Origin: Nitrosopumilus sp.
Lineage (GTDB): Archaea; Thermoproteota; Nitrososphaeria; Nitrososphaerales; Nitrosopumilaceae
DNA length: 64,000 nt
Assembly: GCA_965206745.1 (NCBI GenBank)
Contig: OZ242220.1
Coordinates: 1,664,001-1,728,000, forward strand
Direction: 5' to 3'
The notes beneath the pieces are model-generated. The model had not been told where the DNA came from. It saw nothing but the letters and a program-made list of their open reading frames with translations, and made no database searches. The position numbers and the translations under genes are program-made. Positions 1 through 64,000 of this stretch are shown here, piece after piece. The stretch's first letter is position 1; every line of letters starts with the position of its first letter.

Positions 1-1070
1 CGTCTGAGAAATCTTACTGCATATGGATCCTTTGAAAATTTTACAATGAAATCATATTGTCGCCCTGTTCTGTCTGTAATTCCATTGAATTCAAATCTGC
101 TTTTTTTAACTGGCCAATCCTTGAGAATTGCATCAATCTCATCATTCTTTTTGGTGGATGCATTGATTGGTTTACTATAATCATCCTTTGTTGCAAAAAA
201 TTCTCTTCTTAATTCAAGTACATCCTTAAATTTTTGAGCAATATTCTTTGCCAATATGACTACTTTGATTGTATTGTTTTCATCCTGATCCCATTCGAAA
301 TAATCAGTCGCATAAACTGCTATTTCTATTGCTAAAATGGGATCAGCAATTAATTTATCATTAATTACCAATTCTCTTAATTCAGTTGGGACTCGAGAAA
401 GATTTCTAAAATCTCTTCGAACAATAGAAATATCAAGTTCTGCTTGTTGACAAAGTTCTTTCAGAGATCCAATTTCATCATATGCATAAATCATATCTTC
501 CATTAGTTTCACATTGTGCTCAGAAATACTTGATTGCTTTTTATAATTTTTAATCAATATTTCACATTCATTTTCTATATTGTAATCCTCTTTAACATTA
601 TTTTTTAAATCATTTATTCCCTCAAAAAATTTAAGATTGCCTTCATTCTCTTTAGATGATTCAATTGTATGATTAAATCCAAATAGTTTTTGCATTTTTT
701 TAGATTCTTTTTCTACTTTTTCCCAATATGTAGAGTTTTTTGAATATGAATTTTTTTCTGTTTGATCAATTAACTTGCTTGTTTTATCGACATATTTTTT
801 TGGATTATTTTGATATAATTTTTCCTTGTATTTGAGATTACGTGGATGTCTTCTTATCCTGAAATTACAACAATTGCAAAACCAACCACGATCATCAACA
901 CCTGCTGGAGAGCCATCCTTGATATGACATCCATTATGATCGATCCATATATCACATGTCTGGCATCTGCCTTGTCCTGACTCATATCTTCCTGCTCCTG
1001 CGGGTTTTTTTACTTTGTACTTTTTGCATATTCCTTTGCAGGTTCGTTTTATTTCCACATTATCTGGCAT
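1..1070 (-). CDS. Partial protein (runs off the window start) with an N-terminal thaumarchaeal-type Cys-rich Zn-binding domain
   Basis: Hand translation from ATG at 1070: MPDNVEIKRTCKGICKKYK...GRYESGQGRCQTCDIWI...WFCNCCNFRIRRHPRN. Absent from the ORF track, consistent with no stop before the window edge. Confidence 0.75.
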   Translation of the reverse strand, partial: MPDNVEIKRTCKGICKKYKVKKPAGAGRYESGQGRCQTCDIWIDHNGCHIKDGSPAGVDDRGWFCNCCNFRIRRHPRNLKYKEKLYQNNPKKYVDKTSKLIDQTEKNSYSKNSTYWEKVEKESKKMQKLFGFNHTIESSKENEGNLKFFEGINDLKNNVKEDYNIENECEILIKNYKKQSSISEHNVKLMEDMIYAYDEIGSLKELCQQAELDISIVRRDFRNLSRVPTELRELVINDKLIADPILAIEIAVYATDYFEWDQDENNTIKVVILAKNIAQKFKDVLELRREFFATKDDYSKPINASTKKNDEIDAILKDWPVKKSRFEFNGITDRTGRQYDFIVKFSKDPYAVRFLR

Positions 1071-1107
1071 CCTTTATGCTATATGAAAATCACGTAATGA
1101 TTCAATA

Positions 1108-1117
1108 ACTCTATAAA
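1108..1117 (+). promoter_or_regulatory. TATA box of the 55-aa gene (leaderless-type spacing)
   Basis: actctataaa, identical to the element upstream of the paralog at 2304..2313. Confidence 0.55.
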
Positions 1118-1139
1118 TCCCACAGTTCTAGCCTGTATC

Positions 1140-1307
1140 ATGAGAGATACGATAGGTGGCAGACCGTATGATGTCAAAAAAGACGGCTCCAAACATGTCA
1201 TCAGTTTTTATCCGCAGACAGCAAATGCAAAGAATCCAGATGCTGTGCTATTCAGACTGACTCTGACTAAAGAAGAGATAAAGAAACTAGCAAAGATTGC
1301 AGGCTAG
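1140..1307 (+). CDS. 55-aa small protein, paralog of 2335..2502
   Basis: MRDTIGGRPYDVKKDGSKHVISFYPQTANAKNPDAVLFRLTLTKEEIKKLAKIAG. TATAAA 28 nt upstream; same length and motifs as the paralog. Confidence 0.75.
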   Translation: MRDTIGGRPYDVKKDGSKHVISFYPQTANAKNPDAVLFRLTLTKEEIKKLAKIAG

Positions 1308-1444
1308 GCCAATACAGGTTTAACATGTAATGCTTCTATGCTATTGTTTTTTATCACAAAAAAATGTATAGATCCATCAGAATCATATATTGCTCTGACT
1401 ATGTTGTTTTATAAAAATTCAATTTGATCAGAGAACCCAATTTC

Positions 1445-1930
1445 TTTTCTAATTGTCTTCTATAATTCATAAGATAATTGTAAGAATATTCTCTCATGTA
1501 TCATTGGCACAGACAATCTCATGTGAATTCTGTGACTAAAAGTAAATTTGTCAATATCTCATCAAATCCAGATCATATAACAGAATCATTTTCCGTATTA
1601 TTTATAACAGAAATAACACTTGCAGTATTTGAGCAGATATGACTAAAGAAAAACCAATTATCCTTCTAGACGTAATGTTTGAGAATCTACAAGAACTTTT
1701 AGTAGATAAAGGATGGGAGGTAGAAACAGTATCAAAAACACTTGGAGTTACTCAAGAAAAGAGAGACGACACAAAAATTCTAGACTATGCAGAAAAAAAA
1801 GGTTGTGTCGTCATTACTGAGGATAAGCAATTCATCAAACGACTACAAGCAAAAGAAATGAATGTTTTTACCGTTAATGATATTGACAAGGCCAAGACTA
1901 TCGATGAAAAATTAAAGAAAGAATTTAGCT
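1445..1930 (+). repeat. Direct repeat copy 1 (~490 bp, includes the PIN gene) flanking the dnd island
   Basis: Aligns by eye with ~14553..15066. Confidence 0.85.
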
Positions 1931-1935
1931 ATTAA
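1639..1935 (+). CDS. Small PIN-fold protein (DUF5615/Mut7-C-like)
   Basis: ILLDVM...L...GWEV...DDTKILDYA...VVITEDKQF matches the pattern of DUF5615-like PIN proteins. Confidence 0.75.
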   Translation: MTKEKPIILLDVMFENLQELLVDKGWEVETVSKTLGVTQEKRDDTKILDYAEKKGCVVITEDKQFIKRLQAKEMNVFTVNDIDKAKTIDEKLKKEFSY

Positions 1936-2303
1936 AACCAAAAAAGAAAGATTTCATATAATCAGCAAGTTACTCATGAGGGTTCTGTCATGGTATCAAG
2001 ATTAGAATTGAATAAAACTAGATAGATTTCCAACTATTGACAAATTTATGTAATGATGAAAAGTTGGAATGATGAATTAGTTTTTATTCCAGATACAACA
2101 AAATAATACATGACATCTAAGACAATTTTAACACCTGCACAGATGTATCAATTTTTGAGAATCAAACGAATGGGCAGTAGAAATATTTTTTGTTAAAAAC
2201 AAAATTATGAGATCATTTCAGGCCAACAGCTATCTTTTCTATCCAATAGTAAGATAAACTGGAAGATCCAGGTCTCAATAACACAAAGATCCCAATTTTG
2301 AAA

Positions 2304-2313
2304 ACTCTATAAA
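2304..2313 (+). promoter_or_regulatory. TATA box of the second 55-aa gene
   Basis: actctataaa, with TATAAA 27 nt upstream of ATG 2335. Confidence 0.55.
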
Positions 2314-2334
2314 CCACATTTAATACACAAAATC

Positions 2335-2502
2335 ATGGTAAAAACCGAAATTGGAGGTAGGCCTGTAGATATTACAAAGGAAGATGGCAAGATCAAGGTT
2401 GTTTTTCACCCCCTTGCAAAGGGAGCAAAACATCCGGATGCTGCAGTCTTTTCAGTAAAACTATCAAAGACCGACTTAGATACATTCAAGAAGGCTTTCT
2501 GA
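2335..2502 (+). CDS. 55-aa small protein immediately upstream of dndB
   Basis: MVKTEIGGRPVDITKEDGKIKVVFHPLAKGAKHPDAAVFSVKLSKTDLDTFKKAF. Shares IGGRP, DG, F-x-P, AK-x-PDA and F-x-[LV] with 1140..1307. Confidence 0.75.
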   Translation: MVKTEIGGRPVDITKEDGKIKVVFHPLAKGAKHPDAAVFSVKLSKTDLDTFKKAF

Positions 2503-2588
2503 TTATATACTTCCCTTGGGTAATTGTGAACTTCCAAAAACATTTATCAGACTTCCATTATTATTAGGCCTGTCTAAAATGCGGACAG

Positions 2589-3677
2589 ATGGACAGTCAG
2601 TCAGTCGGTAGTGATGTGTATGGATTTGATGCAATTCGAGGAATTCAGGCTGGACATGAATTTTACGTTGCAATGTGTCCTCTGAAGATCATTCCAAAAA
2701 TATTCATCTTTGACGATTACGATCTTCCTCCGGAATTAAGGGCACAGCGAACTCTTAGAAAAGCTAGAATTCCTGTAATTAAAAACTATATTTTGAATAA
2801 TCCCAAAGATTACATTTTTTCTTCATTGGCTTCATCAGTTGACGGTAAAATGAAATTCACACCGGCTCCATCTCTTGGAGATGATGGAAAACTAGGACGC
2901 CTCTACATAAACATGGATTCTAGATTTCTGATAAATGATGGGCAGCATAGAAGAAAAGCAATTGAGGAGGCACTAAAAGAAAAACCAGAACTTGGACATG
3001 AGATGATCTCAGTCGTATTTTTCCGTGATGATGGATTAAAGCGCAGTCAGCAGATATTCTCTGATCTGAATAAAAATGTAATCAAGCCCACAAAATCATT
3101 AAACATTCTATATGATCATCGGGATGATTTTTCAAAGTTCATTGTAAATCTTATAAATGATGTGGATGCATTCCAAGGAAGAGTTGAATTGGAAAAGACT
3201 ACAATCTCAAACCGCTCAACCAAAGTATTTACTCTAAATGGAATTGCAGATGCATCAATGCGTCTGCTTGGATTAACCAAAGGGCAAAAATTATCCAAGG
3301 ATGAAAAGACTCTACTCAAAGAATTTTGGGAAACCGTATCCAAGAATATGCCTGAATGGCAGATGATCCTGCAAGATAATGCATCTCTTGTAGAACTACG
3401 CAAATATTTTGTCAATACAAACACCAACCTGCTTAATGCACTTGGAATTGCAGGAAAGATAATTATCGATGATTCTCCAGAAACTTGGAAAGAAAAATTA
3501 AAGAACCTCAAAAAGATAGATTGGTCTAGGGAGAATCCAGAATGGGATGGAAGACTCATACGTAGTGGCCAAATGATAAAGCTTGCAATAGGGATTGATC
3601 TGGCAGCCAATGTTATTATAAAAAAATGCGGAGTCAAACTTGATAAAACAAGACAAAAGATAGAGGCAAAGCTATGA
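2589..3677 (+). CDS. dndB: DNA sulfur modification protein DndB
   Basis: AIRGIQAG, RAQRTL, INDGQHRR, QQIFSDLN motifs; first gene of the dnd operon. Confidence 0.93.
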   Translation: MDSQSVGSDVYGFDAIRGIQAGHEFYVAMCPLKIIPKIFIFDDYDLPPELRAQRTLRKARIPVIKNYILNNPKDYIFSSLASSVDGKMKFTPAPSLGDDGKLGRLYINMDSRFLINDGQHRRKAIEEALKEKPELGHEMISVVFFRDDGLKRSQQIFSDLNKNVIKPTKSLNILYDHRDDFSKFIVNLINDVDAFQGRVELEKTTISNRSTKVFTLNGIADASMRLLGLTKGQKLSKDEKTLLKEFWETVSKNMPEWQMILQDNASLVELRKYFVNTNTNLLNALGIAGKIIIDDSPETWKEKLKNLKKIDWSRENPEWDGRLIRSGQMIKLAIGIDLAANVIIKKCGVKLDKTRQKIEAKL

Positions 3678-5146
3678 GTGAATCAATCTTAGAAAAAAGG
3701 ACATTTGCAGATATTTTTAAGGAAATCAGAAATACGTACCTAAATGATGACAGACCTTGGATAATCGGATTCAGCGGGGGAAAGGACTCGACATGCTTGG
3801 TACAGCTAGTCTGGAAGGCCCTCTCTGAACTGCCTCAAGAAAAGTTGCAAAAGGAGATCCATGTAATTTCTTCAGATACGCTGGTTGAAGCGCCCCAAAT
3901 TGCCGAGAGAATTACGGGCAGTTTGGAGAGAATGGAAAAATGTGCCAAAAAAATCAACCTTCCACTTGGAACAAACCTGCTAAGACCTCCAATAACGGAC
4001 ACATTCTGGGTTCGATTGCTAGGCATGGGCTATCCTGCACCTACAACGATGTTCAGATGGTGTACTGACATGCTAAAAATTTCAAACGCTGATCGTTTCA
4101 TCAAGGATACCGTCTCCAAGCACGGCGAGGCCATAGTTCTACTGGGTATGAGAAAAAGCGAGAGTTCTGTGCGGGATCAGGTCATGAACATGTACAAAAT
4201 TGAGAACAGCGTACTCTCAAGGCATTCCAAATTTGATCAGACCTATGTGTATACCCCCATTGAAGATTTTTCGACAGAGGATGTCTGGAATTATCTGCTG
4301 ACAAACAAAAATCCCTGGGGTGATGAGAATCGCAACTTGCTTGCAATGTATCAGGATGCAAATGCCAGGGAATGTCCTCTAGTAATTGACACCACAACTC
4401 CTTCTTGTGGCGGTGGACGTTTTGGTTGCTGGACATGCACTGTGGTAGACAAGCAGAGTTATCTTACAAATTTGATTGAAAGTGATGAAAAAAATGAATG
4501 GATGGAGGTATTAGCAGAACTAAGACAGAAACTAAAGGATACCCAGGATTCTAGCGTCTGGGAAATATACAGGGAGAAAAAGAGACGCAATGGCAATGTT
4601 GATCTAAAAAATCACGGTGAAGGATACACGCCAGGTCCATACAAAATGGAATTTCGAATACAATATCTAAAGGATCTGCTCGAAGGGCAAATAAAGATAC
4701 AGAAACTCAAAAATGATCCAGAGATGGAATTGATTTTAGAAGATGAGATTCACGAGATACAAAGAATCTGGAGGATGGAGCAGGGAGACTGGAAGAATAC
4801 AGCATATGCAATATATGCAGAAATAACTGGAAGAAACATAAACAGCGTTCAAAACGAGTTGGGAGACTTTGGCGATGCAGAACAGAATCTACTTGAAGAG
4901 ACATGCTCTACACATAACGTTCCCTTCAAACTGGTAAGCAGTCTTCTTAATTTGGAACTAAAGTCCCAGAGTGCAAACAGGCATGCAAAAATCTTTGACA
5001 AGATAAAGAACGAGTTATCCAAAGAATGGAGAGATGTAGAGGATACAAAAGAGTTTGAAAAAATTATAGTTGAACTGCAAAAGAAAAAGGACATTCGGGA
5101 CAAAATAAAGACATTGGCAGAATCAGATATCAAAAAAACACAGTGA
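3674..5146 (+). CDS. dndC: DNA phosphorothioation sulfurtransferase DndC (PAPS-reductase family)
   Basis: RPWIIGFSGGKDS, GYPAP...FRWCT, CPLVID...SCG..RFGCWTCTVV; overlaps the dndB stop (ATGA). Confidence 0.95.
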   Translation: MSESILEKRTFADIFKEIRNTYLNDDRPWIIGFSGGKDSTCLVQLVWKALSELPQEKLQKEIHVISSDTLVEAPQIAERITGSLERMEKCAKKINLPLGTNLLRPPITDTFWVRLLGMGYPAPTTMFRWCTDMLKISNADRFIKDTVSKHGEAIVLLGMRKSESSVRDQVMNMYKIENSVLSRHSKFDQTYVYTPIEDFSTEDVWNYLLTNKNPWGDENRNLLAMYQDANARECPLVIDTTTPSCGGGRFGCWTCTVVDKQSYLTNLIESDEKNEWMEVLAELRQKLKDTQDSSVWEIYREKKRRNGNVDLKNHGEGYTPGPYKMEFRIQYLKDLLEGQIKIQKLKNDPEMELILEDEIHEIQRIWRMEQGDWKNTAYAIYAEITGRNINSVQNELGDFGDAEQNLLEETCSTHNVPFKLVSSLLNLELKSQSANRHAKIFDKIKNELSKEWRDVEDTKEFEKIIVELQKKKDIRDKIKTLAESDIKKTQ

Positions 5147-7440
5147 AGATCATGATAATAGATAAAATCATCATAACTAATTTTGGAGTATATGGAGGGA
5201 CAAATCAATTTGATTTTACTACGAGCCCTCGAAAAACTATAGTTTTATGTGGCGGGATAAACGGAGCTGGAAAAACCACCCTCTTTGAATCAATCATGCT
5301 GTGCTTTTATGGCAAAGACTATGATGATGTTGGTTTAGGGAAAAGATACAATCAAAAGATCCTACGCTCATTTCACAAGAATCTGAAGACAAATTTTGTC
5401 TCTACTGACTCATCAATTTTAATAATATTTCAGACTGCATTTGATGGCAAAGTTAAAAAATACAAAATAGTTAGAACATGGAAAAACAATGACGGTAAAA
5501 TTAATGAGAGTTTATCCGTCCAAAAATATGATCCTCAACTAGCAAAGTTTAGAGACCTAAACATGTCAATTCCCACAAAGAGAAACAGGCACACTGATGC
5601 TAAACTTGCGGAGAGAGACTCTATTGAAAAATCAGAATGGCAGCAATTCATCAACGAATTGATTCCAAGAGGCATTGCAAAGCTATTCTTTTTTGATGGC
5701 GAACAAATTCAAAATATTGCAGAAGATGACAATGAAAACAAATACATCCAATCCTCATTTGATACTCTACTTGGGTTGGATCATGTAAAGCAGCTACAAA
5801 AAGATATTGGATTTGTACTGTACAGAGAGACAAAGAAGAAGAACACCAACGAGAAACAAACTGAGGCAAACTATGATACCATGACTCCAGACAAACTAAA
5901 GCGTGAAATGCTAAAAAAAGAACTAGTGGAATTTGTCGAACTGCGCAACAATTACAAGCAATATAAAAAAAATTACGACAAACCGATGCATTTGGAAAAT
6001 TTTGAATATATGCTAAGATTTGTCACAAGTGATATGCGTGAAAAAGAATTTACTGGAAATGAACTACAATCATTGCTCTTCATACAAGAGATATTAGAAG
6101 AGAAGATTCAAGGGATGGGTATTGAACTCCAAGAATGCAATGAATTGATAGAATCAAGTCACAAAGAATTCCTCTTGGCAACAGAGAGATTCCAAAAGAT
6201 TGGTGGAAGTTATTATGAGAAAGATAAAGAGCTAGGAAAAAATCAAGAAGAGACAACATCAAAGATTGCAGTCACTGAAAAAGAGATCCGTGACTTGTGC
6301 TCTGCAGAGTTGCCATTTAGTCTGATTCCAGAGCAGCTCAAAGAGATAAAAGAGCAGATCGAATCTGACAAGGATGTCATTCGACTAAACTATGAAATGG
6401 AGATCCTTGAGAAGAACACTAAAAAGATCTCCCTTGCATTAAATTCCAAGTCATTTCTGTCAGATATTCCAACTAATACAAAACAGATGATCAACACAGA
6501 ACTGACCAAGCTGTTAAGTGAGGATTTGGAGAAAAAGCCCACACCAGATACCTTCTTTAGCCTGTCCCCATCAGATACGGAGAGATTCCTGCGTATCATT
6601 GAGGATTCCCAAGATGCCACCATTGAGAAGATCGAGAAATTGACCGTATCCTATGGAATTCAAAAGAGAGCTTTGGAGAAATTCGATGTAATAGGTAAAA
6701 TCAAGCCTGAGATAGATGAAATAAGATCAATAATGTCTGAAAGAGATCTACTTCGGGACAAAGAGCATGACTTGAAGGATCGATGTGATAAAATTGAATT
6801 TGATTTGTCACAAGCCCGAACAAGGATTAAAATGCTAAATGCAAAGATTCGAATCAGTCTAGAACGACAAACAACCTCTGAAAAATTATCCTCCAGTGAG
6901 TCAACTGCCAGTTCTGTGCTAAATGTCTTAAAAGCATACTCTGACTCACTACGGACAGAAAAAATATCTCTCTTGGAGGATAATATATTGAAGGGTCTTG
7001 ATATTTTACTGCACAAAAAGGATTTCATCAAAAAGGTGACAGTTAACAAGGAGACTTTTGTAGTCACACTGTATGACAAACATAAGAACAAGATAACAAA
7101 AGATCGAATGTCCAAAGGTGAGCTTCAGATTTATGCAATTGCACTTGTCTGGGGATTAGCAAAGACCTCTAGAAGGCCTCTACCATTTATGATTGACACC
7201 CCTCTTGCAAGACTGGATGTGGAACACAGGGAAAGTCTTATCGAGTCATTCTTCCCTAGAACATCCCAGCAGACAATAATACTATCCACTAACTCTGAAA
7301 TTGGTCCTGCGTATTACAAGAAACTAAAGCCATACATTTCAAAAGCATATACGATAAAGTTTGATTCTGATAAAGGGGCAACAAGCATCAAGAAAAACTA
7401 TTTTGATAATAAGGAGAAGATAGCAGTTGAAAGCCACTAA
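5143..7440 (+). CDS. dndD: DNA sulfur modification ATPase DndD (SMC-like)
   Basis: Walker A GGINGAGKTT, LFFFDGEQI, long coiled coil, MSKGELQI, IDTPLARLD..HR, QTIILST. Confidence 0.93.
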   Translation: MKIMIIDKIIITNFGVYGGTNQFDFTTSPRKTIVLCGGINGAGKTTLFESIMLCFYGKDYDDVGLGKRYNQKILRSFHKNLKTNFVSTDSSILIIFQTAFDGKVKKYKIVRTWKNNDGKINESLSVQKYDPQLAKFRDLNMSIPTKRNRHTDAKLAERDSIEKSEWQQFINELIPRGIAKLFFFDGEQIQNIAEDDNENKYIQSSFDTLLGLDHVKQLQKDIGFVLYRETKKKNTNEKQTEANYDTMTPDKLKREMLKKELVEFVELRNNYKQYKKNYDKPMHLENFEYMLRFVTSDMREKEFTGNELQSLLFIQEILEEKIQGMGIELQECNELIESSHKEFLLATERFQKIGGSYYEKDKELGKNQEETTSKIAVTEKEIRDLCSAELPFSLIPEQLKEIKEQIESDKDVIRLNYEMEILEKNTKKISLALNSKSFLSDIPTNTKQMINTELTKLLSEDLEKKPTPDTFFSLSPSDTERFLRIIEDSQDATIEKIEKLTVSYGIQKRALEKFDVIGKIKPEIDEIRSIMSERDLLRDKEHDLKDRCDKIEFDLSQARTRIKMLNAKIRISLERQTTSEKLSSSESTASSVLNVLKAYSDSLRTEKISLLEDNILKGLDILLHKKDFIKKVTVNKETFVVTLYDKHKNKITKDRMSKGELQIYAIALVWGLAKTSRRPLPFMIDTPLARLDVEHRESLIESFFPRTSQQTIILSTNSEIGPAYYKKLKPYISKAYTIKFDSDKGATSIKKNYFDNKEKIAVESH

Positions 7441-7801
7441 AATAAAGCTCAGTGCCAAGAGCCAGAACCTCTTAGGCAGATTAAAATCCAAAACTGGTCT
7501 GACTCCGAATTTCCTTGCAAGGTTTGCATTCTGTCTATCACTCAAAGAGAGATCATCTCCGAATCCCGATGAATATGACAAAGATGGCTCGGAGATTGAA
7601 ACTAGTATTTTGTTTGGAGAGTATGAGCCACTCTATCTTGGTCTGATGAGAAACAGACTGAAAAAAGACGGAAAGAGTGTTGAAACTGATTTGAATGAGA
7701 TGGCTCGCTGCCATATCAATCGCGGAGTCATTGCACTTGCTCCAAGAATCCAGAGTTTGGAGAGTTTTTACGAATTAATCAGGGAAGAGCGAAATGTCTG
7801 A
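7427..7801 (+). CDS. dndE: DNA sulfur modification protein DndE
   Basis: LKSKTGLTPNFLARFAFCLSL...LFGEY...HINRG; position after dndD. Confidence 0.9.
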   Translation: MKATKIKLSAKSQNLLGRLKSKTGLTPNFLARFAFCLSLKERSSPNPDEYDKDGSEIETSILFGEYEPLYLGLMRNRLKKDGKSVETDLNEMARCHINRGVIALAPRIQSLESFYELIREERNV

Positions 7802-8957
7802 GATAAAGTTCCCAATCTACCTTGATTCACATGCCACCACTCCTGTAGATTTGCGTGTTTTTGAGGAGATGAGGCCGTACTTTACAGAGAATTTTGGCAA
7901 CGCCTCAAGTTTGGATCATTCCTTTGGATATGACGCATCAATTGCAGTCTCTCAAGCCAGAGAGAAGATTGCAAAGGCAATTGGGGCAAATACCGATGAG
8001 ATTCTTTTTACATCAGGGGCCACAGAATCTGATAACCTGGCATTACTTGGTGTGATGGAGCGAAACAAGAGCAAGGGAAATCATCTCATTACATGTGTAA
8101 CAGAGCACAAGGCAGTTTTGGATACTGCAAAACATCTGGAGAAGAATGGATGTAAAGTGACATATTTACCAGTAGATGAGTTTGGCTGCATTAGTTTGGA
8201 TGAACTAAGATCTGCAATAACAGATGAGACTGTGCTGATTTCAATAATGTTTGCAAACAACGAGATTGGAACCATTGCAGATGTTGCAGAGATTGGAACA
8301 ATAGCAAAGGAACACGACGTACTGTTTCATACAGATGCAGTACAAGCACTGGGTCATATTCCAATTGATGTCAAAAAAATGAACATTGACTTGATGTCAA
8401 TGTCATCTCACAAAATATACGGACCTAAGGGGATAGGCGCACTGTACATTAGAAGTATCTTGCCACGCGTAAAGATTGATTCGATTGTGTATGGCGGAGG
8501 ACAGGAGAGAAACATTCGCTCTGGGACTCTGAATGTTCCAGGAATTGTGGGTTTTGCAAGAGCAGTTGAAATTGCACATAAAGAGATGAATTCTGAGAAT
8601 ATTAAATTTAAAAGATGGACTGATACAATGTTGGAAAGATTATCTAAAGTAGGTGCAAAACTAAATGGACATCCTACAAATAGACTTGCTCATAATTTGA
8701 ATATCAGATTTGATGGAATAGAAAGCAAGGCAATAATTAACTCAGTGGCAAAAAAATTAGCAATATCTGCAGGATCTGCATGTACTACTCATATGATAGA
8801 GCCATCTCATGTGCTTTTAGCCTTGGGATTAAATGAGAATCAGGCCCACTCATCAATTAGAATTGGGTGTGGGAGATTCAATACTGATGAGGAAATCAAG
8901 ATAGCAACAGATGAAATTCATGCCTGTATCAATCTATTAACAAAAATCAAGATTTAG
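7794..8957 (+). CDS. dndA: Cysteine desulfurase (DndA/IscS-like)
   Basis: YLDSHATTP, FTSGATE, HTDAVQ, SSHKIYGPKG (PLP Lys), SAGSAC (catalytic Cys); overlaps dndE. Confidence 0.9.
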   Translation: MSEIKFPIYLDSHATTPVDLRVFEEMRPYFTENFGNASSLDHSFGYDASIAVSQAREKIAKAIGANTDEILFTSGATESDNLALLGVMERNKSKGNHLITCVTEHKAVLDTAKHLEKNGCKVTYLPVDEFGCISLDELRSAITDETVLISIMFANNEIGTIADVAEIGTIAKEHDVLFHTDAVQALGHIPIDVKKMNIDLMSMSSHKIYGPKGIGALYIRSILPRVKIDSIVYGGGQERNIRSGTLNVPGIVGFARAVEIAHKEMNSENIKFKRWTDTMLERLSKVGAKLNGHPTNRLAHNLNIRFDGIESKAIINSVAKKLAISAGSACTTHMIEPSHVLLALGLNENQAHSSIRIGCGRFNTDEEIKIATDEIHACINLLTKIKI

Positions 8958-8992
8958 TAGTAAAGATCATCTTTTTAAGATAGATTCAATGG

Positions 8993-9859
8993 TTGTCATT
9001 TATGACAATTAAAAAAATTGGCTATAAGGAAATTGACATATCTCAAGATGTGCTTGATACAAGCAAATCCCAAGCACGACAGACAAATGTTAATGAAAAT
9101 GTAAAAGATTTAGCTCAAAGTATAGAACTCCAAGGATTATTTTCGCCAGTTCTCGTTATCAAAGTAAATGAAAACAGGTATGAGTTAATTGCAGGTCAGA
9201 GAAGAATGAAAGCTCATAGAGATATTTTATCAAAAAAAGATCCTAAAAAATTTGGTAAGATTGGAGCTTTTATTTATGAAAATTCCATGGAAGAGTGGGA
9301 GAAGAAGGCAATTTCAATTAACGAAAATTTTAATCAGGTTCCAATGAGTGAAGAAGATAAAATTGCAGCAGTAACTGTTTGCTATAATACATTTAATTCT
9401 ATTCGCGTAACTGCTGAAAAAACAGGTATTTCAGAAGAACGAGTAAGTAAATATGTAAAGTATACTCGCCTTCCTCCTATTCTGAAAAAACTAAAAGACG
9501 ATGGAAAAATTTCATTAGGTACTGCTTTAGATACTGCAAATCTTTTTGAAATTGACAGTTCAGAATTAGGAGATATTCCTGAAGAAGAAGTGAAAACATG
9601 TGCATTAGAAAGTGAAAAATTAAGTTCAAAACAGAAAAAACGTGTAAAAGAAATCAAGATTGAAAAACCCGAATTTAAAATTGAAGAGATCATCAATAAA
9701 GTCAGAACTAAAAAAGAGACTTCTCATAAAATTGAAACAGAGGTAGTGTCAGACACATATGCTCGTGTTGAAGTATACAAAGATACCAAAAAATTAAAAT
9801 CCGTTGCACTTGCTGCATCAGAATTAATCGAAGATGGATTAAAGCTCAATAAATTATAA
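8993..9859 (+). CDS. ParB/Srx-domain protein with HTH and possible C-terminal RHH
   Basis: LAQSIELQGLFSPVLV...YELIAGQRRMKA, SINENFNQ, then HTH-like TAEKTGISEERVSKY. Confidence 0.8.
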   Translation: MSFMTIKKIGYKEIDISQDVLDTSKSQARQTNVNENVKDLAQSIELQGLFSPVLVIKVNENRYELIAGQRRMKAHRDILSKKDPKKFGKIGAFIYENSMEEWEKKAISINENFNQVPMSEEDKIAAVTVCYNTFNSIRVTAEKTGISEERVSKYVKYTRLPPILKKLKDDGKISLGTALDTANLFEIDSSELGDIPEEEVKTCALESEKLSSKQKKRVKEIKIEKPEFKIEEIINKVRTKKETSHKIETEVVSDTYARVEVYKDTKKLKSVALAASELIEDGLKLNKL

Positions 9860-9860
9860 A

Positions 9861-10616
9861 ATGTCCATTCTAAAAGATGGTCTAAGACTTGCCAAATTAA
9901 AACGAAGTATTGGACGTGATCATGCTGATCCTAGACCTCTGTTACCAATCCAAGTTGCCACATATCTAAAAGAAATGAAAGAGGATCTAAATGATTTATC
10001 AAATGTAAAAACAGCTAAAAGACTTGGAGTTTCTACAGCGTTAATTTCTAATTTCTTAAGTTTACTTGATGCTCCAACTAACAAATATGATTATGTATGG
10101 GGATGGGGCACTTCAACAGATGCTCGACTTGCATGGTCAATGTGTAGGCGAATGGGAATTGAATATAAAAAAGGATTGATTTCTGAGGAAGAATTCGGAA
10201 AACTTGTCAGTGGTGCCCTTAATAATCAAATCCCTCCAAAAACTGTTGAAGATATTTTAATTTTAAAAAAAAGATATCCTGAAAAATCTTTTAATGAATG
10301 CTGTAAAGAGATTCTTAATCTAATCCCTGAAAGTATAACATCCATAATTTTCATTGCCGATTTGGACCATTCTATTATTGAAAAAATCCATAAGAAATCC
10401 ATTTCTGCCTCTAAATCTGAAGAAGATATTGCAGAATCGATATTATCAAAATACATAGGTCAAGAAAACATCGAAGGAGTGCTGTTAAAAAATAACAAAC
10501 ATATCAAAATTGCATTTACAGAGAAAGGTCGTGAAAAATTAGACAAAATTTCAAAGCAAGAAAGAAAATCAATTGTTGAAATAATTAATTATTTATTTTT
10601 AAAAGAAGGATTTTGA
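9861..10616 (+). CDS. HTH-containing protein resembling the central ParB DNA-binding region
   Basis: LLPIQVA...TAKRLGVSTALISNFLSLL; 1 bp after the previous stop. Confidence 0.6.
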   Translation: MSILKDGLRLAKLKRSIGRDHADPRPLLPIQVATYLKEMKEDLNDLSNVKTAKRLGVSTALISNFLSLLDAPTNKYDYVWGWGTSTDARLAWSMCRRMGIEYKKGLISEEEFGKLVSGALNNQIPPKTVEDILILKKRYPEKSFNECCKEILNLIPESITSIIFIADLDHSIIEKIHKKSISASKSEEDIAESILSKYIGQENIEGVLLKNNKHIKIAFTEKGREKLDKISKQERKSIVEIINYLFLKEGF

Positions 10617-10617
10617 G

Positions 10618-11718
10618 ATGAGTGTATCAGAACTTTTACAATATGCATCTGTGGGCGAACAAGGTTCAATCTATTTAGGAAAAAATACTGTCGTTAATGG
10701 ATCTAAACATGGCAGAGAAATTGGAATTTTTTCACATATTCATCAAGATCATATTGAATTATTTACTTATGCCATGCATGAATGTACTGCCATCTTTGTA
10801 TCTCCACCGATATTTGATTTACTTGCTGCGATAGAGCAAAATGAGAATGATAGTGTTTCCTCCGAAATATATTTTGGAGGAAGGCACATACATCGTTTAG
10901 ATTTCGATCGAACTATAAATCCAAAAAAATTTCTGAGGAATTTGGATCCTAAAAAAAATTATTCGGATCAAATTACATTAAAAAAAGCTCATCATATTTT
11001 AAGCTCAACACAAATTTTAGTTACCACAGACGATGACAAAGATATTGGATATTCTAGTGATTTTTCATATTCTGAAACCGAACCCATGAAATGTAATGCA
11101 CTTGTACTTGATTCCACACAGGGTGATCCTATGTTTAATACAATTGTTGATTCAAATAGTCTTGAAAATAGGTTAGTAGAAGATGTAAATAGAGAGATTG
11201 AAGCAGGTAATCCAGTGTGTATTAGATCACATGTTGGAAGATTACAATATATTATGTCATTACTTTCTAAAAAAATTGGAATGGATATTCCTTTCTTATC
11301 TGAATCTACGAATAAAAAATTAGCTCCAATTTATAACAAACATGATATGCCAATAAGAAAAATCATTGATTCGTATTCTTATGACGGCAGAGAAAAACTA
11401 GAAAAAAATTATCCATTCATAGAATTTAAAACAAACCACGAAGCAAAATCTGAGCCTGAAATGGATAATCGTTCAACTGTTTTTCATTTGGAAGGATTTT
11501 GTTTGGGAGGAAATGCAACTTTTAAACAAAAGCTAGGAAATGAAAAAAATTATTATTTGGAATTTGCTGATCATGGAAATTATGATAATATTTTAAAATA
11601 TGTTAATAGATGTAATCCTGAATTAGTAATTATAGATAATTATAAAAGCGGATGGGGAGAAACATTAGCTGAAAAAATTAAGAGTGATTTAGATATTGAT
11701 GCAATAGCTCAACCTTAG
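10618..11718 (+). CDS. MBL-fold metallo-hydrolase/nuclease (beta-CASP-like)
   Basis: SHIHQDH (HxHxDH), AHHILSS, YSSDF, LVLDST and C-terminal ADHG motifs. Confidence 0.8.
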   Translation: MSVSELLQYASVGEQGSIYLGKNTVVNGSKHGREIGIFSHIHQDHIELFTYAMHECTAIFVSPPIFDLLAAIEQNENDSVSSEIYFGGRHIHRLDFDRTINPKKFLRNLDPKKNYSDQITLKKAHHILSSTQILVTTDDDKDIGYSSDFSYSETEPMKCNALVLDSTQGDPMFNTIVDSNSLENRLVEDVNREIEAGNPVCIRSHVGRLQYIMSLLSKKIGMDIPFLSESTNKKLAPIYNKHDMPIRKIIDSYSYDGREKLEKNYPFIEFKTNHEAKSEPEMDNRSTVFHLEGFCLGGNATFKQKLGNEKNYYLEFADHGNYDNILKYVNRCNPELVIIDNYKSGWGETLAEKIKSDLDIDAIAQP

Positions 11719-11726
11719 GTGATCAT

Positions 11727-13106
11727 TTGGAAGAAACTCTAAAAAACGTAATGAAGGATTTATTTGTTGAATCGAATAAAGATATTTTTTCACAGTTGTC
11801 TGAAAAAGAACTAGAAAAATATATTTCCTTTACACATATTCCAGAATTTAATTCAGAAAAAATTTATAACAAATTTAAGAAAGAAAAAATAATAAATTTC
11901 AAAAAAATTATTTATGATTATGAAGAAAAAATAATAGGATTATCTTCATATAAAACTTCAACAAACAATATAAAAACAACCATTCAAGAAAATCCTGCTT
12001 ATATCAAAAGATTAGTTTTAGATTTGAATCATGTAGTTAAACAAACTCTTTTGGATTTTTTAATATCTTGTTTATATGAGTCAAATTTTAAAGATTATGA
12101 TGTTGAAACTTTTGAAATAATTTATTCCAAATTTGAAAATTTCCTAGATAATGAATTATTTTCTGTTTTCAGTTTTATAACATTAAGAAATTTTGATCAT
12201 CATAATGATTCTCTTATGTTGCCTAATGATCAAATTTTGAGATTACGAACACCAGAAGAATTTTCTGTAATTTGCAATGTCGGTGGAAACGATTCTGAAC
12301 CCAAAATAAACCCTAATTTTCAAAACATCAAATTTGTGATCGGAGCCCATATTGCTAAAACAGATATCAATGATCAAAAAATTAAAGAGAAATTTGAAGC
12401 ATTTTTGTTTGCATTAAAAATTTTTCATGCTGGAGATGTACAATTTGGTGGTATTTACTATACAGATTCGGTAAATTGGCGTGTAAAACCCACAATCACG
12501 ATTAAGACTGAGCCTATTTTGGGAAAATCATCTACAAAATACAAATTAGAATCAGAGAATTTAACTGAAAGTGATTTCAGTAAATTCATTAAGGATTTTT
12601 CTGAAATTAATTTCACTAAAGGAAAATATGTTTTTTTAGGACGTTCAATAAAGCGATTTTCTCAAGCTATTGAAAACGAACACAAATTAGATAAAATTGT
12701 GGATTTTATCACTTGTTTGGAATCACTATATTCTTCAAATGAACAACAACTTTCTTTTAGATTTGCTATGAGAACTGCTAGCGTTTTAGGTCAAACGCCT
12801 GATCAAAAAATTGCAATTCAAGAATTTATTTTACAGATCTATAATTTAAGAAGTAAAATCATACATGGTGACCAAATCCCCCCTGTAATAATAAATGGAC
12901 ATGAGATTGATTTAGATAGTTGTCTTATAAATTTAGAAAAAATTTCTAGAAATTCAATAAAAAGTTTTCTTGATTTTATAAAGGAATTTAAAAGTAAAGA
13001 AGAATTACATAAGATGATTGATAATTCCATCTATGAATTATCTTCACAAGAAATTTTCTTAAAGAGTTTTAAAGAATTGAAACTTTCTACTGTAAATATT
13101 TCTTAA
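11727..13106 (+). CDS. Apea-like HEPN domain protein
   Basis: C-terminal LESLY...LSFRFAMRTA..LG...IYNLRSKIIHG (Rx4H HEPN motif). Confidence 0.8.
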   Translation: MEETLKNVMKDLFVESNKDIFSQLSEKELEKYISFTHIPEFNSEKIYNKFKKEKIINFKKIIYDYEEKIIGLSSYKTSTNNIKTTIQENPAYIKRLVLDLNHVVKQTLLDFLISCLYESNFKDYDVETFEIIYSKFENFLDNELFSVFSFITLRNFDHHNDSLMLPNDQILRLRTPEEFSVICNVGGNDSEPKINPNFQNIKFVIGAHIAKTDINDQKIKEKFEAFLFALKIFHAGDVQFGGIYYTDSVNWRVKPTITIKTEPILGKSSTKYKLESENLTESDFSKFIKDFSEINFTKGKYVFLGRSIKRFSQAIENEHKLDKIVDFITCLESLYSSNEQQLSFRFAMRTASVLGQTPDQKIAIQEFILQIYNLRSKIIHGDQIPPVIINGHEIDLDSCLINLEKISRNSIKSFLDFIKEFKSKEELHKMIDNSIYELSSQEIFLKSFKELKLSTVNIS

Positions 13107-13429
13107 TATCTACATTAATTTTTTAATGATATAAATGAAATTGTAAGCAATAAAATTTTATGCCAAGACAAAAACTCAAAAATTTTACTAGATATTTTAT
13201 TTAATTCATAACATGATATACAATATGATAAAACAGATAATGCATCAGTGTAAAGAATGAATTCTGTTAGATCGACTCAGATGAACTTTTGTTTGTTACT
13301 ATATTCTCCTTACTTTTCCAAAAACTGAGTGTCTATTCTCATTAAATTCATAGAAAGAGTATACATGTACTAATTGATAGCACGTAACATATTTCACACT
13401 TGATATTAGAATTCATCAATTTACTAATC

Positions 13430-14509
13430 TTAAGAATTACCAGTTACGTCATTGTAAAACTTTTTGGTATTTCTCCATTTTAATACAGCATCAACATTTT
13501 TTATTTTTTCAAGATTTTTATCAATTAATTCCAAGATGTCAACGAATGATTCGTCATTTTCAGCACCTATATTTGAAGCATCATATAATGCAGGCCATTT
13601 AATAGCCCATGCATCATGTTCAAGTGAATGTTTCAATGGGATAGAGCATTTATGATAATACCTACGAATAGTAGGATCTGCTTTGCTTAATTTCTCAATC
13701 TTAACATTAGCACTCGGAGATGCTGAGATTCCAATCCATTGAGGAAGTTCATAATATTGTGCAGCGTCAGTTACAGCCTCACCAATAAAAAAATTCTTTT
13801 CATTATAAAATGATCCTATGGAAAAACAACCTCGTATGGGAATATCTAATTTTATACTTTGTGTAATTGAACTCCACATAGTCTTACCAAATTTTTTTAA
13901 TAAATCATTGATATCATCATTCTCCAGCGTAATGATTATCGTATCTGAGAATGAATTAAAATTCATTTGAGATCCTTGTGTAAATTCCTGTTGAAGTAAA
14001 TCTTGAAGTTGTTTTGTAAATTTATTCCAAGTATCAGGAATACCTCGTGGATCAAAATTCTTCCAAAAATCTTTAGTTCCCAACATGTCAATATATGAAA
14101 CTAATCCAAATTTTGGGTTAAATTCTTCTAGCACTTTTTTTTTATAGATTTTGTTGGTATGATCTGTACTTTTAATCCAAGCCTGAAATTCAGGAAATTT
14201 TCTCAAAAACTTTGAATCTATTATAGGAGGATTTTCTTTGAGTGTTTCTAATCCACGTGGAGTGATCTTAAAGACGCCCGAACTTGAATTTTCCAATAAT
14301 AATGCCTGACGTAATTCAGATACTGCCCATCTAACTTGGGCATCAAATTTAGATTGTTTTCCACCTGAAGTTAATTGATTTCTTTCATCTTCTGTAATAT
14401 CAAAATGTTTGATTAGATAATTTGTCAAATCACCAAGTTTATGAGATTTCTCATCATTTAGAAACTCAAGAATTGGTTTTCACAGTTTATTTTTTGATGG
14501 TATTGGCAT
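13430..14509 (-). pseudogene. Mrr N-terminal wHTH fused to a class III nucleotide cyclase-like domain, with in-frame TGA at codon 10 (an internal TTG start at 14428 is possible)
   Basis: MPIPSKNKL*KPILEFLND...SGGKQSKFDAQVRWA...L.QA.LLE...G.FKITPRG is Mrr_N-like. YIDMLG, FSDTI, IRGCFSIG and IGEAVTDAA are cyclase-like. Confidence 0.7.
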
Positions 14510-14552
14510 GGATTATTTTTAAATCAATCGTTTAAGAGACTTTCTCAATATT

Positions 14553-15066
14553 TTTCCTAATTCTATTCTAATATTCATGAGATGATTGTAAGAATATTCT
14601 ATTCAAACTTTCCGTATAACTCAATTATTCTCTCATGTATCATTATCACAGACAATCTCATGTGAATTCTGTAACTAAAAGTAAATTTGTCAATATCTCA
14701 TCAAATCCAGATCATAGAGTCATTTTCAGTATTATTTATAACAGAAATAACACTTGCAGTATTTGGGTAGATATGACTAAAGAAAAACCAATTATCCTTC
14801 TAGATGTGATGCTTGAAAATCTGCGAGAATTTTTAGAGGATAAAGGATGGGAGGTAGAAACAGTATCAAAAACACTCGGGGTTGCTCAAAAAAGTAGAAA
14901 TGACACAAAGGTTATGGACTATGCAGAAAAAGAAGGTCGTGTCATTGTTACTGAGGATAAGAAATTCATCAAGCGACTACAAGCAAAAGAAATGAATGTT
15001 TTCACCGTTGAAGATTTTGAGAAAGCCAAGATTATCGATGAAAAATTAAAGAGTAAATTTAGTTAA
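14553..15066 (+). repeat. Direct repeat copy 2 flanking the dnd island
   Basis: High similarity to 1445..1930, with small indels. Confidence 0.85.
14773..15066 (+). CDS. Small PIN-fold protein (DUF5615-like), paralog of 1639..1935
   Basis: Start set at MTKEKPIILLD by alignment with copy 1. Confidence 0.75.
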   Translation: MTKEKPIILLDVMLENLREFLEDKGWEVETVSKTLGVAQKSRNDTKVMDYAEKEGRVIVTEDKKFIKRLQAKEMNVFTVEDFEKAKIIDEKLKSKFS

Positions 15067-15215
15067 TCAGGATTTGTTGATTTTAGTTTTGTTGTGATTC
15101 CATCAATGGCTTTTGCATTTGCAGTTCCTGAAACTATAGTTGTATCTTAGTGCCATTCCATGTCTCCCTGATATGCTCAAACAGCGGACTGTGATATAAC
15201 ATAGTCAATTACACA

Positions 15216-16001
15216 TCACTGCAGATTCGGAAACCGCTCCTTGATGTACTGCGCCTCATCAATCCCGTCAAGCCTCTGCGCCCGAGGCGCCACACCCCGG
15301 ACGAAAAACTCCTTTCCGTGCTCACCCCGCAGATACAGAGGACGCGATGAGGGAAGGACCTGTATGATACATATCGTCTTATCCTGTATCTGCCGAAAGG
15401 CCAGGTTCAGCTTTGTCAGGATAAACGTATTGTCCTGTATGAGGTCAAGCAGCCTGTCATGCATGTGATTGGCAAACTCGTCCTCATAGTCTGCAAACCT
15501 CTCCAGGTTTTTGTCCCTCTCAAGGCCTGCAACTGTTCCATCAGAACTCACCCCAAGGTACAGGAATCCGCCGTACTTGTTTCCAAAGGAGCATACGGCA
15601 GTTGCAAAGCGCTCCTGAACCTCCCTCTTTTTCTTTCTGACTATCTCGCCCCTCTTCTGGGGCTCCACCTCTAGGCGGTCCATGATACTATCATACTGGT
15701 AAAATTCCTTGAATTCATTGTGAGCATCCTCGCCCTTTGGTATCTCCTTGTCACTCAAATCTGCAAATGCCGGCACTCCAGAGTCCGGATTTTGCAGGTT
15801 CTGGGATATCTCTATCTTTTTGACCCTGCCTACACTGCCGTCGTGCAGCCTGACCTTGATTCCGTGCGGGTGGGATTCACTTGAGGTTAGGATTTCAGCG
15901 ACTGTTCCCTGTATGAGACGGCCTGTTCTCTGGTCTTGCTTTGTCTCAATGCTGACTGTGCCTCCAATGGATATCTGGTTTTTAGTTGGAATATCTGCCA
16001 T
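15216..16001 (-). CDS. YwbE-like N-terminal domain fused to an AlbA_2 (Schlafen-like) domain
   Basis: KQDQRTG.L..G.V.EILT.S..HPHGIKVRL.DG.VGRV (YwbE); EFKE...SFGN..GG.LYLGV..DG.V.G (AlbA_2). Confidence 0.8.
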   Translation of the reverse strand: MADIPTKNQISIGGTVSIETKQDQRTGRLIQGTVAEILTSSESHPHGIKVRLHDGSVGRVKKIEISQNLQNPDSGVPAFADLSDKEIPKGEDAHNEFKEFYQYDSIMDRLEVEPQKRGEIVRKKKREVQERFATAVCSFGNKYGGFLYLGVSSDGTVAGLERDKNLERFADYEDEFANHMHDRLLDLIQDNTFILTKLNLAFRQIQDKTICIIQVLPSSRPLYLRGEHGKEFFVRGVAPRAQRLDGIDEAQYIKERFPNLQ

Positions 16002-16231
16002 GAATTGGCTGTGTGTTGTTATGATTTAAGCATGATCGCAATATTTCTTATATTCAAAGATGCTACGTGGGAGGACTTGGTTGTTTAGGATTCTGTGCCA
16101 AATTGGTATCCATTTGGTATGCGGGAAGGTTGTCAGGAATTGATGAAATTTAATAATTTCTTGATTTGAACTCGTTAGTGGCTAGGCTGTTTTTTTATAG
16201 CAAGAGGCATGTATACGCCAATATTTCATTA

Positions 16232-16822
16232 TTAGATCTTTTGATATACATCTGGCATACATAATTTGATTTTGAAATTACTAAACAATTTAATGAAGCC
16301 ATCAAGTAATTTAAGGAATATATCATAGTATGGAGTTTCAAAAGAAAAATCTTTACGAATTTTTAACCCTTTCTTAGACTCGGAAGATATCTTCCATGCA
16401 TCAGCAATTAATATTCCACCAGGTTTGAGAAATTTTTTTAATTCCTGAAATATCTTGTTAGAATCGCGTTTATACCATTGACAATTATTCCTATTAATTA
16501 CATGTATACAGATCACAACATCAGCCTCTCCAATATGTTGATTCACACATTGAATCTTGTCTGAGATGAACACATCTAGATTTTTATTTGCTTTCTTTTT
16601 GTTCTCTTCATCTTTCATCTCGTCGATGCCTACTGTGTATAGGGTAATTTTTTCAGATTCCAGGTATTCTTTACATTTTCGTAAGGCTGTACCATCCGAA
16701 CAACCAACATCTACTACCTTAAGATCCTTAGATGTCTCCTGAGCATACTGGCGTATGTATCCTGCTACTCCACATTCACCATATCTGGTTTCCCAAGTAT
16801 TAGATTTGGATGTATTTGGCAA
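16232..16822 (-). CDS. Class I SAM-dependent methyltransferase
   Basis: VVDVGCSDG, VGID, ADVVIC, FLKPGGILI. Confidence 0.75.
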   Translation of the reverse strand: MPNTSKSNTWETRYGECGVAGYIRQYAQETSKDLKVVDVGCSDGTALRKCKEYLESEKITLYTVGIDEMKDEENKKKANKNLDVFISDKIQCVNQHIGEADVVICIHVINRNNCQWYKRDSNKIFQELKKFLKPGGILIADAWKISSESKKGLKIRKDFSFETPYYDIFLKLLDGFIKLFSNFKIKLCMPDVYQKI

Positions 16823-17072
16823 TACATTTTTTATATCAAATATAGTATAATAAATTATAGGGGAATCATTCTCAAATTAGAAATTCCAAATAAATGAAGA
16901 TAAATGATTGATGTATTTGCCATAGCATTGACACAGGAGAATCTAGTACATTTACAAACCATCAATCAAAAATAATCCAAACTTTGTATGAACTGTAAAT
17001 ATGCCTATATTTTGGTAAAGCTAATTTACGCTAATTAGAATAAATTAGAAGAAATTAGAATTCAGGGATTTA

Positions 17073-17143
17073 TTGCACGATATGCCTAAACCATAAAGAA
17101 ATCGTTGAATCATCGTGCCTAAAATCAACCATGCAATAAAGCA
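17073..17143 (+). repeat. Dispersed ~70-bp repeat (family M); other copies at 22057..22097, 28368..28387, 35165..35192 and 57259..57331
   Basis: gcaYgaYatgcctaRacca.aRagaRatc...catgcaaYaaagca shared among copies. Confidence 0.6.
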
Positions 17144-17405
17144 GAATTTAGCAATAAACAAGCTAAAGATAAAATCAGATTATAATCTGAAAACCTAAAA
17201 GTAAAAATAAGAAATCTCTATTTTAAAATGCAAAAAACATTAAATCATCTATTAATAATACTCAACTAGAGAAATAAAATCAAATATAGACACTTTTTAA
17301 AAAACTAGATAAATTTGAGGAGGTGATTTTCAAATATCTGAGAATCATTATATTTAGCATTGATAATGGTATGAATTATGATATGGAGAAATTACTGTTA
17401 AAGCC

Positions 17406-18017
17406 ATGACGGAATTTGTACAACCTGTTGTAGATCTAGATGCATTTAACTGCCCACATTGTGGGTCATATTCTGATCAGTTTTGGAATTCAATTATGCA
17501 TGGTGAGAGAATTGAGGGATTTGATGTAGGTAGATGTAGAAGATGTAGGGAAATCACAATTTGGAAAGATGCAGCGATGATATTTCCATCAACAGGCAAT
17601 GTAGCAATGCCAAATCCCGATATACCAGATGAAATTAAAAATGATTATAATGAAGCACGAGATATAGTTTCACGTTCTCCAAGATCAGCATGTGCATTAC
17701 TAAGATTATGTATCGAAAAAATATGTACAGAGAAAGTACCAACAGGTAAAGACCTGAATGAAAAAATAAAAAAATTGGCAGAAAAAGGACTAAATGACAA
17801 AATAATAAACGCACTAGATTCTGTCAGAGTGATCGGCGGACAAGCAGTTCACCCTTTGAAAATGGATTTGAAAGATGATGTAAATACTGCAACTAAACTG
17901 TTTGATATTATCAATTATATTTCAGACTGGGCTTATACGAAGGAAAAAACCATAGATCATATTTTCAAGAGTTTGCCAGAAGGAAAAAAAGAAGCAATCG
18001 AGAAAAGAGATTCATAG
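17406..18017 (+). CDS. DUF4145 (HEPN-like) protein with N-terminal Zn ribbon
   Basis: CPHC..CRRC, DYNEAR, SPRSACALLRL, RVIGGQAVHP. Confidence 0.8.
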   Translation: MTEFVQPVVDLDAFNCPHCGSYSDQFWNSIMHGERIEGFDVGRCRRCREITIWKDAAMIFPSTGNVAMPNPDIPDEIKNDYNEARDIVSRSPRSACALLRLCIEKICTEKVPTGKDLNEKIKKLAEKGLNDKIINALDSVRVIGGQAVHPLKMDLKDDVNTATKLFDIINYISDWAYTKEKTIDHIFKSLPEGKKEAIEKRDS

Positions 18018-18166
18018 ATATTATGATTTTGATGTTATAAGATATGATTTTTGAATTGCCAGATCAAACCTTGCAGGAAAAATAAATCATCATAATTTGA
18101 CACTATCCTCCAGATATGGTGCTATTTAGATTGGCGTTTTGAGTAATACTTTATAGCATATGTTGT

Positions 18167-18448
18167 ATGTTAGAATGTATGAGTGAAACTCTGTCTACGC
18201 TTAATGAACAAGTTTTGGAAAAAATCTGTCAAACGGTATTGAGTAGAAATCCTCGAAATACAAATCATCAAAATGACAAAGATATTATTTATTTTAAAGG
18301 CTTCTGCAGTGGTTCAATTCATAATCAATATCTTCAATATTACAATTCAACAAATATGAAAATCCCATCTGTTCAAGAAATAGATCAGATGTTAGATATT
18401 GTGAAGATGAGAATCGATGATTTTTTTGATAATAGCACACATACGTAA
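18167..18448 (+). CDS. Hypothetical protein
   Basis: ORF only. Confidence 0.45.
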   Translation: MLECMSETLSTLNEQVLEKICQTVLSRNPRNTNHQNDKDIIYFKGFCSGSIHNQYLQYYNSTNMKIPSVQEIDQMLDIVKMRIDDFFDNSTHT

Positions 18449-18524
18449 AAATGATACCACCATATCAAAAATAAAAAGAGATTGAACTGATTGCTTGATA
18501 AGAATAAAACAGTACACACTGTTT

Positions 18525-18663
18525 AGTATTTTCACTCACCTATACAATAGGTGAAGTTTTCAACTTATCTCTATGTATATTCTAATCATCCTACATATGG
18601 AGAATGTACTGAAACATTCTAACTTTACAGATGAATAAAACCTAGACTCAATTAAACAGTGTA
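18525..18663 (+). repeat. ~140-bp element (family E), inverted copy at 37318..37455
   Basis: Aligns to the reverse complement of 37318..37455; contains the palindrome tcacctat-aca-ataggtga; ends in caattaaacagtgta. Confidence 0.75.
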
Positions 18664-18703
18664 AGATCTCCAATAAATTAAGCTAGTTTGAAGAAAGAGA
18701 TTT

Positions 18704-19660
18704 TTAAGATCGTCCGATTGGAAAATTAAAAAGAAAAGTATTACCAATTCCTTTTGAAGTGGGTTCAGTTTCATCAGATGGTGATTTTTGTTGCCACTTG
18801 TATGGTTTAGCATAGAGTAGCTGGATTTCAGGGTATTTGAATGCAAATTCAGAGAATGCAAAGCAGTGAACTTTGGGACCACCATTAACAAGACAGATAT
18901 CATATTCATTATTGTATTTAGAGTAGATTTCCTCTAGTTTTGCAAGTGTTTCTTTTGGATTCAATGCAGGAATTTTTATAAAATCAGAATCAACTATAAT
19001 TTTTTCACATTGTTTAATGGTAAATTCATTCCATCTTTCACGATCTCCTTCAGAATATTCTGCCAATGTAATGATCTTATCATGTCCCCATTCTTCTATT
19101 ACTGAGCGCAATCGCAAATGTTCCCAACCTAAAAACAAGACCAACAAGATCTTTTTGGATTGATCAGGAATGCCCGGATTAGTGGGCATGATGACTATCT
19201 CTTCCAACCCTTGAGCAAAATTCATGGTGTAATCTTTAGGTTCAGAGTATGCCAAATGTACTTTGAGTCTTTTTTGTATGCAAATATTGAGAATCGAATA
19301 CAAAAATAATCTTGTAAATGATGTAACATCAATCAGTACACTTTCAACATTATCCAAATTTTGAATTAACATGTCATTAAAATCAGTAGGATTGTTAGGT
19401 GTGATTCTAAATATTTTTTTTTCTTCAGTCATAGGCGACAAAAGAGTCTTGATTTTTTCAAGATGTTCCAAGTTTTTATTCATTAAAGCAGAATCAGCAG
19501 GTTTGAATAAATTGATCAAAGCACGATCGAATTTGGTGTTATTTTGTGCTTTTTGTAGACATCCCAAGGTTCGTTCTTCGTATCCTGCCGAACACAAGAA
19601 GAGGTCATATCGATCAAGCAAATTATTTTGAAGATTATATTCAACATTATTAGAATTCAT
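18704..19660 (-). CDS. Partner of the ATPase-SIR2; probable tandem Rossmann/CARF-like protein
   Basis: SAGYEER, LIDVTSFTR, YSEPKDY, LFLGWE, GPK, LYAKP; translationally coupled (ATGA) to the upstream gene. Confidence 0.55.
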   Translation of the reverse strand: MNSNNVEYNLQNNLLDRYDLFLCSAGYEERTLGCLQKAQNNTKFDRALINLFKPADSALMNKNLEHLEKIKTLLSPMTEEKKIFRITPNNPTDFNDMLIQNLDNVESVLIDVTSFTRLFLYSILNICIQKRLKVHLAYSEPKDYTMNFAQGLEEIVIMPTNPGIPDQSKKILLVLFLGWEHLRLRSVIEEWGHDKIITLAEYSEGDRERWNEFTIKQCEKIIVDSDFIKIPALNPKETLAKLEEIYSKYNNEYDICLVNGGPKVHCFAFSEFAFKYPEIQLLYAKPYKWQQKSPSDETEPTSKGIGNTFLFNFPIGRS

Positions 19661-21960
19661 GGTTTTTGCATCTCATCATATATGGCATCAATTAATGTCT
19701 CTCCTCTAATAGTTAACGGAATAATTCCATTTGATTTTAAGATATTCTTTTTTTCTTCAGAGCCTGATAATATTACAGCATATGAAGAAAGTCGAACGCT
19801 TCCTTGGATTTTCTTTATAAAATTAAAAATTGTTTGAAAATCCAAATCTTCCATATCATAGCCTAAAAAGAGGAAATGCTTACGAACCATACTGTTTTTT
19901 AATGCATTCATTATTGCAGGCCTAGTCTCTTCAATTTTAAGCGAATCATCCCTAGTTATGACAAACATGTCTAGATGATCAAAATCTCCATGCAATTTGT
20001 ATATCAGCGGTTTCCCAGAGCCAGCGATTGACAAGTGTTCATCTGTAACAATTTTTTCTATATCAAGAGATGATTTTTTAAATTCTTCTTCTATAGAGAT
20101 GTCCCAATTTGTTGTAAAAATTTCATCAAAACCTAATTTTACTAATTTTGTATAAGAATTTGAGTTTTTCGTCTTTGCACTCATTAATTCGCTTTTAATA
20201 AATTTGATTAGATCTCCTCGTTCTCTTTCTTCTAAAACTCTTTCAGCAATTGTGGGTAAATCATCTCCAACAAATTCTATTCCAAAATGATTGGCAATTT
20301 TTTCAGCCAATTTATGTCCTGATGGATAACCTAATTCGGTTGAAAGTCCCGAACCAACAAAAATTCCCAATTGATTATTTTTTGCATGTACTACTAATTC
20401 ACGTATAGCAGTTAAATGAGGATCAAGTGTTCCAGTTAATTTGATTGGTTTTGGTCTACTTTTCAAGACAACAGATATTCCTTTAATAGTACTAGATTTA
20501 TCTACTAAATTTTCTAGATCTTGAGATGACATTTCACATACTTGATGTGTTTTGATTGGAAGATCAAAGTAAGGTAATAATGCATTTAGCAATGTCAGAG
20601 ATTCTAATTTAAATCCTTCACGGGATTCTCGCTCCTTAGAAGGTATCATCAAATAATTTCTTTCAATAGCTAATGAAAGCAAGTCATATGTTTCATCAGA
20701 AAGATTCTGAGGATCTTTTATTCCTATTTGGAGATAATGTCTTTTAGTTTTAATAAAATAATTACTAAACAATCGACCAATTTTTAAGATCACAGAACGA
20801 AATAAAGGAGGAGATATTTTTGGAATGTAATCAATACTGGCCATTAATTCCTGCGAAAATTTTTTTACTGCATTTTGTTGAGTTGCATATGGAATATTTT
20901 TTTCGGTATCAGACCACAAAGAAATTGTTTTATTTAATAATTTTAAAAAGGTTCTAGGATTACCAGAAGAAAGTAAAACAAAATTTTCAAAACCAGAATA
21001 GTTTGGAGTCTTAGTATGTTGAGGGATTTCTGTTTCTAACAAAGATTCTATATCAAGGTTAAATGGTTTTAATCTTTTATTGGCAATATCTTTAAGGAAA
21101 TTTTTCATTGAATCAAACTCAGGAGATTTTCCACTGATATTTTTGGTTCCAATTTCAACCACTTCAAAATCAGAATGAAGTTCAATGGACCTATCATCTT
21201 GCCCTCTATCAATAGAGAATTTTGGAGGAAGTGTAGCTATTTTAAAAACAGGAGTTCTGAGTGAAACGATTTCATTAATAGTTTGTTGTTGAAAATTAGT
21301 TAACTCATGATATTCATCCAATAAGATTGAAAGTGATCTTTCGTTGAATTGTAAAATATTTTCTACAAAGACTTCCTGTAATTTTGAAATAAATGAAGTA
21401 ACAGTCAAGGTAGCAGAAATTTTGTGACTCATATTTTTATAAGTAGAATTTATGGATTTTTGTACCTCACCTCTAAGAAGTTCAAATGAAATTTTCTTAT
21501 CATATCCTAAAATTTGGCTAATTTTTTTACATACGTTGACTTCTTCTGCATCACTAATTTTAATTAATGATATTCGTTTAAGTTTAGAAAAATCCTTAAA
21601 CAATACATCACAAACAGTGAGATTAAAAATATGTGTAAAATTTTCTTTCCAAATTTCAGTGGGATTACCATTTTCATCCAACTTTTCTTTTGTTCCGTCA
21701 AAATAGTGTTTGTGACAGTTTACATAAATGCCATTAAATTTTTGGTCATACGGATCTTGCGTTTTAGATTTATATCGTTCAAATTGTACTGGCATTGATA
21801 GATAATGGAGAATCATGGATTTTCCTGAGCCTCTTGGACCAAGCAGAAAAATATTTTCATGTTCAGTGATTTTTTTGTAAGCTATAAGAGGTACAAATAA
21901 TGTTTTTATTTCCTTACTTTGTAAGCGATCAGAAGGAATTGATTTGATATCTATGCCCAT
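19657..21960 (-). CDS. P-loop (ORC/CDC6- or STAND-like) ATPase with C-terminal SIR2-like NADase domain
   Basis: Walker A GPRGSGKS, Walker B ILLDE, SGNPR; SIR2 motifs FVGSGLS, TTNWD, KLHGD, FLGY. Confidence 0.85.
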   Translation of the reverse strand: MGIDIKSIPSDRLQSKEIKTLFVPLIAYKKITEHENIFLLGPRGSGKSMILHYLSMPVQFERYKSKTQDPYDQKFNGIYVNCHKHYFDGTKEKLDENGNPTEIWKENFTHIFNLTVCDVLFKDFSKLKRISLIKISDAEEVNVCKKISQILGYDKKISFELLRGEVQKSINSTYKNMSHKISATLTVTSFISKLQEVFVENILQFNERSLSILLDEYHELTNFQQQTINEIVSLRTPVFKIATLPPKFSIDRGQDDRSIELHSDFEVVEIGTKNISGKSPEFDSMKNFLKDIANKRLKPFNLDIESLLETEIPQHTKTPNYSGFENFVLLSSGNPRTFLKLLNKTISLWSDTEKNIPYATQQNAVKKFSQELMASIDYIPKISPPLFRSVILKIGRLFSNYFIKTKRHYLQIGIKDPQNLSDETYDLLSLAIERNYLMIPSKERESREGFKLESLTLLNALLPYFDLPIKTHQVCEMSSQDLENLVDKSSTIKGISVVLKSRPKPIKLTGTLDPHLTAIRELVVHAKNNQLGIFVGSGLSTELGYPSGHKLAEKIANHFGIEFVGDDLPTIAERVLEERERGDLIKFIKSELMSAKTKNSNSYTKLVKLGFDEIFTTNWDISIEEEFKKSSLDIEKIVTDEHLSIAGSGKPLIYKLHGDFDHLDMFVITRDDSLKIEETRPAIMNALKNSMVRKHFLFLGYDMEDLDFQTIFNFIKKIQGSVRLSSYAVILSGSEEKKNILKSNGIIPLTIRGETLIDAIYDEMQKP

Positions 21961-22093
21961 ATCGTTATTAATTTATACAAAGATAATAATCATTTGTACT
22001 TACATTCATTTTCAAGATTCTATGTAATCTTGAGGATGTAGACGTGTAGTTTGGTACATGACATACCTAAATCACAAAGAAACCAATGAATTA

Positions 22094-22357
22094 TCATACT
22101 GCTTTTGCCATTTTATAATTTTCTTTGATGTAAGAGTTGTAGTTCTGAACTGCAAAGTTGTTTTCTCTGTACTGTTTGCAGATATCATCTGATGAAAAGT
22201 CCACCTCACCGCCCGGATTTAATGACAAAATCATGATTGGCGGATTTTTGCGTATTGCAGAATAGAAAACCTGGAATCCGGATCTCCATTTGGGAAATTC
22301 ACACCATTTATCATACGTGTCCGAGTTTAGCTTTTCTGCCCACTTTTGGATATCCAT
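22094..22357 (-). pseudogene. Truncated protein, possibly a uracil-DNA glycosylase-like fragment
   Basis: IMILSLNPGG motif; the ORF stops exactly at a family-M repeat junction. Confidence 0.35.
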
Positions 22358-22533
22358 TGAAAATTAAGGTACAAATCTGTCTTAAGTGTTGAACAGTAGG
22401 GCATCCAACGGGATGGAAAGGTTCTGATAAGATACGGTGATCAGACTATTATTTGTGAGCAGAGCAGGCATTATTCAATATACTATTACCACAGTGTAAA
22501 GTATGGAGGAATGGTGTTAAAATGAGAACGATG

Positions 22534-22577
22534 GCTCTGGCCACAAATGATGAACAGAACGCCATGTTTGATGAGTC
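22534..22577. repeat. ~45-bp imperfect palindrome (P site). Copies at 22421..22465, 22534..22577, 23339..23383, 23867..23911, 24430..24474, 43717..43761, 44248..44291 and 47938..47979; half copies at 41891..41916 and 45754..45779; degenerate copy at 1392..1434
   Basis: Consensus gctctgg.cacaaatgRtgaWcWgaWcRcyRt.tttgacYagagc, always intergenic at gene-cassette borders. Confidence 0.75.
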
Positions 22578-22681
22578 CCAGTTATCTTTAGGCATATAAC
22601 CGACTAATTTTGCAATAAAATTATTCATATGATTTGCAGATCCATTTCTGTATGACCAACCAACTAAAACTGGAAAGAATC

Positions 22682-23260
22682 TCAAACTCTAACTCTACGG
22701 TTTTTCACATAATGGATTAGGAAAACTGCCAACATTACAGGCAGTGTCACTATGATTACAGGTAAAAGCAAATATGATTCAGAAGGGTATATTTCCCAAT
22801 AGCATTGTAAACTGTTTTGCTGTATGTAGGACTCATCTTCCTGTAATTGATGAATGCCCCAATAACAGAAAGGAGCACCCTCTACAACCATTCCAAATAT
22901 CATGAGTATCTGGATTGGTATGGTCAAACATATGAGAATTTTGACTATCTTTTTCACATAATGGATTAGGAAAACGTTCAACACTATGGGCATTGTTATT
23001 ATGGTTACAGGTAAAATGAAAAATAATTTAAACAAAGCACCTATCTCCCAAGTACATTCAATTGTTTCAACACTATTCCGATAAAGAAGATTGGAAGAAT
23101 TCCTATCTTCTGTCATATACTGCCCTATCTCATAACAGAAAGGAGAACCAGTAGCCGCCAGTCCAAGCGTCGCAGTCATCTGGATTGGCAGGCTCAAACA
23201 TATGAGAATTACGACTATATTTCTCATGTTAGTCCTTAGAAGGGTTCGAAGAGAGGCCAT
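22682..23260 (-). CDS. Two-TM variable-loop membrane protein, tandem two-domain fusion
   Basis: Two copies of ILICL.(I/L)PIQ...PFCY-(variable)-C.WEI...LPV.I.T.P. Confidence 0.8.
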   Translation of the reverse strand: MASLRTLLRTNMRNIVVILICLSLPIQMTATLGLAATGSPFCYEIGQYMTEDRNSSNLLYRNSVETIECTWEIGALFKLFFILPVTIITMPIVLNVFLIHYVKKIVKILICLTIPIQILMIFGMVVEGAPFCYWGIHQLQEDESYIQQNSLQCYWEIYPSESYLLLPVIIVTLPVMLAVFLIHYVKNRRVRV

Positions 23261-23484
23261 CTATTGTTCACTGCTAGTTTGGATCATTGCTTTGATTTAA
23301 CTGATTCATGATCTTGGCCAAACATAGTGTTCCACTCGACTCTGATTACAAATGATGAACAGAACGCCATGTTTGACCAGAGCCCCAGTTTAGGCATATG
23401 ACTAACTAATTTCCCAATAAAATTATTCACGTGATTTGCAGATCCATATTGTACATGACAGATCAGCTAAAACTGGAAAGAATC

Positions 23485-23763
23485 TCAAACTCTTTTATAG
23501 TTTTTTACAAAATGGATTAGGAAAACGTTCAACACTATGGGCATTGTTATTATGGTTACAGGTAAAACATTATATGATTTAAAAAAAGCATCTATTTCCC
23601 AAGAGCATTGAAAATAGAGGGGTTGTACAGATGCCTCACCTCTTTCATTTGGAGGATCATGATAATAATAACAGAAAGGAGCAGTATGTACAGCTATTCC
23701 CATTATCATGGATATCTGGATTGGTATGGTCAAACATATGAGAATTATGACTATCTTTTTCAT
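23485..23763 (-). CDS. Two-TM variable-loop membrane protein
   Basis: Same framework; loop CYYYHDPPNERGEASVQPLYFQC. Confidence 0.8.
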   Translation of the reverse strand: MKKIVIILICLTIPIQISMIMGIAVHTAPFCYYYHDPPNERGEASVQPLYFQCSWEIDAFFKSYNVLPVTIITMPIVLNVFLIHFVKNYKRV

Positions 23764-24015
23764 GTTAGATTATAGTTGTAAAAATGATCATCTATTATTC
23801 ATTGCTAGTTTGAACCATTGCTTTGATTTAACTTATCCATGGTCTTGGTCAAACTGGTCCACCCGTGCTCTGGCCACAAATGATGAACAGACCGCCATGT
23901 TTGACCAGTCCCAGTTATCTTTAGGTATAGAACTGACTAATTTTACAATAAAATTATTCACGTGATTTGCAGATCCATATTGTACATGACAGATCATCCA
24001 AAACTGGAAAGAATC

Positions 24016-24354
24016 TCAAACTCTAATTCTTCTTCTGTTTATCGCATAATAGATTGAGAAAACTATCAACACTATGGGCAGTGTTATTATGGTTAAAGGT
24101 AAAATTAAATATAATTTAAATAAAGCACCTATTTCCCAAGTACATTTAATTTCTATGTCAGAAAAAACCGCATGATTAGGATTGTAAGAATTCCTATCCT
24201 CTTCTGACATATAATCCCCTCTCTCATAACAGAAAGGAGAACCAGTACCCACCAGTCCAAACGTCATGGCTATCTGGATTGGTATGGTCAAACATATGAT
24301 AATTATGGCTATCTTTTTCGTGTTGGTCCTTAGAAGGGTTGAAAGAGAGGCCAT
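24016..24354 (-). CDS. Two-TM variable-loop membrane protein
   Basis: Same framework; loop CYERGDYMSEEDRNSYNPNHAVFSDIEIKC. Confidence 0.8.
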   Translation of the reverse strand: MASLSTLLRTNTKKIAIIIICLTIPIQIAMTFGLVGTGSPFCYERGDYMSEEDRNSYNPNHAVFSDIEIKCTWEIGALFKLYLILPLTIITLPIVLIVFSIYYAINRRRIRV

Positions 24355-24513
24355 CTGTTATTCACTGTTAATCTAGATCATTGCTTTGATTTAACTGATC
24401 CATGATCTTGGTCAAACTGGTCCACCCGTGCCCTGGCCACAAATGATGAACAGAACACCATATTTGATCAGAGCGATATAAAATATAAAAACTAGAATAG
24501 AGAAATCAAACTG

Positions 24514-26163
24514 ATGTATCTTGCACTTTGTGTGTTGTTGGTAGTAGCATTTGTACCTGCAGTGTATGCCGAACCGTGGAGTCCCTACTCCATAGAACGG
24601 CCACGTGCTGCAGTCTTTGAGATGCCTGACAAGCTTGACGGATTTGCGACAGGACGAGGATGTGACCGCATAGTTCTTCCGGAGGCAAAGACACAAGATG
24701 TATTTGTATATGAAAAAGATGACAAACTTGTAGACCCTACTCGTGACCCTTGGGATGACAATGGCACACTCATTTATGCGTACGATAAAGCCCAACTTTT
24801 AGTCAGTCAGGGAGCAGGCGAGACACTGATAATGCACGGGGATCAGGTGCCACAGTGGACTAGCGTATGCAAGTATGCAGGAAGGAATTATGTTGTAGAT
24901 AATGCAGATTATTACATAAGGAACAGTTCGGGAACCGGACATTTTTTTGATCCATTCACGGGATTTCATCACACTGATTTTAACAGCATAACCAGCAATC
25001 CGTTCTCATCAAACCCCTTTGAGTATATGGGATACAGCTCTAGAGAGTGGCCAGGAAAACTCATAATTCTAACTGATCAGGGATATCAAATGTTTGGCAT
25101 TGCTGCCCGTGGTGCAATGTCTGTAGTGGCAGAGTATAGGCCGCTGGATTCCACGTTAAATCTCAGGGTGGAGGGCATATACAAGCCGTATGTAGGCCTG
25201 CAAATTAGTAATACGCCTGACTTTTTTGACTTTGATTCAGAAAAATACGATGGAGGCATACTAGTCAACGGCCAAGTAACTCCGATAGGACCTGCGTTCA
25301 TTCCTAAACGTGGTGATTCTTTTACAATAGATGTAAAAGATGAGGAATGGGCACGTGCATGTTGGTACTTGCCTTCCTCCACTTGCCTTTCAGTTACTGC
25401 AAACATGACAGAACAGGGATGGTCTGAGCTAAGCCGTGATGCGGTATGGAAAAAGGCATCAGAGTGGTACCATCAGATGTACGACCAGGACTATCTCAAG
25501 GAGTACGGACAGATACCAGAGCCAGACTATAGGCTTTATCTTCCGTTTTCCCTTAAGAACAGAGGGTTGGTGACATATCATGATGCAACACTTGACATAG
25601 AGATACCTCTAAAGATGAATAATAACTATACGTATACAAAAAACTATCCTGACATGGGATGGTGTCGCGCACCAATGGTTCTGGTTGCAAAGTCTTCAGA
25701 AGATCTGCTTGGTGCATGTGTGATGCCAGATACTGCACAGACACTCATTGATAGAAAATGGGCACAAAAGATGCCCGAATTATCAGAGCAAAAACACAGA
25801 GAGCTTGCCCGATTTTTGGCATACTATGGACTGCAGCATGTGCCGGGTACGGCAGACCCGCACGATGCATTCAAGGCAGCCCTTTTGGGACTGCCGCATG
25901 TCGATGACGTCCATGTTCTTGAGACGACGCCAGGATTCTCATACAGGGATAAAGATTATGCCAAACATTACGACCAGACAGAATACAAGGCAATAAAATA
26001 TCTCAAAGAGGCCAAACCGGGATTTCTTGATTCATTGCCCTATATCTGGAACTCGCCTGAGCCGATAGATGATGAAATAGTATGCATGAGAAAAACTAGC
26101 AATTACAAGTACCCTGATGAGGCATGCCCTCCATCTGTACCTGCCATGCTGGAATTACAGTGA
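24514..26163 (+). CDS. Secreted Tyr/Asp-rich protein, paralog of 35587..37269
   Basis: Signal peptide (…VPAVYA); long near-identical blocks with the paralog; C…ACV…L..RKW module. Confidence 0.85.
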   Translation: MYLALCVLLVVAFVPAVYAEPWSPYSIERPRAAVFEMPDKLDGFATGRGCDRIVLPEAKTQDVFVYEKDDKLVDPTRDPWDDNGTLIYAYDKAQLLVSQGAGETLIMHGDQVPQWTSVCKYAGRNYVVDNADYYIRNSSGTGHFFDPFTGFHHTDFNSITSNPFSSNPFEYMGYSSREWPGKLIILTDQGYQMFGIAARGAMSVVAEYRPLDSTLNLRVEGIYKPYVGLQISNTPDFFDFDSEKYDGGILVNGQVTPIGPAFIPKRGDSFTIDVKDEEWARACWYLPSSTCLSVTANMTEQGWSELSRDAVWKKASEWYHQMYDQDYLKEYGQIPEPDYRLYLPFSLKNRGLVTYHDATLDIEIPLKMNNNYTYTKNYPDMGWCRAPMVLVAKSSEDLLGACVMPDTAQTLIDRKWAQKMPELSEQKHRELARFLAYYGLQHVPGTADPHDAFKAALLGLPHVDDVHVLETTPGFSYRDKDYAKHYDQTEYKAIKYLKEAKPGFLDSLPYIWNSPEPIDDEIVCMRKTSNYKYPDEACPPSVPAMLELQ

Positions 26164-26556
26164 TTTTAAAAGATAAGATCATACATCGTCTGCTGTGAGT
26201 TCTGCTGTGCTGCATGAACTATGAGTCTTTGAGGCCATGTTTTCTGCAAGAGATGATTTGGAGAATGGCATTAAAAAAAAGAAAACATGATGAGATGAAA
26301 CCACGATTGCCCGGTATAATGGGATGAAACTAGGCATGAATCAATTTGATTTTGAGTTGGACCAGAGTGTGCTGGAAGTCAAATAATCATCTGAATGGAC
26401 TCAGCAGTAAAGCAGATATCTGCGTAATTGACAAGGTATTATTTTCAATTAATCAAGGGATTGCAAAAAGTTGGCATTTACATGATGTGTGCGTTTTTTT
26501 ACCAACAACAAAATAATTTGATTCATTGCAATTAAATGAATAACTGGAAAATAGGA

Positions 26557-27015
26557 TTAATTTCCAGCAATCCAACGTTCCGGTTCTGTAGTGTGAAGAA
26601 TATCAAATACCGTTCCATTGTAATATGTCAGCGTGCAAGGTCCAATATGAGCAACTGACATTCCCCAATGAATAGTGCCCAATGAACACTCATAGATATG
26701 TTTTTGAAGGTCATAATTTTTTGTTACGTCCCAAGTGGCAATCTCTAAACATCGTCCTATGTATCCTATCTGGATACATCTCTCAAAAATAAAATCATAG
26801 AAACCCCCCGTATATCCCCATCCTCTTTTCTCAAGAATTTCTGCTGATTCAGTCCAAACACAGTGAATTTTGTCACTGTTGAATTTTTTCATGGTGATTC
26901 TATCTCGATCACAATCATATAGACTCTGGTGGTGATCATGAGCATAAGCTGGTATGACAATCATCCCGATAACTGATACTACAAGCAATCCCAGCACAAT
27001 CATTCCAGCCATCAA
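26557..27015 (-). CDS. Secreted Cys-rich protein, tandem duplicate 1
   Basis: Signal peptide …IPAYA; C…HCV…LEKRGWG module; near-identical to 27221..27679. Confidence 0.8.
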   Translation of the reverse strand: MMAGMIVLGLLVVSVIGMIVIPAYAHDHHQSLYDCDRDRITMKKFNSDKIHCVWTESAEILEKRGWGYTGGFYDFIFERCIQIGYIGRCLEIATWDVTKNYDLQKHIYECSLGTIHWGMSVAHIGPCTLTYYNGTVFDILHTTEPERWIAGN

Positions 27016-27220
27016 AAGATTTAACGAGCAATGTTATTAAAATAATTTGTATGATGTAGTGAGAAGCAAAAGTTCATCGGGATATCTGATGTCGTCATCT
27101 AATTGATTATGACATCAAGTGTTTTCCAAACGTGTTCTTACTGATGTCCGATGTTTTTCCAATATCGAACCATAGTTTTCATGCAATGATGTAGCCATCA
27201 AATAAATAAGAAAAATCAGA

Positions 27221-27679
27221 TTAATTTCCAGCAATCCAACGTTCCGGTTCTGTAGTGTGAAGAATATCAAATACCGTTCCATTGTAATATGTCAGCGTGC
27301 AAGGTCCAATATGAGCAACTGACATTCCCCAAGGAATAGTGCCCAATGAACAATCAGAAATATTTTTTTGAAATTCATAATTTTTTGTTATGTCCCAAGT
27401 GCTACCCGATGAACATCGTCCTATGCCTCCAAAATTAATACAATGATCTAAAATAAAATCATAGAAAACCCCCGTATATCCCCAGCCTCTTTTCTCAAGA
27501 ATTGCTGCTGATTCAGTCCAAACACAGTGAATTTTGTCACTGTTGAATTTTTTCATGGTGATTCTATCTTGATCACAATCATATGGACTCTGATGGTGAT
27601 CATCAGCATAAGCTGGTATGACAATCATCCCGATAACTGACACTGCAAGCAATCCCAGTACAATGATTCCAGTCATCAA
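27221..27679 (-). CDS. Secreted Cys-rich protein, tandem duplicate 2
   Basis: 664-bp tandem duplication including the upstream region. Confidence 0.8.
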   Translation of the reverse strand: MMTGIIVLGLLAVSVIGMIVIPAYADDHHQSPYDCDQDRITMKKFNSDKIHCVWTESAAILEKRGWGYTGVFYDFILDHCINFGGIGRCSSGSTWDITKNYEFQKNISDCSLGTIPWGMSVAHIGPCTLTYYNGTVFDILHTTEPERWIAGN

Positions 27680-28066
27680 AAGGTTTAACGAGCAATGTTA
27701 TTAAAATAATTTGTACTATATGCTAACAAGCAAAAGCTCATCGGCGTATCTGACGTTATCATCTAAATTGATTATGACATCAAGTATTTTCCAAACGTGT
27801 TCTCACTGATGCCCGATGTTTTTCCAATATCGAACCATAATTTCCATACAATGATGTCGCCATCAAATAAATAAGAAAAATCAGATCTTTTACCCAGATA
27901 TGATATGGAGACATCATTAGCAAGAGCAATGAGTTAGACAAAACAACAAAAGATCCGACAGAAACTTGGATTATGGGTTATCCATGCCCCAAATTGTATG
28001 GCAGGGTCAAATGTGCCTAGCCTTCAAGTGTACGTATAACACATCATTTTTTACCAAGTCTGACAG

Positions 28067-28300
28067 TTGTATTTCATGCCAGACAGATTCGCAATCTCTC
28101 ATGATATTAAAAAAGCACATGACATTATGATTCACGACATTGATTGCAGTTTCCACACAGAAAGAGACCCTACCGCATCAACGATGGAATGGTTTACAGC
28201 GCCAGATATTCAGGCTGCTACGGAAACTGCTCAGCGTTTGGCCAGAGAACACGGTATGCAGTACAGAGAGTGTAAAAGGTGTAAACCATCTAGTACTTGA
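28067..28300 (+). CDS. Small putative metal-binding protein
   Basis: IHDIDC...ECKRCKP pattern. Confidence 0.55.
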   Translation: MYFMPDRFAISHDIKKAHDIMIHDIDCSFHTERDPTASTMEWFTAPDIQAATETAQRLAREHGMQYRECKRCKPSST

Positions 28301-28508
28301 CATCCAAACAATGCAGTTGAATAAAGTCACCAGCCAGAGCACTAATGCAAATAATCATCTGAATTTATTGAATCATGCAACAAAGCAAAATTTTACTTAG
28401 AATTTATGGGAATGAAGAAATGTTTGGAATAAAAAATATGGTTCAAAATGTAAACAGATGTAAAATATACATCAAAACATATAATCAACCATATTATTAT
28501 TCTGGTTA

Positions 28509-29249
28509 TTGAGTATTTATGATTTTATAGATTTTACGACATTGAAAAATATATTCAAAAATTTTGATATTTCAATAAACGAGAGAATAATTAAAAGTGC
28601 TAATATTGGTCAACATGTGCATATTGTTCTTCATAAAATGTATGAATACGTAGAAAAACGATATGAGTTATTAGGACAATTGGCATTTTCTGTACACCAT
28701 GTTTATGAATATAGTAAAAATGGTACAACAAAATATTCTGATTATTTTAATAAATACTACAAAGATTGGATTTGTCTAGTTCTAGAAACAGAGGGTAATA
28801 AAATTCATAGTTATACAAAAAATGATATCGTTTTGGCTTTTAGAGGCTATTATGCTCACAGTGGCTCAAAATTAAGGCCTAAACCACAATATTTGTATGA
28901 TTTTCTTCATAACACAAATAAACCAAAAATATTATTTTATGAGGTAGGTGTTCTAGCTCATTCTACTAATGAATTTGATTCAATACATTGCCTAGAACAA
29001 AAAGAATTTACTATAACTTTTTCTAAAACTTTCCATTTCGATATAAAAGAAGCAATGTTTGCAAATATCATATCTGAAATAAATACAATAGGTGTTGAAA
29101 ATAACCATATAGGACTTGAAAAATCTCTTGTAGGTGATTTTTCTTTGTTAAAAAATAAAGATCCTAAATTATGTTGTAAACTTGAAAAACAAGCACAAAC
29201 AATAAAGAAATTAAAACAAGAACAAAGTCACAAGTCTAATAAATTGTAA
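28509..29249 (+). CDS. Hypothetical protein (AT-rich)
   Basis: 246-aa ORF; FRGYYAH could be a degenerate HEPN motif. Confidence 0.55.
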   Translation: MSIYDFIDFTTLKNIFKNFDISINERIIKSANIGQHVHIVLHKMYEYVEKRYELLGQLAFSVHHVYEYSKNGTTKYSDYFNKYYKDWICLVLETEGNKIHSYTKNDIVLAFRGYYAHSGSKLRPKPQYLYDFLHNTNKPKILFYEVGVLAHSTNEFDSIHCLEQKEFTITFSKTFHFDIKEAMFANIISEINTIGVENNHIGLEKSLVGDFSLLKNKDPKLCCKLEKQAQTIKKLKQEQSHKSNKL

Positions 29250-29552
29250 AACTGAGTGCTTAACTTGCATATAAGATCACTTCCATCTTTTAGTCAAATA
29301 TGAATCCGTATTGCTGAAAATATTTTTGAGTTGATTTTTCAATATCTGGTCTCATATCTTCATCATACAAAATCTTTATTAGCGTACATGACGTAACTAT
29401 CATGCAATGGTAATTGAAGATTATGTTGAATTTGGGATACCACTAGTTGATATAGCTTTAGAATACGGAGAAAAACTGGTTACAGGTTTAATTGGAAATG
29501 AAATTGTTACATTTTTAAAAAAATAATCTAACTCGGGAGGATCATGGCTTTT

Positions 29553-29843
29553 TTAGGCGTGCTTAAAACGAGTTAAAAATTTCAATCCGGATTTAGTAAG
29601 CTGAATTTCATAAATCATCCAAACTATAGTTCCGCGGGGATACGATCTATTTTTACATTTCAATATAATCAAATTTGACTCGGAAAGAGATTTTGTAATA
29701 TCATAGAATGAACTCATAGGAATGTTTAACTTGCCTGCTATGTCTGATAGTTCATTTCCTTCTCCAATATATAACAAAAAATTATTGTTAACTAGATATT
29801 CTAAGAGATCTAATTTATAATAATGATATTTCCCTCTTCTCAA
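29553..29843 (-). CDS. Winged-helix DNA-binding protein or fragment
   Basis: LSDIAGKLNIPMSSFYDITKSL...IQLTKSGLKFL. Confidence 0.5.
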   Translation of the reverse strand: MRRGKYHYYKLDLLEYLVNNNFLLYIGEGNELSDIAGKLNIPMSSFYDITKSLSESNLIILKCKNRSYPRGTIVWMIYEIQLTKSGLKFLTRFKHA

Positions 29844-30378
29844 GTTGAATTTTATCTAAAATTTGATCATATTTAAGAGAAATTTATGGATACTGTAGGA
29901 GGTCAGCCATTCAAAAAACTAGGAACAAAAATATTTTCGACAATGTTGATTCATACTTGATTAAAGTATAGAGATAGCCTCATGGCATTACATCTCCCGG
30001 TAAAATCATCATTCATCTCACATTGACCTTGTCTAGTAGAACTTGCAGAATCAGGCAAATTATGATCTTTAAAATCTCGTAATGCAGATCCAGCCAACTG
30101 GTCATACTCTGATTTTGATCAATCCAAGATTTGGCTCATTTTCTATGTTCATAAACAGAGACACTCTTCTACCCAAAATAACAGGTATGACAGATATAAT
30201 TACCTCATCAACTACCTTTTGTTTAAGAAAGGATGAGTCATAATGACAAATCAGTCAGAACAAGATTGGAATTCAAACCTACTTTCCTTCATCTATACAT
30301 CACAATATTTTAAAAAATTATTGAAAAATTATCTGATGAACTGGTAAATGTTAATTATGCCAATGGTATTTTCAAGTC

Positions 30379-31860
30379 ATGACTAATCTAGTATTTTTTG
30401 GAGCTGGCGCATCAAGACCATTTGGAATCCCAACAATGCAAGCAATGGTAATTGAATTTGAAAAAACGTTAAAAGATGATCATCCGGACCTGTTTCAATT
30501 TTATTCCAAGATAAAAGAGACATTGATTCAAGAATATGGAGAATCAAAAATAGATATTGAATCAATGCTATCTGTAATTAATGGAATTGCTGCAAATACA
30601 AAGCCTACTGAACTAGGCCATTTTGTATTTTATTACTTGGCTGATAATTGCTCTCGTAAGGAATTTCCTTCTGATGAGATAGAACTTGGAAAAAAATTAC
30701 AAACACAGTTACAGGATTTTATAAAAAAAGCATGTAAAATAAATCGAGATGATATTGATAAGATATATCGTAGATCATATTTGCCTTTGTTTGAACACAT
30801 GGGTCCAAGCAAAAAGAATTATGGTGAAGAAGAATTATCATATGATTGGAAAGCCTATACAACAAACTATGATAATATTTTTGAAGGTTTTTGGAACCAG
30901 TATGACTCACCAAATGATCATTTTGAAAAAATTGATGCTTCTGATAATCATTATTTCAATATTAAACCATTAGGAACAGTGCATACTTTTTGCAAATTAC
31001 ACGGATCATTGGATTGGACAAAGGAAGTGAATACACACATAATAATACGAAAAACACATTCAGGGTTTGAACGTATTAAAACAAAAGGTGAAATAATGTT
31101 GTTTCCAATACAACAAAAGGATCTTTACTTGCATCCTTGGTTTACTCTGTTTCAAGACTTGAAATTAGGATTATCACAAAAAATAATATGGTATGTAATA
31201 GGATATGCATTTAATGATGAATTTATTAGAAATGCATTCCAAGAATCACTTGTAGATAATTCTAATAAAAAATTAGTTATAATTAATCCAAAGGCAGAAC
31301 AGATTAAGAATAAATTTCAGGATTCCATCAAAAAACAAATTGACGTATTGCCTATAAAATTTGGCGATAGATTGTTTGAACTACAATTTGAAGATTATGT
31401 CAAAAAAACAAAAACAATAGTCTTAAGATTTTCTAATGAAAATAATCCCGTAGAAATCTATGATATAGCAATAAAAAGCAATCACAATATACAATCATAC
31501 GAGATTCTCAATGATGGTGTGGATGTTTTAGATTCAAATGGAAATATTAATGCTAAATATATGTCTAATACAAATAAAAAATCTATGTATTTTGAAATAC
31601 GAAATCCAAAAGTTGCAAAGATAAAATTAGAATTAAAAATTGATCACATGTATGATGATGAGATTGAATTGTATATTTCAAATAATACTAAAGAGTTGAA
31701 TATGGATATAGATTATGGAGGAATAAGGATTGCAAGTTCTAATGATATAGTACAGGATTATGTGATGGTAGGAGGTACAAAAGGGCGGAAGAATACAATA
31801 TGGATGAAATATCCAATAATATTGGATAAAACAAAATTTTTTGGAAATATTGAAGTGTGA
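30379..31860 (+). CDS. SIR2-like domain defence protein
   Basis: FFGAGAS..FGIP, TTNYD, KLHGSLDW, IGYAFND; unknown beta-rich C-terminus. Confidence 0.85.
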   Translation: MTNLVFFGAGASRPFGIPTMQAMVIEFEKTLKDDHPDLFQFYSKIKETLIQEYGESKIDIESMLSVINGIAANTKPTELGHFVFYYLADNCSRKEFPSDEIELGKKLQTQLQDFIKKACKINRDDIDKIYRRSYLPLFEHMGPSKKNYGEEELSYDWKAYTTNYDNIFEGFWNQYDSPNDHFEKIDASDNHYFNIKPLGTVHTFCKLHGSLDWTKEVNTHIIIRKTHSGFERIKTKGEIMLFPIQQKDLYLHPWFTLFQDLKLGLSQKIIWYVIGYAFNDEFIRNAFQESLVDNSNKKLVIINPKAEQIKNKFQDSIKKQIDVLPIKFGDRLFELQFEDYVKKTKTIVLRFSNENNPVEIYDIAIKSNHNIQSYEILNDGVDVLDSNGNINAKYMSNTNKKSMYFEIRNPKVAKIKLELKIDHMYDDEIELYISNNTKELNMDIDYGGIRIASSNDIVQDYVMVGGTKGRKNTIWMKYPIILDKTKFFGNIEV

Positions 31861-31873
31861 TTTTTGAGAATAA

Positions 31874-32641
31874 TTATCCACTCTTGTTATTACCAGAGAT
31901 GTATCGGTCTAATTTACTAGAGACATCATCTAGTTTATCAGATACATCTATGATTTTCTTCGTAATTTCTTGAAATGTAAAATCAAAGAACAGTATTTCA
32001 TTTTCCATACCATGATGAGGAGAAACTATATCTCCTGGTTTTATGGATGATTCAGTTATTTCAGAAATATCATCAAATTTGATAAATTCAGATTGCCATT
32101 TTGTAACAAAGTTCTTGTCTACATCATCTTCAAATAATTCGATAATTCTTTTTGCATAAAATCGATGATCCATCAATGATTTAGTATTATAATATACATG
32201 CAAATATTTATGTACATTTTCACTAATGCATGCTAATGCGCTTAAATTATACTTTTGAATTACAATGTATTGTTCTACTGATAAATTTTTAATATCTTTT
32301 TGTAGCATCTGAATTCTATACATAGGATTCTTTATAGTTTTTTTAAGACTCAAGATCCTTTTATAGTCATATTTTGAAAATTTCAAAGAAGCAGAAACAT
32401 TTGGATCAAAATCAGGATGCATTTCTAACAGTTCATAAATTTGGACTTTTATAGCATCAACTGTACGCAGATAATCAAAGACAACTTTATTCGTATATTT
32501 CAAATTTTTTTCAAATATTTTTTCTATTTTTGGTTTGAGAGGATATGTGACTATCAATATAGTAAAAAGAGAAATAACAATAGTGTATCCGATAGAAAAA
32601 ATTGTATCACCATGTGTAATAATAAAGGGTGGTTCCATCAC
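31874..32641 (-). CDS. Membrane-anchored hypothetical protein
   Basis: N-terminal TM segment, C-terminal short coiled coil. Confidence 0.6.
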   Translation of the reverse strand: MMEPPFIITHGDTIFSIGYTIVISLFTILIVTYPLKPKIEKIFEKNLKYTNKVVFDYLRTVDAIKVQIYELLEMHPDFDPNVSASLKFSKYDYKRILSLKKTIKNPMYRIQMLQKDIKNLSVEQYIVIQKYNLSALACISENVHKYLHVYYNTKSLMDHRFYAKRIIELFEDDVDKNFVTKWQSEFIKFDDISEITESSIKPGDIVSPHHGMENEILFFDFTFQEITKKIIDVSDKLDDVSSKLDRYISGNNKSG

Positions 32642-32866
32642 AACATTACATTTACTGTCTTTTTTAGAGTTTGCAGCGAAAATAAAGCACTTGGTGCAAA
32701 TACAGTACTAAAAACAGATTCAATCAAACCAACAACAAATCATAGATGATTAGTTTTTTGTCAGACTAGTTTATGCATGATAAAATTCTAAAACACATTA
32801 AAAGATACAGTAAAAATGCCTGAGCATCCTTTGGTCTGTCTCCCCAAGTCAGGCAGTTTTACACCA

Positions 32867-33940
32867 TCAAATGACACCATACAGCCTCAATTTTTCCTGC
32901 ATACTAGTAGCATCAGCCTTTATCCCCTCTACCCCCATGGATTCAAGCAGCCTTACCGGCCCATCAATAGTCTTTTTTCCATGTGGAATCAAATCCCTCA
33001 ACGCATACAGTATGCCAAGCATTTTACCACCAAACCCGTATTTCCGTGCAAGAAACAGCAGCAGATCATAGTGTATTTCAGGATTCTTTGCAATGATTAC
33101 AGAAATTGCATCAATCCTTCTTGCGTCACCATGGAACATTATTGATGATATCACATGCTCCATACAAAACAGTCTTCCCTGTACAACTATAGATCCAAAC
33201 TCGGTATATCCAAACCTGGCAAGATTAAACACGATATCCTTTTCAGGTATCTTGGCAGGGCTGGTCTCCTGTGGAATGGCAGATATCCCGACTCTGTTGC
33301 TGTTCATATCTCTTACCTCCAGCCAAAAGTCCTGGGGGTGCATTACTGCAATTTTGTCATGTAACATCTCCCTGACTGTATTGCACTGGCCTGACTTTAG
33401 CAGGTCAAGGAATGCCCCATTCTCCAGTGTGAGATGGTCCACCCTTGTGTTGTGGTTCTGCTGCAGGGTTTCAGCTATTGCATGAATTTGGATCTTTGTC
33501 CTCTCTACTGCCTTTTCATCATTAGATGCCTTTAATTGAATCAGCATCTCTATCTTGTTTAGCTTTCTGTTCTTTTCGGGATACATCAGCAGTACATAAG
33601 ATATCAGGGGGACATTACGCAGACGCATGCCGGTATCCAGCATGAGCATCTGCATCTTTTGTCTGCCTTTCAGAAAATCATGCTTGCGCCTGAGTTCCAT
33701 CTCTGCAAGAATATCAGTTATTGTATAGTTGTCAAAGTTGAGTGCCACCAGAGATGACCTGCCAGCCTTGGTCAGCGTTAGAACCTTTTCCCCGTCAAGC
33801 TCCTTGATCTTTTCATGTGTGTTGGAATAATGGGTTTTGCCGTATATCCCATCAATGTTCTTTGTAATCTCATTAATCGACATGGGTATGCCCAGTCTTC
33901 GTGAGAGTATGTCCAGTATTCGATACGTTGCCTCATCCAT
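32867..33940 (-). CDS. wHTH protein with a degenerate nucleotidyltransferase-like region (antitoxin/regulator-like)
   Basis: MSINEITK...HYSNTHEKIKEL...KAGRSSLV.LN wHTH. The middle region resembles the MNT fold but lacks the GS/DxD catalytic residues. Confidence 0.55.
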   Translation of the reverse strand: MDEATYRILDILSRRLGIPMSINEITKNIDGIYGKTHYSNTHEKIKELDGEKVLTLTKAGRSSLVALNFDNYTITDILAEMELRRKHDFLKGRQKMQMLMLDTGMRLRNVPLISYVLLMYPEKNRKLNKIEMLIQLKASNDEKAVERTKIQIHAIAETLQQNHNTRVDHLTLENGAFLDLLKSGQCNTVREMLHDKIAVMHPQDFWLEVRDMNSNRVGISAIPQETSPAKIPEKDIVFNLARFGYTEFGSIVVQGRLFCMEHVISSIMFHGDARRIDAISVIIAKNPEIHYDLLLFLARKYGFGGKMLGILYALRDLIPHGKKTIDGPVRLLESMGVEGIKADATSMQEKLRLYGVI

Positions 33941-34095
33941 GATATTTGATAGTATAGTAATTTGCTATAATATTATAGTTTTTGAGTATATACTGTGCCA
34001 GAATCATAGATGAGGTCATGGCAATAAACTAGCAGGTACTCTCATGCAAACCATATTACGCGATACTTAAGTGCAATTGGCTACTGAATCGGGTA

Positions 34096-35124
34096 TTGGC
34101 ATATGTCGTGCTTGTGCTACTGGCAGTATTGGCAGCTGGAGTTTTGGCGCCTGCATTTGCAGAATATATATCTCCTGCCAAACAGGTGCGTGATGGCATA
34201 CCATTAAACCAAATTCAATGTAATAATCAAAGAATTCTTCTCGAATCGCCTGCTGGCAGACCTGCATGCGTGTTTGTCGGTACTGTTGAAAAGCTATCTC
34301 AACGCGGATGGAATGTTGTTTTTTTTCTAAAACCTGCAACTGACACGCCAACTGACATAAAATCAATTTACAAAGAATTGCCATCATTGGTAGAAATGCT
34401 AGCAACAGATAAAAAAACAATACCGTTACAAAAAATACGCGATGAGCTGCTAATGCTTTCAGAATTGACAGAGAATTCAGGATTAGATGAGAGTATAGCT
34501 GGAACAGACTATGAAAATATAATGGCCACAGGTAATACCCACATAAAAAGTGAACTGAGTCTATGCAATAAACCCCTAACTAATCATAATAATGCTACAT
34601 TATTATCTTGCACTTACATTTTAGCTTTTGTAAGAAATGTAGAATTTAATCATTTATACGAAGTGATGAGTGAAAAATATGAGGCTGATCCAACATATGT
34701 TGATAATGCAAGCAACTATACACTTGACATTCGGGATTATACAAGTGTCCGTGATCCATCATACATTTATGAAACAGGCAATTATACAGATCCACGGGCT
34801 ATAGAAAGACTACATAATTATTCTGATAGCATTAAACGATTCGACAAATATGCAAAATTTTACTTGAAATATAACGATCTAATGAAGGATATCAATAATA
34901 GAGTACGGGGATGGGAAGCGGAAACAAAATCCAAGGTTGTTGAAACATTTTATGATAAAGCCGAGGAAGTAAAGGATTTAACAGTGAGAACAGGACTTAA
35001 AAATGCAATAAAAAGTTGTGATATACACAATTGGTTATATGTCTATGACAAACAAACGCTAAAATTTTCAGAACTGCTCACGTGTCTTAGGGATGCAAAT
35101 GAGAAATACGGTAATAGTGAATAA
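34096..35124 (+). CDS. Secreted protein with thaumarchaeal SPxKQ...C...CV...KL..RGW module
   Basis: Signal peptide …APAFA; SPAKQVRDGIPLNQIQC…PACV…EKLSQRGW. Confidence 0.8.
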   Translation: MAYVVLVLLAVLAAGVLAPAFAEYISPAKQVRDGIPLNQIQCNNQRILLESPAGRPACVFVGTVEKLSQRGWNVVFFLKPATDTPTDIKSIYKELPSLVEMLATDKKTIPLQKIRDELLMLSELTENSGLDESIAGTDYENIMATGNTHIKSELSLCNKPLTNHNNATLLSCTYILAFVRNVEFNHLYEVMSEKYEADPTYVDNASNYTLDIRDYTSVRDPSYIYETGNYTDPRAIERLHNYSDSIKRFDKYAKFYLKYNDLMKDINNRVRGWEAETKSKVVETFYDKAEEVKDLTVRTGLKNAIKSCDIHNWLYVYDKQTLKFSELLTCLRDANEKYGNSE

Positions 35125-35231
35125 TCAAAAATAGTGGGAAACCAGATTATAGTGGGATTATCCTACGACATGCCTTGAATCATGAGAGAATTACGAAAAG
35201 CTTAAAGCAGTTTATGAGAAAATGAAATCTG

Positions 35232-35411
35232 ATGGCAGAATCCCTTGATGACAGGCCCCCTCTGGAACCGCCTATAATTTACTATGACGAGGAGTTCCAC
35301 CCTGTCGAAAAACGTGAGGATGCAGCCTGGGAGAGAAAACTTGTCAGAGATGAGGAAGACGGCGAATTGGCCTTTGAGACTCTGCGAATCGATATGGAAT
35401 TTAACGAATAA
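35232..35411 (+). CDS. 59-aa acidic protein within a ~220-bp direct repeat (copy 1)
   Basis: MAESLDDRPPLEPPIIYYDEEFHPVEKREDAAWERKLVRDEEDGELAFETLRIDMEFNE; frame conserved in copy 2. Confidence 0.65.
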   Translation: MAESLDDRPPLEPPIIYYDEEFHPVEKREDAAWERKLVRDEEDGELAFETLRIDMEFNE

Positions 35412-35586
35412 TTCTCCAAACACAACAAGATACTTCCAAAAACCTCACATTTTACTTCTTTATAGATACCACACAGTAAGAATCTCAAATGGATAATCCT
35501 ACCAAAGAAGACTACATGGAGATGGAGAAACAAAAGAATGCCATGGAGCATTGAAAATCTCAATAAAGAATGGATGTTATTTTTTA

Positions 35587-37269
35587 TCACCGTGATATCA
35601 ACAGTGCAGGATCAGACGGAGGGCATGTCTCATCAGCTAATTTGTAATTACGGGTTTTCTTCATGCATACTATTTCATCATCCACTGGTTCAGGCGAGTT
35701 CCAGAGGTAGTTGCCTCCCAAAGGATGTATGGTAAGCTCTTTGAGATATTTTATTGGAGAGTGTACGGTCTGGTTGTAATATAAGGCATAGTCTTTATCC
35801 CTGTACGAGAATCCAGGCGTCGTCTCAAGAACATGGACGTCATCGATGTGTGGCAGTCCCAAGAGGGCTGCCCTGAATGCATCGTGCGGGTCTGCAGTGT
35901 CTGGCACATACTGCAATCCATAGTATGCCAAAACTTTGGCAAACTCTTTGCGTTTTTGCTCAGATAGTTCGGGTGTCTTTTGTGCCCATTTTCTGTCCAT
36001 GAGGGTCTGTGCAGTGTCTGGCATCACACATGCGCCGTGCGGATCCTCAGAAGACTTTGCAACCAGGACCATCGGTGCGCGACACCATCCCACTTCAGGG
36101 TAATTTTTCGTATACGTGTATTGGTTATTCATCTTTAGAGGTATCTCTATCTCAAGTGTCGCATTACGATATGTCACCAGTCCCTTGGCATCAGGTTCAT
36201 CGTATCGTAGATGGTACTCATAGTCAGGTTCTGGAATCTGCCCATACTCCTTGAGATAGTCCTGATCGTACATCTCATGGTACCACTCTGATGCCTCCTC
36301 CAGTATCTCATCATGGCTCAGCTCAGGCCACCCGTGTTCTGTCATGTTTACCATAACTGAAAGGCAGGCATGCGGCAGACGCAAACAGGGAATCGGAGTG
36401 ACTTTGCCGTTGACTAGTATGCCCCCATCATATTTTTGTGCATCAGGCTCAAAAAAGTTAGGTGTATCAGGCTCAAAAAAAGTAGGTGTATCATGAACTT
36501 TCAGGTTTATAGATGGACTGTATATGCCCTCTACCCTGAGATTTAATGTCAAATCATGTGGCCTATAGTCAGGCACTACAACCATCGCACCATATGTACT
36601 AATGTCAAATCCTCGATATCCCTGGTCAGTCAGAATTGTGATTCGTCCGCGCCAATCGTCAGGATAAGATCCCATAGATTCAAAAGGATTTGATGAAAAA
36701 GGATCGGTGTTATAATAGCTAGAAAAATGTATAAATCTCGTGAATGGATCCCAAAATTTTCCATTTGCTGCTTGATCACGTGTTCTATAATCTTCTCCTG
36801 CTATAATGTAATCCCTGTCTGCATACTTGCATGTACTAGTCCAATGTGGCACCTGATCCCCGTGCATTATCAGGGTCTCACCTACTCCCTGACTGACTAA
36901 AAGTTGGGCATCTCCGTACCGATAAACAGATGTGCCATTTACATCCAGGGATTTATTAGGATCTGCAAGTTCATATACAAATTGATCATATTCTGAATCT
37001 ACCATTGGTCGAACTATGTCGTGACATCCGTATCCACTTGCAAATCCGTCAAACCTGTCGGGCATCTCAAAGCCTGCAACACGGGGGCGATCTATTACCC
37101 ACAACGGCAGTTCAGCATGTACTGCAGGCACAAATGCCAATATCAGCAACATGCAAAGTATTAGATGCATCAATTTACCATTCCTTGTCCATCTGAGCCA
37201 TGATGCTCGGAGAATATGCAGATACGAATAAGGCAGATACAACAAACAAAATGGCAATTTTGGGGCCAC
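35587..37269 (-). CDS. Secreted protein, paralog of 24514..26163 (true start probably MHLILCML)
   Basis: Paralogy; internal 24-bp duplication DTPTFFEP/DTPNFFEP. Confidence 0.85.
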   Translation of the reverse strand: MAPKLPFCLLYLPYSYLHILRASWLRWTRNGKLMHLILCMLLILAFVPAVHAELPLWVIDRPRVAGFEMPDRFDGFASGYGCHDIVRPMVDSEYDQFVYELADPNKSLDVNGTSVYRYGDAQLLVSQGVGETLIMHGDQVPHWTSTCKYADRDYIIAGEDYRTRDQAANGKFWDPFTRFIHFSSYYNTDPFSSNPFESMGSYPDDWRGRITILTDQGYRGFDISTYGAMVVVPDYRPHDLTLNLRVEGIYSPSINLKVHDTPTFFEPDTPNFFEPDAQKYDGGILVNGKVTPIPCLRLPHACLSVMVNMTEHGWPELSHDEILEEASEWYHEMYDQDYLKEYGQIPEPDYEYHLRYDEPDAKGLVTYRNATLEIEIPLKMNNQYTYTKNYPEVGWCRAPMVLVAKSSEDPHGACVMPDTAQTLMDRKWAQKTPELSEQKRKEFAKVLAYYGLQYVPDTADPHDAFRAALLGLPHIDDVHVLETTPGFSYRDKDYALYYNQTVHSPIKYLKELTIHPLGGNYLWNSPEPVDDEIVCMKKTRNYKLADETCPPSDPALLISR

Positions 37270-37317
37270 GCATCAGTGTGGTTCATCACAAACTAGTATT
37301 TATGCTAGAATGAAAGA

Positions 37318-37455
37318 TGCACCGTTTAATTGAATGGAGGTTTCACTCCTCTGCAAAGTCAGAGTGGTTTGAGTACACTCTACATGTGGGATGACTAGAG
37401 TATACAGTGACAAGTTGAAAACCTCGCCTATTATACGGGTGAGTGAAAATACCAC
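37318..37455 (-). repeat. Family E element, inverted; its terminal ~31 bp also occurs at 41859..41889, 45722..45752, 47347..47370 and 49674..49704
   Basis: Reverse complement ends gagtgaaacctccattcaattaaacggtgca. Confidence 0.75.
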
Positions 37456-37507
37456 TTGACTTAGCAGTGCAATTGATGGTTTATTTGGATTATTGAAACC
37501 TGAGAAT

Positions 37508-38194
37508 CTATGACTTGGGTAGTTTTTTCTTGGAATCTATATCTTTTGTAACAGAACGTTTTTGCGGTGGAATAGACCATTTCCAATATCTGTATAATAA
37601 CAACAAAGAAATAGTTAATATCAAAATAGATCCATAGATTACCTGATCATTAATTATTCCAATCTGATTTTGTAATAACGAATCAAATATTACAGGTACA
37701 GCTACAAAGAAAGCTAGCCAAAATAGTATCGTTTTAGTTAAACTCCTTCCCAACGCAATATTGAATTTGTAATTGTTTTCTTTTCTATAATGTTCTTTTA
37801 GCTTGATAACATCCCATATCATAAACAATGTAAATAACGCGATTATCCAATTTAAGAAATGATCTCTAAATCCATTTTCAAGGTCCACTGAAGATATTAA
37901 TCCGAAATAACAAAATAAAATTGCAAGATCTAGTGAGAATCGTAACGCCCCAAACCTTGTATTTGTATGTGGCCATTTTATCATAGAGCGTGAATATCCC
38001 ACCCATCCTGAAATTATAGCAACGTATGCAAGAAAAAGTTCAAGACTAGGAATTATCGAACTAGTATCTGCTAGAAATCCACTTTCTGGATTTATAAATA
38101 TCTGCTTGGCAGAATCGTACGAATTTGTAATTATTATAGCAAATATAAAATGACATATATATGAAAAAATATCTGCAGGCTTCTTAGGGATCAA
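37508..38194 (-). CDS. Multi-pass membrane protein
   Basis: About six hydrophobic segments. Confidence 0.7.
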   Translation of the reverse strand: MIPKKPADIFSYICHFIFAIIITNSYDSAKQIFINPESGFLADTSSIIPSLELFLAYVAIISGWVGYSRSMIKWPHTNTRFGALRFSLDLAILFCYFGLISSVDLENGFRDHFLNWIIALFTLFMIWDVIKLKEHYRKENNYKFNIALGRSLTKTILFWLAFFVAVPVIFDSLLQNQIGIINDQVIYGSILILTISLLLLYRYWKWSIPPQKRSVTKDIDSKKKLPKS

Positions 38195-38284
38195 GTACGA
38201 TTTACAATCATGAAAAGGCTATTAATGTATAGTTGAAACTAAAAAAAAGTAATGTATTTAGCATATGACTAACTATTGTGAAAC

Positions 38285-38494
38285 ATGTCTATGTTTACGA
38301 TTTTAAAAAATCTCAAAAATTATGAATTTGTATGTAAAAGAAGAAATCATCATGAACCATACCATGAAGATGAATCAGACTTTTTGTCTAATTCAAAATT
38401 CCCCAAGATTACTTATTGTGTTGATTGTGGTTTTGCTTTGGAATTAAAACTAGATGAGGATGACCCTGAATCTTATTGGATTCAAGAAGTATAA
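38285..38494 (+). CDS. Small Zn-ribbon-like protein
   Basis: FVC..H...YCVDCG; AT-rich TATA-like sequence upstream. Confidence 0.55.
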   Translation: MSMFTILKNLKNYEFVCKRRNHHEPYHEDESDFLSNSKFPKITYCVDCGFALELKLDEDDPESYWIQEV

Positions 38495-39109
38495 TTACAA
38501 TTTTTTTTAGTATGAGGTTTCACCTATTCTCACAATTTTATCAACAAGCGTCATGATCCATCAACCATGACTATACAGTCATCAAGTGCAGTCGACCTGC
38601 AAACAGGGAATCTTGGGATTGCCGTGCAACAATCCAACGATATGACAATCCGACAAAAGAGCCAAATGGACAAGTATACTGCAATGATTACACAATTACA
38701 AGGAACAAACAACATGCCAAGTTAAATTGTTACAAAAATCTAGCTTTATGACCTGAGCATCTACACATGGAGGACACACAGGAAAAGCATCGCAGATGAG
38801 GTTACGGGGATGATTTGGCAGGTGGCCTCATACATAATTTAGGGTATCATTTTTAAACAGGATTTGGACAATCAGAAACATGGCAGCCAAAAAAATAGCA
38901 ACCAAAAAAATAACAATGAGGTTGGAGGAGATTGAAGATTTTACCGCAAAAGAAGCTTTTGAGGAATGGAAAAGTCTCGGCACAAAGAAACGATCCTGAT
39001 CTGTTTTTTCTCTAGTCACCGATTAATGTTTAAGAGTACAATATCTAATAAAATATCTATCTGATTCTCTGGAATAATCTTTAAATAAAATAGATCATTC
39101 CACACTTCA

Positions 39110-39862
39110 TTGAAGAGATCCATCCTGTACATTGCAGTCTCACTGGCAGTAATTATCGGTGCAGGCGCATGGGTAATAATGTCACAAAACCCTGAATCTC
39201 CGGCTGAAATCTACATCGAGGAGAACGCTCTGGTCTATCACGGCGATATCAACGAGTCAAGCTATGAGAAGCTAAAGATGATGATGGATGAGAATCCGGG
39301 CATCGAAACCCTTGAGATAAGGTCACTTGGCGGGGACACCATAGCGGGCAAAAAGATTGCAAGGATGATATTTGAAGAAAAGCTCAACGTGGCAGTTGAT
39401 ACCATCTGTTTCTCATCGTGTGCCAACTACATATTTCCAAGCGGGGCACAGAAATTCATCCTAGAGGACGGCATTGTCGGCTGGCACGGCTCGGAACTAC
39501 AGTTTGAAGTCCTCGCAGAGATAATGGACAAGCCTGCCAGGGAGATCGTAAAGGAGATGGTACTCGAAGAGTCCCAGAGCAATCCTCTGTACCCTACCCC
39601 CACTGAGGAGGAGATAGAGGAGATATACCAGACGCTCGTAAAGGACCAGGAGGACGAGATAAGATTCTTTGAGATGATCAATGTGGATATAGATGTGACA
39701 CTAAACGGGCTGCGCCATATAGTTGAGAATGAGGAATGCATTGGGTGGGCCCACTCCATAGAGGACATGAACATGTACGGGATTAACGACGTGTTTTATC
39801 TCTCAGAGGAGTCATACCCTGACGAGTCAGCACTGTCCGAATACGGCATCTGCCTGATTTGA
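39110..39862 (+). CDS. Membrane-anchored ClpP/crotonase-like protein (COG3904-like putative peptidase)
   Basis: N-terminal TM; IRSLGG, CFSSCANYIF, VGWHG. Confidence 0.65.
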   Translation: MKRSILYIAVSLAVIIGAGAWVIMSQNPESPAEIYIEENALVYHGDINESSYEKLKMMMDENPGIETLEIRSLGGDTIAGKKIARMIFEEKLNVAVDTICFSSCANYIFPSGAQKFILEDGIVGWHGSELQFEVLAEIMDKPAREIVKEMVLEESQSNPLYPTPTEEEIEEIYQTLVKDQEDEIRFFEMINVDIDVTLNGLRHIVENEECIGWAHSIEDMNMYGINDVFYLSEESYPDESALSEYGICLI

Positions 39863-40013
39863 GCGTGAAATTTTACACGGTCCGGTTCCAAATATGGATG
39901 GCTTGGAAAAAGTTTCCATCTTGTACTGTACCCTAAAAGCAATGCACAGTTCAACTGAATCAAGGTTTCACTGGTGAATATTCTCCACATGCGGGATGAA
40001 TAACAGTACCGAC

Positions 40014-41747
40014 TTATGCAGGATTCGAGATTCGTCCCATGAACAGGATCATTCCACTCTCATCATCCTGTATGACAAATAGAAATGGATGATCGGCGAT
40101 GAATTTGGGTGGGGGTGGGGGGGTGGGTGATACTGATTCAATTGTAGAAATAATAGTAGTTACAGCTGCCGCCTCGGTTCCTTCCTCATTTACCTTTACA
40201 TATGCATCTTGAACTGCCTCGGTTACATGCAGATTCCCACCGTTAGTGGATCCAATGCCTGATAAATCCGCATCACCACTAGAAAAAACATCAGGCATGC
40301 CCATTGCAGTCAGGTGATTACCTAATTTGTAATTTGTTCTTGTCTCAAATTTCGGAATCGAGACTATTACCTCCTGATTCCATAGGTTATCAGTCCACTT
40401 TTGTATCTGTTGGACCGACAGAGACTCTTCAAACTGTCTCATATCCGGATCGTCAGGTAAAATTACCAGCATGGATAACCGGTCACCCTCATATGGCATC
40501 TTTAGTACCTTGGCACCATCTGAATATACATAATTGAACATACTAACAACATTCATAAAATCTGTATTGACACTTTGCGTGTCATCTGTATAAAACTCTG
40601 ATTTTTTTGTATCCTCCTCTGCAAACTGTGTCAACCAGGTTCCCTTGAAATAGATTGCATTGTTTATCACCATTGCTGTATCTCCGTTTACATCACTTTT
40701 TCTTATTACCTCGGTAATCTTGCCGTGGGTTTTCTCAGCAGCCCAATCATTTATTCTATTTATACTGTCATCCTCATCTGAAAAGTTCACTGTCTGTGCA
40801 TCTGCAAGGTATGTGCTCCGTGTAATATCAAGATAGGATTCGTATGGTGCAAACCAGTTTGCAATCCACAGTGCGTTTGCCATATTTAGTGTTGCGTAAT
40901 CATCATCACGATTCAGTGAGGATAGTGCATGGGCTGTGGCGTTGTGTCGTGTGAGTATGTCTGATTCAAATCCAAAGATATCCTCCATCTGCTGTGCTGT
41001 GTTTTCTTTGGCACCCTCGTACAAAAGCGAGAATGCGACATACAAGCTGGCAGGCGAATAGAATATGTTATTGCCTTCTTCTGCATCCAGAATTTGCTTG
41101 TAAAAGTCGACTGCAAATTCATTGTTTGCAGAGGATATGGATTCTGGGATTGTCTGTGTCCCGTTCTGTGATACGGCATCTACTGTAACTAGGGCGTTTG
41201 GAGGTGGTGTTTGGCTCGGGGTAGTAGGAGACGAAGTGTATGTCTGTGGTGTTTGGCTTGGAGCTTCCGGAGACGAGGTGTCTGTCTGTGCTGTTTGGTT
41301 TGAATCTGCAGGGGATAGAGTATCTGTCTGTGCTGTTTGGTTTGAACCCAATTGCTTAACCGGTCCAACCAGCTCCACATGATACGGAATATCACCAAAT
41401 CGTTCCTTCAATCCTGTCATTACATCATTAAACGCATATTCACAATCTTCACATATTCCTATGTATAACGTATCTATTCCATCAATGCTCATGATACCTA
41501 ACATGTTGATAGGTACACCATCAAACACACTTGCAATAGGATCAGTACTATTACCATAGAATACATCACCCATAATGGCATCTGCTTGCAACAATTCATC
41601 AGATATCCCAACGCGTTCAATATAGACAGAATCTTCTTCAGGTATCGTTTGTACTGTTTGTACCGTCTGTACCATTGCTGTTAATCCTATAAACGAGATT
41701 GACACCAATACGGCTGTTAAAATTATTATTTTCTTACTAGATACCAA
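40014..41747 (-). CDS. Serpin (type A N-terminus with acidic CEDC domain and S/T/P linker)
   Basis: NIFYSP, NAIYFKGTW, VNEEGTEAAAVT hinge, FIADHPFLF, ILFMGRI. Confidence 0.95.
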   Translation of the reverse strand: MVSSKKIIILTAVLVSISFIGLTAMVQTVQTVQTIPEEDSVYIERVGISDELLQADAIMGDVFYGNSTDPIASVFDGVPINMLGIMSIDGIDTLYIGICEDCEYAFNDVMTGLKERFGDIPYHVELVGPVKQLGSNQTAQTDTLSPADSNQTAQTDTSSPEAPSQTPQTYTSSPTTPSQTPPPNALVTVDAVSQNGTQTIPESISSANNEFAVDFYKQILDAEEGNNIFYSPASLYVAFSLLYEGAKENTAQQMEDIFGFESDILTRHNATAHALSSLNRDDDYATLNMANALWIANWFAPYESYLDITRSTYLADAQTVNFSDEDDSINRINDWAAEKTHGKITEVIRKSDVNGDTAMVINNAIYFKGTWLTQFAEEDTKKSEFYTDDTQSVNTDFMNVVSMFNYVYSDGAKVLKMPYEGDRLSMLVILPDDPDMRQFEESLSVQQIQKWTDNLWNQEVIVSIPKFETRTNYKLGNHLTAMGMPDVFSSGDADLSGIGSTNGGNLHVTEAVQDAYVKVNEEGTEAAAVTTIISTIESVSPTPPPPPKFIADHPFLFVIQDDESGMILFMGRISNPA

Positions 41748-41930
41748 TGCAAATCAAACATTCTGAAAATATATAACAATGTCGAATGATTTGATCCTGA
41801 AGTTTGGGTGTATTGTTCAGATCACTTGTGGAAGAATTTGAGAACGCTCCAATCTGGCAAGTGAAACCTCCATTCAATTAAACAGTGTACATCTGATCAC
41901 TAATCTTGATCAGAGCCTATCAGTACAGAC

Positions 41931-43595
41931 TTAGGATGCAGGATTCGAGATTCTCCCCATGAACAGGATCATGCCGCTCTCATCATCCTGTATGACAAAT
42001 AGAAATGGATGATCGGCGATGAATTTGGGTGGGGGCGGAGGTACTGAGGTATACACAGATATAATAGTAGTCACGGCTGCCGCCTCGGTTCCTTCCTCAT
42101 TTACCTTTACATACGCGTCCTGAACAGCCTTGCTCACATACAGATTTCCACCTTCAGTGGATACAATGCCTGACAAATCTGCAACACCACTGATAAAAAC
42201 ATCAGGCATTCCCATTGCAATCAGAGGATCATTTAATTGGTATTTTGTTCTTGTCTCAAATTTTGGCATCGAGACTATTAACTCCTGATTCCACAGGTTA
42301 TCAGTCCACTTTTGTATCTGTTGGGCAGACAGAGACTCTTCAAATTCTCTCATATCCGGATCGTCAGGTAAGATTACCAGCATGGACAGCCTGTCACCCT
42401 TGTACGGCATCTGAAGCACTTTAGCACCGTCTGAATGGGTGTAGTTAAATCCACCTCTCATATTCATAAAATCTGTATTGACACTTTGCGTGTCACCTGT
42501 ATAAAACTCTGATTTTTTTGTATCCTCCTCTGCAAACTGTATCAGCCAGGTTCCCTTGAAATAGATTGCATTGTTTATCACCATTGCTGTGCCTCCGTTT
42601 ACATCATTTTTGCCTATTACCTCGGTAATCTTGTCATTGGTTTTCTCAGCGGCCCAATCATTTATCCTCTTTACACTGTCATTTTCATCTGTAAAGTCCA
42701 CTGTCTGTGAATCTGCAAGATATGAGCTTCGTGTAATATCAAGATAGGATTCGTATGGTGCAAACCAGTCTGCAATCCACAGTGCGTTTGCCATGTTTAG
42801 TGTTGCGTAATCATCATCACGGTTCAACGAGGATAGCGCATGGGCTGTGGCGTTTTGTCGTGCAAATGCGTCTGATTCAAACCCAAAGACATGTGCCATC
42901 TGCTGTGCTGTATTTTCTTTGGCACCCTCGTACAAAAGCGAGAATGCAACATACATGCTGGCAGGTGAATAGAATATGTTTTTGCCTACCTCTGTATCTA
43001 GAATTTGCTTGTAAAAGTCGACTGCAAATTGATTATTTGCAGAGGATATGGATTCTGGGATTCTCTGTGGTCCGTTCTGTGATACGGCATCTACTGTAAC
43101 TAGGGCGTTTGGAGGTGGTGTTTGGCTTGAATCTGCAGGGAGTCGAATGCCTGACTGTGCTGTTCCATTGGAATCCATGTACCATGGAGCAGGCAATGGT
43201 TGAGCCGGTGGAATCATCTCCACATAATATGGAATATCGCCAAATCGTTCCTTCAATCCTGTCATTACATCATTAAACGCATATTCACAATCTTCACATA
43301 TTCCTATGTATAACGTATCTATTCCATCAATGGACGCGATACCTAACATGTGAATAGGTACACCATCAAACACACTTGCAATAGGATCAGTACTAGTACC
43401 AAATAATACATCAGTCATAATATGCTCTGCTTGCAACAATTCATCAGATACCCCAACGCGTTCAATATAGATAGAATCTTCTTCTTCAGGTATCGTTTGT
43501 ACTGTTTGTACCGTTTGTACCATTACTGTCAATCCTATAAACAAGATTGACACCAATACGGCCGTTAAAATTATTATTTTCTTACTAGATACCAA
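41931..43595 (-). CDS. Serpin (type A)
   Basis: Same serpin motifs; RCL TTIISVYTSVPPPPP. Confidence 0.95.
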   Translation of the reverse strand: MVSSKKIIILTAVLVSILFIGLTVMVQTVQTVQTIPEEEDSIYIERVGVSDELLQAEHIMTDVLFGTSTDPIASVFDGVPIHMLGIASIDGIDTLYIGICEDCEYAFNDVMTGLKERFGDIPYYVEMIPPAQPLPAPWYMDSNGTAQSGIRLPADSSQTPPPNALVTVDAVSQNGPQRIPESISSANNQFAVDFYKQILDTEVGKNIFYSPASMYVAFSLLYEGAKENTAQQMAHVFGFESDAFARQNATAHALSSLNRDDDYATLNMANALWIADWFAPYESYLDITRSSYLADSQTVDFTDENDSVKRINDWAAEKTNDKITEVIGKNDVNGGTAMVINNAIYFKGTWLIQFAEEDTKKSEFYTGDTQSVNTDFMNMRGGFNYTHSDGAKVLQMPYKGDRLSMLVILPDDPDMREFEESLSAQQIQKWTDNLWNQELIVSMPKFETRTKYQLNDPLIAMGMPDVFISGVADLSGIVSTEGGNLYVSKAVQDAYVKVNEEGTEAAAVTTIISVYTSVPPPPPKFIADHPFLFVIQDDESGMILFMGRISNPAS

Positions 43596-43867
43596 TGCAA
43601 ATCAAACATTCTGAAAATATATAACAATGTCGAATGATTTGACCCTGAAATTTGGGAGTTTTGTCAAGTGTGTTAGACATCAAATATGGATTCTTTGAAT
43701 TCAAACTCTGAGAATGGCTCGGATCATAAATGGTGATCTGATCACTAATCTTGACTAGAACCGAGTGGAACATTGTTTGACCAAGATCATGGATCAGTTA
43801 AATCAAAGCAATGATTCTAGCAGTGAATAATAGATAGCCTTTTTTTCAACCCTTCTAAGGTACTAAC

Positions 43868-44140
43868 ATGAAAAAAATAGTCGTAATTCTCATATGTTTG
43901 ACCATACCAATCCAGATACTCGTGATATCTGGAATAGTTCTAAAGGGTGCTCCTTTCTGTTATATGGGTGCTCCTCCATTACAGGAAGGTATGGCTACAA
44001 CACAGCAATATAGTTTGCAATGCTATTGGGAAATATACGCTTCTGAATCATATTTGCTTTTACCTGTAATCATAGTGACACTGCCTGTAATGTTGACAGT
44101 TTTCCTAATCCATTATGTGAAAAACCGTAGAAGAGTTTGA
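43868..44140 (+). CDS. Two-TM variable-loop membrane protein
   Basis: Loop CYMGAPPLQEGMATTQQYSLQC; flanked by P sites. Confidence 0.8.
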   Translation: MKKIVVILICLTIPIQILVISGIVLKGAPFCYMGAPPLQEGMATTQQYSLQCYWEIYASESYLLLPVIIVTLPVMLTVFLIHYVKNRRRV

Positions 44141-44305
44141 GATTCTTTCCAGTTTTAGTTGATTGGTCATACAGAAATGGATCTTCAAATCATATGAATA
44201 ATTTTATTGCGAAATTATCAGTCAATTATATGCCTGAAGATGACTGGGACTCATCACAAACGGTGATCTGATCACTAATATTGACTAGAGCCTATCAGTA
44301 TCGAC

Positions 44306-45637
44306 TTAGGATGTAGGATTCGAGATACGTCCCATAAATAGAATCATTCCGCTCTCATCATCCTGTATGACAAATAGAAATGGATGATCGGCGATGAATC
44401 TCGGTAAAGGAGGTGGGGCAGATACGATTGGAGAAACAATAATGGTAGTCACAGCTGCCGCCTCGGTGCCCTCTTCATTTACCTTTACATACGCATCATG
44501 AATTGCCTGGCTTACAAACAGATCTGCAAATCCAATGCCTGACAAATCTGCACCACCACGGGTAAAAACATCAGGCATCCCCATACTAGCTAGGGGACCG
44601 TTTAAAGAATATTTTGTCTTTGTCTCAAATTTTGGCATCGAGACTATTACCTCCTGATTCGACAGGTTATCTGTCCACTTCTGTATCTGCTGGGCAGACA
44701 AGGACTCTTCAAACTGTCTCATATCAGGATCGTCAGGCAAAATTACCAGCATGGACAGCCTGTCACCCTTGTACGGCATCTGAAGTACCTGGGCACCGTC
44801 TGAATGGATGTAGTTAAACGCACTTTTCACATTCATAAAATCTGCATTGACGCTGTCTGTGGAGTTTGTATGAAACTCTGATTTTTTTGTATCCTCCTCT
44901 GCAAACTGTGTCAACCAGGTTCCCTTGAAATAGATTGCATTGTTTATCACCATTACTGTATCTATGTGTACATCACTTTTTCTTATTACCTCGGTAATCT
45001 TGTCATTGGTTTTCTCAGCGGCCCAATCATTTATCCTCTTTACACTGCCATCCTTATCATCTCCAAAGTCCAATGTCTGTGCCCCTGCAAGGTAGGTGCT
45101 GCGTGCAATATCCAGATAGGATTCGTATGGTGCAAACCAGCCTGCCATCCACAGTGCGTTTGCCATTTCTAGTGTTGCATAGTCATCATCACGGTTCAAC
45201 GAGGATAGTGCATGGGCTGTGGTGTTTTGTCGTGCAAATGCATCTGATTCAAACCCAAAGACATCCTCCATCTGCTGCGCTGTGTCTTGTTTGGCACCCT
45301 CGTACAAAAGCGAGAATGCGACATACATGCTGGCAGGTGAGTAGAATATGTTTTTGCCTTTTTCTGCATCCAGAATTTGCTTGTAAAAGTCGACTGCAAA
45401 TTCATTGTTTGTAGAGGATATGGATTCTGGGATTGTCTGTGGTCCGTATTGTGATACGGCATCTACTGTAACTAGGGCATTTGGAGGTGGTGTTTGGCTC
45501 GGGGTAGTAGGAGACGAGGTGTCTGTCTGTGCTGTTTGGCTTGGGGCTGCAGGAGACGAGGTGTCTGTAGAACTAAACAATGCAATTGAGGCTGCAACTA
45601 GTACTGCACATATTGCAACAATGACGAGTTTATTCAC
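44306..45637 (-). CDS. Serpin (type B short N-terminus)
   Basis: Serpin motifs; RCL TTIIVSPIVSAPPPLP. Confidence 0.95.
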   Translation of the reverse strand: MNKLVIVAICAVLVAASIALFSSTDTSSPAAPSQTAQTDTSSPTTPSQTPPPNALVTVDAVSQYGPQTIPESISSTNNEFAVDFYKQILDAEKGKNIFYSPASMYVAFSLLYEGAKQDTAQQMEDVFGFESDAFARQNTTAHALSSLNRDDDYATLEMANALWMAGWFAPYESYLDIARSTYLAGAQTLDFGDDKDGSVKRINDWAAEKTNDKITEVIRKSDVHIDTVMVINNAIYFKGTWLTQFAEEDTKKSEFHTNSTDSVNADFMNVKSAFNYIHSDGAQVLQMPYKGDRLSMLVILPDDPDMRQFEESLSAQQIQKWTDNLSNQEVIVSMPKFETKTKYSLNGPLASMGMPDVFTRGGADLSGIGFADLFVSQAIHDAYVKVNEEGTEAAAVTTIIVSPIVSAPPPLPRFIADHPFLFVIQDDESGMILFMGRISNPTS

Positions 45638-45793
45638 GATACAATCACGTATGGCTAGCGCTATATATTGTCCCCATCAGAGACTATAACCCAAAATACA
45701 TGAGAGCCTGTAGAAACAGGCGAGTGAGACCTCCACTCAATTAAACAATGTACATCTGATCACAGTATTTGACTAGAGCCTATCAGTACCGAC

Positions 45794-47107
45794 TTAGGAT
45801 GTAGGATCCGAAATTCTCCCCATGAATAGGATCATGCCGCTCTCATCATCCTGTATGACAAATAGAAATGGATGATCGGCGATGAAGGAAGGTGGTTGCG
45901 GTTGTTCTGACGTAGATTCAATAAGAAGAGCAGTTACAGCTGCTGCCTCTGTTCCTTCCTCATTTACCTTTACATAAGCACCTTGAGTTGCCTTGCTCAC
46001 AAACAGATTCCCACCTGGAGAAATTCCAATCCCTGTCAAATCCGCATCACCACTAGAAAAAACATCAGGCATTCCCATTGCAATTAGATGATCATTTAAT
46101 TGATAGTTTGTCCTTGTCTCAAATTTTGGCATCGAGACTATTACTTTCTGATTTGACAGATTATCAGTCCATTTCTGTATCTGTTGGGCAGACAGAGACT
46201 CTTCAAACTGTCTCATATCAGGATCGTCAGGCAAAATTACCAGCATGGACAGCCTGTCACCCTTGTACGGCATCTTTAGTACCTTGGCACCGTCTGAATG
46301 AGTGTAGCCAAATATATTTTCTTCATTCATAAAATCTGCATTAACACTGTCTGTGGCATCTGTATGAAACTCTGATTTTTTTGTATCCTCTTCTGCAAAC
46401 TGTATCAACCAGGTTCCCTTGAAATAGATTGCATTGTTTATCACCATTGCTGTATCATTGTTTACAGTGTTAGGTCCTATTATTTTTGGAATCTTGCCAC
46501 GAGTTTTTTCTGCCGCCCAATCATTTATTCTATCTACACTGTCAGTCTCATCTTCAAAGTCCACTGTCTGTGAATCTGCAAGGTATGTGCTTCGTGTAAT
46601 ATCAAGATAGGATTCGTATGGTGCAAACCAGTCTGCAATCCACAGTGCGTTTGCCATTTCTAGTATTGCGTAATCATCATCACGGTTCAACGAGGATAGT
46701 GCATGTGCTGTGGCGTTGTGTCGTGCAAATGCGTCTGATTCAAACCCAAAGACATCCTCTATCTGCTGTGCCGTGTTTTCTTTGGCACCCTCGTACAAAA
46801 GCGAGAATGCAACATACAAGCTGGCAGGGGAATAAAATATGTTTTTGCCTGATTCTTCATCCAGAATTTGCTTGTAAAAGTCGACTGCAAATTGATTGTT
46901 TGCAGAGGATATGGATTCTGGGATTCTCTGTGGTCCGTTCTGTGATACGGCATCTACTGTAACTAGTGCGTTTGGAGGTGCTGTTTGGCTTGGGGTAGCA
47001 GGGGATAGGGTGTCTGTCTGTGGTGTTTGGCTTGAGTCCACATAGTACAATGCAACAGTGGCAACGACTAGTACTGTACATATTGCGACAATGATGCCTT
47101 TGTTCAT
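45794..47107 (-). CDS. Serpin (type B)
   Basis: Serpin motifs; RCL TALLIESTSEQPQPP. Confidence 0.95.
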   Translation of the reverse strand: MNKGIIVAICTVLVVATVALYYVDSSQTPQTDTLSPATPSQTAPPNALVTVDAVSQNGPQRIPESISSANNQFAVDFYKQILDEESGKNIFYSPASLYVAFSLLYEGAKENTAQQIEDVFGFESDAFARHNATAHALSSLNRDDDYAILEMANALWIADWFAPYESYLDITRSTYLADSQTVDFEDETDSVDRINDWAAEKTRGKIPKIIGPNTVNNDTAMVINNAIYFKGTWLIQFAEEDTKKSEFHTDATDSVNADFMNEENIFGYTHSDGAKVLKMPYKGDRLSMLVILPDDPDMRQFEESLSAQQIQKWTDNLSNQKVIVSMPKFETRTNYQLNDHLIAMGMPDVFSSGDADLTGIGISPGGNLFVSKATQGAYVKVNEEGTEAAAVTALLIESTSEQPQPPSFIADHPFLFVIQDDESGMILFMGRISDPTS

Positions 47108-47209
47108 TAAACGATTACTCCATATGGCTTATGCTCGACATTGTCCCCCATCAGATATGATAACCCAAAAGATGTGTGCTCCTGCAGAAACAAACGAGGC
47201 ATCAATGCA

Positions 47210-47370
47210 GTTATTATTTTCTTATTAAATATCAATGCAAATCAAGCATTCTGAAAATATATAAGAATGTCGAATGATTTGATCCTGAAGTTTGGGTATA
47301 CTGTTTAGATCACTTGTGGAAGAATTTGAGAACATTTCAATCTGACAAGTGAGACCTCCACTCAATTAAC
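47210..47370 (-). pseudogene. Orphan promoter and first codons of a deleted type A serpin
   Basis: Matches 41722..41880 and 43570..43655, with no serpin body following. Confidence 0.65.
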
Positions 47371-47418
47371 AGAGCCTTGAAAAGATATATGTAAATATTT
47401 TCAAAAAAGAAGATAGCC

Positions 47419-47556
47419 ATGCCAAAGTTCTCGAGCCAACTTGAAGCATTAGAAATTCTAAGCGATGCTGAACTGATCAATGAATTAACACAGAGTAGTA
47501 AAGAAGCTAAAAAAGGCAGGACAGTGCCATGGAAGGAAGTAAAGATTTCTGCATGA
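47419..47556 (+). pseudogene. C-terminal fragment of a RelB/Phd-like antitoxin
   Basis: LEALEILSDAELINELTQSSKEAKKGRTVPWKEVK; upstream in-frame NRALKRYM* is broken by a stop; the stop overlaps the next ATG. Confidence 0.5.
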
Positions 47557-47834
47557 AAAATATAGGCGAAATTCTCATATGTTTAACCATACCACTCCAG
47601 ATATCCCTGATGCCGGGAATAATTCTAAGTGATGGTCCTTTCTGTTATTATGGCAGTCTTCCATCTCCATTTCCAGAGCTTTACAATATTCCCTCTGTCG
47701 AAGTTACTCTATGTTCTTGGGAAATAAGTGCCTTTTTTGAATCATATTCGGTTTTACCTGTAACTATAATAACACTGCCTGTAATGTTGGCAGTTTTCCT
47801 AATTCATTATGTGAAAAACCGTAGAAGAGTTTGA
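47553..47834 (+). CDS. Two-TM variable-loop membrane protein
   Basis: Start MKNIGEIL by alignment; loop CYYGSLPSPFPELYNIPSVEVTLC. Confidence 0.8.
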   Translation: MKNIGEILICLTIPLQISLMPGIILSDGPFCYYGSLPSPFPELYNIPSVEVTLCSWEISAFFESYSVLPVTIITLPVMLAVFLIHYVKNRRRV

Positions 47835-47993
47835 GATTCTTTCCAGTCTTAGTTGATTTGTCATACAAAAATGGATCTTCAAATCATATGAATAATTTTA
47901 TTGTAAGATTACTGATCAGTGATGTGCCTGAACTGAAGCTCTGACAAATGGTGATCAGATCGCTGTATTTGACCAGAGCCTATCAGTACCGAC

Positions 47994-49589
47994 TTAGGAT
48001 GTAGGATTTGAGATTCGTCCCATGAATAGGATCATGCCGCTCTCATCATCCTGTATGACAAATAGAAATGGATGATCGGCGATGAATTTAGGTGGGGGTG
48101 GGGGGGCAGGTGATAATGAATCAGTTGTAACAATAACAGTAGTTACAGCTGCTGCCTCTGTTCCCTCTTCGTTTATCTTTACATACGCATCTTGCATTGC
48201 TTGGCTTACATACAAGTTTACAACTTCAGTGGACGCAATCCCTGACAAATCTGCAACACGACTAGAAAAAACATCAGGCATCCCCATACTAATTAGTGGA
48301 TTGTTTAAAGAATATTTTGTCTTTGTCTCAAATTTCGGAATCGAGACTATTACCTCCTGATCCCACAGGTTATCAGTCCACTTTTGTATCTGTTGGACAG
48401 ACAATGACTCTTCAAACTGTCTCATGTCAGGATCGTCAGGCAAAATTACCAGCATGGACAGCCTGTCGCCCTTGTACGGCATCTGAAGCACTTGGGCACC
48501 GTCTGAATGGGTGTAGTTAAACGCACTTCTCACATTCATAAAATCTGCATTGATGCCGTGTATGGAATTTGTATGAAACTCTGATTCCCTTGTATCCTCC
48601 TCTGCAAATTGTGTCAACCAAGTTCCCTTGAAATAGATTGCATTGTTTAGCACCATCGCTGTATCTGCGTTTACAGCTTCAGGTCCTATTATTTTTGGAA
48701 TCTTGTCACGAGTTTTTTCTGCCGCCCAATCATTTATTCTATTTACACTGTCATCCTCATCTGTAAAGTCCACTGTCTGTGCATCTGCAAGATATGAGCT
48801 TCGTGTAATATCAAGATAGGATTCGTATGGTGCAAACCAGTTCGCAATCCACAGTGCGTTTGCCATTTCTAGTGTTGTGTAATCATCATCACGGTTCAAC
48901 GAGGATAGTGCATGGGCTGTGGCGTTTTGTCGTGCAAATGCGTCTGATTCAAACCCAAAGACATCCTCCATCTGCTGTGCCGTGTTTTCTTTGGCACCCT
49001 CGTACAAAAGCGAGAATGCGACATACATGCTGGCAGGTGAGTAGAATATGTTTTTGCCTTTTTCTGCATCCAGAATTTGCTTGTAAAAGTCGACTGCAAA
49101 TTGATTGTTTGCAGAGGATGTGGATTCTGGGATTCTCTGTGGTCCGTTCTGTGATACGGCATCTACTGTAACTAGGGCGTTTGGAGGTGCTGTTTGGCTT
49201 GGGGTAGTAGGAGACGAGGTGTCTGTCTGTGGTGTTTGGCTTGGGGTAGTAGGAGACGAGGTGTCTGTCTGGGGTGTTTGGCTTGGGGCAGTAGGAGACG
49301 AGGTGTCTGTCTGTGGTGTTTGGCTTGGGGTAGTAGGAGACGAGGTGTCTGTCTGTGGTGTTTGGCTTGGGGTAGTAGGAGACGAGGTGTCTGTCTGGGG
49401 TGTTTGGCTTGGGGCAGTAGGAGACGAGGTGTCTGTCTGTGGTGTTTGGCTTGGGGTAGTAGGAGACGAGGTGTCTGTCTGGGGTGTTTGGCTTGGGGCA
49501 GTAGGAGACGAGGTGTCTGTAGAACTAAACAATGCAATCGAGGCTACAACTAGTACCGCACATATTGCGACAATGACTAGTTTATTCAC
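47994..49589 (-). CDS. Serpin (type B) with 8 x 14-aa mucin-like repeats
   Basis: Serpin motifs; RCL TTVIVTTDSLSPAPPPPP. Confidence 0.95.
   Translation of the reverse strand: MNKLVIVAICAVLVVASIALFSSTDTSSPTAPSQTPQTDTSSPTTPSQTPQTDTSSPTAPSQTPQTDTSSPTTPSQTPQTDTSSPTTPSQTPQTDTSSPTAPSQTPQTDTSSPTTPSQTPQTDTSSPTTPSQTAPPNALVTVDAVSQNGPQRIPESTSSANNQFAVDFYKQILDAEKGKNIFYSPASMYVAFSLLYEGAKENTAQQMEDVFGFESDAFARQNATAHALSSLNRDDDYTTLEMANALWIANWFAPYESYLDITRSSYLADAQTVDFTDEDDSVNRINDWAAEKTRDKIPKIIGPEAVNADTAMVLNNAIYFKGTWLTQFAEEDTRESEFHTNSIHGINADFMNVRSAFNYTHSDGAQVLQMPYKGDRLSMLVILPDDPDMRQFEESLSVQQIQKWTDNLWDQEVIVSIPKFETKTKYSLNNPLISMGMPDVFSSRVADLSGIASTEVVNLYVSQAMQDAYVKINEEGTEAAAVTTVIVTTDSLSPAPPPPPKFIADHPFLFVIQDDESGMILFMGRISNPTS
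49185..49520 (-). repeat. 42-bp tandem repeat x8 (TDTSSPT[TA]PSQTPQ)
   Basis: Visible in DNA and protein. Confidence 0.95.
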
Positions 49590-49749
49590 GATACAATCAC
49601 GTATGGCTCGCGCTATATATTGTCCCCATCAGATACTATAACCCAAAAGACATGGGAGCCTACAGAAACAGACGAGTAAAACCCCCATTCAATTAAACAA
49701 TGCAAAGATTACAAAAAACTTAAAGCAATGTATGAGAAGATGAAGTCTG

Positions 49750-49929
49750 ATGGCAGAATCCCCTGATACCAGACCGCCTCTGGAACCGACTATAACTTAC
49801 TATGACGAAAAGTTCCACCCTGTCGAAAAACGTGAGGATGCTGCTTGGGAGAGAAAACTTGTCAGAGATGAGGAAGACGGCGAATTGGCCTTTGAGACTC
49901 TGCGAATCGATATGGAATTTAACGAATAA
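49750..49929 (+). CDS. 59-aa acidic protein within the direct repeat (copy 2)
   Basis: MAESPDTRPPLEPTITYYDEKFHPVEKREDAAWERKLVRDEEDGELAFETLRIDMEFNE. Confidence 0.65.
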   Translation: MAESPDTRPPLEPTITYYDEKFHPVEKREDAAWERKLVRDEEDGELAFETLRIDMEFNE

Positions 49930-49957
49930 TTCCCAAGACACAGAATATTTCCACACA

Positions 49958-52543
49958 TCACAACTTGTATACTGTCACACCGCCGTTCTTGTTCCTTCTC
50001 ACGCCGAGACTGCGACGTTTAAGCTCCTCACAGATTTCATCGTACCCCTCAAAGTTCTCATCCTCTAACAATATCTTTAATGCCACGACATTAGAGTTTG
50101 CGTACTTGCCTGCAATGGTATCATCAGGTTTTGTATCATCAGGTTTTGTATCATCAGGTTTTGTATCATCAGGTTTTGTATCATCAGGTTTTGTATCATC
50201 AGGTTTTGTATCATCAGGTTTTGTATCATCAGGTTTTGTATCATCAGGTTTTGTATCATCAGGCTTTACATCAGATGTCTTTGCATAAGCAGACTTTGCA
50301 ACCACATCAAAAGGCCTCCCCTCCAAGGTCCCGTCCTCCCTCACAATGGATCCCAGGCATGCCAGCACCTGGGAGGCAGTAAGGCTTGGCCGGTCTACAA
50401 TCCCCTGCAGCGATGCATGCCCCACATCAGTATTCAAACCATCGATACTGCCAGAAGACTCTGACACATTGCAGAACCGCTTATCGTTTTGGATATCTAT
50501 GCTCTTTGGATCAACTACTATCAAGTCGTATGACTCGGCAGCAATGTTCTTCTCTGCCAGTGCATCAATGATGTACTGCTTGTGCTTTTGTGAGAACACC
50601 ACAAACCACACCCTCATGTCCCGCGAGGCGCTCTTTTCATAGTTGATTATTATCTGCCCCCGGTGCTTCATCGGATCGGTCTCCACCTCGACTGCAGTAA
50701 CATTCTCAGACCACAGTACGGGATTGACCATCTGCTGTTTTGTGACACCCTTGTCATCAAGGGGCTGGAACTCGTATACAAGCAGGTCTGCCCTCGGCCC
50801 GTAGGTGTCAGCCAGGTCGGGGATGCAGTAGTGGAACTGTGCAGTGTTCCTGTCTGCAATGGCAGAGATGACCCCAGTGTGCAATTCACTGCCTGCACTG
50901 GCACCGGCATACGCACGAGAGTAGATGAGGTTTATTGCCTTCTTTGTGATTGCAAATGACGCACTGGTGTCATACTGGTGCCAGCCCTCGCGATAGTCGA
51001 TGCTCCTCACCACAAACTTGTAGTGTGACAGCAGAGAATTGATCAGCGCCCGGACCACCTCCCTCTCATCTACTCCAAACTTTGCAATTCCTGCAGCTAC
51101 AAGTTCGCCGTGGTTGATCTCCCGCTTTTCCAGATATAACATGTTTAGCAAAAAGTACTCAAGCGGAGAAAGTTTTGGCATCATTGAGGACTTTACTGAC
51201 GAGAAAGAGTCGGCATGGACTGCCTTGCCGTACCTCTGCAGGCTCTTTCTTGCAACCTCCTCCCACCTCGAGGGCGTCTTGATGTACCGCGTCATGCCGA
51301 TTCCAGATATTCTCTCAACTCCCTGCGAGAAGGCGGCAAACCTGTGAAACCCGAGGTGCGCAAGCTGTCTCTCATCAAGCGGCAGGTTCCGTGCAAGCAG
51401 CCGCGCAGTGTCAAAGTCGCACCGGAACATCACCATGCAGCGAAATAAATCGTCAAGCTCCCTTGCAAGATCATCATCAAGTACTTTAACTGACTGGGTG
51501 GCAACTGTCACCTTCATGTTGTACTTTCTGACGCTGTTTAGCAGCTCACGGATGACGGGTGCTGAGAACATGTGTACCTCGTCGATGTATATGTTAAATG
51601 GGGTCCTCTCAGAGTCGCCAAGGTCAAAGCGGATCTTGTTCTCCAGGTTGAACATGTTGATAAGCAGCGTGCCGACAAACTCTATAATGTCAGTGGTTGC
51701 AGCAGAGCCGAGGTCAACTATTACAATCTTTCCCCCCTCGATTGCATCCCTAATTGATACTGTAGATTCGGCAGAGGAGAAGAGGGCAGCAATTGGGGGC
51801 GTGTTGATTATCTTGTCAAACTTGTTGTATATTGCGCCTGCAGCTTCTGGTGCAAACCTTGGAAACACGTTTGTCCAGAAGTTCCTCACAGTCGGAAGCG
51901 GGCACTTTTGCAGCGCGCGGTTCCTTGCGTTGACATCAAAGAGGACGGAGATTATATCGAGGAACCTAAAGGTCTCAGGGGTCGACATTACCAGGTTTAT
52001 CATGTTGCGCAGGATTGTCTCCAGCCTGTGGCCCCAGCCGTCTGTAAAGTACTGCTTGAGGTTGTCGATGCATCCTGCAGTCCTGATGTACTTTTCGTGC
52101 TCAGTCCTAGTCTGCAGTGGGTTGATGCAGACAGTCCTCTCAAACTGGTATATCGATGCAAGCGATATGTAGACTACCTTATCCTGCATGTCCTCTGGGA
52201 TCATCGAGAGGACCTCCCTGCTAAAGTCCCTGTGGGGATCAATTAGCAGAAATCCCGTCTTGCGGATTATATCCTGCATTATGAGCATCCGCATCACAGA
52301 GGTCTTGCCTGAACCAATCTCGCCAAATATTCCAATGTTCTGGCGGTCATCCTCTGGAATCACAAATGTCTGGCTGCCTGTCTCCTCGATATACCCAAGG
52401 GCTGTCATCTGCCTGCCTGCGTGCTTTGGAGTGTCAGATAGAAAAGATTCAGAGTCCTGCGGTCTATGATATCTGGCAAGCAGCACATAACACACTGCTG
52501 CCAGGCAGACTCCAATGTACAGCAGTACATCCCACGGACTCAA
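49958..52543 (-). CDS. VirD4/TraD (TrwB)-like coupling ATPase with C-terminal wHTH, PD-(D/E)xK-like region and DTKPD repeats
   Basis: N-terminal TM; Walker A GEIGSGKT, LLIDPH, YIDEVH, VATQS; later RADLLV...AVEVET. Confidence 0.8.
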   Translation of the reverse strand: MSPWDVLLYIGVCLAAVCYVLLARYHRPQDSESFLSDTPKHAGRQMTALGYIEETGSQTFVIPEDDRQNIGIFGEIGSGKTSVMRMLIMQDIIRKTGFLLIDPHRDFSREVLSMIPEDMQDKVVYISLASIYQFERTVCINPLQTRTEHEKYIRTAGCIDNLKQYFTDGWGHRLETILRNMINLVMSTPETFRFLDIISVLFDVNARNRALQKCPLPTVRNFWTNVFPRFAPEAAGAIYNKFDKIINTPPIAALFSSAESTVSIRDAIEGGKIVIVDLGSAATTDIIEFVGTLLINMFNLENKIRFDLGDSERTPFNIYIDEVHMFSAPVIRELLNSVRKYNMKVTVATQSVKVLDDDLARELDDLFRCMVMFRCDFDTARLLARNLPLDERQLAHLGFHRFAAFSQGVERISGIGMTRYIKTPSRWEEVARKSLQRYGKAVHADSFSSVKSSMMPKLSPLEYFLLNMLYLEKREINHGELVAAGIAKFGVDEREVVRALINSLLSHYKFVVRSIDYREGWHQYDTSASFAITKKAINLIYSRAYAGASAGSELHTGVISAIADRNTAQFHYCIPDLADTYGPRADLLVYEFQPLDDKGVTKQQMVNPVLWSENVTAVEVETDPMKHRGQIIINYEKSASRDMRVWFVVFSQKHKQYIIDALAEKNIAAESYDLIVVDPKSIDIQNDKRFCNVSESSGSIDGLNTDVGHASLQGIVDRPSLTASQVLACLGSIVREDGTLEGRPFDVVAKSAYAKTSDVKPDDTKPDDTKPDDTKPDDTKPDDTKPDDTKPDDTKPDDTKPDDTKPDDTIAGKYANSNVVALKILLEDENFEGYDEICEELKRRSLGVRRNKNGGVTVYKL
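50118..50270 (-). repeat. 15-bp tandem repeat x10 (DTKPD)
   Basis: gtatcatcaggtttt repeated. Confidence 0.95.
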
Positions 52544-52983
52544 AACGTCGACTCTATCTCCACGATATCTGCATCATGCTTTTTTAATATCTCAAAGGCA
52601 GAGTCGGTAATCCGGATGTACCGGCACGAGCATTTTTCTGCAAGGTTGAGCTTTTTCAGGCTTGTCATGCACATTGACATGTAGTTGCTTGACTTTTTTG
52701 TAAACAGAAACAGAAAGAGGTCCTGTGATGCAGGCATGTGGTTGCTTGCAGACTGCATGCACTTGTGGCAGTACAATATTGCAAGTATCTTAAATGACAG
52801 AATGGGGATGCCAAGCATATCAGAGTAGATGAGCATCTTTCCCTTTACGGTAAGCGAGCAGTCAGCACGTATGAATCCCAGCCGCTTTAGCTGCTTCTTC
52901 TGCTGGTAGTGGCATGCCTCCCCCCGATGTAGCATTTGCAGTGCCATAAAGTTCATCGAATTGTCCCGGGAGCGGTTAGCCAT
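52540..52983 (-). CDS. Putative winged-helix protein
   Basis: Start MANRS overlaps the upstream stop; LKRLGFI…LTVKG and LKKLNL…YIRIT wHTH-like motifs. Confidence 0.55.
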   Translation of the reverse strand: MANRSRDNSMNFMALQMLHRGEACHYQQKKQLKRLGFIRADCSLTVKGKMLIYSDMLGIPILSFKILAILYCHKCMQSASNHMPASQDLFLFLFTKKSSNYMSMCMTSLKKLNLAEKCSCRYIRITDSAFEILKKHDADIVEIESTF

Positions 52984-53794
52984 CTGCACCACCAAACATC
53001 TCTGAGAAAAAGCCGGCAGGGTCCTCCATGGTGCCGCGTACATTTGAGAATGTCTTTTCAGCTCCGGACTCCATGGCGAGGCCAAACATGGAATGCGGCA
53101 GCGAGAGTATTGATGCCAGTTCCACTATGGAGAGTACCGGTGTCCTGGTGCTGCCAAGCCAGGGCAGTCTGGGAAGGCAGTCAAGTGCAAGCTTTCTCCC
53201 GTACTTTGGAACCAGCCCGTTGGGCTCTGAGAGTCTGTTTGTAAAGTTTATGCTGGAGAGAAGCGACGGGGCATCCTCCTTGTTGCAGGCAAAGAAGACA
53301 TTAGATACGAAAAAAGAGTTCTGCTCTAGCTTCCACTCTACTGGCTTGCTCATATCTGCCTGCGGGGCAGTCTTGTTGTAGATCCTCTCAAGGAACGACT
53401 TTGCCCTCTTTCGTATGATCCTCGGATCAATCCTCCTTCCAATTATACCAAACGTAAAGTCAGAGAGCAGCGATGACTGCTCGTATATCTTGCAGGTCTG
53501 CGGCGTGACGCACAGCGGGTGTATGTGGTCGTTTCGCAGTCTCATGGGGATGACGCGCGACGGCATGCCCATATCATCACATACAGCAGAGGTAACATCA
53601 GGCAGCCCGGTGATGTGGTGTGATTCTGACTCTGCAGCACCTAGGTAGAGTGACAGCGCAGAGTCCCTCTTTGAGAGGATGATTCCGACTGAATCCAGCG
53701 AGGAGAGCAGCGAGATGAATTTTTCGGACTCTTCATCCTCAAAGTCGGGCCTCGGTCTTGACTCGTGCCAGATCATCTCAACACCTGATAACAC
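52976..53794 (-). CDS. Hypothetical protein, possibly a TraD-associated domain
   Basis: Operonic. PVLSIVELASILSLP resembles a motif I recall upstream of TraD-like ATPase domains (unverified). Confidence 0.6.
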   Translation of the reverse strand: MLSGVEMIWHESRPRPDFEDEESEKFISLLSSLDSVGIILSKRDSALSLYLGAAESESHHITGLPDVTSAVCDDMGMPSRVIPMRLRNDHIHPLCVTPQTCKIYEQSSLLSDFTFGIIGRRIDPRIIRKRAKSFLERIYNKTAPQADMSKPVEWKLEQNSFFVSNVFFACNKEDAPSLLSSINFTNRLSEPNGLVPKYGRKLALDCLPRLPWLGSTRTPVLSIVELASILSLPHSMFGLAMESGAEKTFSNVRGTMEDPAGFFSEMFGGADG

Positions 53795-54439
53795 TCAGAG
53801 TATCACGTGCTGATAGAACAGCAGCATGACGGTGATTAATGACGCATACACGTAGGTGAGAATCGGAATCGAGGGAATCACATACTTGCACTGGCGGGAA
53901 TGGTCCATCCTCTTTCCCCTCATGCCCGAGTTAATATCAAAGACAAGCGTGTTCTCATCTGCCAGTACGGCAGGATACGCAAACCTGTCAAGTATCCCCC
54001 TTTTCTTGCACGATATCATTGCAAGTACCTTCATCATTCCAGATGAGTTGACATCGGGGAACGGATCACGCCGCAGATTTGTAGCAAGGCAGACAGTCAG
54101 GTGGTTGAGTACGGATACTGCAAATCCCAAGAGTACAGATAGCACTGCAAGGTGGATTCCAAACGGAAGCAGAAATGCAAAGCACGCAGAGGTGCACAGC
54201 CAGTCAGATATCTTGAAGAGTCCGCCTGCCCTTGCAACCCCGAGCATTGCAGTTACGGTACATGCAAATCCGAGCATGCCAAGTTCATCAGATGTATAGA
54301 GATGAATTACAGACAATACCCCAAGCAGTAACACAAGATAGTTTTGGATTTTACGGTATCGCAGTTCCTGGTATGACACCATACCAAAGACGGCAAGAAA
54401 CGGTACCAGTAAAATTACAGAGGATAGTATTTCAGGCAA
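53795..54439 (-). CDS. Prepilin peptidase A24-like membrane protein (divergent)
   Basis: SYQELRYRKIQN (cf. DLKxRxIPN), GLFKISDW (cf. GGGD), C-terminal IPILTYV. Confidence 0.6.
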   Translation of the reverse strand: MPEILSSVILLVPFLAVFGMVSYQELRYRKIQNYLVLLLGVLSVIHLYTSDELGMLGFACTVTAMLGVARAGGLFKISDWLCTSACFAFLLPFGIHLAVLSVLLGFAVSVLNHLTVCLATNLRRDPFPDVNSSGMMKVLAMISCKKRGILDRFAYPAVLADENTLVFDINSGMRGKRMDHSRQCKYVIPSIPILTYVYASLITVMLLFYQHVIL

Positions 54440-54444
54440 CAGTA

Positions 54445-55365
54445 CTATTGTACGGGTTTCTTGTCGAGTCGCACCAGAAGGAAGGGACCGTCAATTTTCA
54501 GATCCTCCAACTCTGCAACGTCCTCGTGCTTTGAGAAATGCAGCGCATCATCCCTGGTCAGTGCCCCGAGGAACTTGGCATACTTTGGCGGAACAGAATG
54601 TGCCGCATTTCCGAACCTGTCCCTTACGACAAGGCATCCGTCCTCCTCCTCGAATCGGCATATCTGGTCATTAATCACCCCGTATGACGTGCCGCACTTG
54701 ATGCAATCAAAGCTCGGCGTCCCCTTTGAGACTGACCCGCGCGTCTTGGGCTTGGGCTTTTTGACCCCCAGTAATAGCTTGAAGAGGTGCATGTCAGGCC
54801 AGGTGAAATATTTCTGCTTTAGTTCCTCGCACAGATAGCGCGTCTTCACTATTGCCTGCCTCTGGACATCCCCGTCAAGCTTTGATAGGGAGGTAAAAAA
54901 CGACAGCGGAGGCCCTATCCTTATGCCCATCTCAAAGATGGAATCAATTAGCTCTGCAAGAAGCAGTTCAGTCGCCGAGTCAAACTCTGTCTCCAGCACG
55001 CGCTCAAGGTAGGGATTCATCCTCAGTTCCTGCGCTTTAGGCGAGATGTGACGCAGCGCCATCTTTGCGCGCATGGGGTTGGCCATCGGCTTGGATATTG
55101 AGAGCTGCAGGTGCGTCAGGACGGGGTCCTTTCTGCCCAGGTGAACTGCGTTGATTCTTGGAATCTTTGCAATCCTTGCGGCATCCAGTACCTCGATGTT
55201 GTCCACCGCTACAAAGCCCCCCTCGCCGCTTACTACCGTAACATGGTACTGGGTGAAGGTCTTTGCCATCTTTGATGCAATGTGGTCAATCTCATATCGG
55301 GGAGTGACAGAGACCATCACCTTTGGCCTGCTTACAAGCAGGGTGTCAACCTTTAGCAGCTTCAA
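54445..55365 (-). CDS. Degenerate ParB-like N-terminal domain protein with Zn ribbon
   Basis: TTG start overlapping the upstream stop; FVAVDN..VL.AAR…I.RINA is ParB-like; FDCIKCG. Confidence 0.45.
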   Translation of the reverse strand: MKLLKVDTLLVSRPKVMVSVTPRYEIDHIASKMAKTFTQYHVTVVSGEGGFVAVDNIEVLDAARIAKIPRINAVHLGRKDPVLTHLQLSISKPMANPMRAKMALRHISPKAQELRMNPYLERVLETEFDSATELLLAELIDSIFEMGIRIGPPLSFFTSLSKLDGDVQRQAIVKTRYLCEELKQKYFTWPDMHLFKLLLGVKKPKPKTRGSVSKGTPSFDCIKCGTSYGVINDQICRFEEEDGCLVVRDRFGNAAHSVPPKYAKFLGALTRDDALHFSKHEDVAELEDLKIDGPFLLVRLDKKPVQ

Positions 55366-56021
55366 CTGGCATCGACTCCGATGTACTCTATGATGTCGAC
55401 TGCAGTCTTTACAGAATCGCACTTGGATGAGAGTCTAAGTGCTGCCCTTCTCCAGGCCTCCGAGTTGATCCTCTTGAGGTTCGAATCATCTGTGGGTTTT
55501 GTACTTGCAAGGTGTATCTTTTTTGCAGAGTCAAGCAGCACTGACTCTGCGACAAATATTGCATTCTTTGGCTTGATTGGTCGTTTCAGTGAGAAGGACT
55601 TTTGGATTGCAAGTATGATGGTGTCGTTGTCAGTACTGATGTCATTCTCCCTGCATGTCTGCCATACGCTAAAGAATGCAACGATTGCAATCGGGGTCTT
55701 TTTTGTACTGCGTATGGCATGGAACAGGTAGATTGCGCGCCTTGTAAGGTTGCGGTTAATCGAGAGTGCGGCGCAGCAGTCAAAGAGCTTCTTCTCGTAC
55801 GGGTTCCTCCTTGACTCAAGTATGTTCCTGTACCTTCTCGAACGCAGTATGGATCGCGGGGATATGTCTGCGCTGCCTACCCTTGACTCGTCGCACGGTA
55901 TCACCTTGCTCTTTGTGGGGACGGGATCAGGCTCTATGATCTGATCGTGTATCACGCCGCATCCGGAGCAGACGAGATCAATGCCGGCATGAACCAGTCT
56001 CTTGTTTGAACAGCAGTCCAT
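55362..56021 (-). CDS. TFB/TFIIB-like protein (Zn ribbon plus one cyclin-like repeat)
   Basis: MDCC…DLVCSGCGVI Zn ribbon, VGSA linker, CCAALSIN..LTRRAIYLF…AFFSVWQTCRE cyclin-like region. Confidence 0.65.
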   Translation of the reverse strand: MDCCSNKRLVHAGIDLVCSGCGVIHDQIIEPDPVPTKSKVIPCDESRVGSADISPRSILRSRRYRNILESRRNPYEKKLFDCCAALSINRNLTRRAIYLFHAIRSTKKTPIAIVAFFSVWQTCRENDISTDNDTIILAIQKSFSLKRPIKPKNAIFVAESVLLDSAKKIHLASTKPTDDSNLKRINSEAWRRAALRLSSKCDSVKTAVDIIEYIGVDAS

Positions 56022-56025
56022 GTCT

Positions 56026-56565
56026 TTACCGTAGTTGGGATCCCCTGATGTCAGCAGAGTCGTTTGCAGGTATTGACATACGGCAAACAATGCTTGCAGG
56101 TCTAGAAGGGAGGGCATTGCTTTGAGCCATCACGCAGATGTACCCAAGGCCATGCGTGCCTGCTGCAGCATTAATGATTCCACCACATGTGTTACTTGCC
56201 CGCAGGTACGCACAAAGTCCTGCCAGTGTACAGATAACGGTACCAAGGATGCAGTGCTGGATGGCCAGGCTCTCTGTGCCAACAGTACTTTGACGACACT
56301 GCATGAGACAATTAGCAAGATGTGTAAAATTCAGGACAGTCTTGTACAAGTCATATTTTGTGCTTGGGACATACGCGCTTGCAGATAAATCGGATTCTGT
56401 CTTGCAGTCTAGGAGGGATCGGCATGCTGCAAGGTATACGGCAGTCTCTGCCCTGGAACAGTCTTTCCTTGTCAAAAGAAAAGGAGGTGTGGATTTTGCA
56501 GACTCCTCTGATGTACCTGTACATCGACGTGTGAGATTTGGATTCCACATAAAGTTAGCTTGCAT
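56026..56565 (-). CDS. Hypothetical protein
   Basis: Start MQANF overlaps the RHH gene stop; operon-like packing. Confidence 0.45.
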   Translation of the reverse strand: MQANFMWNPNLTRRCTGTSEESAKSTPPFLLTRKDCSRAETAVYLAACRSLLDCKTESDLSASAYVPSTKYDLYKTVLNFTHLANCLMQCRQSTVGTESLAIQHCILGTVICTLAGLCAYLRASNTCGGIINAAAGTHGLGYICVMAQSNALPSRPASIVCRMSIPANDSADIRGSQLR

Positions 56566-56725
56566 TGATTGCTGCCTCCCTTTGTAGATTCCTGTTGGCG
56601 TACTCACGATCAATTAGTCGATGCAGGTATCTTGTGGCAGACCTGTCGTCAAAATCAGCTAGTTCGTGCAGTTTCTGCAGGTGTTCTTTGTCCAGTGATG
56701 CGGTTGTCAATTCTTGAACATCCAT
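56555..56725 (-). CDS. 56-aa ribbon-helix-helix (CopG-like) regulator
   Basis: MDVQELTTASLDKEHLQKLHELADFDDRSATRYLHRLIDREY...; first gene of the operon. Confidence 0.65.
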   Translation of the reverse strand: MDVQELTTASLDKEHLQKLHELADFDDRSATRYLHRLIDREYANRNLQREAAINAS

Positions 56726-57894
56726 GCACTAGTATACGGCGTTCAGAGTTATATTATTTCTCAAGTATATTTCTAAACCAAAAGTCAAAAGAAGCTAATA
56801 CATGAATAACTCATGAGGATTCATGGATCCCGTGAAAAACATCATTCACAGTTGATATCAGGGGAGATGCACATGCAAGTATCGCAGGATTCAAGCAAGA
56901 AGACACTGGTACAAGTTTGTAATGTCATGTATAGGTAGACTAGAGATATAGATTCTCTAAAAAGAATTGCACTGAAGCTGAGGATGACGATGTTTTGTGA
57001 TGATACATTTGCAGGGAACAGGATTCATCAAAGTTACAATACGGAGGCTTTGGTGTCATTGATGGAAAAACAACTGCAAGCATGTGTCCGGTGCTGCTCT
57101 TCTAGTTTACAAAATTAAAAAACAATGCAGAGAGGATTTGATCCGGGAATCAACGACGGTCTTGCAGATGCAGAAAACTTCAAGAGCGCATCACTTGACT
57201 CAACGATACAGTAGGATCCGAATTCAAGTATGGATGGTTTTGTATTTTAGTGGTTTGCTGCATGACATGCCTAGACCACAGAGAGATCAAACGAGTTATC
57301 ATGCCGAAAATTTGAATCATGCAACAAAGCATTTTTTGAATTTTTCCGCTCAGGATTCTCAAGATCTAGGCACAAAGATGGCGATTTTAAATGATTCTTG
57401 ATAATGTGGAATTAGCATAAAGGTTACAAGAAAGATATACAAAAGATAATTAGCAAGTCAGGATTAAAGATAGTTAAAAGAGAATGAAATAGAATTGGTA
57501 GAAGAACAATAATGGAAAAACTGCAATACCTCAAGATTGAAATGAAGTCCATGAAATACAGGCCACGAACAAAAGACGATGTCTGTGCATAACTCAATAA
57601 TTGGGGAGATGGCAGGGCATCAGAACTGTTTGATTATGCAGTGGAGAATGGATACTTGGAGAAAGACTATGAGCACAAGGTGTTTGGAATATTTTGGAAG
57701 GCTACTGACAAACTTAAAGGTGCAGAATTTGAAGATTCTCCGACAAATCTGTAAATCACACAGTCAATCAACTAACTCAATCTAATCATAAATTAATTTC
57801 ATGTTCGTTTGCATGTAAATGATCCTTGCAGACAGAAAAACATTTCCAAAAATCCCTCATTTTGTTTCTTTAAATCAATCTACAGCAGAATCCA

Positions 57895-58008
57895 CAGAAC
57901 AGGTCATACTGTTACATCTTGTACAGGTTTTGCAGAACAGATTGTACTGTTATGTCTTGGATATGTTTTGCAGAACAGATTGTACTGTTATGTCTTGGAT
58001 ATGTTTTG
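57895..58008. repeat. 38-bp tandem repeat (two exact copies plus one degenerate)
   Basis: cagaacagattgtactgttatgtcttggatatgttttg. Confidence 0.85.
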
Positions 58009-58109
58009 CTACAAACATTAAACAGGTTTGGCCAAAGTTTTGAATCCAGTTTCAAAGTGTCAGATGTCACTCTAGCTTGTGCATGAATGTCTGTCAAGGA
58101 AAAAACATC

Positions 58110-59105
58110 TTACTCTGCCAAAGTTTGTTCACGCAGTTGGCCTATTGGTTTTGACTTCCAGAGTATCGGTGACTCTGCAACACCATCATCTCTGAGAATG
58201 TAACTGTATGGAACGCCCCCATGTACTGAGAGGGTGCCATCGTCTTGTGCAGACAGGTAGACAAACACGTCATCGCCGACCTTCCAGTCAAATCCCTTGT
58301 ACTCTGATATGACGCTGTCAGATTCATCATCGCGCGTAAATGTTAGCGTCTCTGCAGGCGTACCCTTGTAGATCCTGCCTACATCAAGCGTCCAGTCTGT
58401 GGCAGCAGAGGCAAAATCAGGGTATTTTGGATCCCTGACGGCTTTGCCGGGCACTGCCCTTACCAGCTCACCTTCCACGATGTATGCTGCACTGGCAGCT
58501 ATCTCATCTTCTGACACAGATGATATTCGCAGGGAACCGGCGTGTATCTTCTCGTCATACACCTTGTCATTTGCCGATGATCGTAATTGTCCTACTAGTT
58601 TTGAGTTCCAGGGCACATATGACTCGGCAATACCGTAATCCCTGAGGACGTAGCTGTATGGAACTCCTGCATATACTGAGTGGGTGCCATCGTCCTCTGT
58701 GGACAAGTAGACAAACACGTTGTCTCCTATTTCCCAATCAAGTCCCTCGTACTCCGTTACTGCTCTGTCAGTCTCACCGCCACTGCGCATAAACGTTAGC
58801 GTCTCTGCAGGTGCGCCCTTGTAGATATGATCCACATCAAGTGTCCAATCTGTAACAGCAGAGACAAACTCAGGATAGTTGGGACGATCAACGATTTCTC
58901 TAGATACTGCTTTTATCAGCTCACCTTCCACGATGTATGCTGCAGTGGCAGCTATGTTCTCCTCAGAACCACCGGCATATATTGATGAAGTAGTGGTATA
59001 GATTCTGTCATCATGCACCTCGTCATTGGCATATGATGATATCAACAGTGCAGACGGAATGATTGCAGCTAGTGCCACCAACGGAATAATTATCTCCCTA
59101 TTCAT
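58110..59105 (-). CDS. Membrane-anchored/secreted protein with two homologous domains
   Basis: N-terminal hydrophobic segment; AAYIVEGEL…TDWTLDV..IYKG.PAETLTF…GD.VFVYLS..DDGT occurs twice. Confidence 0.85.
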   Translation of the reverse strand: MNREIIIPLVALAAIIPSALLISSYANDEVHDDRIYTTTSSIYAGGSEENIAATAAYIVEGELIKAVSREIVDRPNYPEFVSAVTDWTLDVDHIYKGAPAETLTFMRSGGETDRAVTEYEGLDWEIGDNVFVYLSTEDDGTHSVYAGVPYSYVLRDYGIAESYVPWNSKLVGQLRSSANDKVYDEKIHAGSLRISSVSEDEIAASAAYIVEGELVRAVPGKAVRDPKYPDFASAATDWTLDVGRIYKGTPAETLTFTRDDESDSVISEYKGFDWKVGDDVFVYLSAQDDGTLSVHGGVPYSYILRDDGVAESPILWKSKPIGQLREQTLAE

Positions 59106-59623
59106 GACAGATGCCCTGCCTCCATGTCATGTGGTGTTCGCACTTGTTCTCCAAAGTCCGTGCCGTCAGCCATGACAGGATTGCACCATTCATTACTGAC
59201 ACCTTGTGTATGGTTTGATGGTTGCAATACTGGCTGCATCTCAAAACATGTTATTTGCGATCTGGGATCTGCAGAGTCTGCAAGACAGAAACCAGGATCA
59301 CGCGTAATGGCTGATCCTGCAACACCACTGCATGCCTCAGATATTTCTCGAACTGCATCACATGGCGTGGCATTATACATAGAATTACTCAAATTAGCAC
59401 GCCTGAATGCACCGGCATTCAAAGTTTCAAAGTCCCCATGCAAAAGATCGGCTACTTTGAGCATCATGGTTAAAGGGATGGATGCAGAGGGCATCCTTGA
59501 GTCATTCTTCGTCATTGGCAATATCATGCTGCAGAGATTAAAAGGAGTTGTGTACAATTTACAGTTGTAACTTGTCCACAATGAATTTAAGCAACATTGA
59601 AGATTTTGTAACGTGAAGATACA

Positions 59624-60109
59624 TTGACTGAAGATTCCAGAGCATTTGCAGACATGCTAATTGACCACATGATGTCCAGAAAAAAGCATCACTACATCCA
59701 GGTGGTATCGGCACTAATCCTGTTTGTACTGACTTTCACATTTGTGGTGTTTCTGCTCACGCCGATACCCATATGGTGGGATCCGTTGTTTGACTTGAAG
59801 GATGATCAGAATTGGAGTCTGACTGAAAGGGTGGCCCCGTCGGAGACCACTGTGGCAAATTCCACTGTGACAAATTCCACTGCGGCAACTGGTTCTGCAG
59901 AGTATCCAGATGGTGACCCCAATGAATCAATGCAGTATGACGTGACAATCTATGTGTGGCTGCTTGTCCTGGCACCCTTTATGGTTGCAGCATATCTGCT
60001 GTATCTGGGCGTATCAGGGGTATTGTTTTACAAGAGATGGGATGAGAAATACCAGAAATACCTTGAAAAGACAAAATCCTTAGGGGCTGAACTTGACGAT
60101 GTCCTATAA
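59624..60109 (+). CDS. Two-TM membrane protein
   Basis: Two TM segments around a S/T-rich loop. Confidence 0.65.
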   Translation: MTEDSRAFADMLIDHMMSRKKHHYIQVVSALILFVLTFTFVVFLLTPIPIWWDPLFDLKDDQNWSLTERVAPSETTVANSTVTNSTAATGSAEYPDGDPNESMQYDVTIYVWLLVLAPFMVAAYLLYLGVSGVLFYKRWDEKYQKYLEKTKSLGAELDDVL

Positions 60110-60360
60110 TGTGTAGGGACAAGGTCCTAGGTCATTACAGATATAATTACAAAGCTTGCAGAATCCGAATCAATAGTGAGGACAAACCTGCTCTCATTGT
60201 GCAATCTTAATGCAACAAGGGATCCAGTCAATACTGGACGAACTAGAGGAGAAGAATCCCATCAAAGAGTAATAACCCTAATGGCAAGAAAGCCATCATA
60301 AAACAGTCACACAAAAGGGAGACCACCGGAAGATATTGGCGCCATACGGGGCGTCATTCT
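60110..60360 (+). pseudogene. Degraded winged-helix transcriptional regulator
   Basis: Fragments ITDIITKLAESESIVRTNLLSLCNLN and ILDELEEK lie in different frames. Confidence 0.35.
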
Positions 60361-60488
60361 CTAGATGGTATCTGCCCTGCCTCAGATTCCCCAGGGGAAG
60401 GCAGGGTTTGGTGATTCAAAGTGGAATGACAAATCAGGGCACACACACTGTACAACTGCGGTGCAATGTCAGAAACTATTATACATAA

Positions 60489-60863
60489 ATGGCAGATACA
60501 GTAGGCATGGAAGTTTTTGACGGCAAAAAGGCCGCACAGGATTACATGTCAAAGCACACGCTGGCATTCTCCACCCCGGAGCTGACACTGATGAGGTTTG
60601 CGTTCTGGATGGGCGACTCGGTACCGGACCCAGACAACGACGGCAAGGGGATTCCAAGAATGATGACATACTTGATAGAGCAGGACTTTGAGCCCGTACT
60701 AGTAGATGACGAGACGTACGTCCCCTCAGGGGCGGTAAAAAGTTCGGCCACGGTAGGAAACGCGTTTAGCGAAAAGGTTCCAGACGGCAAGTTCTGTTCA
60801 GAGTGCGGCAACACCCTCTCAACTAGCGCAAAGTTCTGTCCCGAGTGTGGGACGACACAGTAA
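60489..60863 (+). CDS. Zinc-ribbon domain protein
   Basis: C-terminal FCSECG…AKFCPECG; TATA upstream. Confidence 0.85.
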   Translation: MADTVGMEVFDGKKAAQDYMSKHTLAFSTPELTLMRFAFWMGDSVPDPDNDGKGIPRMMTYLIEQDFEPVLVDDETYVPSGAVKSSATVGNAFSEKVPDGKFCSECGNTLSTSAKFCPECGTTQ

Positions 60864-60877
60864 AGAATAGTCTGATA

Positions 60878-61411
60878 TTACACCTTGGTTCCGCACTTTG
60901 TGCAAAACTTTGCATTCCCACGAAGTGGTGCGCCGCATGAGGAGCATCCGTTCTGCGGGGATACAGTCTGTCTTGGCACCAGTGCCGGATCAGGGGATGG
61001 CAGTGTTCCAACATCCCCGAATGACTCTTGTGCAGAGACAATTCCCGGCGGACCTCTGCCTACGGGATTCTCGGCAGTTCCGGTCCTTGGAGGCTGTCCC
61101 ATTCCGCCTGCCATCATTCCCGGCGGCATTCCAGGCTGCATGCCCTGCGGCATGCCAGAGGGGGGTGCGCCTGCAGGACCAGAAGCGATGGATTTTTTTA
61201 ATTCAAATATTACCTTGATTGCCAGAAACTCTAGTGCAGAGTATGCAACGGTATAGTCGCCGAGCTTTTGAAAGAACTCTTTGTCACTGATCTGGCCCTT
61301 TTTGTACATGTTGTTTGTGTCAAGAAACGACTCATAGTACCCCTGGGACTCGTCAAAGAGGCTCTGGAGCTTGTCAGAGAGCATGCCGAGCGTATCCACG
61401 TCAAATGACAT
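60878..61411 (-). CDS. Zinc-ribbon domain protein with Pro/Gly-rich linker
   Basis: CSSCG…AKFCTKCG. Confidence 0.85.
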   Translation of the reverse strand: MSFDVDTLGMLSDKLQSLFDESQGYYESFLDTNNMYKKGQISDKEFFQKLGDYTVAYSALEFLAIKVIFELKKSIASGPAGAPPSGMPQGMQPGMPPGMMAGGMGQPPRTGTAENPVGRGPPGIVSAQESFGDVGTLPSPDPALVPRQTVSPQNGCSSCGAPLRGNAKFCTKCGTKV

Positions 61412-61479
61412 GACCTAGCTTGGATTCTTGGAATATTAATTACTTTAGGATCAAAAAAGAGGAGAAACGTGTTTTGGGT

Positions 61480-61806
61480 TTATGCAAGTGCTCTGTCTAT
61501 CATGCTTCGGTATGATTCCTTGGATGCTGCACCCACCTGCTGGCTGACTATCTCGCCCTTCTTAAGGAGGATCAGGGTCGGGATGCTAAAGACATTGTAT
61601 TTTGATGCCAACTCGTTGGCCTCATCAACGTTGACCTTGACGAACTTTACCTTGCCGTCATAGTCAGTTGCCAGTTCTTCGACTACGGGACCTACCATCC
61701 TGCACGGACCGCACCATTCGGCCCAAAAGTCTACAAATACGGGAATCTCAGAATTTATCACATCGACTTCCCATGATTTTGCATCTGAAATTTGCGTAAC
61801 TGCCAT
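61480..61806 (-). CDS. trxA: Thioredoxin
   Basis: VDFWAEWCGPC, SIPTL; start MAVTQ. Confidence 0.95.
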   Translation of the reverse strand: MAVTQISDAKSWEVDVINSEIPVFVDFWAEWCGPCRMVGPVVEELATDYDGKVKFVKVNVDEANELASKYNVFSIPTLILLKKGEIVSQQVGAASKESYRSMIDRALA

Positions 61807-61921
61807 TATATGATCACTTTGCTGAACGTACCTAAAAATGTTCACCAGAATTAATGCCGCAATTTTTGCCGCAGGACTGATTCTGATATATACTTAAATG
61901 ACCTTTTGGTAAATCCTACGT

Positions 61922-62662
61922 ATGAGTTCTGAGCAAAGGCTTAAAAAATTAAGGGGCTCCGGCGGCTATGTCATGGCTACCGTAACTGATGAGCAGCAGA
62001 TGAAGGGGAACCTGGGAGGCCCCGACCTGTTCCTGGCGCCCATCGGAAGGCTCGATGCCAATACCATTACTAAACATTTTTGCAATACCTGTGAGAAGGA
62101 GTTTGAAGGCCCTCCAAAGATAGAGTTTGAGAATCCAAACGAGGAGGTCGCAGAGAACCTGATTCTTGCAGAGCGTGGACAGTACATCTGCAACTCGTGC
62201 AACGCATCAATAGCAGAGTACAGGGATTTCAAAAAGCAGGACGAGGCAGAGGCAGTCGGGGTTGCAAAGCCGCTGGAATCCCAGGGCGTGGCACCGCAGA
62301 AAGAGACAACACAGGGTGCAGCACCGCAGAAAGAGCAGGCAGCCAAACCCGATGCAGCAACGCAGCCAGGTCCTGCAACTTCTGTAACGTCAATTGAGGG
62401 CAAAGCCATATTTGATGAGAACGCAAACAAGATAGGCACTGCAAAGCAGGTTGGAATTGACTCTGCACAGTCAATGGTTCTGGTAATTACTAAAGAGGAC
62501 GGGACAGAGGGCAGCATACCATGGAGTAGCATCAAGAAGATCGGCCAGGTAGTTCTGCTCGGAGATCCCAAGGCAGCCACCAAGCAGGGAGAGTGTTCAG
62601 AGTGCGGGTTTGCAAACAAGGAGGGTTCAAAGTTCTGTGAAGAGTGCGGAACCAAGATCTGA
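61922..62662 (+). CDS. Zinc-ribbon / PRC-barrel-like protein
   Basis: CNTC, CNSC, GK.IFD…KIG PRC-like region, C-terminal CSECG…FCEECG. Confidence 0.8.
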   Translation: MSSEQRLKKLRGSGGYVMATVTDEQQMKGNLGGPDLFLAPIGRLDANTITKHFCNTCEKEFEGPPKIEFENPNEEVAENLILAERGQYICNSCNASIAEYRDFKKQDEAEAVGVAKPLESQGVAPQKETTQGAAPQKEQAAKPDAATQPGPATSVTSIEGKAIFDENANKIGTAKQVGIDSAQSMVLVITKEDGTEGSIPWSSIKKIGQVVLLGDPKAATKQGECSECGFANKEGSKFCEECGTKI

Positions 62663-62701
62663 TAGCAGGTTAGTTTGATCAATGACAGTGAGGCAAGATA
62701 G

Positions 62702-63385
62702 TTGGCAAGAACAATCCCCAAGGGAATAGTAAAAGACGTCATAATTGTCGGCATAGCGGTGCTTGTCATCTGGATTGGACTGCAGGTGGCATTTGGCACG
62801 CCAAACCCGTTCTATGTAGTTGTGAGCGGAAGCATGATTCCGGTTTTGGAGATATATGATGTACTGGTGGTTTCAGGGCACGTCTCCTTTGATGATATAG
62901 AGGTGGGGGACATCATCGTGTTTAACCGGCCATCTGATCACGACAGGGTGATCGTGCACAGGGTCGCATCAATTATTGACGATGATCCAAAGACGATTAG
63001 GACCAAGGGGGATGCAAATCCCGCATCTATTCCGGGAACGGACTTTCCCATAACAGAGGAGGAGTACATAGGGGAGGTCGTATATGCGATTCCGCAGGTC
63101 GGCTATATCACCCAGCTGATAAAGCCGCCGATCAACTATATCATAATTGCAATAGTCATCGGAATAATGGTGGCAAAGCAGTTTGTAAAGAAAAAGCCCT
63201 CATTGGAGGAGTCTGATACTGCAGATGAGCTAGCAGATATCGGCAAGATAGAGAAAGACTCAGAGTATGTCACGGAAGAAGACGACAAGGAGTCAGATGA
63301 CATTGCAAAGACTGCAGAGATTGATGAAAAGATGGAAGGGATAGACGAGTCGATCAGCAAGGATGCAGACGGGGATTCAAAGTAG
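62702..63385 (+). CDS. sec11: Signal peptidase I (archaeal Sec11/S26B)
   Basis: VVSGSM.P, GDIIVF, IVHRV, TKGDAN. Confidence 0.9.
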   Translation: MARTIPKGIVKDVIIVGIAVLVIWIGLQVAFGTPNPFYVVVSGSMIPVLEIYDVLVVSGHVSFDDIEVGDIIVFNRPSDHDRVIVHRVASIIDDDPKTIRTKGDANPASIPGTDFPITEEEYIGEVVYAIPQVGYITQLIKPPINYIIIAIVIGIMVAKQFVKKKPSLEESDTADELADIGKIEKDSEYVTEEDDKESDDIAKTAEIDEKMEGIDESISKDADGDSK

Positions 63386-63501
63386 GATGTTTCATAACGG
63401 ATACAGAATTAGATTTGCAAGATAATTTGTTTTCTAGTTCAGGGGTTGCCTCTTTCAAGTATTGATTTTGTCAGATTATAATTCACATTATTAAAACTAG
63501 A

Positions 63502-63975
63502 CTAAGGAAACGACCCTATTATTTCCAAGATTTCACTGTGAATAGGTACTTTAATTTCAAAAGTTTGATGGTAAAGATTTCGATTTGGTAAATTTTCTAA
63601 CGAATAACCCGAATAATTATTATTGATAAGTATGGTAATAGTATAATTCTGTAAATGTTCCAACATATCAGATTGTTGCTCATTAATAGATAGGATAAAA
63701 TCCCGTAAATTTTCCTTATTCATTATTGGGAAATGACCATATGGAATATCTACAGTTAACTTGGCATTTGAATTTATATTTTGTAAATCAAAAAGAAGTG
63801 CGTATCCTGTGAAATAAATTTTCTTAACTTCACCATTATTGATTTTGTAGTTATAATCTAATTCTTCAGGATAATACATCTCATCTCTCCAATCTGCATA
63901 AGCCACTGGTACTGTAACAGTGATTAAAACTAAGATTGCACTGAAACCCAGGTATCTCAATAATTGTAAAATCAT
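63502..63975 (-). CDS. Secreted hypothetical protein
   Basis: Signal peptide …PVAYA; C-terminal LEIIG. Confidence 0.65.
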   Translation of the reverse strand: MILQLLRYLGFSAILVLITVTVPVAYADWRDEMYYPEELDYNYKINNGEVKKIYFTGYALLFDLQNINSNAKLTVDIPYGHFPIMNKENLRDFILSINEQQSDMLEHLQNYTITILINNNYSGYSLENLPNRNLYHQTFEIKVPIHSEILEIIGSFP

Positions 63976-64000
63976 AAACCTGTCTTATAATACTACACTG

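Follow-up and report, generated by a model that had tools for sequence, protein, structure and literature searches.

The question raised by this locus is what stands behind a DNA phosphorothioate (PT) modification operon in a Nitrosopumilus sp., that is, which genes there might act on the PT status of DNA. The window considered is the whole of a 64,000-nucleotide stretch, within which the dndBCDEA genes, all five matched by PADLOC models, are followed in the 3' direction by four same-strand genes (Table 1), here termed g1 to g4 or, collectively, the cassette. Gaps are of 35 nt (dndA to g1) and then of 1, 1, and 8 nt, so both the tight spacing and the operon structure given in the preliminary description agree with the open reading frame coordinates. 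The motifs which that description listed are all found as well, i.e., GQRR in g1, an HTH (HTH_ParB) in g2, HxHxDH as HIHQDH in g3, and Rx4H as RSKIIH in g4. These are conserved rather than chance occurrences, as they are invariant or near-invariant among g1, g3, and g4 homologues.

Table 1. Features of the dnd locus, with positions counted from the first nucleotide of the window.
Feature	Position	Strand	Evidence
Left copy of ~0.5-kb direct repeat: upstream region and PIN-like DUF5615/Mut7-C gene (1639-1935)	1436..1935	+	
dndB	2589..3677	+	Pfam DndB 6e-121; PADLOC DndB 9e-146
dndC	3674..5146	+	PADLOC DndC 4e-175; PAPS_reduct 2.6e-11
dndD	5143..7440	+	PADLOC DndD 7e-150; AAA_23
dndE	7427..7801	+	Pfam DndE 2e-23; PADLOC DndE 1e-43
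dndA (cysteine desulfurase)	7794..8957	+	PADLOC DndA 4e-164; Aminotran_5 1e-84
g1: ParB/Spo0J-type N-terminal (NTP-binding) domain and HTH	8993..9859	+	PF02195, TIGR00180, PDB
g2: ParB/Noc-type DNA-binding (HTH) domain, without ParB N-domain	9861..10616	+	HTH_ParB, Foldseek
g3: compact beta-CASP metallo-beta-lactamase-fold nuclease	10618..11718	+	Profile vs PDB, motifs
g4: ~450-aa family, N-terminal alpha/beta part and helical C-terminal domain with Rx4H	11727..13106	+	
Mrr_N (winged-helix) domain protein	13430..14428	-	PF14338 7e-17, residues 3-65
Right copy of direct repeat, with second PIN-like DUF5615 gene	14546..15066	+	Pfam DUF5615 1e-8

The reading modestly favored here is that g1 to g4 form one operon which is the effector arm, i.e., for restriction or abortive infection, of the adjacent DndBCDEA system in Nitrosopumilales-type archaea. 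It is credible, that is, that the cassette represents an apparently undescribed dnd-linked effector module, presumably PT-dependent and antiviral, and as such it would occupy the place held elsewhere by DndFGH, PbeABCD, or DndI.

Linkage to dnd is seen beyond the window. A locus search over 185,579 species genomes returned three further loci, two of which have enough flank for their neighbors to be seen, one in Nitrosopumilus (L001) and one in Nitrosotalea (L002). In both of these dnd adjoins the cassette, so the co-occurrence of homologues with dnd, as should follow from the preliminary description, is indeed found. In Nitrosotalea, dndA is followed by g1 to g4 on the same strand; in L001 the cassette is convergent with dndAEDCB, with 27 nt between them, and dndB is present as it is in the window. 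Distances between cassette and dnd are 27 to 50 nt in all three informative loci (the window included), and gaps from g1 to g4 are as tight as those of the window (1, -8, and -4 nt in L001; 0, 0, and 5 nt in L002). Identities to the window are 30-47% for g1 to g4 and 30-66% for the Dnd proteins, and adjacency therefore has survived both one rearrangement and deep divergence. These three dnd-linked loci nevertheless are all from Nitrosopumilales and may all go back to one ancestral fusion, for which reason we do not treat them as independent. Close families of g2, g3, and g4 number just 23, 32, and 31 clusters, self included, and equal longest-contig sizes recur across those clusters (nine common to g3 and g4, seven to g2 and g3). 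If equal sizes are read as the same contig, then from these and from the smallness of the families we infer that the cassette travels as a unit.

Alternatively, the cassette could be an autonomous defense system, in which a ParB-type sensor pair works with a beta-CASP DNase and a HEPN-like RNase without reading PT, and which merely travels or clusters with dnd in defense islands. This we consider unlikely, though deserving of serious weight. The window is itself a defense island, containing PD-T7-4, a CARF6-like gene with SIR2, and another SIR2, a setting which counts against the effector-arm reading as unrelated systems cluster there anyway, and in L002 GmrSD and a second beta-CASP gene come directly after g4. 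In the remaining locus (L003), from an alphaproteobacterial metagenome-assembled genome, genes resembling g2 and g3 are present, but the next gene encodes a GmrSD_N protein in place of g4. No dnd is visible there, but with 174 nt upstream the 2.9-kb contig is too short to show dnd absence. Two of two plasmid members of the wider g4 family likewise have no dnd within the 3-6 kb viewed; these relatives and the L003 substitution both count against an effector arm. DndFGH itself, moreover, has been argued to be decoupled from modification genes (PMC10853773). Against autonomy is that dnd adjoins the cassette in every informative locus despite the divergence and the inversion noted above. In addition, dnd is described as sparse in Nitrosopumilus and other ammonia-oxidizing archaea (PMC12780485, PMC7848895), making a chance adjacency unlikely.

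Counting instead in favor of an effector arm is that no other PT restriction partner was seen among the 44 window open reading frames (14 plus 30) scanned with PADLOC. DndF, DndG, PbeA, PbeB, PbeD, and the Ssp effector were without matches in this set, PbeC models matched only DndD, which is a paralogue, and the DndH model (5e-8) matches a TraD/VirB4-like protein of 861 aa, located 37 kb off, over its ATPase domain only. The earlier statement that neither dndFGH nor pbeABCD is recognizable in the window therefore holds. Nor does any of the four cassette proteins match a named-system model in PADLOC-DB v2, and no named system matching g1 to g4 was found in the literature searched, exclusive of the supplementary neighborhood tables of PMC10853773 (Krishnan et al. 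2024).

The cassette nonetheless resembles known PT-associated systems in outline. Like DndFGH (DptFGH), it is a multi-gene module beside dndBCDE(A) in which a nuclease is joined by parts that bind or translocate DNA and which, as proposed, would presumably spare PT-marked self DNA. Unlike DndFGH, with its DndH of ~1,700 aa bearing a HerA/FtsK ATPase (PMC10853773), the cassette is without an ATPase motor; NTP binding would fall to a ParB-type fold, which is accompanied by a nuclease of the beta-CASP group and by an Rx4H protein, and g1 to g4 yield no PADLOC matches to DndF, DndG, or DndH. The haloarchaeal PbeABCD similarly comprises four genes placed immediately after archaeal dnd. Its function depends on PT, though it leaves viral DNA uncleaved, and it consists of the helicase-like PbeA, the SMC-like PbeC, and the small PbeB (66 aa) and PbeD (152 aa), as reported in PMC6459918; g1 to g4 differ in being without Pbe matches and in including two predicted nucleases. 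DndI, whose ATPase is stimulated by PT (PMC11662687), along with SspE and SBD-HNH (ScoMcrA-type) proteins, couple an NTPase or DNA-binding sensor to a nuclease and read PT status, as is proposed for the cassette. These, however, are single polypeptides, whereas the cassette nuclease is a separate beta-CASP protein rather than HNH/DUF1524. Alternative nucleases, HEPN included, are common in dnd neighborhoods, and ParB-superfamily proteins such as DndB recur in PT systems, both according to PMC10853773.

The protein g1 (288 aa, from a TTG start, with an ATG at 9002 as another possible start) is ParB-like as initially proposed, matching PF02195 (1.1e-13; 51.5 bits against a cut-off of 26.3) and TIGR00180, 'ParB/RepB/Spo0J family partition protein' (1.3e-16; 60.9 bits against 58.45), with PDB ParB/Noc/Spo0J chains matching residues 21-179 at 1e-6 to 6e-3. 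Its IAGQRR stands at residues 66-71, SQARQ and GQRR are invariant in three of three orthologues, and its C-terminal part is Lys/Glu-rich. SspE and GmrSD carry a ParB-related domain, DUF262, but g1 is nearer to canonical ParB/Noc/Spo0J and has no GmrSD_N match in Pfam. The HTH call for g2 (251 aa) is upheld too, specifically as a ParB-type DNA-binding domain: The HTH_ParB match of g2 itself is weak (7.8e-4, under the Pfam cut-off), with those of its orthologues at 3.3e-5 and 2e-6. A g2 profile finds Spo0J/Noc in the PDB at 6e-3, and with an AF2 model (pLDDT 91) Noc/ParB structures make up nine of the top ten Foldseek matches, the other being Spo0J, likewise a ParB, with the best match at 8e-3 and none reaching 1e-3. 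The C-terminal domain of g2 is small and alpha/beta, without an assigned family. In relation to the CTP-gated DNA clamps ParB, Noc, and KorB, then, g1 retains both N-domain motifs and HTH, and the fold of g2 matches the Noc/ParB DNA-binding domain. The cassette differs from those clamps in having no ParA partner, in splitting function between g1 and g2, the latter without an N-domain, and in grouping both with two predicted nucleases beside a DNA-modification operon.

As g1 passes a model for partition ParB proteins, a plasmid-like role is compatible with its sequence. It might be supposed, that is, that an integrated mobile element carries dnd as cargo and uses g1 and g2 for its partition or maintenance, with g3 and g4 serving in addiction or exclusion. 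Consistent with this idea, ParB-like proteins are encoded by thaumarchaeal integrative and conjugative elements (PMC6563490), transposases lie near the cassette in L001 and L002, and direct repeats (families D1, D7, and D9; 84-97% identity, ~13.1 kb apart) bracket the locus. The repeat copies include DUF5615 genes whose proteins are 78% identical (Pfam 3e-8 for the left one). Between these copies lie dnd and the cassette together with the Mrr_N gene, 13 kb in all and, as a 0.5-kb direct repeat is present on both sides, this stretch is read as one acquired unit, a point which counts in favor of an effector arm too. We nevertheless regard a partition role as very improbable, as Pfam and PADLOC reveal in the 13-kb unit no ParA/Walker partner nor any replication, integrase, or conjugation gene, the distant TraD/VirB4-like ATPase lies in DNA of different GC, and the same four genes adjoin dnd in three genomes of differing surroundings. 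The Mrr_N protein matches PADLOC mREase_IV (7e-7) over its N-terminal part only, leaving ~250 aa C-terminally without an assignment, and has no named relative at >=0.85 in the Atlas; its gene is without a tblastn match in L001 to L003 and so is not conserved with the cassette.

The cassette had also been described as visibly AT-richer. It is so relative to dnd (28.8% vs 38.3% GC), but is no outlier, as much of the window from 1 to 34 kb is ~30% GC as well. Across the three loci cassette GC is 29, 35, and 45%, following the host while remaining in each case below that of dnd, a pattern which is one of amelioration and which counts toward an effector arm.

The call of an MBL nuclease for g3 (366 aa) can be made more precise, i.e., as beta-CASP. 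Its profile matches PDB chains of PH1404 (3af5; 4.4e-15), aCPSF/FttA (2e-10), and Cas14 (1.6e-9), with INTS11 and CPSF73 likewise among the matches. Cas14, the type VII CRISPR effector, is the only named defense protein among them. With HIHQDH at residues 40-45, g3 has H40, H42, H126, D148, D165, and H319 invariant in 28 sequences, and HxHxDH, H126, D148, D165, GRLQ, and H319 are conserved in alignment with the PDB beta-CASP chains. Its nearest known relatives in kind are the beta-CASP nucleases (archaeal aCPSF1/FttA, CPSF73, INTS11, Artemis/SNM1, and Cas14), and with PH1404, aCPSF, and Cas14 it has in common MBL motifs 2-4 as well as motifs A and B of beta-CASP. As differences, g3 is short, is without KH and other N-terminal domains, and does not keep the motif C His, with TDNYRS standing opposite TVHGEP. 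A motif C without His is typical of the Artemis/SNM1 branch, which acts on DNA.

The sole NCBIfam match of g3 is to TIGR04122, a ligase-associated DNA-damage-response exonuclease (1.8e-7, far below cut-off), and this bears on whether the cassette might instead be a weaponless accessory of the modification pathway. Here regulation or targeting of Dnd would fall to the ParB-like proteins, in the manner of DndB, itself a ParB-superfamily regulator (PMC10853773), and g3 would process or repair PT-related lesions or nicks. The 35-nt gap to dndA on the same strand makes co-transcription possible, but the convergence seen in L001 makes it unnecessary. Also, both the window and L001 already have a dndB, and no repair role is obvious for a conserved Rx4H protein whose family is akin to 'HEPN domain-containing' proteins. 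An accessory function therefore is judged improbable.

For g4 (459 aa, TTG start) the earlier HEPN call stands only as plausible. The Rx4H motif (R375 to H380) is indeed conserved, invariant in 24 of 24 close homologues, with H380 invariant and R375 in at least 90% of 99 distant relatives, and the C-terminal domain is helical (AF2 pLDDT 90.6). HEPN models or folds, however, do not match. That is, g4 has no Pfam, NCBIfam, or PADLOC match, Pfam and NCBIfam HEPN models match neither g4 nor any of 23 close homologues at E<=1, weak HEPN matches occur in only 2 of 99 distant relatives, and Foldseek against PDB and BFVD yields nothing at E<=1e-3. The wider family is large and unnamed (10,493 representative clusters at E<=1e-3), and hhalign relates g4 to a RefSeq 'HEPN domain-containing protein' at 99.2%. 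It is plausible that g4 is HEPN-like and ApeA-like in layout. ApeA, a single-gene abortive-infection system, is of a similar size class, with an N-terminal part and helical domain; the Rx4H of the g4 model ends a long helix, with an insertion before the next, as is described for ApeA (bioRxiv 10.64898/2026.01.26.701840); and the Atlas clusters nearest g4 carry HEPN_Apea and ApeA_NTD1 (scores 0.86-0.88, a lead only). Differences are that g4 and close homologues have no PF18739 or PF18862 match, that only 1 of 99 relatives has a weak HEPN_Apea match, and that g4 ends a four-gene operon whereas ApeA is stand-alone.

The domains present, i.e., those of ParB-type binders, of a beta-CASP nuclease, and of a conserved Rx4H protein, are in keeping with an effector. 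How such an effector arm might work can be sketched. DndBCDEA would put PT on host DNA, this being the established family function, known here from genes. The g1 protein, with intact NTP-pocket motifs and HTH, and its paralogue g2 would bind DNA in surveillance, perhaps loading or sliding as do ParB, Noc, and KorB, and would tell PT-marked self from foreign DNA. DNA judged foreign would then be cut or degraded by g3, which has a complete metal site and a non-His motif C. More speculatively, g4 could be a HEPN-like RNase which, as a second line, stops translation, possibly switched on by small DNA-breakdown products by analogy with ApeA, a HEPN tRNase switched on by deoxydinucleotides (bioRxiv 10.64898/2026.01.26.701840). 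If this is true, then the cassette would supply the missing restriction arm of the PT system in ammonia-oxidizing archaea.

Together with the five genes dndBCDEA, the four genes that follow them (g1 to g4, the cassette) form an unbroken run of nine genes on one strand. The dnd assignments are unambiguous, based upon the Pfam match to DndB and upon PADLOC E-values for the Dnd proteins of 1e-43 to 4e-175. From dndA onward through g4 the gaps are 35, 1, 1, and 8 nt (with g1 possessing an alternative start, an ATG 9 bases in), and the tightly spaced, one-strand run which the preliminary description placed behind dndA thus is borne out. All four of the motifs that it named are present as well, and are kept in homologues, i.e., they are not chance strings. 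Its claim of AT-richer DNA holds in one sense but not in another. That is, the cassette at 28.8% GC is AT-richer than dnd at 38.3% but not AT-richer than its surroundings, as GC is largely about 30% over the window's first 34 kb (and about 45-50% over its last 16 kb). A scan for sigma-70 promoters and terminators, using models that are ill-suited to an archaeon, did not rise above shuffled sequence.

Coordinates of features in the window and at the other loci carrying cassette homologues
Locus	Feature	Coordinates	Strand	Details
Window	Direct repeat, first copy	1436-1935		
Window	dndB	2589-3677	+	Pfam DndB 6e-121
Window	dndC	3674-5146	+	PADLOC
Window	dndD	5143-7440	+	PADLOC
Window	dndE	7427-7801	+	PADLOC
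Window	dndA	7794-8957	+	PADLOC
Window	g1	8993-9859	+	288 aa
Window	g2	9861-10616	+	251 aa
Window	g3	10618-11718	+	366 aa
Window	g4	11727-13106	+	459 aa
Window	Mrr_N protein	13430-14428	-	332 aa; winged-helix domain residues 3-65, remaining ~250 aa without family
Window	Direct repeat, second copy	14546-15066		
Window	YwbE + Schlafen/AlbA_2 fusion	15216-16001	-	50.8% GC
Window	Defence island	17406-21960 and 30379-31860		PD-T7-4 (DUF4145), CARF6-like, SIR2 proteins
Window	Repeat families	22400-24000		around ORF 22682-23260
Window	WING-49 proteins	24514-26163 and 35587-37269		~550 aa each
Window	Five serpin genes	40014-49589	-	tandem
Window	GC-richer block	48000-56600		~45-50% GC
Window	861-aa ATPase	49958-52543		TraD/VirB4-like
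L001 (Nitrosopumilus MAG)	g1-g4	2707-6814		gaps 1, -8, -4 nt
L001	dndA-E-D-C-B	6841-12773		on strand opposite g1-g4
L002 (Nitrosotalea MAG)	dndA, g1-g4	3-4995		dndA cut by contig end, 50 nt, then g1-g4; gaps 0, 0, 5 nt
L002	Second beta-CASP/RMMBL protein	5032-6456		larger
L002	GmrSD	8806-10509		DUF262+DUF1524
L003 (alphaproteobacterial MAG, 2.9 kb)	GmrSD_N protein	2201-2941		in g4's place, after g2-like + g3-like

The first protein, g1, is of the ParB/Spo0J/Noc type. It matches PF02195 at 51.5 bits (cut-off 26.3) and TIGR00180 at 60.9 bits (cut-off 58.45), the latter over residues 14-168, that is, over N-domain plus HTH, while PDB chains of ParB, Noc, and Spo0J match it at 1e-6 to 6e-3. Both of the features by which ParB/Spo0J proteins are recognized, an N-terminal domain scoring above a curated cut-off and a GxRR arginine patch, are found, and SQARQ, SIxxxGL..PV, and GQRR are invariant among the g1 orthologues (3/3). 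No ParA-type match is seen in the Pfam tables for 49 ORFs of the window. The NTP specificity of the ParB-type fold is described as not being reliably predicted by sequence analysis or AlphaFold3 (PMC12704722). The second protein, g2, is without the ParB N-domain and displays instead, over residues 26 to ~117, a weak sequence match to the ParB HTH/DNA-binding domain (HTH_ParB in Pfam at 7.8e-4 for the window protein, and at 3.3e-5 and 2e-6 for orthologues; g2 profile against the PDB at 6e-3). The ten best Foldseek matches to its AF2 model (pLDDT 91.1, pTM 0.62) are nine Noc/ParB chains and one Spo0J, itself a ParB, with probabilities of 0.97-1.00 and a best E-value of 8e-3, i.e., none below 1e-3. 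Its C-terminal ~90 residues make up a small alpha/beta domain without family assignment.

Recognition of g3 as a beta-CASP nuclease requires the family profile, here built from 28 members, as the single sequence returns only noise from the PDB. Pfam has no match for g3, including with Lactamase_B, Lactamase_B_2, and Beta-Casp; its orthologue in L002, the Nitrosotalea locus, scores 23.2 bits, under the cut-off of 27, and a precomputed PF12706 assignment is found on 1 of the 32 homologue clusters. The profile, by contrast with the single sequence, matches PH1404 (3af5) at 4.4e-15, aCPSF/FttA at about 2e-10, and type VII CRISPR Cas14 at 1.6e-9, followed by INTS11 and CPSF73. In alignment with PH1404, HIHQDH falls on THAHLDH, H126 on AGHILGSA, D148 on GDF, D165 on ESTYG, GRLQ on GRAQE, and H319 on SGHAD, with HIHQDH, H126, D148, D165, and H319 kept in 28/28 family sequences. 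The set that defines beta-CASP MBL proteins, i.e., HxHxDH, H, and D along with an acidic motif A and a motif B histidine, thus is present. The motif C histidine, which goes with the RNA-acting branch, is missing, with TDNYRS of the g3 family standing opposite TVHGEP of PH1404. A non-His motif C is characteristic of the DNA-acting Artemis/SNM1 branch, and motif C in this way provides a lead that g3 may belong to that branch. At residue 168 (window 11119-11121) g3 possesses a Gln, whereas a His stands there in at least 90% of the 28 family members (DATHGDP); the aligned PH1404 residue is a Tyr, and this position therefore is probably neither a metal ligand nor catalytic.

The fourth protein, g4, has no match in Pfam, NCBIfam, or PADLOC. 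Its R375-x4-H380 motif is invariant in 24/24 sequences (g4 plus 23 close homologues), among which the blocks LESLYSS and FRFAMR likewise are kept. When 1.84 billion representatives were searched with the profile, the proteins matched numbered 10,493 at E<=1e-3, 2,663 at 1e-10, and 122 at 1e-30, so that g4 is one small branch within a very large family, the members of which are ~450 aa long. A 99-member alignment of that family (protein P0001 plus 98 of the 150 matches listed, near-full-length ones picked by eye, with the 52 left out being shorter or starting late in the profile) has H380 and Y372 invariant even among these distant members, and R375, S376, R310, F311, D326, E332, R349, and R408 kept in at least 90%.

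Should g4 then be described as a HEPN protein, as initially proposed? The conserved Rx4H within a helical domain, which is the motif criterion for the HEPN superfamily (Rx4-6H), does stand. In the AF2 model (pLDDT 90.6, pTM 0.86) that motif lies within a helical C-terminal domain, where it ends a long helix (358-379); a beta-hairpin and another long helix come next. As modelled, this layout agrees with that described for ApeA, in which H3 carries the active site and an insertion separates H3 from H4 (bioRxiv 10.64898/2026.01.26.701840). Neither Pfam nor NCBIfam nor a fold search, however, yields a HEPN match to g4 itself. HEPN Pfam models at E<=1 match 0/24 of the close homologues, with only scattered chance matches seen, and among the 99 family members there are 2 weak matches (HEPN_Apea at 5.6e-4 and HEPN_RiboL-PSP at 1e-3). 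The ApeA domains ApeA_NTD1 (PF18862) and HEPN_Apea (PF18739) do not match g4, nor do g4 sequence or profile find anything in the PDB, while Foldseek of the model against PDB and BFVD gives none at E<=1e-3, the top ones being unrelated large proteins. The nearest named Atlas clusters, HEPN_Apea, ApeA_NTD1, or YopA, score 0.86-0.88, below 0.9, and hence are a lead only. Among the 99 members PADLOC recognizes only DzbB (2/99, at 5e-5). A tblastn of 72,556 plasmids with g4 produced four partial matches at 16-22% coverage, including a Bacillus cereus gene which RefSeq names 'HEPN domain-containing protein' and which hhalign joins to the 99-member profile (99.2%, E 6e-20, 292 columns). That protein itself has 0 Pfam or NCBIfam matches, and NCBIfam likewise matches none of g4, 2 orthologues, and 7 distant relatives. 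With the HEPN evidence thus indirect and no Foldseek match at that threshold, g4 is named here 'HEPN-like, ApeA-like in layout' rather than filed as a HEPN member. With g3, the same plasmids returned no tblastn match.

Known restriction partners of DNA phosphorothioation (PT) are DndFGH, PbeABCD, and SspE. That neither dndFGH nor pbeABCD is recognisable, as had been stated, is upheld by PADLOC on g1-g4 and on 30 further ORFs. DndF, DndG, and DndH profiles (PADLOC-DB v2, E<=0.01) have 0 matches among g1-g4, as does the whole PADLOC set, i.e., the cassette does not there match an already named system, and among the 30 further ORFs neither DndF or DndG nor any Pbe or Ssp protein is recognised. 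A single DndH match in the window, at 5e-8, is confined to the ATPase portion of a protein of 861 aa that is encoded 37 kb from the cassette within a 50% GC block. This candidate was rejected as DndH, as the match is to the ATPase domain only and the NCBIfam matches, which are weak, are to conjugation ATPases of the TraD/VirB4 type; the block, which holds also seven unannotated same-strand ORFs, may be an integrated conjugative element. Pbe profiles find none of g1-g4, with PbeC models matching only DndD, and PbeABCD as described (helicase-like PbeA, SMC-like PbeC, two small proteins) differs from the cassette in domain content (PMC6459918). SspE/GmrSD-type proteins combine DUF262 (GmrSD_N, PF03235) with DUF1524 (GmrSD_C, PF07510), neither of which Pfam matches in g1-g4. 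GmrSD domains do occur, however, beside the cassette in L002 and in L003, the alphaproteobacterial locus.

Xiong et al. (2019), in describing PbeABCD, report dndCD in 6 Thaumarchaeota (PMC6459918). Krishnan, Burroughs, and Aravind (2024) describe dnd modification loci as usually decoupled from DndFGH, the restricting agent of these loci, i.e., of most Dnd modification loci, being presented as an open question; the nucleases that they name from dnd neighbourhoods are HKD, HNH, REase, URI, HEPN, and PIN (PMC10853773). The terms 'MBL', 'lactamase', and 'metallo-beta-lactamase' are absent from the main text of that article, the neighbourhood tables of which sit in supplements. In three thaumarchaeal genome papers dndA-E alone are mentioned (PMC12780485, PMC7848895, PMC6790972). 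We found no description of the cassette in literature on PT or dnd with ParB, HEPN, or beta-CASP, or on defence in ammonia-oxidising archaea.

Is the cassette, then, a unit, and is that unit tied to dnd? Families are small, with 23, 32, and 31 clusters (90% identity, self included) for g2, g3, and g4, respectively. Many of these clusters, across the three families, have longest contigs of equal size (e.g., 7266, 3308, 12951, 4823, and 1824794), which suggests that they are the same contigs. When the g3 alignment was run once against 185,579 species genomes, 11 pattern matches came up, and 3 of them were confirmed as loci (L001-L003). In the Nitrosopumilus locus, L001, cassette and dnd are head-on, with 27 nt between, whereas L003 has only 174 nt upstream and hence no room for g1 or dnd to show. 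Co-occurrence of homologues with dnd across genomes thus is seen in both of the loci with enough flank (2/2), where dnd directly adjoins the cassette, as it does in the window. The g1-g4 proteins share 30-47% identity with their window counterparts, and the Dnd proteins 30-66%, and adjacency kept at such divergence, including in inverted L001, indicates a linkage that is old and which has survived inversion. Cassette GC tracks that of the host, which varies widely, yet is lower than dnd GC in all three loci (45.3 versus 52.6% in L001, 34.7 versus 36.9% in L002, and the window). Behind the cassette in L002 lie a further beta-CASP/RMMBL protein, of larger size, and then GmrSD.

From a different perspective, the cassette might be an autonomous defence system which merely is co-located with dnd. 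Defence genes do accumulate nearby: PADLOC on the 30 further ORFs matches PD-T7-4 (4.5e-73), a CARF6-like protein, a ThsA-like SIR2, and another SIR2, and the PD-T7-4, CARF6-like, and SIR2 matches mark a defence island near the dnd unit. The linked loci, furthermore, number three, from one archaeal order, and may share a single ancestral fusion. Dnd is sparse, though, among Nitrosopumilus and other ammonia-oxidising archaea (PMC12780485, PMC7848895, PMC6790972), making repeated chance adjacency unlikely, and autonomy we therefore judge to be somewhat unlikely. On balance, we consider it slightly more likely than not that the cassette is a dnd-coupled effector module.

A direct repeat of ~0.5 kb (84-97% identical in blocks), each copy consisting of a gene of the PIN-like DUF5615/Mut7-C type and the region upstream of it, brackets a ~13.1-kb unit made up of dndBCDEA, g1-g4, and a divergent gene with an Mrr_N domain. 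This unit looks like a cassette that was inserted or exchanged between paralogous genes; its bracketing by repeats would also fit a mobile-element maintenance module. No integrase is found within the unit, and a maintenance role is considered highly improbable. Scanning the window for tRNAs and for Rfam families gave 0 matches each, i.e., no tRNA-type integration site. A blastn of g1-g4 against 50,697 phage records gave no match. The Mrr_N protein could be a modification-sensing protein in its own right; its gene has no counterpart in L001-L003, and an Atlas search gives nothing at >=0.85.

Elsewhere in the window, a YwbE (DUF2196) and Schlafen/AlbA_2 fusion gene stands out in GC from the ~30% GC DNA around it. 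The CARF6-like protein overlaps an ORC/Cdc6-like plus SIR2 (ThsA-like) protein, with the further SIR2 protein separate. Repeats 40-112 nt long, in several families, 64-92% identical and spaced by 250-800 nt, suggest tandem paralogous gene fragments, and two proteins have as sole match NCBIfam WING-49 (8e-6 and 1.6e-5). The five serpins (Pfam Serpin, 1e-117 to 6e-120) differ each in N-terminal extension; expanded serpin sets are described from sponge-associated thaumarchaea (PMC6790972).

What is established here is which genes are present, in what order, and that they are conserved, along with the intactness of the catalytic-type motifs and the linkage to dnd. That the cassette is instead an accessory to modification or to repair is considered improbable. 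The original interpretation, that is, of a PT-dependent antiviral module with a ParB/HTH sensor and two nuclease effectors, is partly supported, and the cassette, as judged from sequence, is a candidate for a new effector architecture in PT-based defence. Under this architecture, g1 and g2 would supply DNA surveillance via ParB-type, NTP-gated binding, g3 would serve as a DNase against unmarked DNA, and g4 could be a back-up RNase. Speculatively, products of DNA breakdown might trigger g4, by analogy with Ec2ApeA, which is switched on by 5'-phosphorylated deoxydinucleotides (bioRxiv 10.64898/2026.01.26.701840). Put together, these steps would amount to PT-guided immunity of a new class, with a nucleotide-gated g1/g2 clamp scanning for backbone sulfur and licensing g3 as DNase on unmarked DNA, the resulting fragments (di- or oligonucleotides) activating g4 as RNase, an account that in its entirety we view as rather doubtful. 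If true, it would represent a two-stage circuit, restriction and then abortive infection, in ammonia-oxidising archaea, as well as the first PT restriction module with a ParB clamp and beta-CASP nuclease and the first defence nuclease to make an activating ligand for a HEPN effector of the same operon.

Ammonia-oxidising archaea are globally abundant, and to our knowledge few antiviral systems have been characterised in them. The cassette is a concrete, testable candidate for their missing restriction partner. Its parts are unusual for restriction. Two are ParB-type proteins, the one with an N-domain of canonical appearance and the other a second DNA binder, and beside them are a minimal beta-CASP nuclease and a protein from an unnamed Rx4H family that is very large (>10,000 representative clusters). 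If confirmed, it would provide a new architecture for PT-based defence, widen the parts that the ParB fold and beta-CASP nucleases play in immunity, and offer a functional handle on the large g4 family.

Follow-up and report, generated by a model that had tools for sequence, protein, structure and literature searches.

A dispersed palindrome of 45–47 bp beside serpin and small membrane-protein genes of Nitrosopumilus sp. and its probable derivation from insertion sequence ends

Genes and palindrome copies in the window

The window, a stretch of 64,000 nt from Nitrosopumilus sp., an ammonia-oxidizing archaeon, contained seven full, two half and one degenerate copies of a near-perfect palindrome of 45–47 bp, which agreed with the eight full and two half copies that the earlier note had described at gene borders. 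The 45-nt consensus with at most 3 mismatches gave 3 matches against 0 expected from 100 shuffles, and the 17-nt core gave 10 matches against a shuffle mean of 2.7. An nhmmer profile was trained on nine window copies and used at E < 1e-3. Nine loci in the window were detected at this threshold: full copies centered at 22556, 23361, 23889, 24452, 43739, 44269, and 47957, and half copies, with the right arm only, centered at 41894 and 45757. The degenerate tenth copy scored better on the minus strand (E = 0.02) than on the plus strand (E = 2.7). The copies bordered small membrane-protein genes, serpin genes, and a 549-aa gene. The features are as follows (window positions).

22421–22466, no strand: degenerate palindrome in R-to-L orientation, with an R-type arm and then an L-type arm (nhmmer)
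22534–22578, no strand: palindrome with core variant GAACAGAAC; right outer arm replaced by GATGAGTCCC, part of the small-gene 3' flank
22682–24354, minus: three tandem small-protein genes (192, 92, and 112 aa)
23339–23383, no strand: palindrome between small-gene units, core GAACAGAAC; both flanks common to other copies
23867–23911, no strand: palindrome between small-gene units, core GAACAGACC; both flanks common to other copies
24430–24474, no strand: last palindrome of the 22–24 kb array, with a TATA-like, A/T-rich stretch immediately after it and the 549-aa gene starting 40 nt downstream
24514–26163, plus: 549-aa gene, no Pfam family
40014–49589, minus: five tandem serpin genes (577, 554, 443, 437, and 531 aa; Pfam Serpin, E about 1e-117 each)
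41872–41917, no strand: half palindrome, right arm kept; left arm replaced, at most about 6 nt from the center, by the serpin 1 upstream module CCTCCATTCAATTAAACAGTG
43668–43705 (genome 1707668–1707705), minus: motif 2 copy, a solo end of an IS6-like element, abutting the palindrome at 43717
43717–43761, no strand: full palindrome upstream of the small gene 43868–44140
43868–44140, plus: small-gene paralog (90 aa; 89% repeat match), inverted relative to the 22–24 kb array
44247–44291, no strand: full palindrome separating the small gene from the 3' end of serpin 3; left outer arm replaced by GGGACTCATC
45735–45780, no strand: half palindrome, paralogous to the copy at 41872–41917
47356–47377, no strand: remnant in which only the final 7 nt of a palindrome (CAGAGCC) are left, immediately preceded by the serpin upstream module CCTCCACTCAATTAA (read from the sequence)
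47529–47834, plus: small-gene paralog (101 aa)
47935–47979, no strand: full palindrome, 15 nt past the serpin 5 stop codon

Palindrome copies flanked the small genes at all three places (22682–24354, 43868–44140, and 47529–47834). The small-gene units were paralogs with 54–79% protein identity and lay on both strands. The proteins of 22682–24354, the first of whose genes is an internal double, had a hydrophobic stretch at each end and cysteines on either side of a variable loop, and matched no Pfam family. The serpins had an N-terminal part with variable repeats of 42 nt (repeat families D1–D11), and four serpins had a palindrome copy 15 nt past the stop codon. The 549-aa gene was an inverted paralog of a 560-aa gene at 35587–37269 (minus). 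A near-identical copy of the palindrome at 43717–43761, with the same flank, lay at genome position 1771260.

The arms of the palindrome were 22–23 bp long, with one base between their inner ends and GG tips facing outward. They were asymmetric (L arm, CACAAATGG; R arm, CAAATAYGG), and the asymmetry was conserved among the 34 copies of the genome, with a mismatch at pair 10 from the center in 28 and at pair 12 in 30. The same plus-strand orientation had been claimed throughout; it held for 9 of the 10 window copies, and the copy at 22421–22466 was inverted. The claim that the gene cassette is flipped relative to the site was borne out: the sequence to the left of the copy centered at 23361 recurred as its reverse complement to the right of the copy centered at 43739, with both palindromes reading L to R on the plus strand. 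Some rearrangement junctions map to the palindrome, namely those of the half copies, cut at most about 6 nt from its center, and that of the 7-nt remnant.

Dispersal in the genome and occurrence in relatives

The whole genome was searched with the profile, and 34 loci were found at E < 1e-3. Of these, 25 lay outside the window, and the site is not specific to cassettes. Most were in the flexible 1.60–1.86 Mb region, and those outside the window were mostly single copies. All 34 were intergenic by crude ORF calling, with five in ORFs of 55–120 aa that were taken as spurious. Neighbors included both housekeeping genes and genes for secreted or eukaryote-like proteins, and 24 copies adjoined neither the small-gene nor the serpin family.

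Conservation began and ended at the GG tips. The 80-nt flanks were both unique in 16 copies, one was shared in 14, and both were shared in 4. Since 16 copies had both flanks unique, the 45–47 bp unit itself was dispersed, as a discrete unit, through intergenic DNA genome-wide. All nine profile-detected window copies had at least one 80-nt flank common to another copy, so their amplification accompanied the tandem duplication of genes. The window copies sat beside a serpin and a small membrane-protein gene and were then passively copied by tandem duplication, which gives the window its array-like look. The half copies, with a start-to-start spacing of 3863, equal to the two-serpin duplication unit, belong to this pattern. 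Of the earlier note's reading, the discrete repeat bordering duplicated genes stands, and a site-specific system of cassette shuffling or amplification dedicated to surface proteins is unsupported.

The flip was also found at a locus without cassettes, where the core of the copy at 1632368 was reversed relative to the flank shared with eight copies abutting the same repeat. It is thus a property of the near-palindrome and not of cassettes. All palindrome copies differed and no pair was identical, so there was no sign of current activity. Contigs from public runs were compared with 41700–48100 and gave paralog cross-mapping only, with no alternative arrangement, which is a weak test because the contigs were short.

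The 21-nt core was absent from 40 relatives, which share the neighboring genes at about 80% identity. A collection of 185,579 species genomes and a metagenome collection gave only three lone matches to this core. The metagenome match was inside high-GC sequence, and the other two were in the unrelated organisms Natronococcus and Sulfurimonadaceae, as judged from the match listing alone. Arm variants with the same architecture were present in 8 of the 97 other genomes searched in the genus; 26 further genera, represented by 303 genomes, had none. By these searches, the palindrome is lineage-specific. In another Nitrosopumilus MAG, two copies of the palindrome family flanked a serpin. Species differed in the middle but kept both GGTGATC-N-GATCACC at the center and GGTTCTGG at the outside. 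One locus was compared with the closest genome found; coding DNA there was only about 84% identical, and intergenic DNA could not be aligned.

Transposase of the genome and likeness to IS6 ends

No enzyme of the kinds that a linked recombinase would represent was found in the genome, which is 99.6% complete. There was no match to tyrosine recombinases (PF00589, E ≤ 0.001; the control search matched 14 of 14 genomes) or to the Y1-HUH transposase (PF01797), and family searches found no serine recombinase, TnpB or IS110 transposase. A Pfam scan of 50 window ORFs found no recombinase domain, as had been noted before. Any enzyme acting on the palindrome would have to do so in trans.

The genome had a single intact IS6-like transposase (377 aa, DDE_Tnp_IS240/rve), with a PF13610 score of 38–41 bits against a cut-off of 27. 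Its element of 5,607 bp lay outside the window (C1:1598487-1604093), was atypically long, and carried passenger genes; one palindrome copy was inside it. The ends were inverted over about 57 bp and started with GGTTCTG, and the element was flanked by a perfect target duplication of 8 bp (TTATTTTC). With its DDE_Tnp_IS240 transposase, GG ends, and 8-bp direct repeat, the element belongs to the IS6/IS26 family. About 60 solo ends of this element (motif 2) were scattered over the genome, and about nine directly abutted the palindrome.

According to passages of the IS6 review PMC7986276, IS6 ends have a GG tip with cTGTt and caaa motifs, 8-bp repeats are formed, and MITEs are known. The palindrome arm GGYTCTGGTCACAAAT contains GG, CTGGT, and CAAA, which resemble the end signature of the IS6 family. 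The GGTTCTG tip of the palindrome (GGYTCTG) was the same as the tips of four independently delimited IS6-like elements. In relatives, the ends of the resident IS6-like family, delimited by comparing identical copies, started with GGTTC(T/C), and two end types continued with ...CAAAT..GGGTG(A/T)T, resembling the palindrome arm. The match between the ends of the resident transposase and the arm was limited to the first 7 nt; their gapped score was in the top 3.5–7% of windows and inseparable from background. A profile of the arms gave no significant match to the IS ends of relatives. In five genomes of the genus with arm variants, none of nine inspected loci of about 3 kb had an IS6-like transposase, and the listed positions of IS6-like genes in the genus did not adjoin those of the arms.

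Target-site duplications of 2–9 bp were searched for at 14 offsets in the 34 copies, and only scattered chance matches of 2–5 bp were found. An 8-bp duplication was present in 0 of 34 copies, as were those of 4, 6, and 9 bp, and one of 3 or 5 bp in at most 1 of 34. No 8-mer was common to palindrome copies except through long shared flanks. The defining feature of a MITE is therefore missing, which only intramolecular events of the IS6 type would excuse. Such replicative transposition gives deletions or inversions, with loss of flanking repeats, as sections of PMC7986276 describe.

Taken together, the palindrome is probably a miniature, non-autonomous repeat of 45–47 bp derived from IS ends and not a dedicated shuffling system. 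It is similar to a MITE that lacks an interior or, broadly speaking, to a REP (repetitive extragenic palindrome). Its two inverted arms of roughly 23 bp would correspond to IS6-family terminal inverted repeats. An IS6-like DDE transposase acting in trans would have catalyzed the dispersal, whether the resident enzyme or a relative, since lost, whose ends matched, and intramolecular replicative events of the IS6 type would leave no target duplication. As an inverted repeat in many copies, the palindrome could be a hot spot of recombination, illegitimate or homologous, which would account for junctions near its center. The asymmetric core could be re-set in either orientation, possibly through template switching in the hairpin or gene conversion by another copy in antiparallel alignment; this would account for the flip.

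Like the IS6/IS26 MITEs covered in parts of PMC7986276, the palindrome has many non-autonomous copies and two inverted arms resembling the family's ends, with a GG tip and cTGTt-like and caaa motifs. A related DDE_Tnp_IS240 transposase in an element with an 8-bp target duplication could likewise act in trans in the same genome. The two MITEs named there are 227 and 336 bp long, whereas the palindrome is 45–47 bp and lacks an interior. It also differs in the missing 8-bp duplication and in arms that diverge from the resident element's ends past the first 7 nt.

Other origins considered

It is unlikely that the palindrome is a host binding site or RNA signal, either the operator of a dimeric regulator or a hairpin terminating or stabilizing 3' ends, multiplied because it was useful by these genes. 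The strictly intergenic location, small ORFs taken as spurious aside, agrees with such a signal, as do the 10–12 or so of 34 copies 5–60 nt past a stop codon and the T6 run after several copies. The copy at 24430–24474 is directly upstream of the TATA-like run before the 549-aa gene. The kept center and outer sequences with a variable middle are as protein contacts would predict. End-to-end conservation over 45 bp is long for an operator. Distances to starts and stops vary from 5 to more than 300 nt, and at least four copies are between divergent genes (115551, 1371077, 1765110, and 1849318), where no terminator is needed. There was no compensatory covariation: pairs 7, 8, 16, and 21 showed all four combinations in roughly independent proportions. 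The arms thus decay independently, which argues against a selected RNA hairpin. In 4 of 8 strand tests, the folding of window copies was not better than that of shuffles, and an Rfam search of the window at gathering thresholds gave 0 matches. The absence of the exact sequence from the 40 relatives with the same neighboring genes also stands against a host signal. Judging from position, some copies may have a transcript-end or regulatory role.

Strict REPs are 20–40 bp long and have a GTAG or CGTC head. There is little probability that the palindrome is an element of this type, spread by a since-lost HUH (RAYT-like) or other enzyme, with a coincidental likeness to IS6 ends. Like the RAYT-mobilized REPs and BIMEs of bacteria, it is short, palindromic, and extragenic, has tens of copies and no target duplications, forms BIME-like mosaics with other short repeat modules, and often lies just after genes. 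It differs in its greater length, in having neither head, in its IS6-like tip, and in its host, an archaeon of the Nitrosopumilaceae, whose genome has no Y1-HUH (RAYT) gene. Chance is an unlikely reason for the same 7-nt tip at a fixed position in four independently delimited IS elements. In the broad sense of a short, many-copy, extragenic palindrome, the repeat with its 34 loci is a REP. The terms 'Nitrosopumil' and 'Thaumarch' do not occur in the main text of the RepRanger survey of archaeal REPs.

Very improbable is a trans-acting site-specific recombinase that crosses over at the palindrome and so excises, inverts, reorders, or amplifies cassettes of surface and secreted proteins. Site-bounded units do occur in both orientations with the asymmetry of the site kept on the plus strand, half copies and the remnant are cut as described, flank sequence takes the place of an outer arm at 22534 and 44247, and same-family palindromes flank a serpin in another species. 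Against this, the genome has no tyrosine, serine or Y1-HUH enzyme, most copies adjoin neither gene family, and the flip occurs without cassettes. The two half copies represent one event that was later duplicated. Crossover at the center predicts L-L and R-R hybrid sites, and none was seen; attC, attI, and Pc features were also missing.

The palindrome is not an integron, shufflon or other dedicated cassette system. Like attC sites of integrons and of CALINs, which are attC clusters lacking an integrase, the copies are imperfect palindromes with conserved mismatches, located after genes and 0.5–0.8 kb apart in the 22.5–24.5 kb array. In contrast to attC sites, R'/R'' cores were found at 0 of 10 sites, with GTTRRRY or RYYYAAC within 15 nt of none, as the earlier note had reported. 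The genome has no IntI or other tyrosine recombinase, the copies are also dispersed singly genome-wide, and the genes between sites are mutual paralogs in both orientations and not a one-orientation array of unrelated promoterless cassettes. The main text of an archaeal integron preprint contains neither 'Thaumarchaeota' nor 'Nitrososphaer'. As in shufflons (Rci/sfx), short repeats border segments found in both orientations. The genome differs in having no Rci-type tyrosine recombinase (PF00589), and the repeats are intergenic and dispersed and not inverted sfx sites confined to the 3' end of one gene. The segments here are whole genes with their own flanks and not alternative C-terminal exons of one gene.

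Structure and spread of the palindrome

The palindrome was a near-perfect inverted repeat with a genome-wide consensus of approximately GGCTCTGGTCACAAATGGTGATC-T-GATCACYRTATTTGACCAGAGCC. Arms of 22–23 bp flank a single central base. The mismatches at pairs 10 and 12 are conserved, so the two arms can be told apart; the left (L) arm reads CACAAATGG and the right (R) arm CAAATAYGG. An earlier note had counted eight full and two half copies in the window, all in one orientation on the + strand. The profile search (E < 1e-3) confirmed the palindrome and gave seven full and two half copies; the tenth, at 22421–22466, was degenerate. Nine of the ten window copies ran from L to R, and the copy at 22421–22466 was reversed. 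The 45-nt consensus of that note, with up to three mismatches, matched the window three times, with no match expected.

The profile detected 34 loci in the source genome (1.86 Mb, 41% G+C, rated 99.6% complete), 25 of them outside the window (G000:C1:1664001–1728000). The last 260 kb of the genome (1.60–1.86 Mb) held 24 of the 34. All loci were intergenic by crude ORF calling; five sat in reading frames of 55–120 aa, which were taken to be spurious. The Pfam-annotated neighbours of nine non-window loci included housekeeping genes (inositol-1-phosphate synthase, Fe-alcohol dehydrogenase, F420 ligase, nitrilase-type hydrolase, and rhomboid) and eukaryote-like or secreted proteins (TPR, Fic, CAP, and dual-specificity phosphatase). 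A serpin or one of the small genes, which encode paralogous membrane proteins with a variable loop, adjoined only 10 of the 34 loci.

Table. Features of the window and the IS6-like element of the same genome
Window 2589–13106: Dnd phosphorothioation cluster with DndB, PAPS-reductase-type DndC with small DndD-associated domain, SMC-like DndD, and cysteine desulfurase
After the Dnd cluster: two ParB-like genes, then two genes without a family
Window 13430–21960 and 30379–31860: defence-island content (Mrr_N, DUF2196 + Schlafen/AlbA_2, methyltransferase, DUF4145)
Within these two stretches: SIR2 proteins (767-aa ORC/Cdc6-like–SIR2 fusion, 493-aa SIR2_2)
Window 22.7–24.4 kb: three small genes in tandem
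Window 24514–26163, + strand: 549-aa gene without a Pfam family
Window 35587–37269, − strand: 560-aa gene, inverted paralog of the 549-aa gene, without a Pfam family
Window 40.0–49.6 kb: five serpins in tandem (Pfam E ~1e-117 each)
C1:1598487–1604093, ~60 kb upstream of the window: IS6-like element, 5,607 bp, with inverted ends and target duplication

The 80-nt flanks of the 34 copies were compared all against all. Both flanks were unique in 16 copies, one was shared in 14, and both were shared in 4. Conservation of the palindrome was sharply limited at its GG tips. This limit and the 16 copies with unique flanks indicate that the 45–47 bp unit spread on its own. In all nine profile-detected window copies, at least one flank was common to another copy, as expected if they had been duplicated together with the serpin and small-gene units (repeat families D10, D14, and D16–D20). 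The palindrome is probably a miniature repeat derived from insertion sequence (IS) ends, dispersed between genes, co-amplified with the tandem duplications of the window, and serving as a hot spot of rearrangement, either passively or with help from a transposase.

Another module, GATCACCATTGAACAGTAACTAG-NN-GAGATCACYAATCTTGACCAGAGC (G000:C1:1436271, 659397, 1769213, and the 1371034 region), terminates in a lone right arm, so single arms are also found within other repeat units. The four copies of the small-gene array (window 22534–24474) had the core GAACAGAAC (one had GAACAGACC) in place of GATCTGATC. Two T-to-A changes break the palindrome there, and a 5-nt direct repeat is kept. Slippage or conversion between the two GAWCN units may have produced this variant. 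The palindrome cores GATC and GAAC match target motifs of phosphorothioation in bacteria, which we take to be a coincidence.

A binding site or RNA signal used by the host is a possible but unlikely reading of the palindrome. At least four copies lay between divergent genes. A conserved RNA hairpin was rejected because the two sides vary independently: pair 8 was TA in 15 copies, TG in 9, CG in 4, and CA in 4, and pair 16 was GC in 11, GT in 7, AC in 5, and AT in 2. No covariation was found between the arms. Four window copies, folded on each strand, had z-scores of −0.7 to −3.3, and in half of the strand tests the copies folded no better than shuffled sequence. The window copies had no match in Rfam.

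Relation to insertion sequences and to repeats of relatives

The genome contained one intact DDE_Tnp_IS240/rve transposase (377 aa, C1:1602496–1603626), with a Cys-rich N-terminal region. It is carried by the IS6-like element, which at 5,607 bp greatly exceeds typical IS6 members in length. The inverted ends of this element (~57 bp) begin with GGTTCTGTAACATT, and a perfect 8-bp target duplication, TTATTTTC, borders the element on both sides. Besides the transposase, it contains passenger genes, a Cys-rich ORF of 91 aa, and a single palindrome copy (1602012). Solo ends of the element (motif 2) were more abundant than the palindrome: the genome has ~60 copies of GGGATTTTTTGAATCGGAATAAGATCCGTATTTCAGGTCTCCAAGATTACACAGAACC and a sister type, frequently arranged as tandem pairs. 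A motif-2 end lies immediately next to about nine palindromes, one of them in the window (43668–43705 on the − strand, beside 43717).

Homologues of this transposase were present in 91 of 201 Nitrosopumilaceae genomes sampled, a tally including three flagged unpublished, which contributed nothing else to the analysis. The IS ends of relatives, fixed by comparing identical element copies, were of three types: GGTTCTGTGTAATCT... (genome G087; also beside the gene in G017 and G244), GGTTCTGCCGCAAATGCGGGTGTTAT (G158), and GGTTCCTCCTGCAAAGATGGGTGATTG (G225). The palindrome arm, GG(C/T)TCTGGTCACAAATGGTGATC, has the 7-nt tip of these IS ends and shares the pattern CAAA...GGTGAT with the G158 and G225 types. 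Passages of a review of the IS6 family (PMC7986276) describe IS6 family ends with a GG tip and cTGTt and caaa motifs, 8-bp target repeats after insertion, and MITEs built of both IS6 ends. The same passages describe intramolecular replicative transposition, whose products are deletions or inversions that lack the flanking repeats. GG, CTGGT, and CAAA of the IS6 end signature are present in the palindrome arm. The link to insertion sequences has weak points, the first being that no target duplication flanked any palindrome or any composite of palindrome and motif 2.

Scoring of the arm against IS ends exposed further weak points: the resident element's own ends resembled the arm at the tip only, and the arm profile had no significant nhmmer match to the IS ends of relatives. 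With an ungapped matrix, both ends of one relative's element (L052) ranked first and second of ~6,000 positions, and other elements ranked worse. With a gapped score, the 10 IS ends tested split evenly: 5 ranked among the top 0.5% of windows and 5 among the top 2–7%. A last weak point is that at 10 relatives' loci, 9 of them with arm variants (five genomes), the IS6-like protein had no tblastn match.

It is unlikely that the palindromes and the solo IS ends around them are live substrates of an IS6-like transposase, whose local intramolecular replicative deletions, inversions, and amplifications without target duplications would cause gene families for host interaction to expand and reshuffle. 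If so, the system would be a miniature archaeal counterpart of IS26-driven gene amplification, and the families so expanded would include the secreted serpins and the small variable-loop membrane proteins.

Two other transposases were considered. The genome also has one broken DDE_Tnp_1 gene, 1 kb away from the palindrome at 1756815; it was set aside, and no related ends were seen. At a relative's locus (L072), an rve/HTH transposase lies 22 nt from a palindrome. It was treated as incidental because the other end of that locus has no arm and the source genome holds only broken remnants of the gene, far from any palindrome.

The distribution among relatives was investigated at several lengths. 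The 21-nt palindrome core was absent from 40 relatives. In two very large collections, the 20-nt core gave no more than three lone matches (two in genome_contigs and one in metagenome_contigs), which were taken to be chance. With up to three mismatches allowed, the 23-nt arm occurred in 8 of the 97 other congeneric genomes and in none of 303 from 26 other genera; a control with the reversed pattern gave two matches in all. Most of the relatives' matches inspected had the same palindrome design, with GGTTCTGG... outer parts, GGTGATC-N(1–2)-GATCACC centres, and an A/T tract between, at 1–9 copies per genome. Three loci (in G009 and G425) had a single arm followed by unrelated sequence. A serpin gene in another Nitrosopumilus MAG was flanked by two such palindromes. 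These arm variants and serpin-flanking palindromes indicate that the family is older than this species and was expanded here. When empty sites were sought with 3 kb around the copy at 813 kb in 80 genomes of the genus, the best match was ~84% identical and covered coding DNA only, with the intergenic part unaligned. A strict REP system that has lost its enzyme is a highly doubtful account of this dispersal.

No paper mentioning both 'miniature inverted' and 'Nitrosopumil' was found, and the main text of a survey of thaumarchaeal mobile elements (PMC6563490) did not contain 'MITE'. In the main texts searched, no description of this palindrome was found, and it is a variant of known elements (MITE/REP) not previously described there.

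Junctions and arrangement in the window

The half copies at 41872–41917 and 45735–45780 retained the right arm and were joined to CCTCCAYTCAATTAAACARTG ~3–6 nt left of the centre. CCTCCAYTCAATTAAACARTG is a separate module upstream of nine genes, among them serpins 1, 3, and 5. The half copies therefore mark a junction of tandem serpin duplication, in which the 3' palindrome of one serpin was fused to the upstream module of the next serpin. Their start-to-start spacing of 3863 equals a two-serpin unit, which indicates a single event copied once. At 47356–47377, the same module was joined to the final 7 nt of a palindrome. Together with the half copies, this remnant shows that breakpoints do fall in the palindrome. 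The longer shared module ...ACTTTACAGACGAGTGAAA-CCTCCAYTCAATTAAACARTG, as read on the strand opposite the genes, was found at window 18641, 37320, 41867, 45730, and 49682 and at four other genome loci, and may be a common promoter or leader of a co-regulated gene set.

The flip of cassettes relative to the site was confirmed, since the flanks cgagtggaaca... and ...gggactcatc adjoin opposite site ends at 22–24 kb and 43–44 kb. The flip also occurs without cassettes: the R arm faces motif 2 in eight adjacent copies and the L arm in the copy at 1632368. The asymmetric core could have been re-set with unmoved flanks by gene conversion from a copy aligned antiparallel, or alternatively by template switching within the hairpin. 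Both would be simple enough for a near-perfect palindrome with 34 copies.

In agreement with the earlier note, none of the 10 sites had an attC core within 15 nt, and a scan of 50 window ORFs revealed no recombinase domain. Genome-wide family searches for Phage_integrase, Resolvase, Y1_Tnp, TnpB zinc-ribbon, and IS110 were negative, while every control matched in known genomes. A Phage_integrase-family (XerA-like) gene was not found in this genome, rated 99.6% complete. The L-L and R-R hybrid sites that a recombinase crossover at the centre would produce were not seen. Site-specific shuffling of palindrome-bounded cassettes by a system acting in trans was largely not borne out, with 25 of 34 loci outside the window, window copies co-duplicated, and no classical recombinase in the genome, and it is very improbable. 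At first sight the locus resembles a new cassette system; ruling this out spares a false lead.

Polymorphism was checked with public data. Among the sixteen public runs listed as containing part of the locus, none was an RNA run; contigs of four runs were placed on 41700–48100. These contigs were short (130–540 nt), and the traced joints came from paralogs or other palindrome copies. For example, the 24.4-kb locus accounted for the joint of 47911 to 43775, and the copy at 1756815 for the loose ends at 47946/47982.

Host-interaction genes and the flexible region

The 45–47 bp palindromes resemble IS ends, are restricted to one genus of the Nitrosopumilaceae, and reach 34 copies in one genome. 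They are concentrated in a flexible region with defence systems (Dnd and SIR2) and expanded serpins. If these palindromes promote the duplication and inversion of genes for host interaction, they would contribute to the diversification of such symbiont genomes. The ammonia-oxidising archaeon is probably sponge-associated. Expanded secreted serpins and DNA phosphorothioation are listed in passages of PMC6790972 as adaptations of sponge-associated ammonia oxidisers, and the gene content of the window fits that picture.

All serpin relatives in a species-level genome collection were from Nitrosopumilaceae (Nitrosopumilus and Cenarchaeum MAGs). The small-gene proteins (~90 aa) have hydrophobic stretches at both ends, and two conserved cysteines (PFCY...C.WEI) enclose a variable loop. 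In tblastn they matched nine genome stretches. Six lie in the window and one at 1771 kb; the remaining two, at 1457 kb, are the pieces of one split copy. The 549-aa and 560-aa genes lie ~9.4 kb apart with aligned blocks 73–86% identical, and no palindrome copy adjoins the latter.

The N-terminal parts of the serpins contained 42-nt (14-aa) tandem repeats at 41151–41360, 43104–43177, 45476–45549, 46967–47082, and 49134–49553. These numbered ~1 to ~10 copies and accounted for most of the length differences (437–577 aa). The stretch at window 49958–56613 had ~50% G+C against 30–43% around it and encoded an 861-aa HerA/AAA_10-like ATPase and six ORFs without a family; it may be an integrated element.

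Follow-up and report, generated by a model that had tools for sequence, protein, structure and literature searches.

An orphan family of small two-pass membrane proteins with a variable cysteine-bracketed segment in an ammonia-oxidising archaeon

Ammonia-oxidising archaea are important worldwide, and their dealings with viruses, neighbours and hosts are poorly understood. The precursors of conopeptides, the toxins of cone snails, form superfamilies in which strongly conserved ends enclose a hypervariable central peptide with fixed cysteines, and in which the core diverges widely at synonymous and non-synonymous sites alike. Among phage proteins, T4 Imm is a small superinfection-exclusion or immunity protein with two transmembrane helices, and class II holins, encoded in lysis cassettes, have two transmembrane helices joined by a short turn, with both termini inside and a charged C-terminus. 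In Thermococcales, a gene module encoding a lineage-specific, exposed protein with hypervariable Ig domains has been proposed to serve conflict or self/non-self recognition (PMC8416519).

Here we describe a family encoded by five open reading frames, comprising six domains, in a 64,000-nucleotide stretch of a Nitrosopumilus genome (assembly GCA_965206745.1, contig OZ242220.1, positions 1,664,001–1,728,000). This stretch is referred to as the window, and coordinates are counted from its first nucleotide unless a contig is named. The genome is 1.86 Mb in size and encodes archaeal AmoA.

Genes, copies and distribution

Genes A, B and C lie on the reverse strand. Gene A (22682–23260, 192 amino acids, four predicted transmembrane helices) consists of two domains fused in frame, A1 (residues 1–102, loop 23057–23134) and A2 (residues 103–192, loop 22805–22864), where loop denotes the segment between the two cysteines. 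In this natural fusion helix 2 is linked to the next helix 1 by KK only, and the same two-domain arrangement was also found in another genome (P0001). Gene B (23485–23763, 92 amino acids, loop 23608–23670) and gene C (24016–24354, 112 amino acids, loop 24145–24228, 28 residues) encode one domain each, the latter with an 11-residue N-terminal extension; the loop type of gene B was seen in this genome only, among the genomes compared. On the forward strand are gene D (43868–44140, 90 amino acids, one domain, loop 43961–44020) and gene E (47529–47834, loop 47646–47711). Gene E is listed at 101 amino acids, but probably starts at the ATG at 47553, giving 93 amino acids, because its relatives P0016–P0018 begin at MKNIGE.

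Each domain (90–112 amino acids) contains two hydrophobic helices; its termini are basic, and the 20–28 residues between its two invariant cysteines are net-acidic. The original prediction of six domains in five genes, sharing a constant framework around an inter-cysteine segment of varying sequence and length, was borne out. All five reading frames were confirmed at their coordinates, the loop sequences quoted were right, and the segments measured 26, 20, 21, 28, 20 and 22 residues; the six-domain alignment contained 24 invariant columns, including those of I.ICL..P.Q, PFC, C.WEI and LP..I.T.P..L.VF.I, at a mean column identity of 58%. A profile of the six domains recovered each genomic copy at E values of 1e-42 to 1e-48, a framework resemblance far above chance, and found one more intact gene outside the window (C1:1771388–1771717) as well as a broken copy (C1:1457016–1457287). 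Six of the seven copies in the genome are intact, and the frame was open in all 18 full-length relatives retrieved, the fragments P0020 and P0024 being left aside. The genes are real, and the small two-pass membrane proteins that they encode form an orphan family of lineage-restricted occurrence.

Searches of Pfam, NCBIfam and PADLOC placed none of the five proteins in a family. In PHROGs the only match among them was that of gene A (E = 0.047), and a PDB sequence search gave a best match of E = 0.55, neither of which is meaningful; Foldseek against the PDB returned 0 matches, the best score in a search of the structure Atlas (0.86) was below the useful range, and no members were found in the viral contigs searched. 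A profile search of 1.84 billion representatives yielded 8 clusters, and of 150 other species in the genus only two (G015 and G371) carried the family, with one copy each. The family is previously undescribed and almost confined to one ammonia-oxidising archaeon. As the G015 copy is on a 2.4-kb contig, G371 is the only other species with a readable locus; there the neighbours of the copy are housekeeping genes (the nuo operon and a prenyl synthase gene), a setting untypical of a defence gene. The copy in the present genome at the locus syntenic with this single-copy species is the broken one.

Predicted topology and variation of the loop

Analysis of hydropathy and charge showed that all 20 aligned members have basic termini around a net-acidic middle, with one to four K/R residues in the N-terminal segment and three to five in the C-terminal tail, where at most one residue is acidic. 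This pattern fits a predicted membrane hairpin with an outward Cys-bracketed loop, in agreement with the earlier suggestion that the basic termini place the loop outside. Helix 1 would act as an uncleaved signal-anchor with its N-terminus inside, followed by an acidic outer segment of 35–45 residues whose core may be a β-hairpin closed by a Cys–Cys bond; a short conserved juxtamembrane stretch (C.WEI...) would then lead into helix 2 and a basic cytoplasmic tail. The AlphaFold2 model of gene D, of low confidence (pLDDT 64.9), has helices at residues 2–26 and 65–89 and, between them, paired strands at 30–34 and 49–53 that contain both cysteines. The same helix–hairpin–helix pattern was obtained for the fusion protein at lower confidence (pLDDT 52). 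The Cys pair was retained in every full-length member seen, deepest relatives included, an aromatic residue follows the first cysteine in all members, and the Cys, Pro and Trp positions are invariant across deep divergence. The four DsbA-like Thioredoxin_4 genes of the genome also support the predicted disulfide and topology.

The loop is the most variable part of the protein, with an entropy of 2.0 bits versus 0.96 and 0.86 in the flanking parts. Among closest counterparts in sister genomes (the 9 of 21 comparisons with six or fewer framework differences), 65 of 214 loop positions differed (30%) versus 28 of 563 framework positions (5%). D and P0012 differ at 1 of 62 framework and 10 of 20 loop positions, and A1 and P0001a at 2 of 63 and 17 of 28, respectively. 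Loop DNA is near random (identity 0.56, shuffled baseline 0.48), and all indels, loop length differences included, are of whole codons.

Loop pN/pS was about 1.0–1.1 in a crude test compromised by saturation, indels and gene conversion. The original prediction had named neutral evolution of the loop as grounds for abandoning it, and within this crude test neutral evolution is what the ratio indicates. The strongest excess of amino-acid change was found not in the loop but in the outer half of helix 1, with 0 synonymous versus 20 non-synonymous differences (three disjoint pairs, 14 codons; Fisher p = 0.002). The juxtamembrane, helix-2 and tail region had a pN/pS of 0.7. Framework dN/dS between species was 0.36–0.72 (dS 0.37 and dN 0.16, a ratio of about 0.4, for G015–G371; dS 0.83 and dN 0.30 for G015–D), and framework pN/pS was near or above 1 between close paralogues. 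The claim of a constant helix framework thus stands in that the helices are the best-kept parts, but they are not an inert scaffold: both contain conserved Pro residues, conserved Gln, Thr and His also lie in them, and the outer half of helix 1 is rich in replacements.

These values would suit a tolerant linker, an explanation that we consider possible, if on balance doubtful. The helices would be functional, for example as an accessory or regulatory subunit binding a membrane complex, and the loop a near-neutral connector whose hypervariability is a by-product of conversion homogenising its surroundings. The loop ratio, the well-kept helices with their conserved residues, the ratios of 0.7 and about 0.4 outside the loop, the demonstrable conversion tracts described below and the single G371 copy among housekeeping genes all favour it. 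A mere connector, however, would not require the Cys pair to be invariant or the first cysteine to be followed by an aromatic residue, and it leaves unexplained the 0 versus 20 differences in helix 1, the expansion to seven domains with strain-specific repertoires, and the near-identical frameworks in which at least half of the loop is replaced between genomes.

Gene conversion, flanking elements and serpins

Gene conversion keeps the framework alike among copies. The helix-2 DNA of A1 is 100% identical to that of gene B, A2 and D are 96–100% identical 3′ of the loop, segment types are recombined among genomes (mosaicism), and paralogue groups extend over four genomes with differing repertoires. 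Non-coding flanks, with an average identity of 0.69, are more alike than the loops, reaching 0.71–0.85 upstream when pairs with E are excluded and 0.67–0.84 downstream when pairs with F (a family copy outside the window, paralogue of gene C) are excluded. Because loop pN/pS is about 1, gene conversion is at work and the flanks are more alike than the loops, loop variability does not amount to demonstrated positive selection; high loop divergence at synonymous sites can arise, selection being unneeded, because conversion tracts stop at diverged sequence.

A family-specific 41-nt element with a TTAAAT box-like motif lies on the forward strand at 43775–43815, 53–93 nt before the start codon of gene D, with further copies on the reverse strand at 24377–24417 (100%), 23283–23324 (95%) and 23812–23854 (93%). 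The element, which may be a promoter or regulator site, does not precede gene E, nor does it precede the copy in either of the other two species. Downstream, a conserved non-coding 3′ flank (44132–44217, forward strand) opens a stretch of about 170 nt over which the units can be aligned, and recurs at 22605–22690 (97%) and 47826–47911 (92% to the 22605 copy). The units are flanked by an imperfect palindromic repeat of about 48 nt, to which no strand is assigned (44242–44292; also 43712–43762, 47930–47980, 22529–22579, 23334–23384, 22416–22466 and 41867–41917). This repeat is dispersed over about 38 loci genome-wide, and its hairpin folds with z values of −1.2 to −2.2.

Non-coding flanks kept about as well as some parts of the reading frame, units bounded by a dispersed repeat, and a framework pN/pS near or above 1 between close paralogues could all be produced by a non-functional repeated DNA element that happens to hold an open frame. 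This we find barely credible, given frames open in six of seven copies here and in 18 of 18 full-length relatives, indels of whole codons throughout, Cys, Pro and Trp positions invariant over deep divergence, and between-species framework dN/dS of 0.36–0.72. A single ancestral gene multiplied within one lineage, its conserved promoter region and 3′ flank fitting gene conversion or recent duplication, and the part predicted to face outward (helix 1 outer half and loop) is diversified or swapped between copies and strains.

Dedicated diversity-generating mechanisms were also considered. A DGR variable protein was rejected, as PF00078 detected no reverse transcriptase in the genome, which is 99.6% complete (in the control, 3 of 14 known genomes were positive), and so was a DGR template repeat, as blastn of the seven loops against the genome found each loop's own gene only, apart from the C/F paralogue pair. 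Silent cassettes of the pilS or vls type were rejected on finding no loop or partial-unit copies beyond the seven units; other blastn matches of the units were the dispersed palindromic repeat and serpin flanks.

A hypervariable Cys-bracketed core amid conserved N- and C-terminal parts, with conservation extending into non-coding DNA, would also be expected of a released-peptide precursor. In that case helix 1 would serve as leader or anchor, helix 2 would be either a pro-region or a signal for sorting, and cleavage outside would free or re-attach a disulfide-cyclised peptide of about 20–35 residues (a signal, bacteriocin-like agent or protease inhibitor), its core diversifying while the flanks stay conserved, as they do in the precursors of conopeptides or RiPPs. 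The RiPP-like combination of conserved leader or flanks and a hypervariable Cys-containing core was indeed found, the Pro residues conserved in both helices are helix-destabilising, the C-terminal motif, helix and basic tail are laid out like sortase-type signals (a resemblance only), and proteases and protease inhibitors are encoded nearby. Signal peptidase I, however, disfavours a Pro directly after a small-residue site, and the only such site at the end of helix 1 has one (..GA followed by PFC). No match to curated C-terminal sorting-domain (CTERM) models was obtained (NCBIfam, E up to 0.1), no maturation enzyme, peptidase or exporter was recognisable beside any copy (Pfam) or at the G371 locus (ORF reading), several neighbours being without any family, and purifying selection acts on helix 2 and the tail as it would on a functional part. 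The archaeosortase/exosortase model PF09721 gave 0 genome matches; it was positive in 1 of 14 control genomes, missed Haloferax and may not see archaeosortases. A released peptide is, on this evidence, unlikely but, like the tolerant linker, a serious competitor of the preferred reading given below.

Five paralogous membrane-anchored serpins are encoded on the reverse strand at 40014–41747, 41931–43595, 44306–45637, 45794–47107 and 47994–49589 (PF00079, E 1e-117 to 1e-120). Gene D is divergent from the serpin at 41931–43595 and convergent with that at 44306–45637; gene E is divergent from the serpin at 45794–47107 and convergent with that at 47994–49589. The interleaving with serpins noted in the original prediction therefore applies to D and E, each of which lies between two serpins, but not to genes A–C, 15.7 kb from the nearest one. 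Its further statement that the serpins vary in an analogous way was correct for all five: reactive-centre loops (dN 0.2–1.1) vary more than the bodies (dS 0.24–0.37, dN 0.08–0.10), which are under clear purifying selection (omega about 0.3).

The repeated divergent serpin/small-gene unit could mean that the loops are membrane-tethered baits, substrates or modulators of proteases controlled by the neighbouring serpins. The parallel variation of the serpin reactive loops and a ClpP/SppA-like membrane protease gene (39110–39862) adjoining the cluster agree with this, as does the presence of serpins in all three family-bearing species versus 21 of 100 other genomes of the genus, which is weak evidence because the three species are kin. 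However, D and E lie on the strand opposite to their flanking serpins and so are not co-transcribed with them, four of the six genes in the genome lack a serpin neighbour, and no small gene lies near three additional serpins located elsewhere. The G371 copy is at least 0.57 Mb from any serpin, and the family was absent from all five serpin-bearing genomes tested, three of them with 7–15 serpin matches. The serpin linkage is weak, local and not kept in the one other species with a readable locus (G371), and a protease-related partnership appears very unlikely.

Proposed function and relation to known systems

Genes A–C directly adjoin a defence island of Dnd, SIR2, Mrr_N, Schlafen-like and CARF-like genes. 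Our preferred reading, put forward tentatively from the sequences, is of a small membrane hairpin whose outward part acts as a variable determinant, with viruses or toxins exerting the pressure. The constant hairpin would occupy or guard some target within the membrane, and which external agent it meets would depend on its variable outer face; the agent would most likely be the entry or injection device of a virus, or a toxin directed at membranes; such a protein would thus be an exclusion- or immunity-like determinant under antagonistic selection. Against a defence or viral role stand the lack of any PADLOC match, PHROGs family or member in viral contigs, a loop pN/pS such as a tolerated linker would give, and a helix-1 signal of 14 codons in three pairs. 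A short loop at the membrane surface would lie under the S-layer, where large particles could not reach it until the layer is penetrated, and this position counts against outward recognition.

The antibody-CDR-like display scaffold of the original prediction found no direct support in this analysis. More far-reaching, and distinctly unlikely in our judgement, is the idea that the genome keeps a small library of disulfide-cyclised peptide loops, tethered to the membrane by an unvarying two-helix scaffold and renewed by cassette-like replacement between conserved flanks, each loop recognising or blocking a different external molecule (virus entry protein, protease or toxin). If true, this would amount to germline-encoded display in minimal form, with no known precedent among archaea. 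The family is a compact example either of a surface-directed variable determinant or of gene conversion and local divergence mimicking one, and its small size (about 90 amino acids, one Cys pair, two helices) makes it experimentally tractable. Loops that prove to be specificity elements would make the scaffold of interest to peptide-display engineering; a drifting linker would be a warning against reading 'hypervariable loops' from paralogue alignments alone.

As with class II holins, the proteins are predicted from hydropathy, charge and the model helices (2–26 and 65–89) to have two transmembrane helices, an N-in/C-in topology and a basic C-terminal tail within about 90 amino acids. Unlike holins, they form a multi-copy set with variable loops, and their connector of 35–45 residues carries a predicted disulfide. 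A class II holin was rejected on the length of this connector together with the lack of endolysin or virion genes beside any copy, of a PHROG match and of members in viral contigs. Phage exclusion and immunity proteins such as T4 Imm are likewise about 80–100 amino acids long with two membrane helices, and the present proteins could plausibly resemble them in countering an incoming agent at the membrane; genes of the present family also adjoin defence genes. No sequence or profile similarity to T4 Imm-type proteins was found, however (PHROGs, PADLOC), the genes are chromosomal with an ancestral locus of housekeeping type, and the long Cys-bracketed outer loop that characterises the family is not a known feature of those proteins.

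The neighbouring serpin paralogues likewise have a body that is constant and an exposed loop that is short and hypervariable, and they are membrane-anchored, oriented to the outside and amplified in tandem in the same island; their fold and size (PF00079) are unrelated, and the linkage between the two families is not conserved. The Thermococcales Ig module is also archaeal, lineage-specific, hypervariable and exposed (a property predicted here), although, as outlined in PMC8416519, it comprises large multi-domain proteins with variable downstream genes, whereas the present proteins have about 90 amino acids, two helices and no associated module. Conopeptide precursors differ in that here the genes are archaeal, both conserved ends are transmembrane helices, there is only one Cys pair, and any secretion or processing would be hypothetical; the conserved flanks are, moreover, explained at least partly by demonstrable gene conversion. 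What the two have in common is a similar evolutionary pattern, in which conserved ends enclose a variable core fixed by cysteines.

Genes, framework and predicted topology

All five open reading frames of the original prediction were confirmed as described. Genes A (22682–23260), B (23485–23763) and C (24016–24354) lie in tandem on the minus strand, and genes D (43868–44140) and E (47529–47834) are single units on the plus strand. Gene A consists of two units (A1 and A2) fused in frame, and the constant framework expected of the six domains is borne out by 24 invariant columns in their alignment, including I.ICL..P.Q, PFC, C.WEI and LP..I.T.P..L.VF.I. The spacing of 20–28 residues between the two invariant Cys was likewise as predicted. 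A profile built from the six domains recovered every copy in the genome (1.86 Mb, 2 contigs, 99.6% complete; E values 1e-42 to 1e-48), together with a sixth intact gene, F (C1:1771388–1771717, on the contig that holds the window at C1:1664001–1728000), and a broken copy (C1:1457016–1457287), both outside the window. The broken copy has a deletion, a stop codon and a frame shift in the loop. The same genome encodes an archaeal AmoA, and the host is therefore an ammonia-oxidising archaeon. At the junction within gene A (22955–22960), a unit tail (..GTG AAA AA..) meets the start of the next unit (ATG AAA AA..), as if a deletion between the two had preserved the frame and produced the gene; the same fusion was also found in another genome (P0001).

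Judged by its pattern of change, the family behaves as coding sequence. Every length difference between members is a whole number of codons, and frames are open in six of the seven copies of this genome and in 18/18 full-length relatives retrieved (fragments P0020 and P0024 left aside). Between species the framework shows dN below dS, both for the two other species of the genus that carry the family, G015 and G371 (dS 0.37, dN 0.16), and for G015 and gene D (dS 0.83, dN 0.30). That these genes are a non-functional repeat is, in our estimate, hardly credible.

Each domain contains two hydrophobic stretches of ~22 residues. The termini are rich in K/R (1–4 in the N-terminal segment; 3–5 in the C-terminal tail, with at most one acidic residue) and the middle is net acidic in 20/20 aligned members, so by the positive-inside rule both ends are predicted to be inside and the loop outside, in agreement with the orientation originally proposed from the basic termini. 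Helix 2 and the next helix 1 of gene A are separated by two lysines only, which fits a hairpin topology. AlphaFold2, run with a 20-sequence alignment, gave a low-confidence model (pLDDT 64.9, pTM 0.37) with helices at 2–26 and 65–89 and strands at 30–34 and 49–53, one Cys being placed in each strand; the fused protein gave the same helix/strand pattern with a pLDDT of only 52. A Cys–Cys disulfide and a hairpin topology are thus predicted. Four DsbA-like genes are present in the genome, and a search of it for VKOR found none. The conserved ends and hypervariable core would also suit a precursor from which a disulfide-cyclised peptide is released, a reading that we consider distinctly unlikely. 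The sole small-residue site at the end of helix 1 is immediately followed by Pro, and Pro after a candidate site disfavours signal-peptidase cleavage.

Variation in the loop and helix 1

The loop is the most variable part of the domain, with a column entropy of 2.0 bits; helix 1 has 0.96 and the remainder of the domain 0.86. Closest counterparts were compared between this genome and X, Y and Z, three sister genomes to which multi-copy relatives were assigned. In the nine of 21 comparisons kept (≤6 framework differences, an arbitrary cut-off, and the pairs are non-independent), the loop differs at 65/214 positions and the framework at 28/563. Gene D and P0012 differ at 10/20 loop positions and 1/62 framework positions; for A1 and P0001a the corresponding values are 17/28 and 2/63. 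By Nei–Gojobori codon counts, which are crude on such short recombining segments, three disjoint close pairs gave a loop pS of 0.25 and pN of 0.27 (ratio 1.1), and across all 21 pairs the loop was saturated at both synonymous and non-synonymous sites. The loop pattern is not one of simple positive selection.

A pN/pS of ~1 is what would be expected if the helices were the working part of the protein and the loop a tolerated, drifting linker, and the housekeeping neighbourhood of the G371 copy points the same way; we regard this explanation as rather unlikely. In the outer half of helix 1 (helix 1b, the 14 codons up to PFC), the same three disjoint pairs carry 0 synonymous and 20 non-synonymous differences (Fisher p = 0.002), and an alternative pair set gave 1 and 23. 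This segment provides the clearest sign of adaptive change in the family, as far as the codon counts can indicate.

At the DNA level, mean pairwise identity is 0.91 in the first half of helix 1, 0.77 in the juxtamembrane segment, helix 2 and tail, 0.69 in the 150 nt upstream (0.71–0.85 without E pairs) and 0.69 in the 170 nt downstream (0.67–0.84 without F pairs). For the loop it is 0.56, against a shuffled baseline of 0.48 ± 0.04, and it is this contrast between the loop and its surroundings that stands out. Gene conversion is directly visible in the family. A1 has helix-2 DNA 100% identical to that of the neighbouring gene B and follows C in its 5′ half; between A2 and D, identity is 96–100% from the second Cys onwards and into the 3′ flank. 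Segment types have also been recombined between genomes at the protein level, P0017 combining an E-type helix 1, a novel loop and a B-type helix 2. A 41-nt upstream element is 100% identical in C and D, compared with ~73% for their coding regions, and lacks conservation upstream of the copies in G371 and G015.

Two mechanisms of loop diversification were considered. The genome has no reverse transcriptase and the loops no template repeat, nor does any loop have a second copy fit to act as a silent donor; mutagenesis of the DGR (diversity-generating retroelement) type and donor cassettes were therefore both rejected. An imperfect palindromic repeat of ~48 nt bounds the small-gene units (43712–43762, 44242–44292, 47930–47980, 22529–22579 and 23334–23384) and occurs at ~38 loci genome-wide (62 nhmmer hits, both strands counted); it could represent a REP/MITE-like element, act as a terminator or mark a recombination hotspot.

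Distribution and history of the family

A word-indexed search across 5.8 billion clusters yielded 20 proteins, and an exhaustive profile search of 1.84 billion representatives gave 8 clusters at E ≤0.001, the longest ≤192 aa. Matches were found in two of 150 other species of the genus (G015 and G371, one copy each) and in 0/16 genomes from other genera of the order; a 400-genome sample of the taxonomic family gave a single marginal match outside the genus, taken as noise. Marginal profile matches in G054 (E = 8e-4) and G435 (E = 4e-3) and at C1:915439 of this genome (E ~0.05) were inspected and judged to be noise. The genome, metagenome and viral contig collections scanned held no relative. 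From the longest-contig value recorded for each protein, we infer that the multi-copy relatives come from X, Y and Z, which are known from proteins alone, with 4–6 members each.

In a tree of 25 domains (P0004, P0020 and P0024 left out), those of the single-copy species separate (support 100/99) from all 21 multi-copy domains, and each of three paralogue groups among the latter draws on a mix of the four genomes. The expansion thus came before these genomes split, and their repertoires differ: the loop type of B was seen only in this genome, and that of P0017/P0018 only in X and Y. The single gene of G371 adjoins a TenA/PqqC-like gene, a prenyl synthase and the nuo operon, and the broken copy of this genome occupies the syntenic locus in inverted orientation. 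The copy at the ancestral locus has thus decayed here, and the island copies are intact.

Island setting, serpins and known systems

The window is a variable island whose first ~33 kb include a cluster for Dnd phosphorothioation and genes of defence type. The Dnd-type cluster (2589–10616) is complete, encoding DndB, a PAPS-reductase-type DndC, a DndD-like SMC ATPase, DndE and a class-V aminotransferase, and is followed by two ParB-like genes. The defence-type run (13430–21960 and 30379–31860) encodes an Mrr_N protein, a DUF2196+Schlafen/AlbA_2 protein and a second SIR2_2 protein; in the same run a CARF-like protein (PADLOC CARF6, 9e-23) adjoins an ORC/CDC6-like ATPase fused to SIR2. Five secreted, lineage-specific proteins match WING-49 (NCBIfam NF058652; 24514–26163, 35587–37269, 26557–27015, 27221–27679 and 34096–35124), a term that a literature search did not find; the N-terminal part of the 342-aa member has 15 further tblastn matches in the genome. 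A block of ~50% G+C (49958–56600; genome ~41%) is probably an integrated foreign element. It encodes several family-less ORFs and an 861-aa HerA/AAA_10-like ATPase, in which a 15-nt tandem repeat (12 overlapping copies) encodes repeated KPDDT.

The window holds five serpins, with which the small genes had been described as interleaved. This is correct for D and E, each of which lies between two opposite-strand serpins in a repeated divergent serpin/small-gene unit. It does not hold for A, B and C, which are 15.7 kb from the serpins and next to defence genes, or for F, which is outside the serpin cluster and beside a TPR protein; near the genome's three other serpins there is no small gene. Serpins occur in 21/100 other genomes of the genus. 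Both G015 and G371 have them, the nearest in G371 being at least 0.57 Mb from the family gene, and in five serpin-bearing genomes (three with 7–15 matches) the family was found in 0/5, with one marginal broken match. A functional tie is not supported, and a role as partner of a serpin/protease system is improbable. The suggested analogy in variation is fair, since the serpin paralogues vary in a comparable way, with a reactive-loop dN of 0.2–1.1 compared with 0.08–0.10 for the body (body dS 0.24–0.37).

The N-terminal linkers of two serpins (47994–49589 and 40014–41747) consist of 42-nt tandem repeats (14 aa, rich in Pro/Thr/Ser/Gln); the last serpin has seven register-shifted copies and the first has two, which suggests stalks of variable length between membrane anchor and serpin body. 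A membrane-anchored ClpP/SppA-like protease of 250 aa (39110–39862; phrog_26024 'protease', 9e-8), which has a paralogue of 51% identity at another genomic locus, may be a target of the serpins; its gene is convergent with the first serpin on the opposite strand, 152 nt from that serpin's 3′ end. Direct repeats of 250 nt (35175–35424 and 49693–49942; 89% identical, with a similar short ORF in each) bracket 14.5 kb containing one WING-49 gene, the protease and all five serpins. Sponge-associated ammonia oxidisers have been described as having expanded secreted serpins and Dnd systems, with one free-living exception (PMC6790972), in passages that do not mention small proteins of this family.

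We tentatively favour, as a possibility short of probable, a two-pass hairpin in the membrane, in which the outward face serves as a variable determinant under pressure from an antagonist (virus entry or a membrane-directed toxin). This reading draws on where the variation lies, the excess of replacements in helix 1b, repertoires that are specific to strains, the fact that the ancestral copy has been lost, and the neighbouring defence island. The outward face would comprise the outer half of helix 1 and the Cys-closed loop, and the constant helices would anchor the protein or bind a membrane target. The remaining probability is reserved for functions that we have not thought of.

Pfam, NCBIfam and PADLOC contain no family for the small proteins. 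PHROGs gave a single match (E = 0.047), PDB sequences a best E of 0.55, Foldseek against the PDB 0 matches and the ESM Atlas a best value of 0.86 with none ≥0.9; Rfam placed no RNA family in the window. The archaeosortase model PF09721 matched nothing in the genome and only one of 14 control genomes. The literature search, which covered main texts, turned up no description of these proteins, which form a new family. In its pattern of evolution the family most resembles the conopeptide precursor, with conserved ends, a hypervariable Cys-framed core and raised synonymous divergence within that core; in size and topology it comes closest to phage two-TM exclusion proteins and class II holins. These likenesses are resemblances and not family membership, and the features of membership tested for them beyond 'two helices' did not agree. 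A converted framework with a divergent exposed segment in a multigene family is a known kind of phenomenon.
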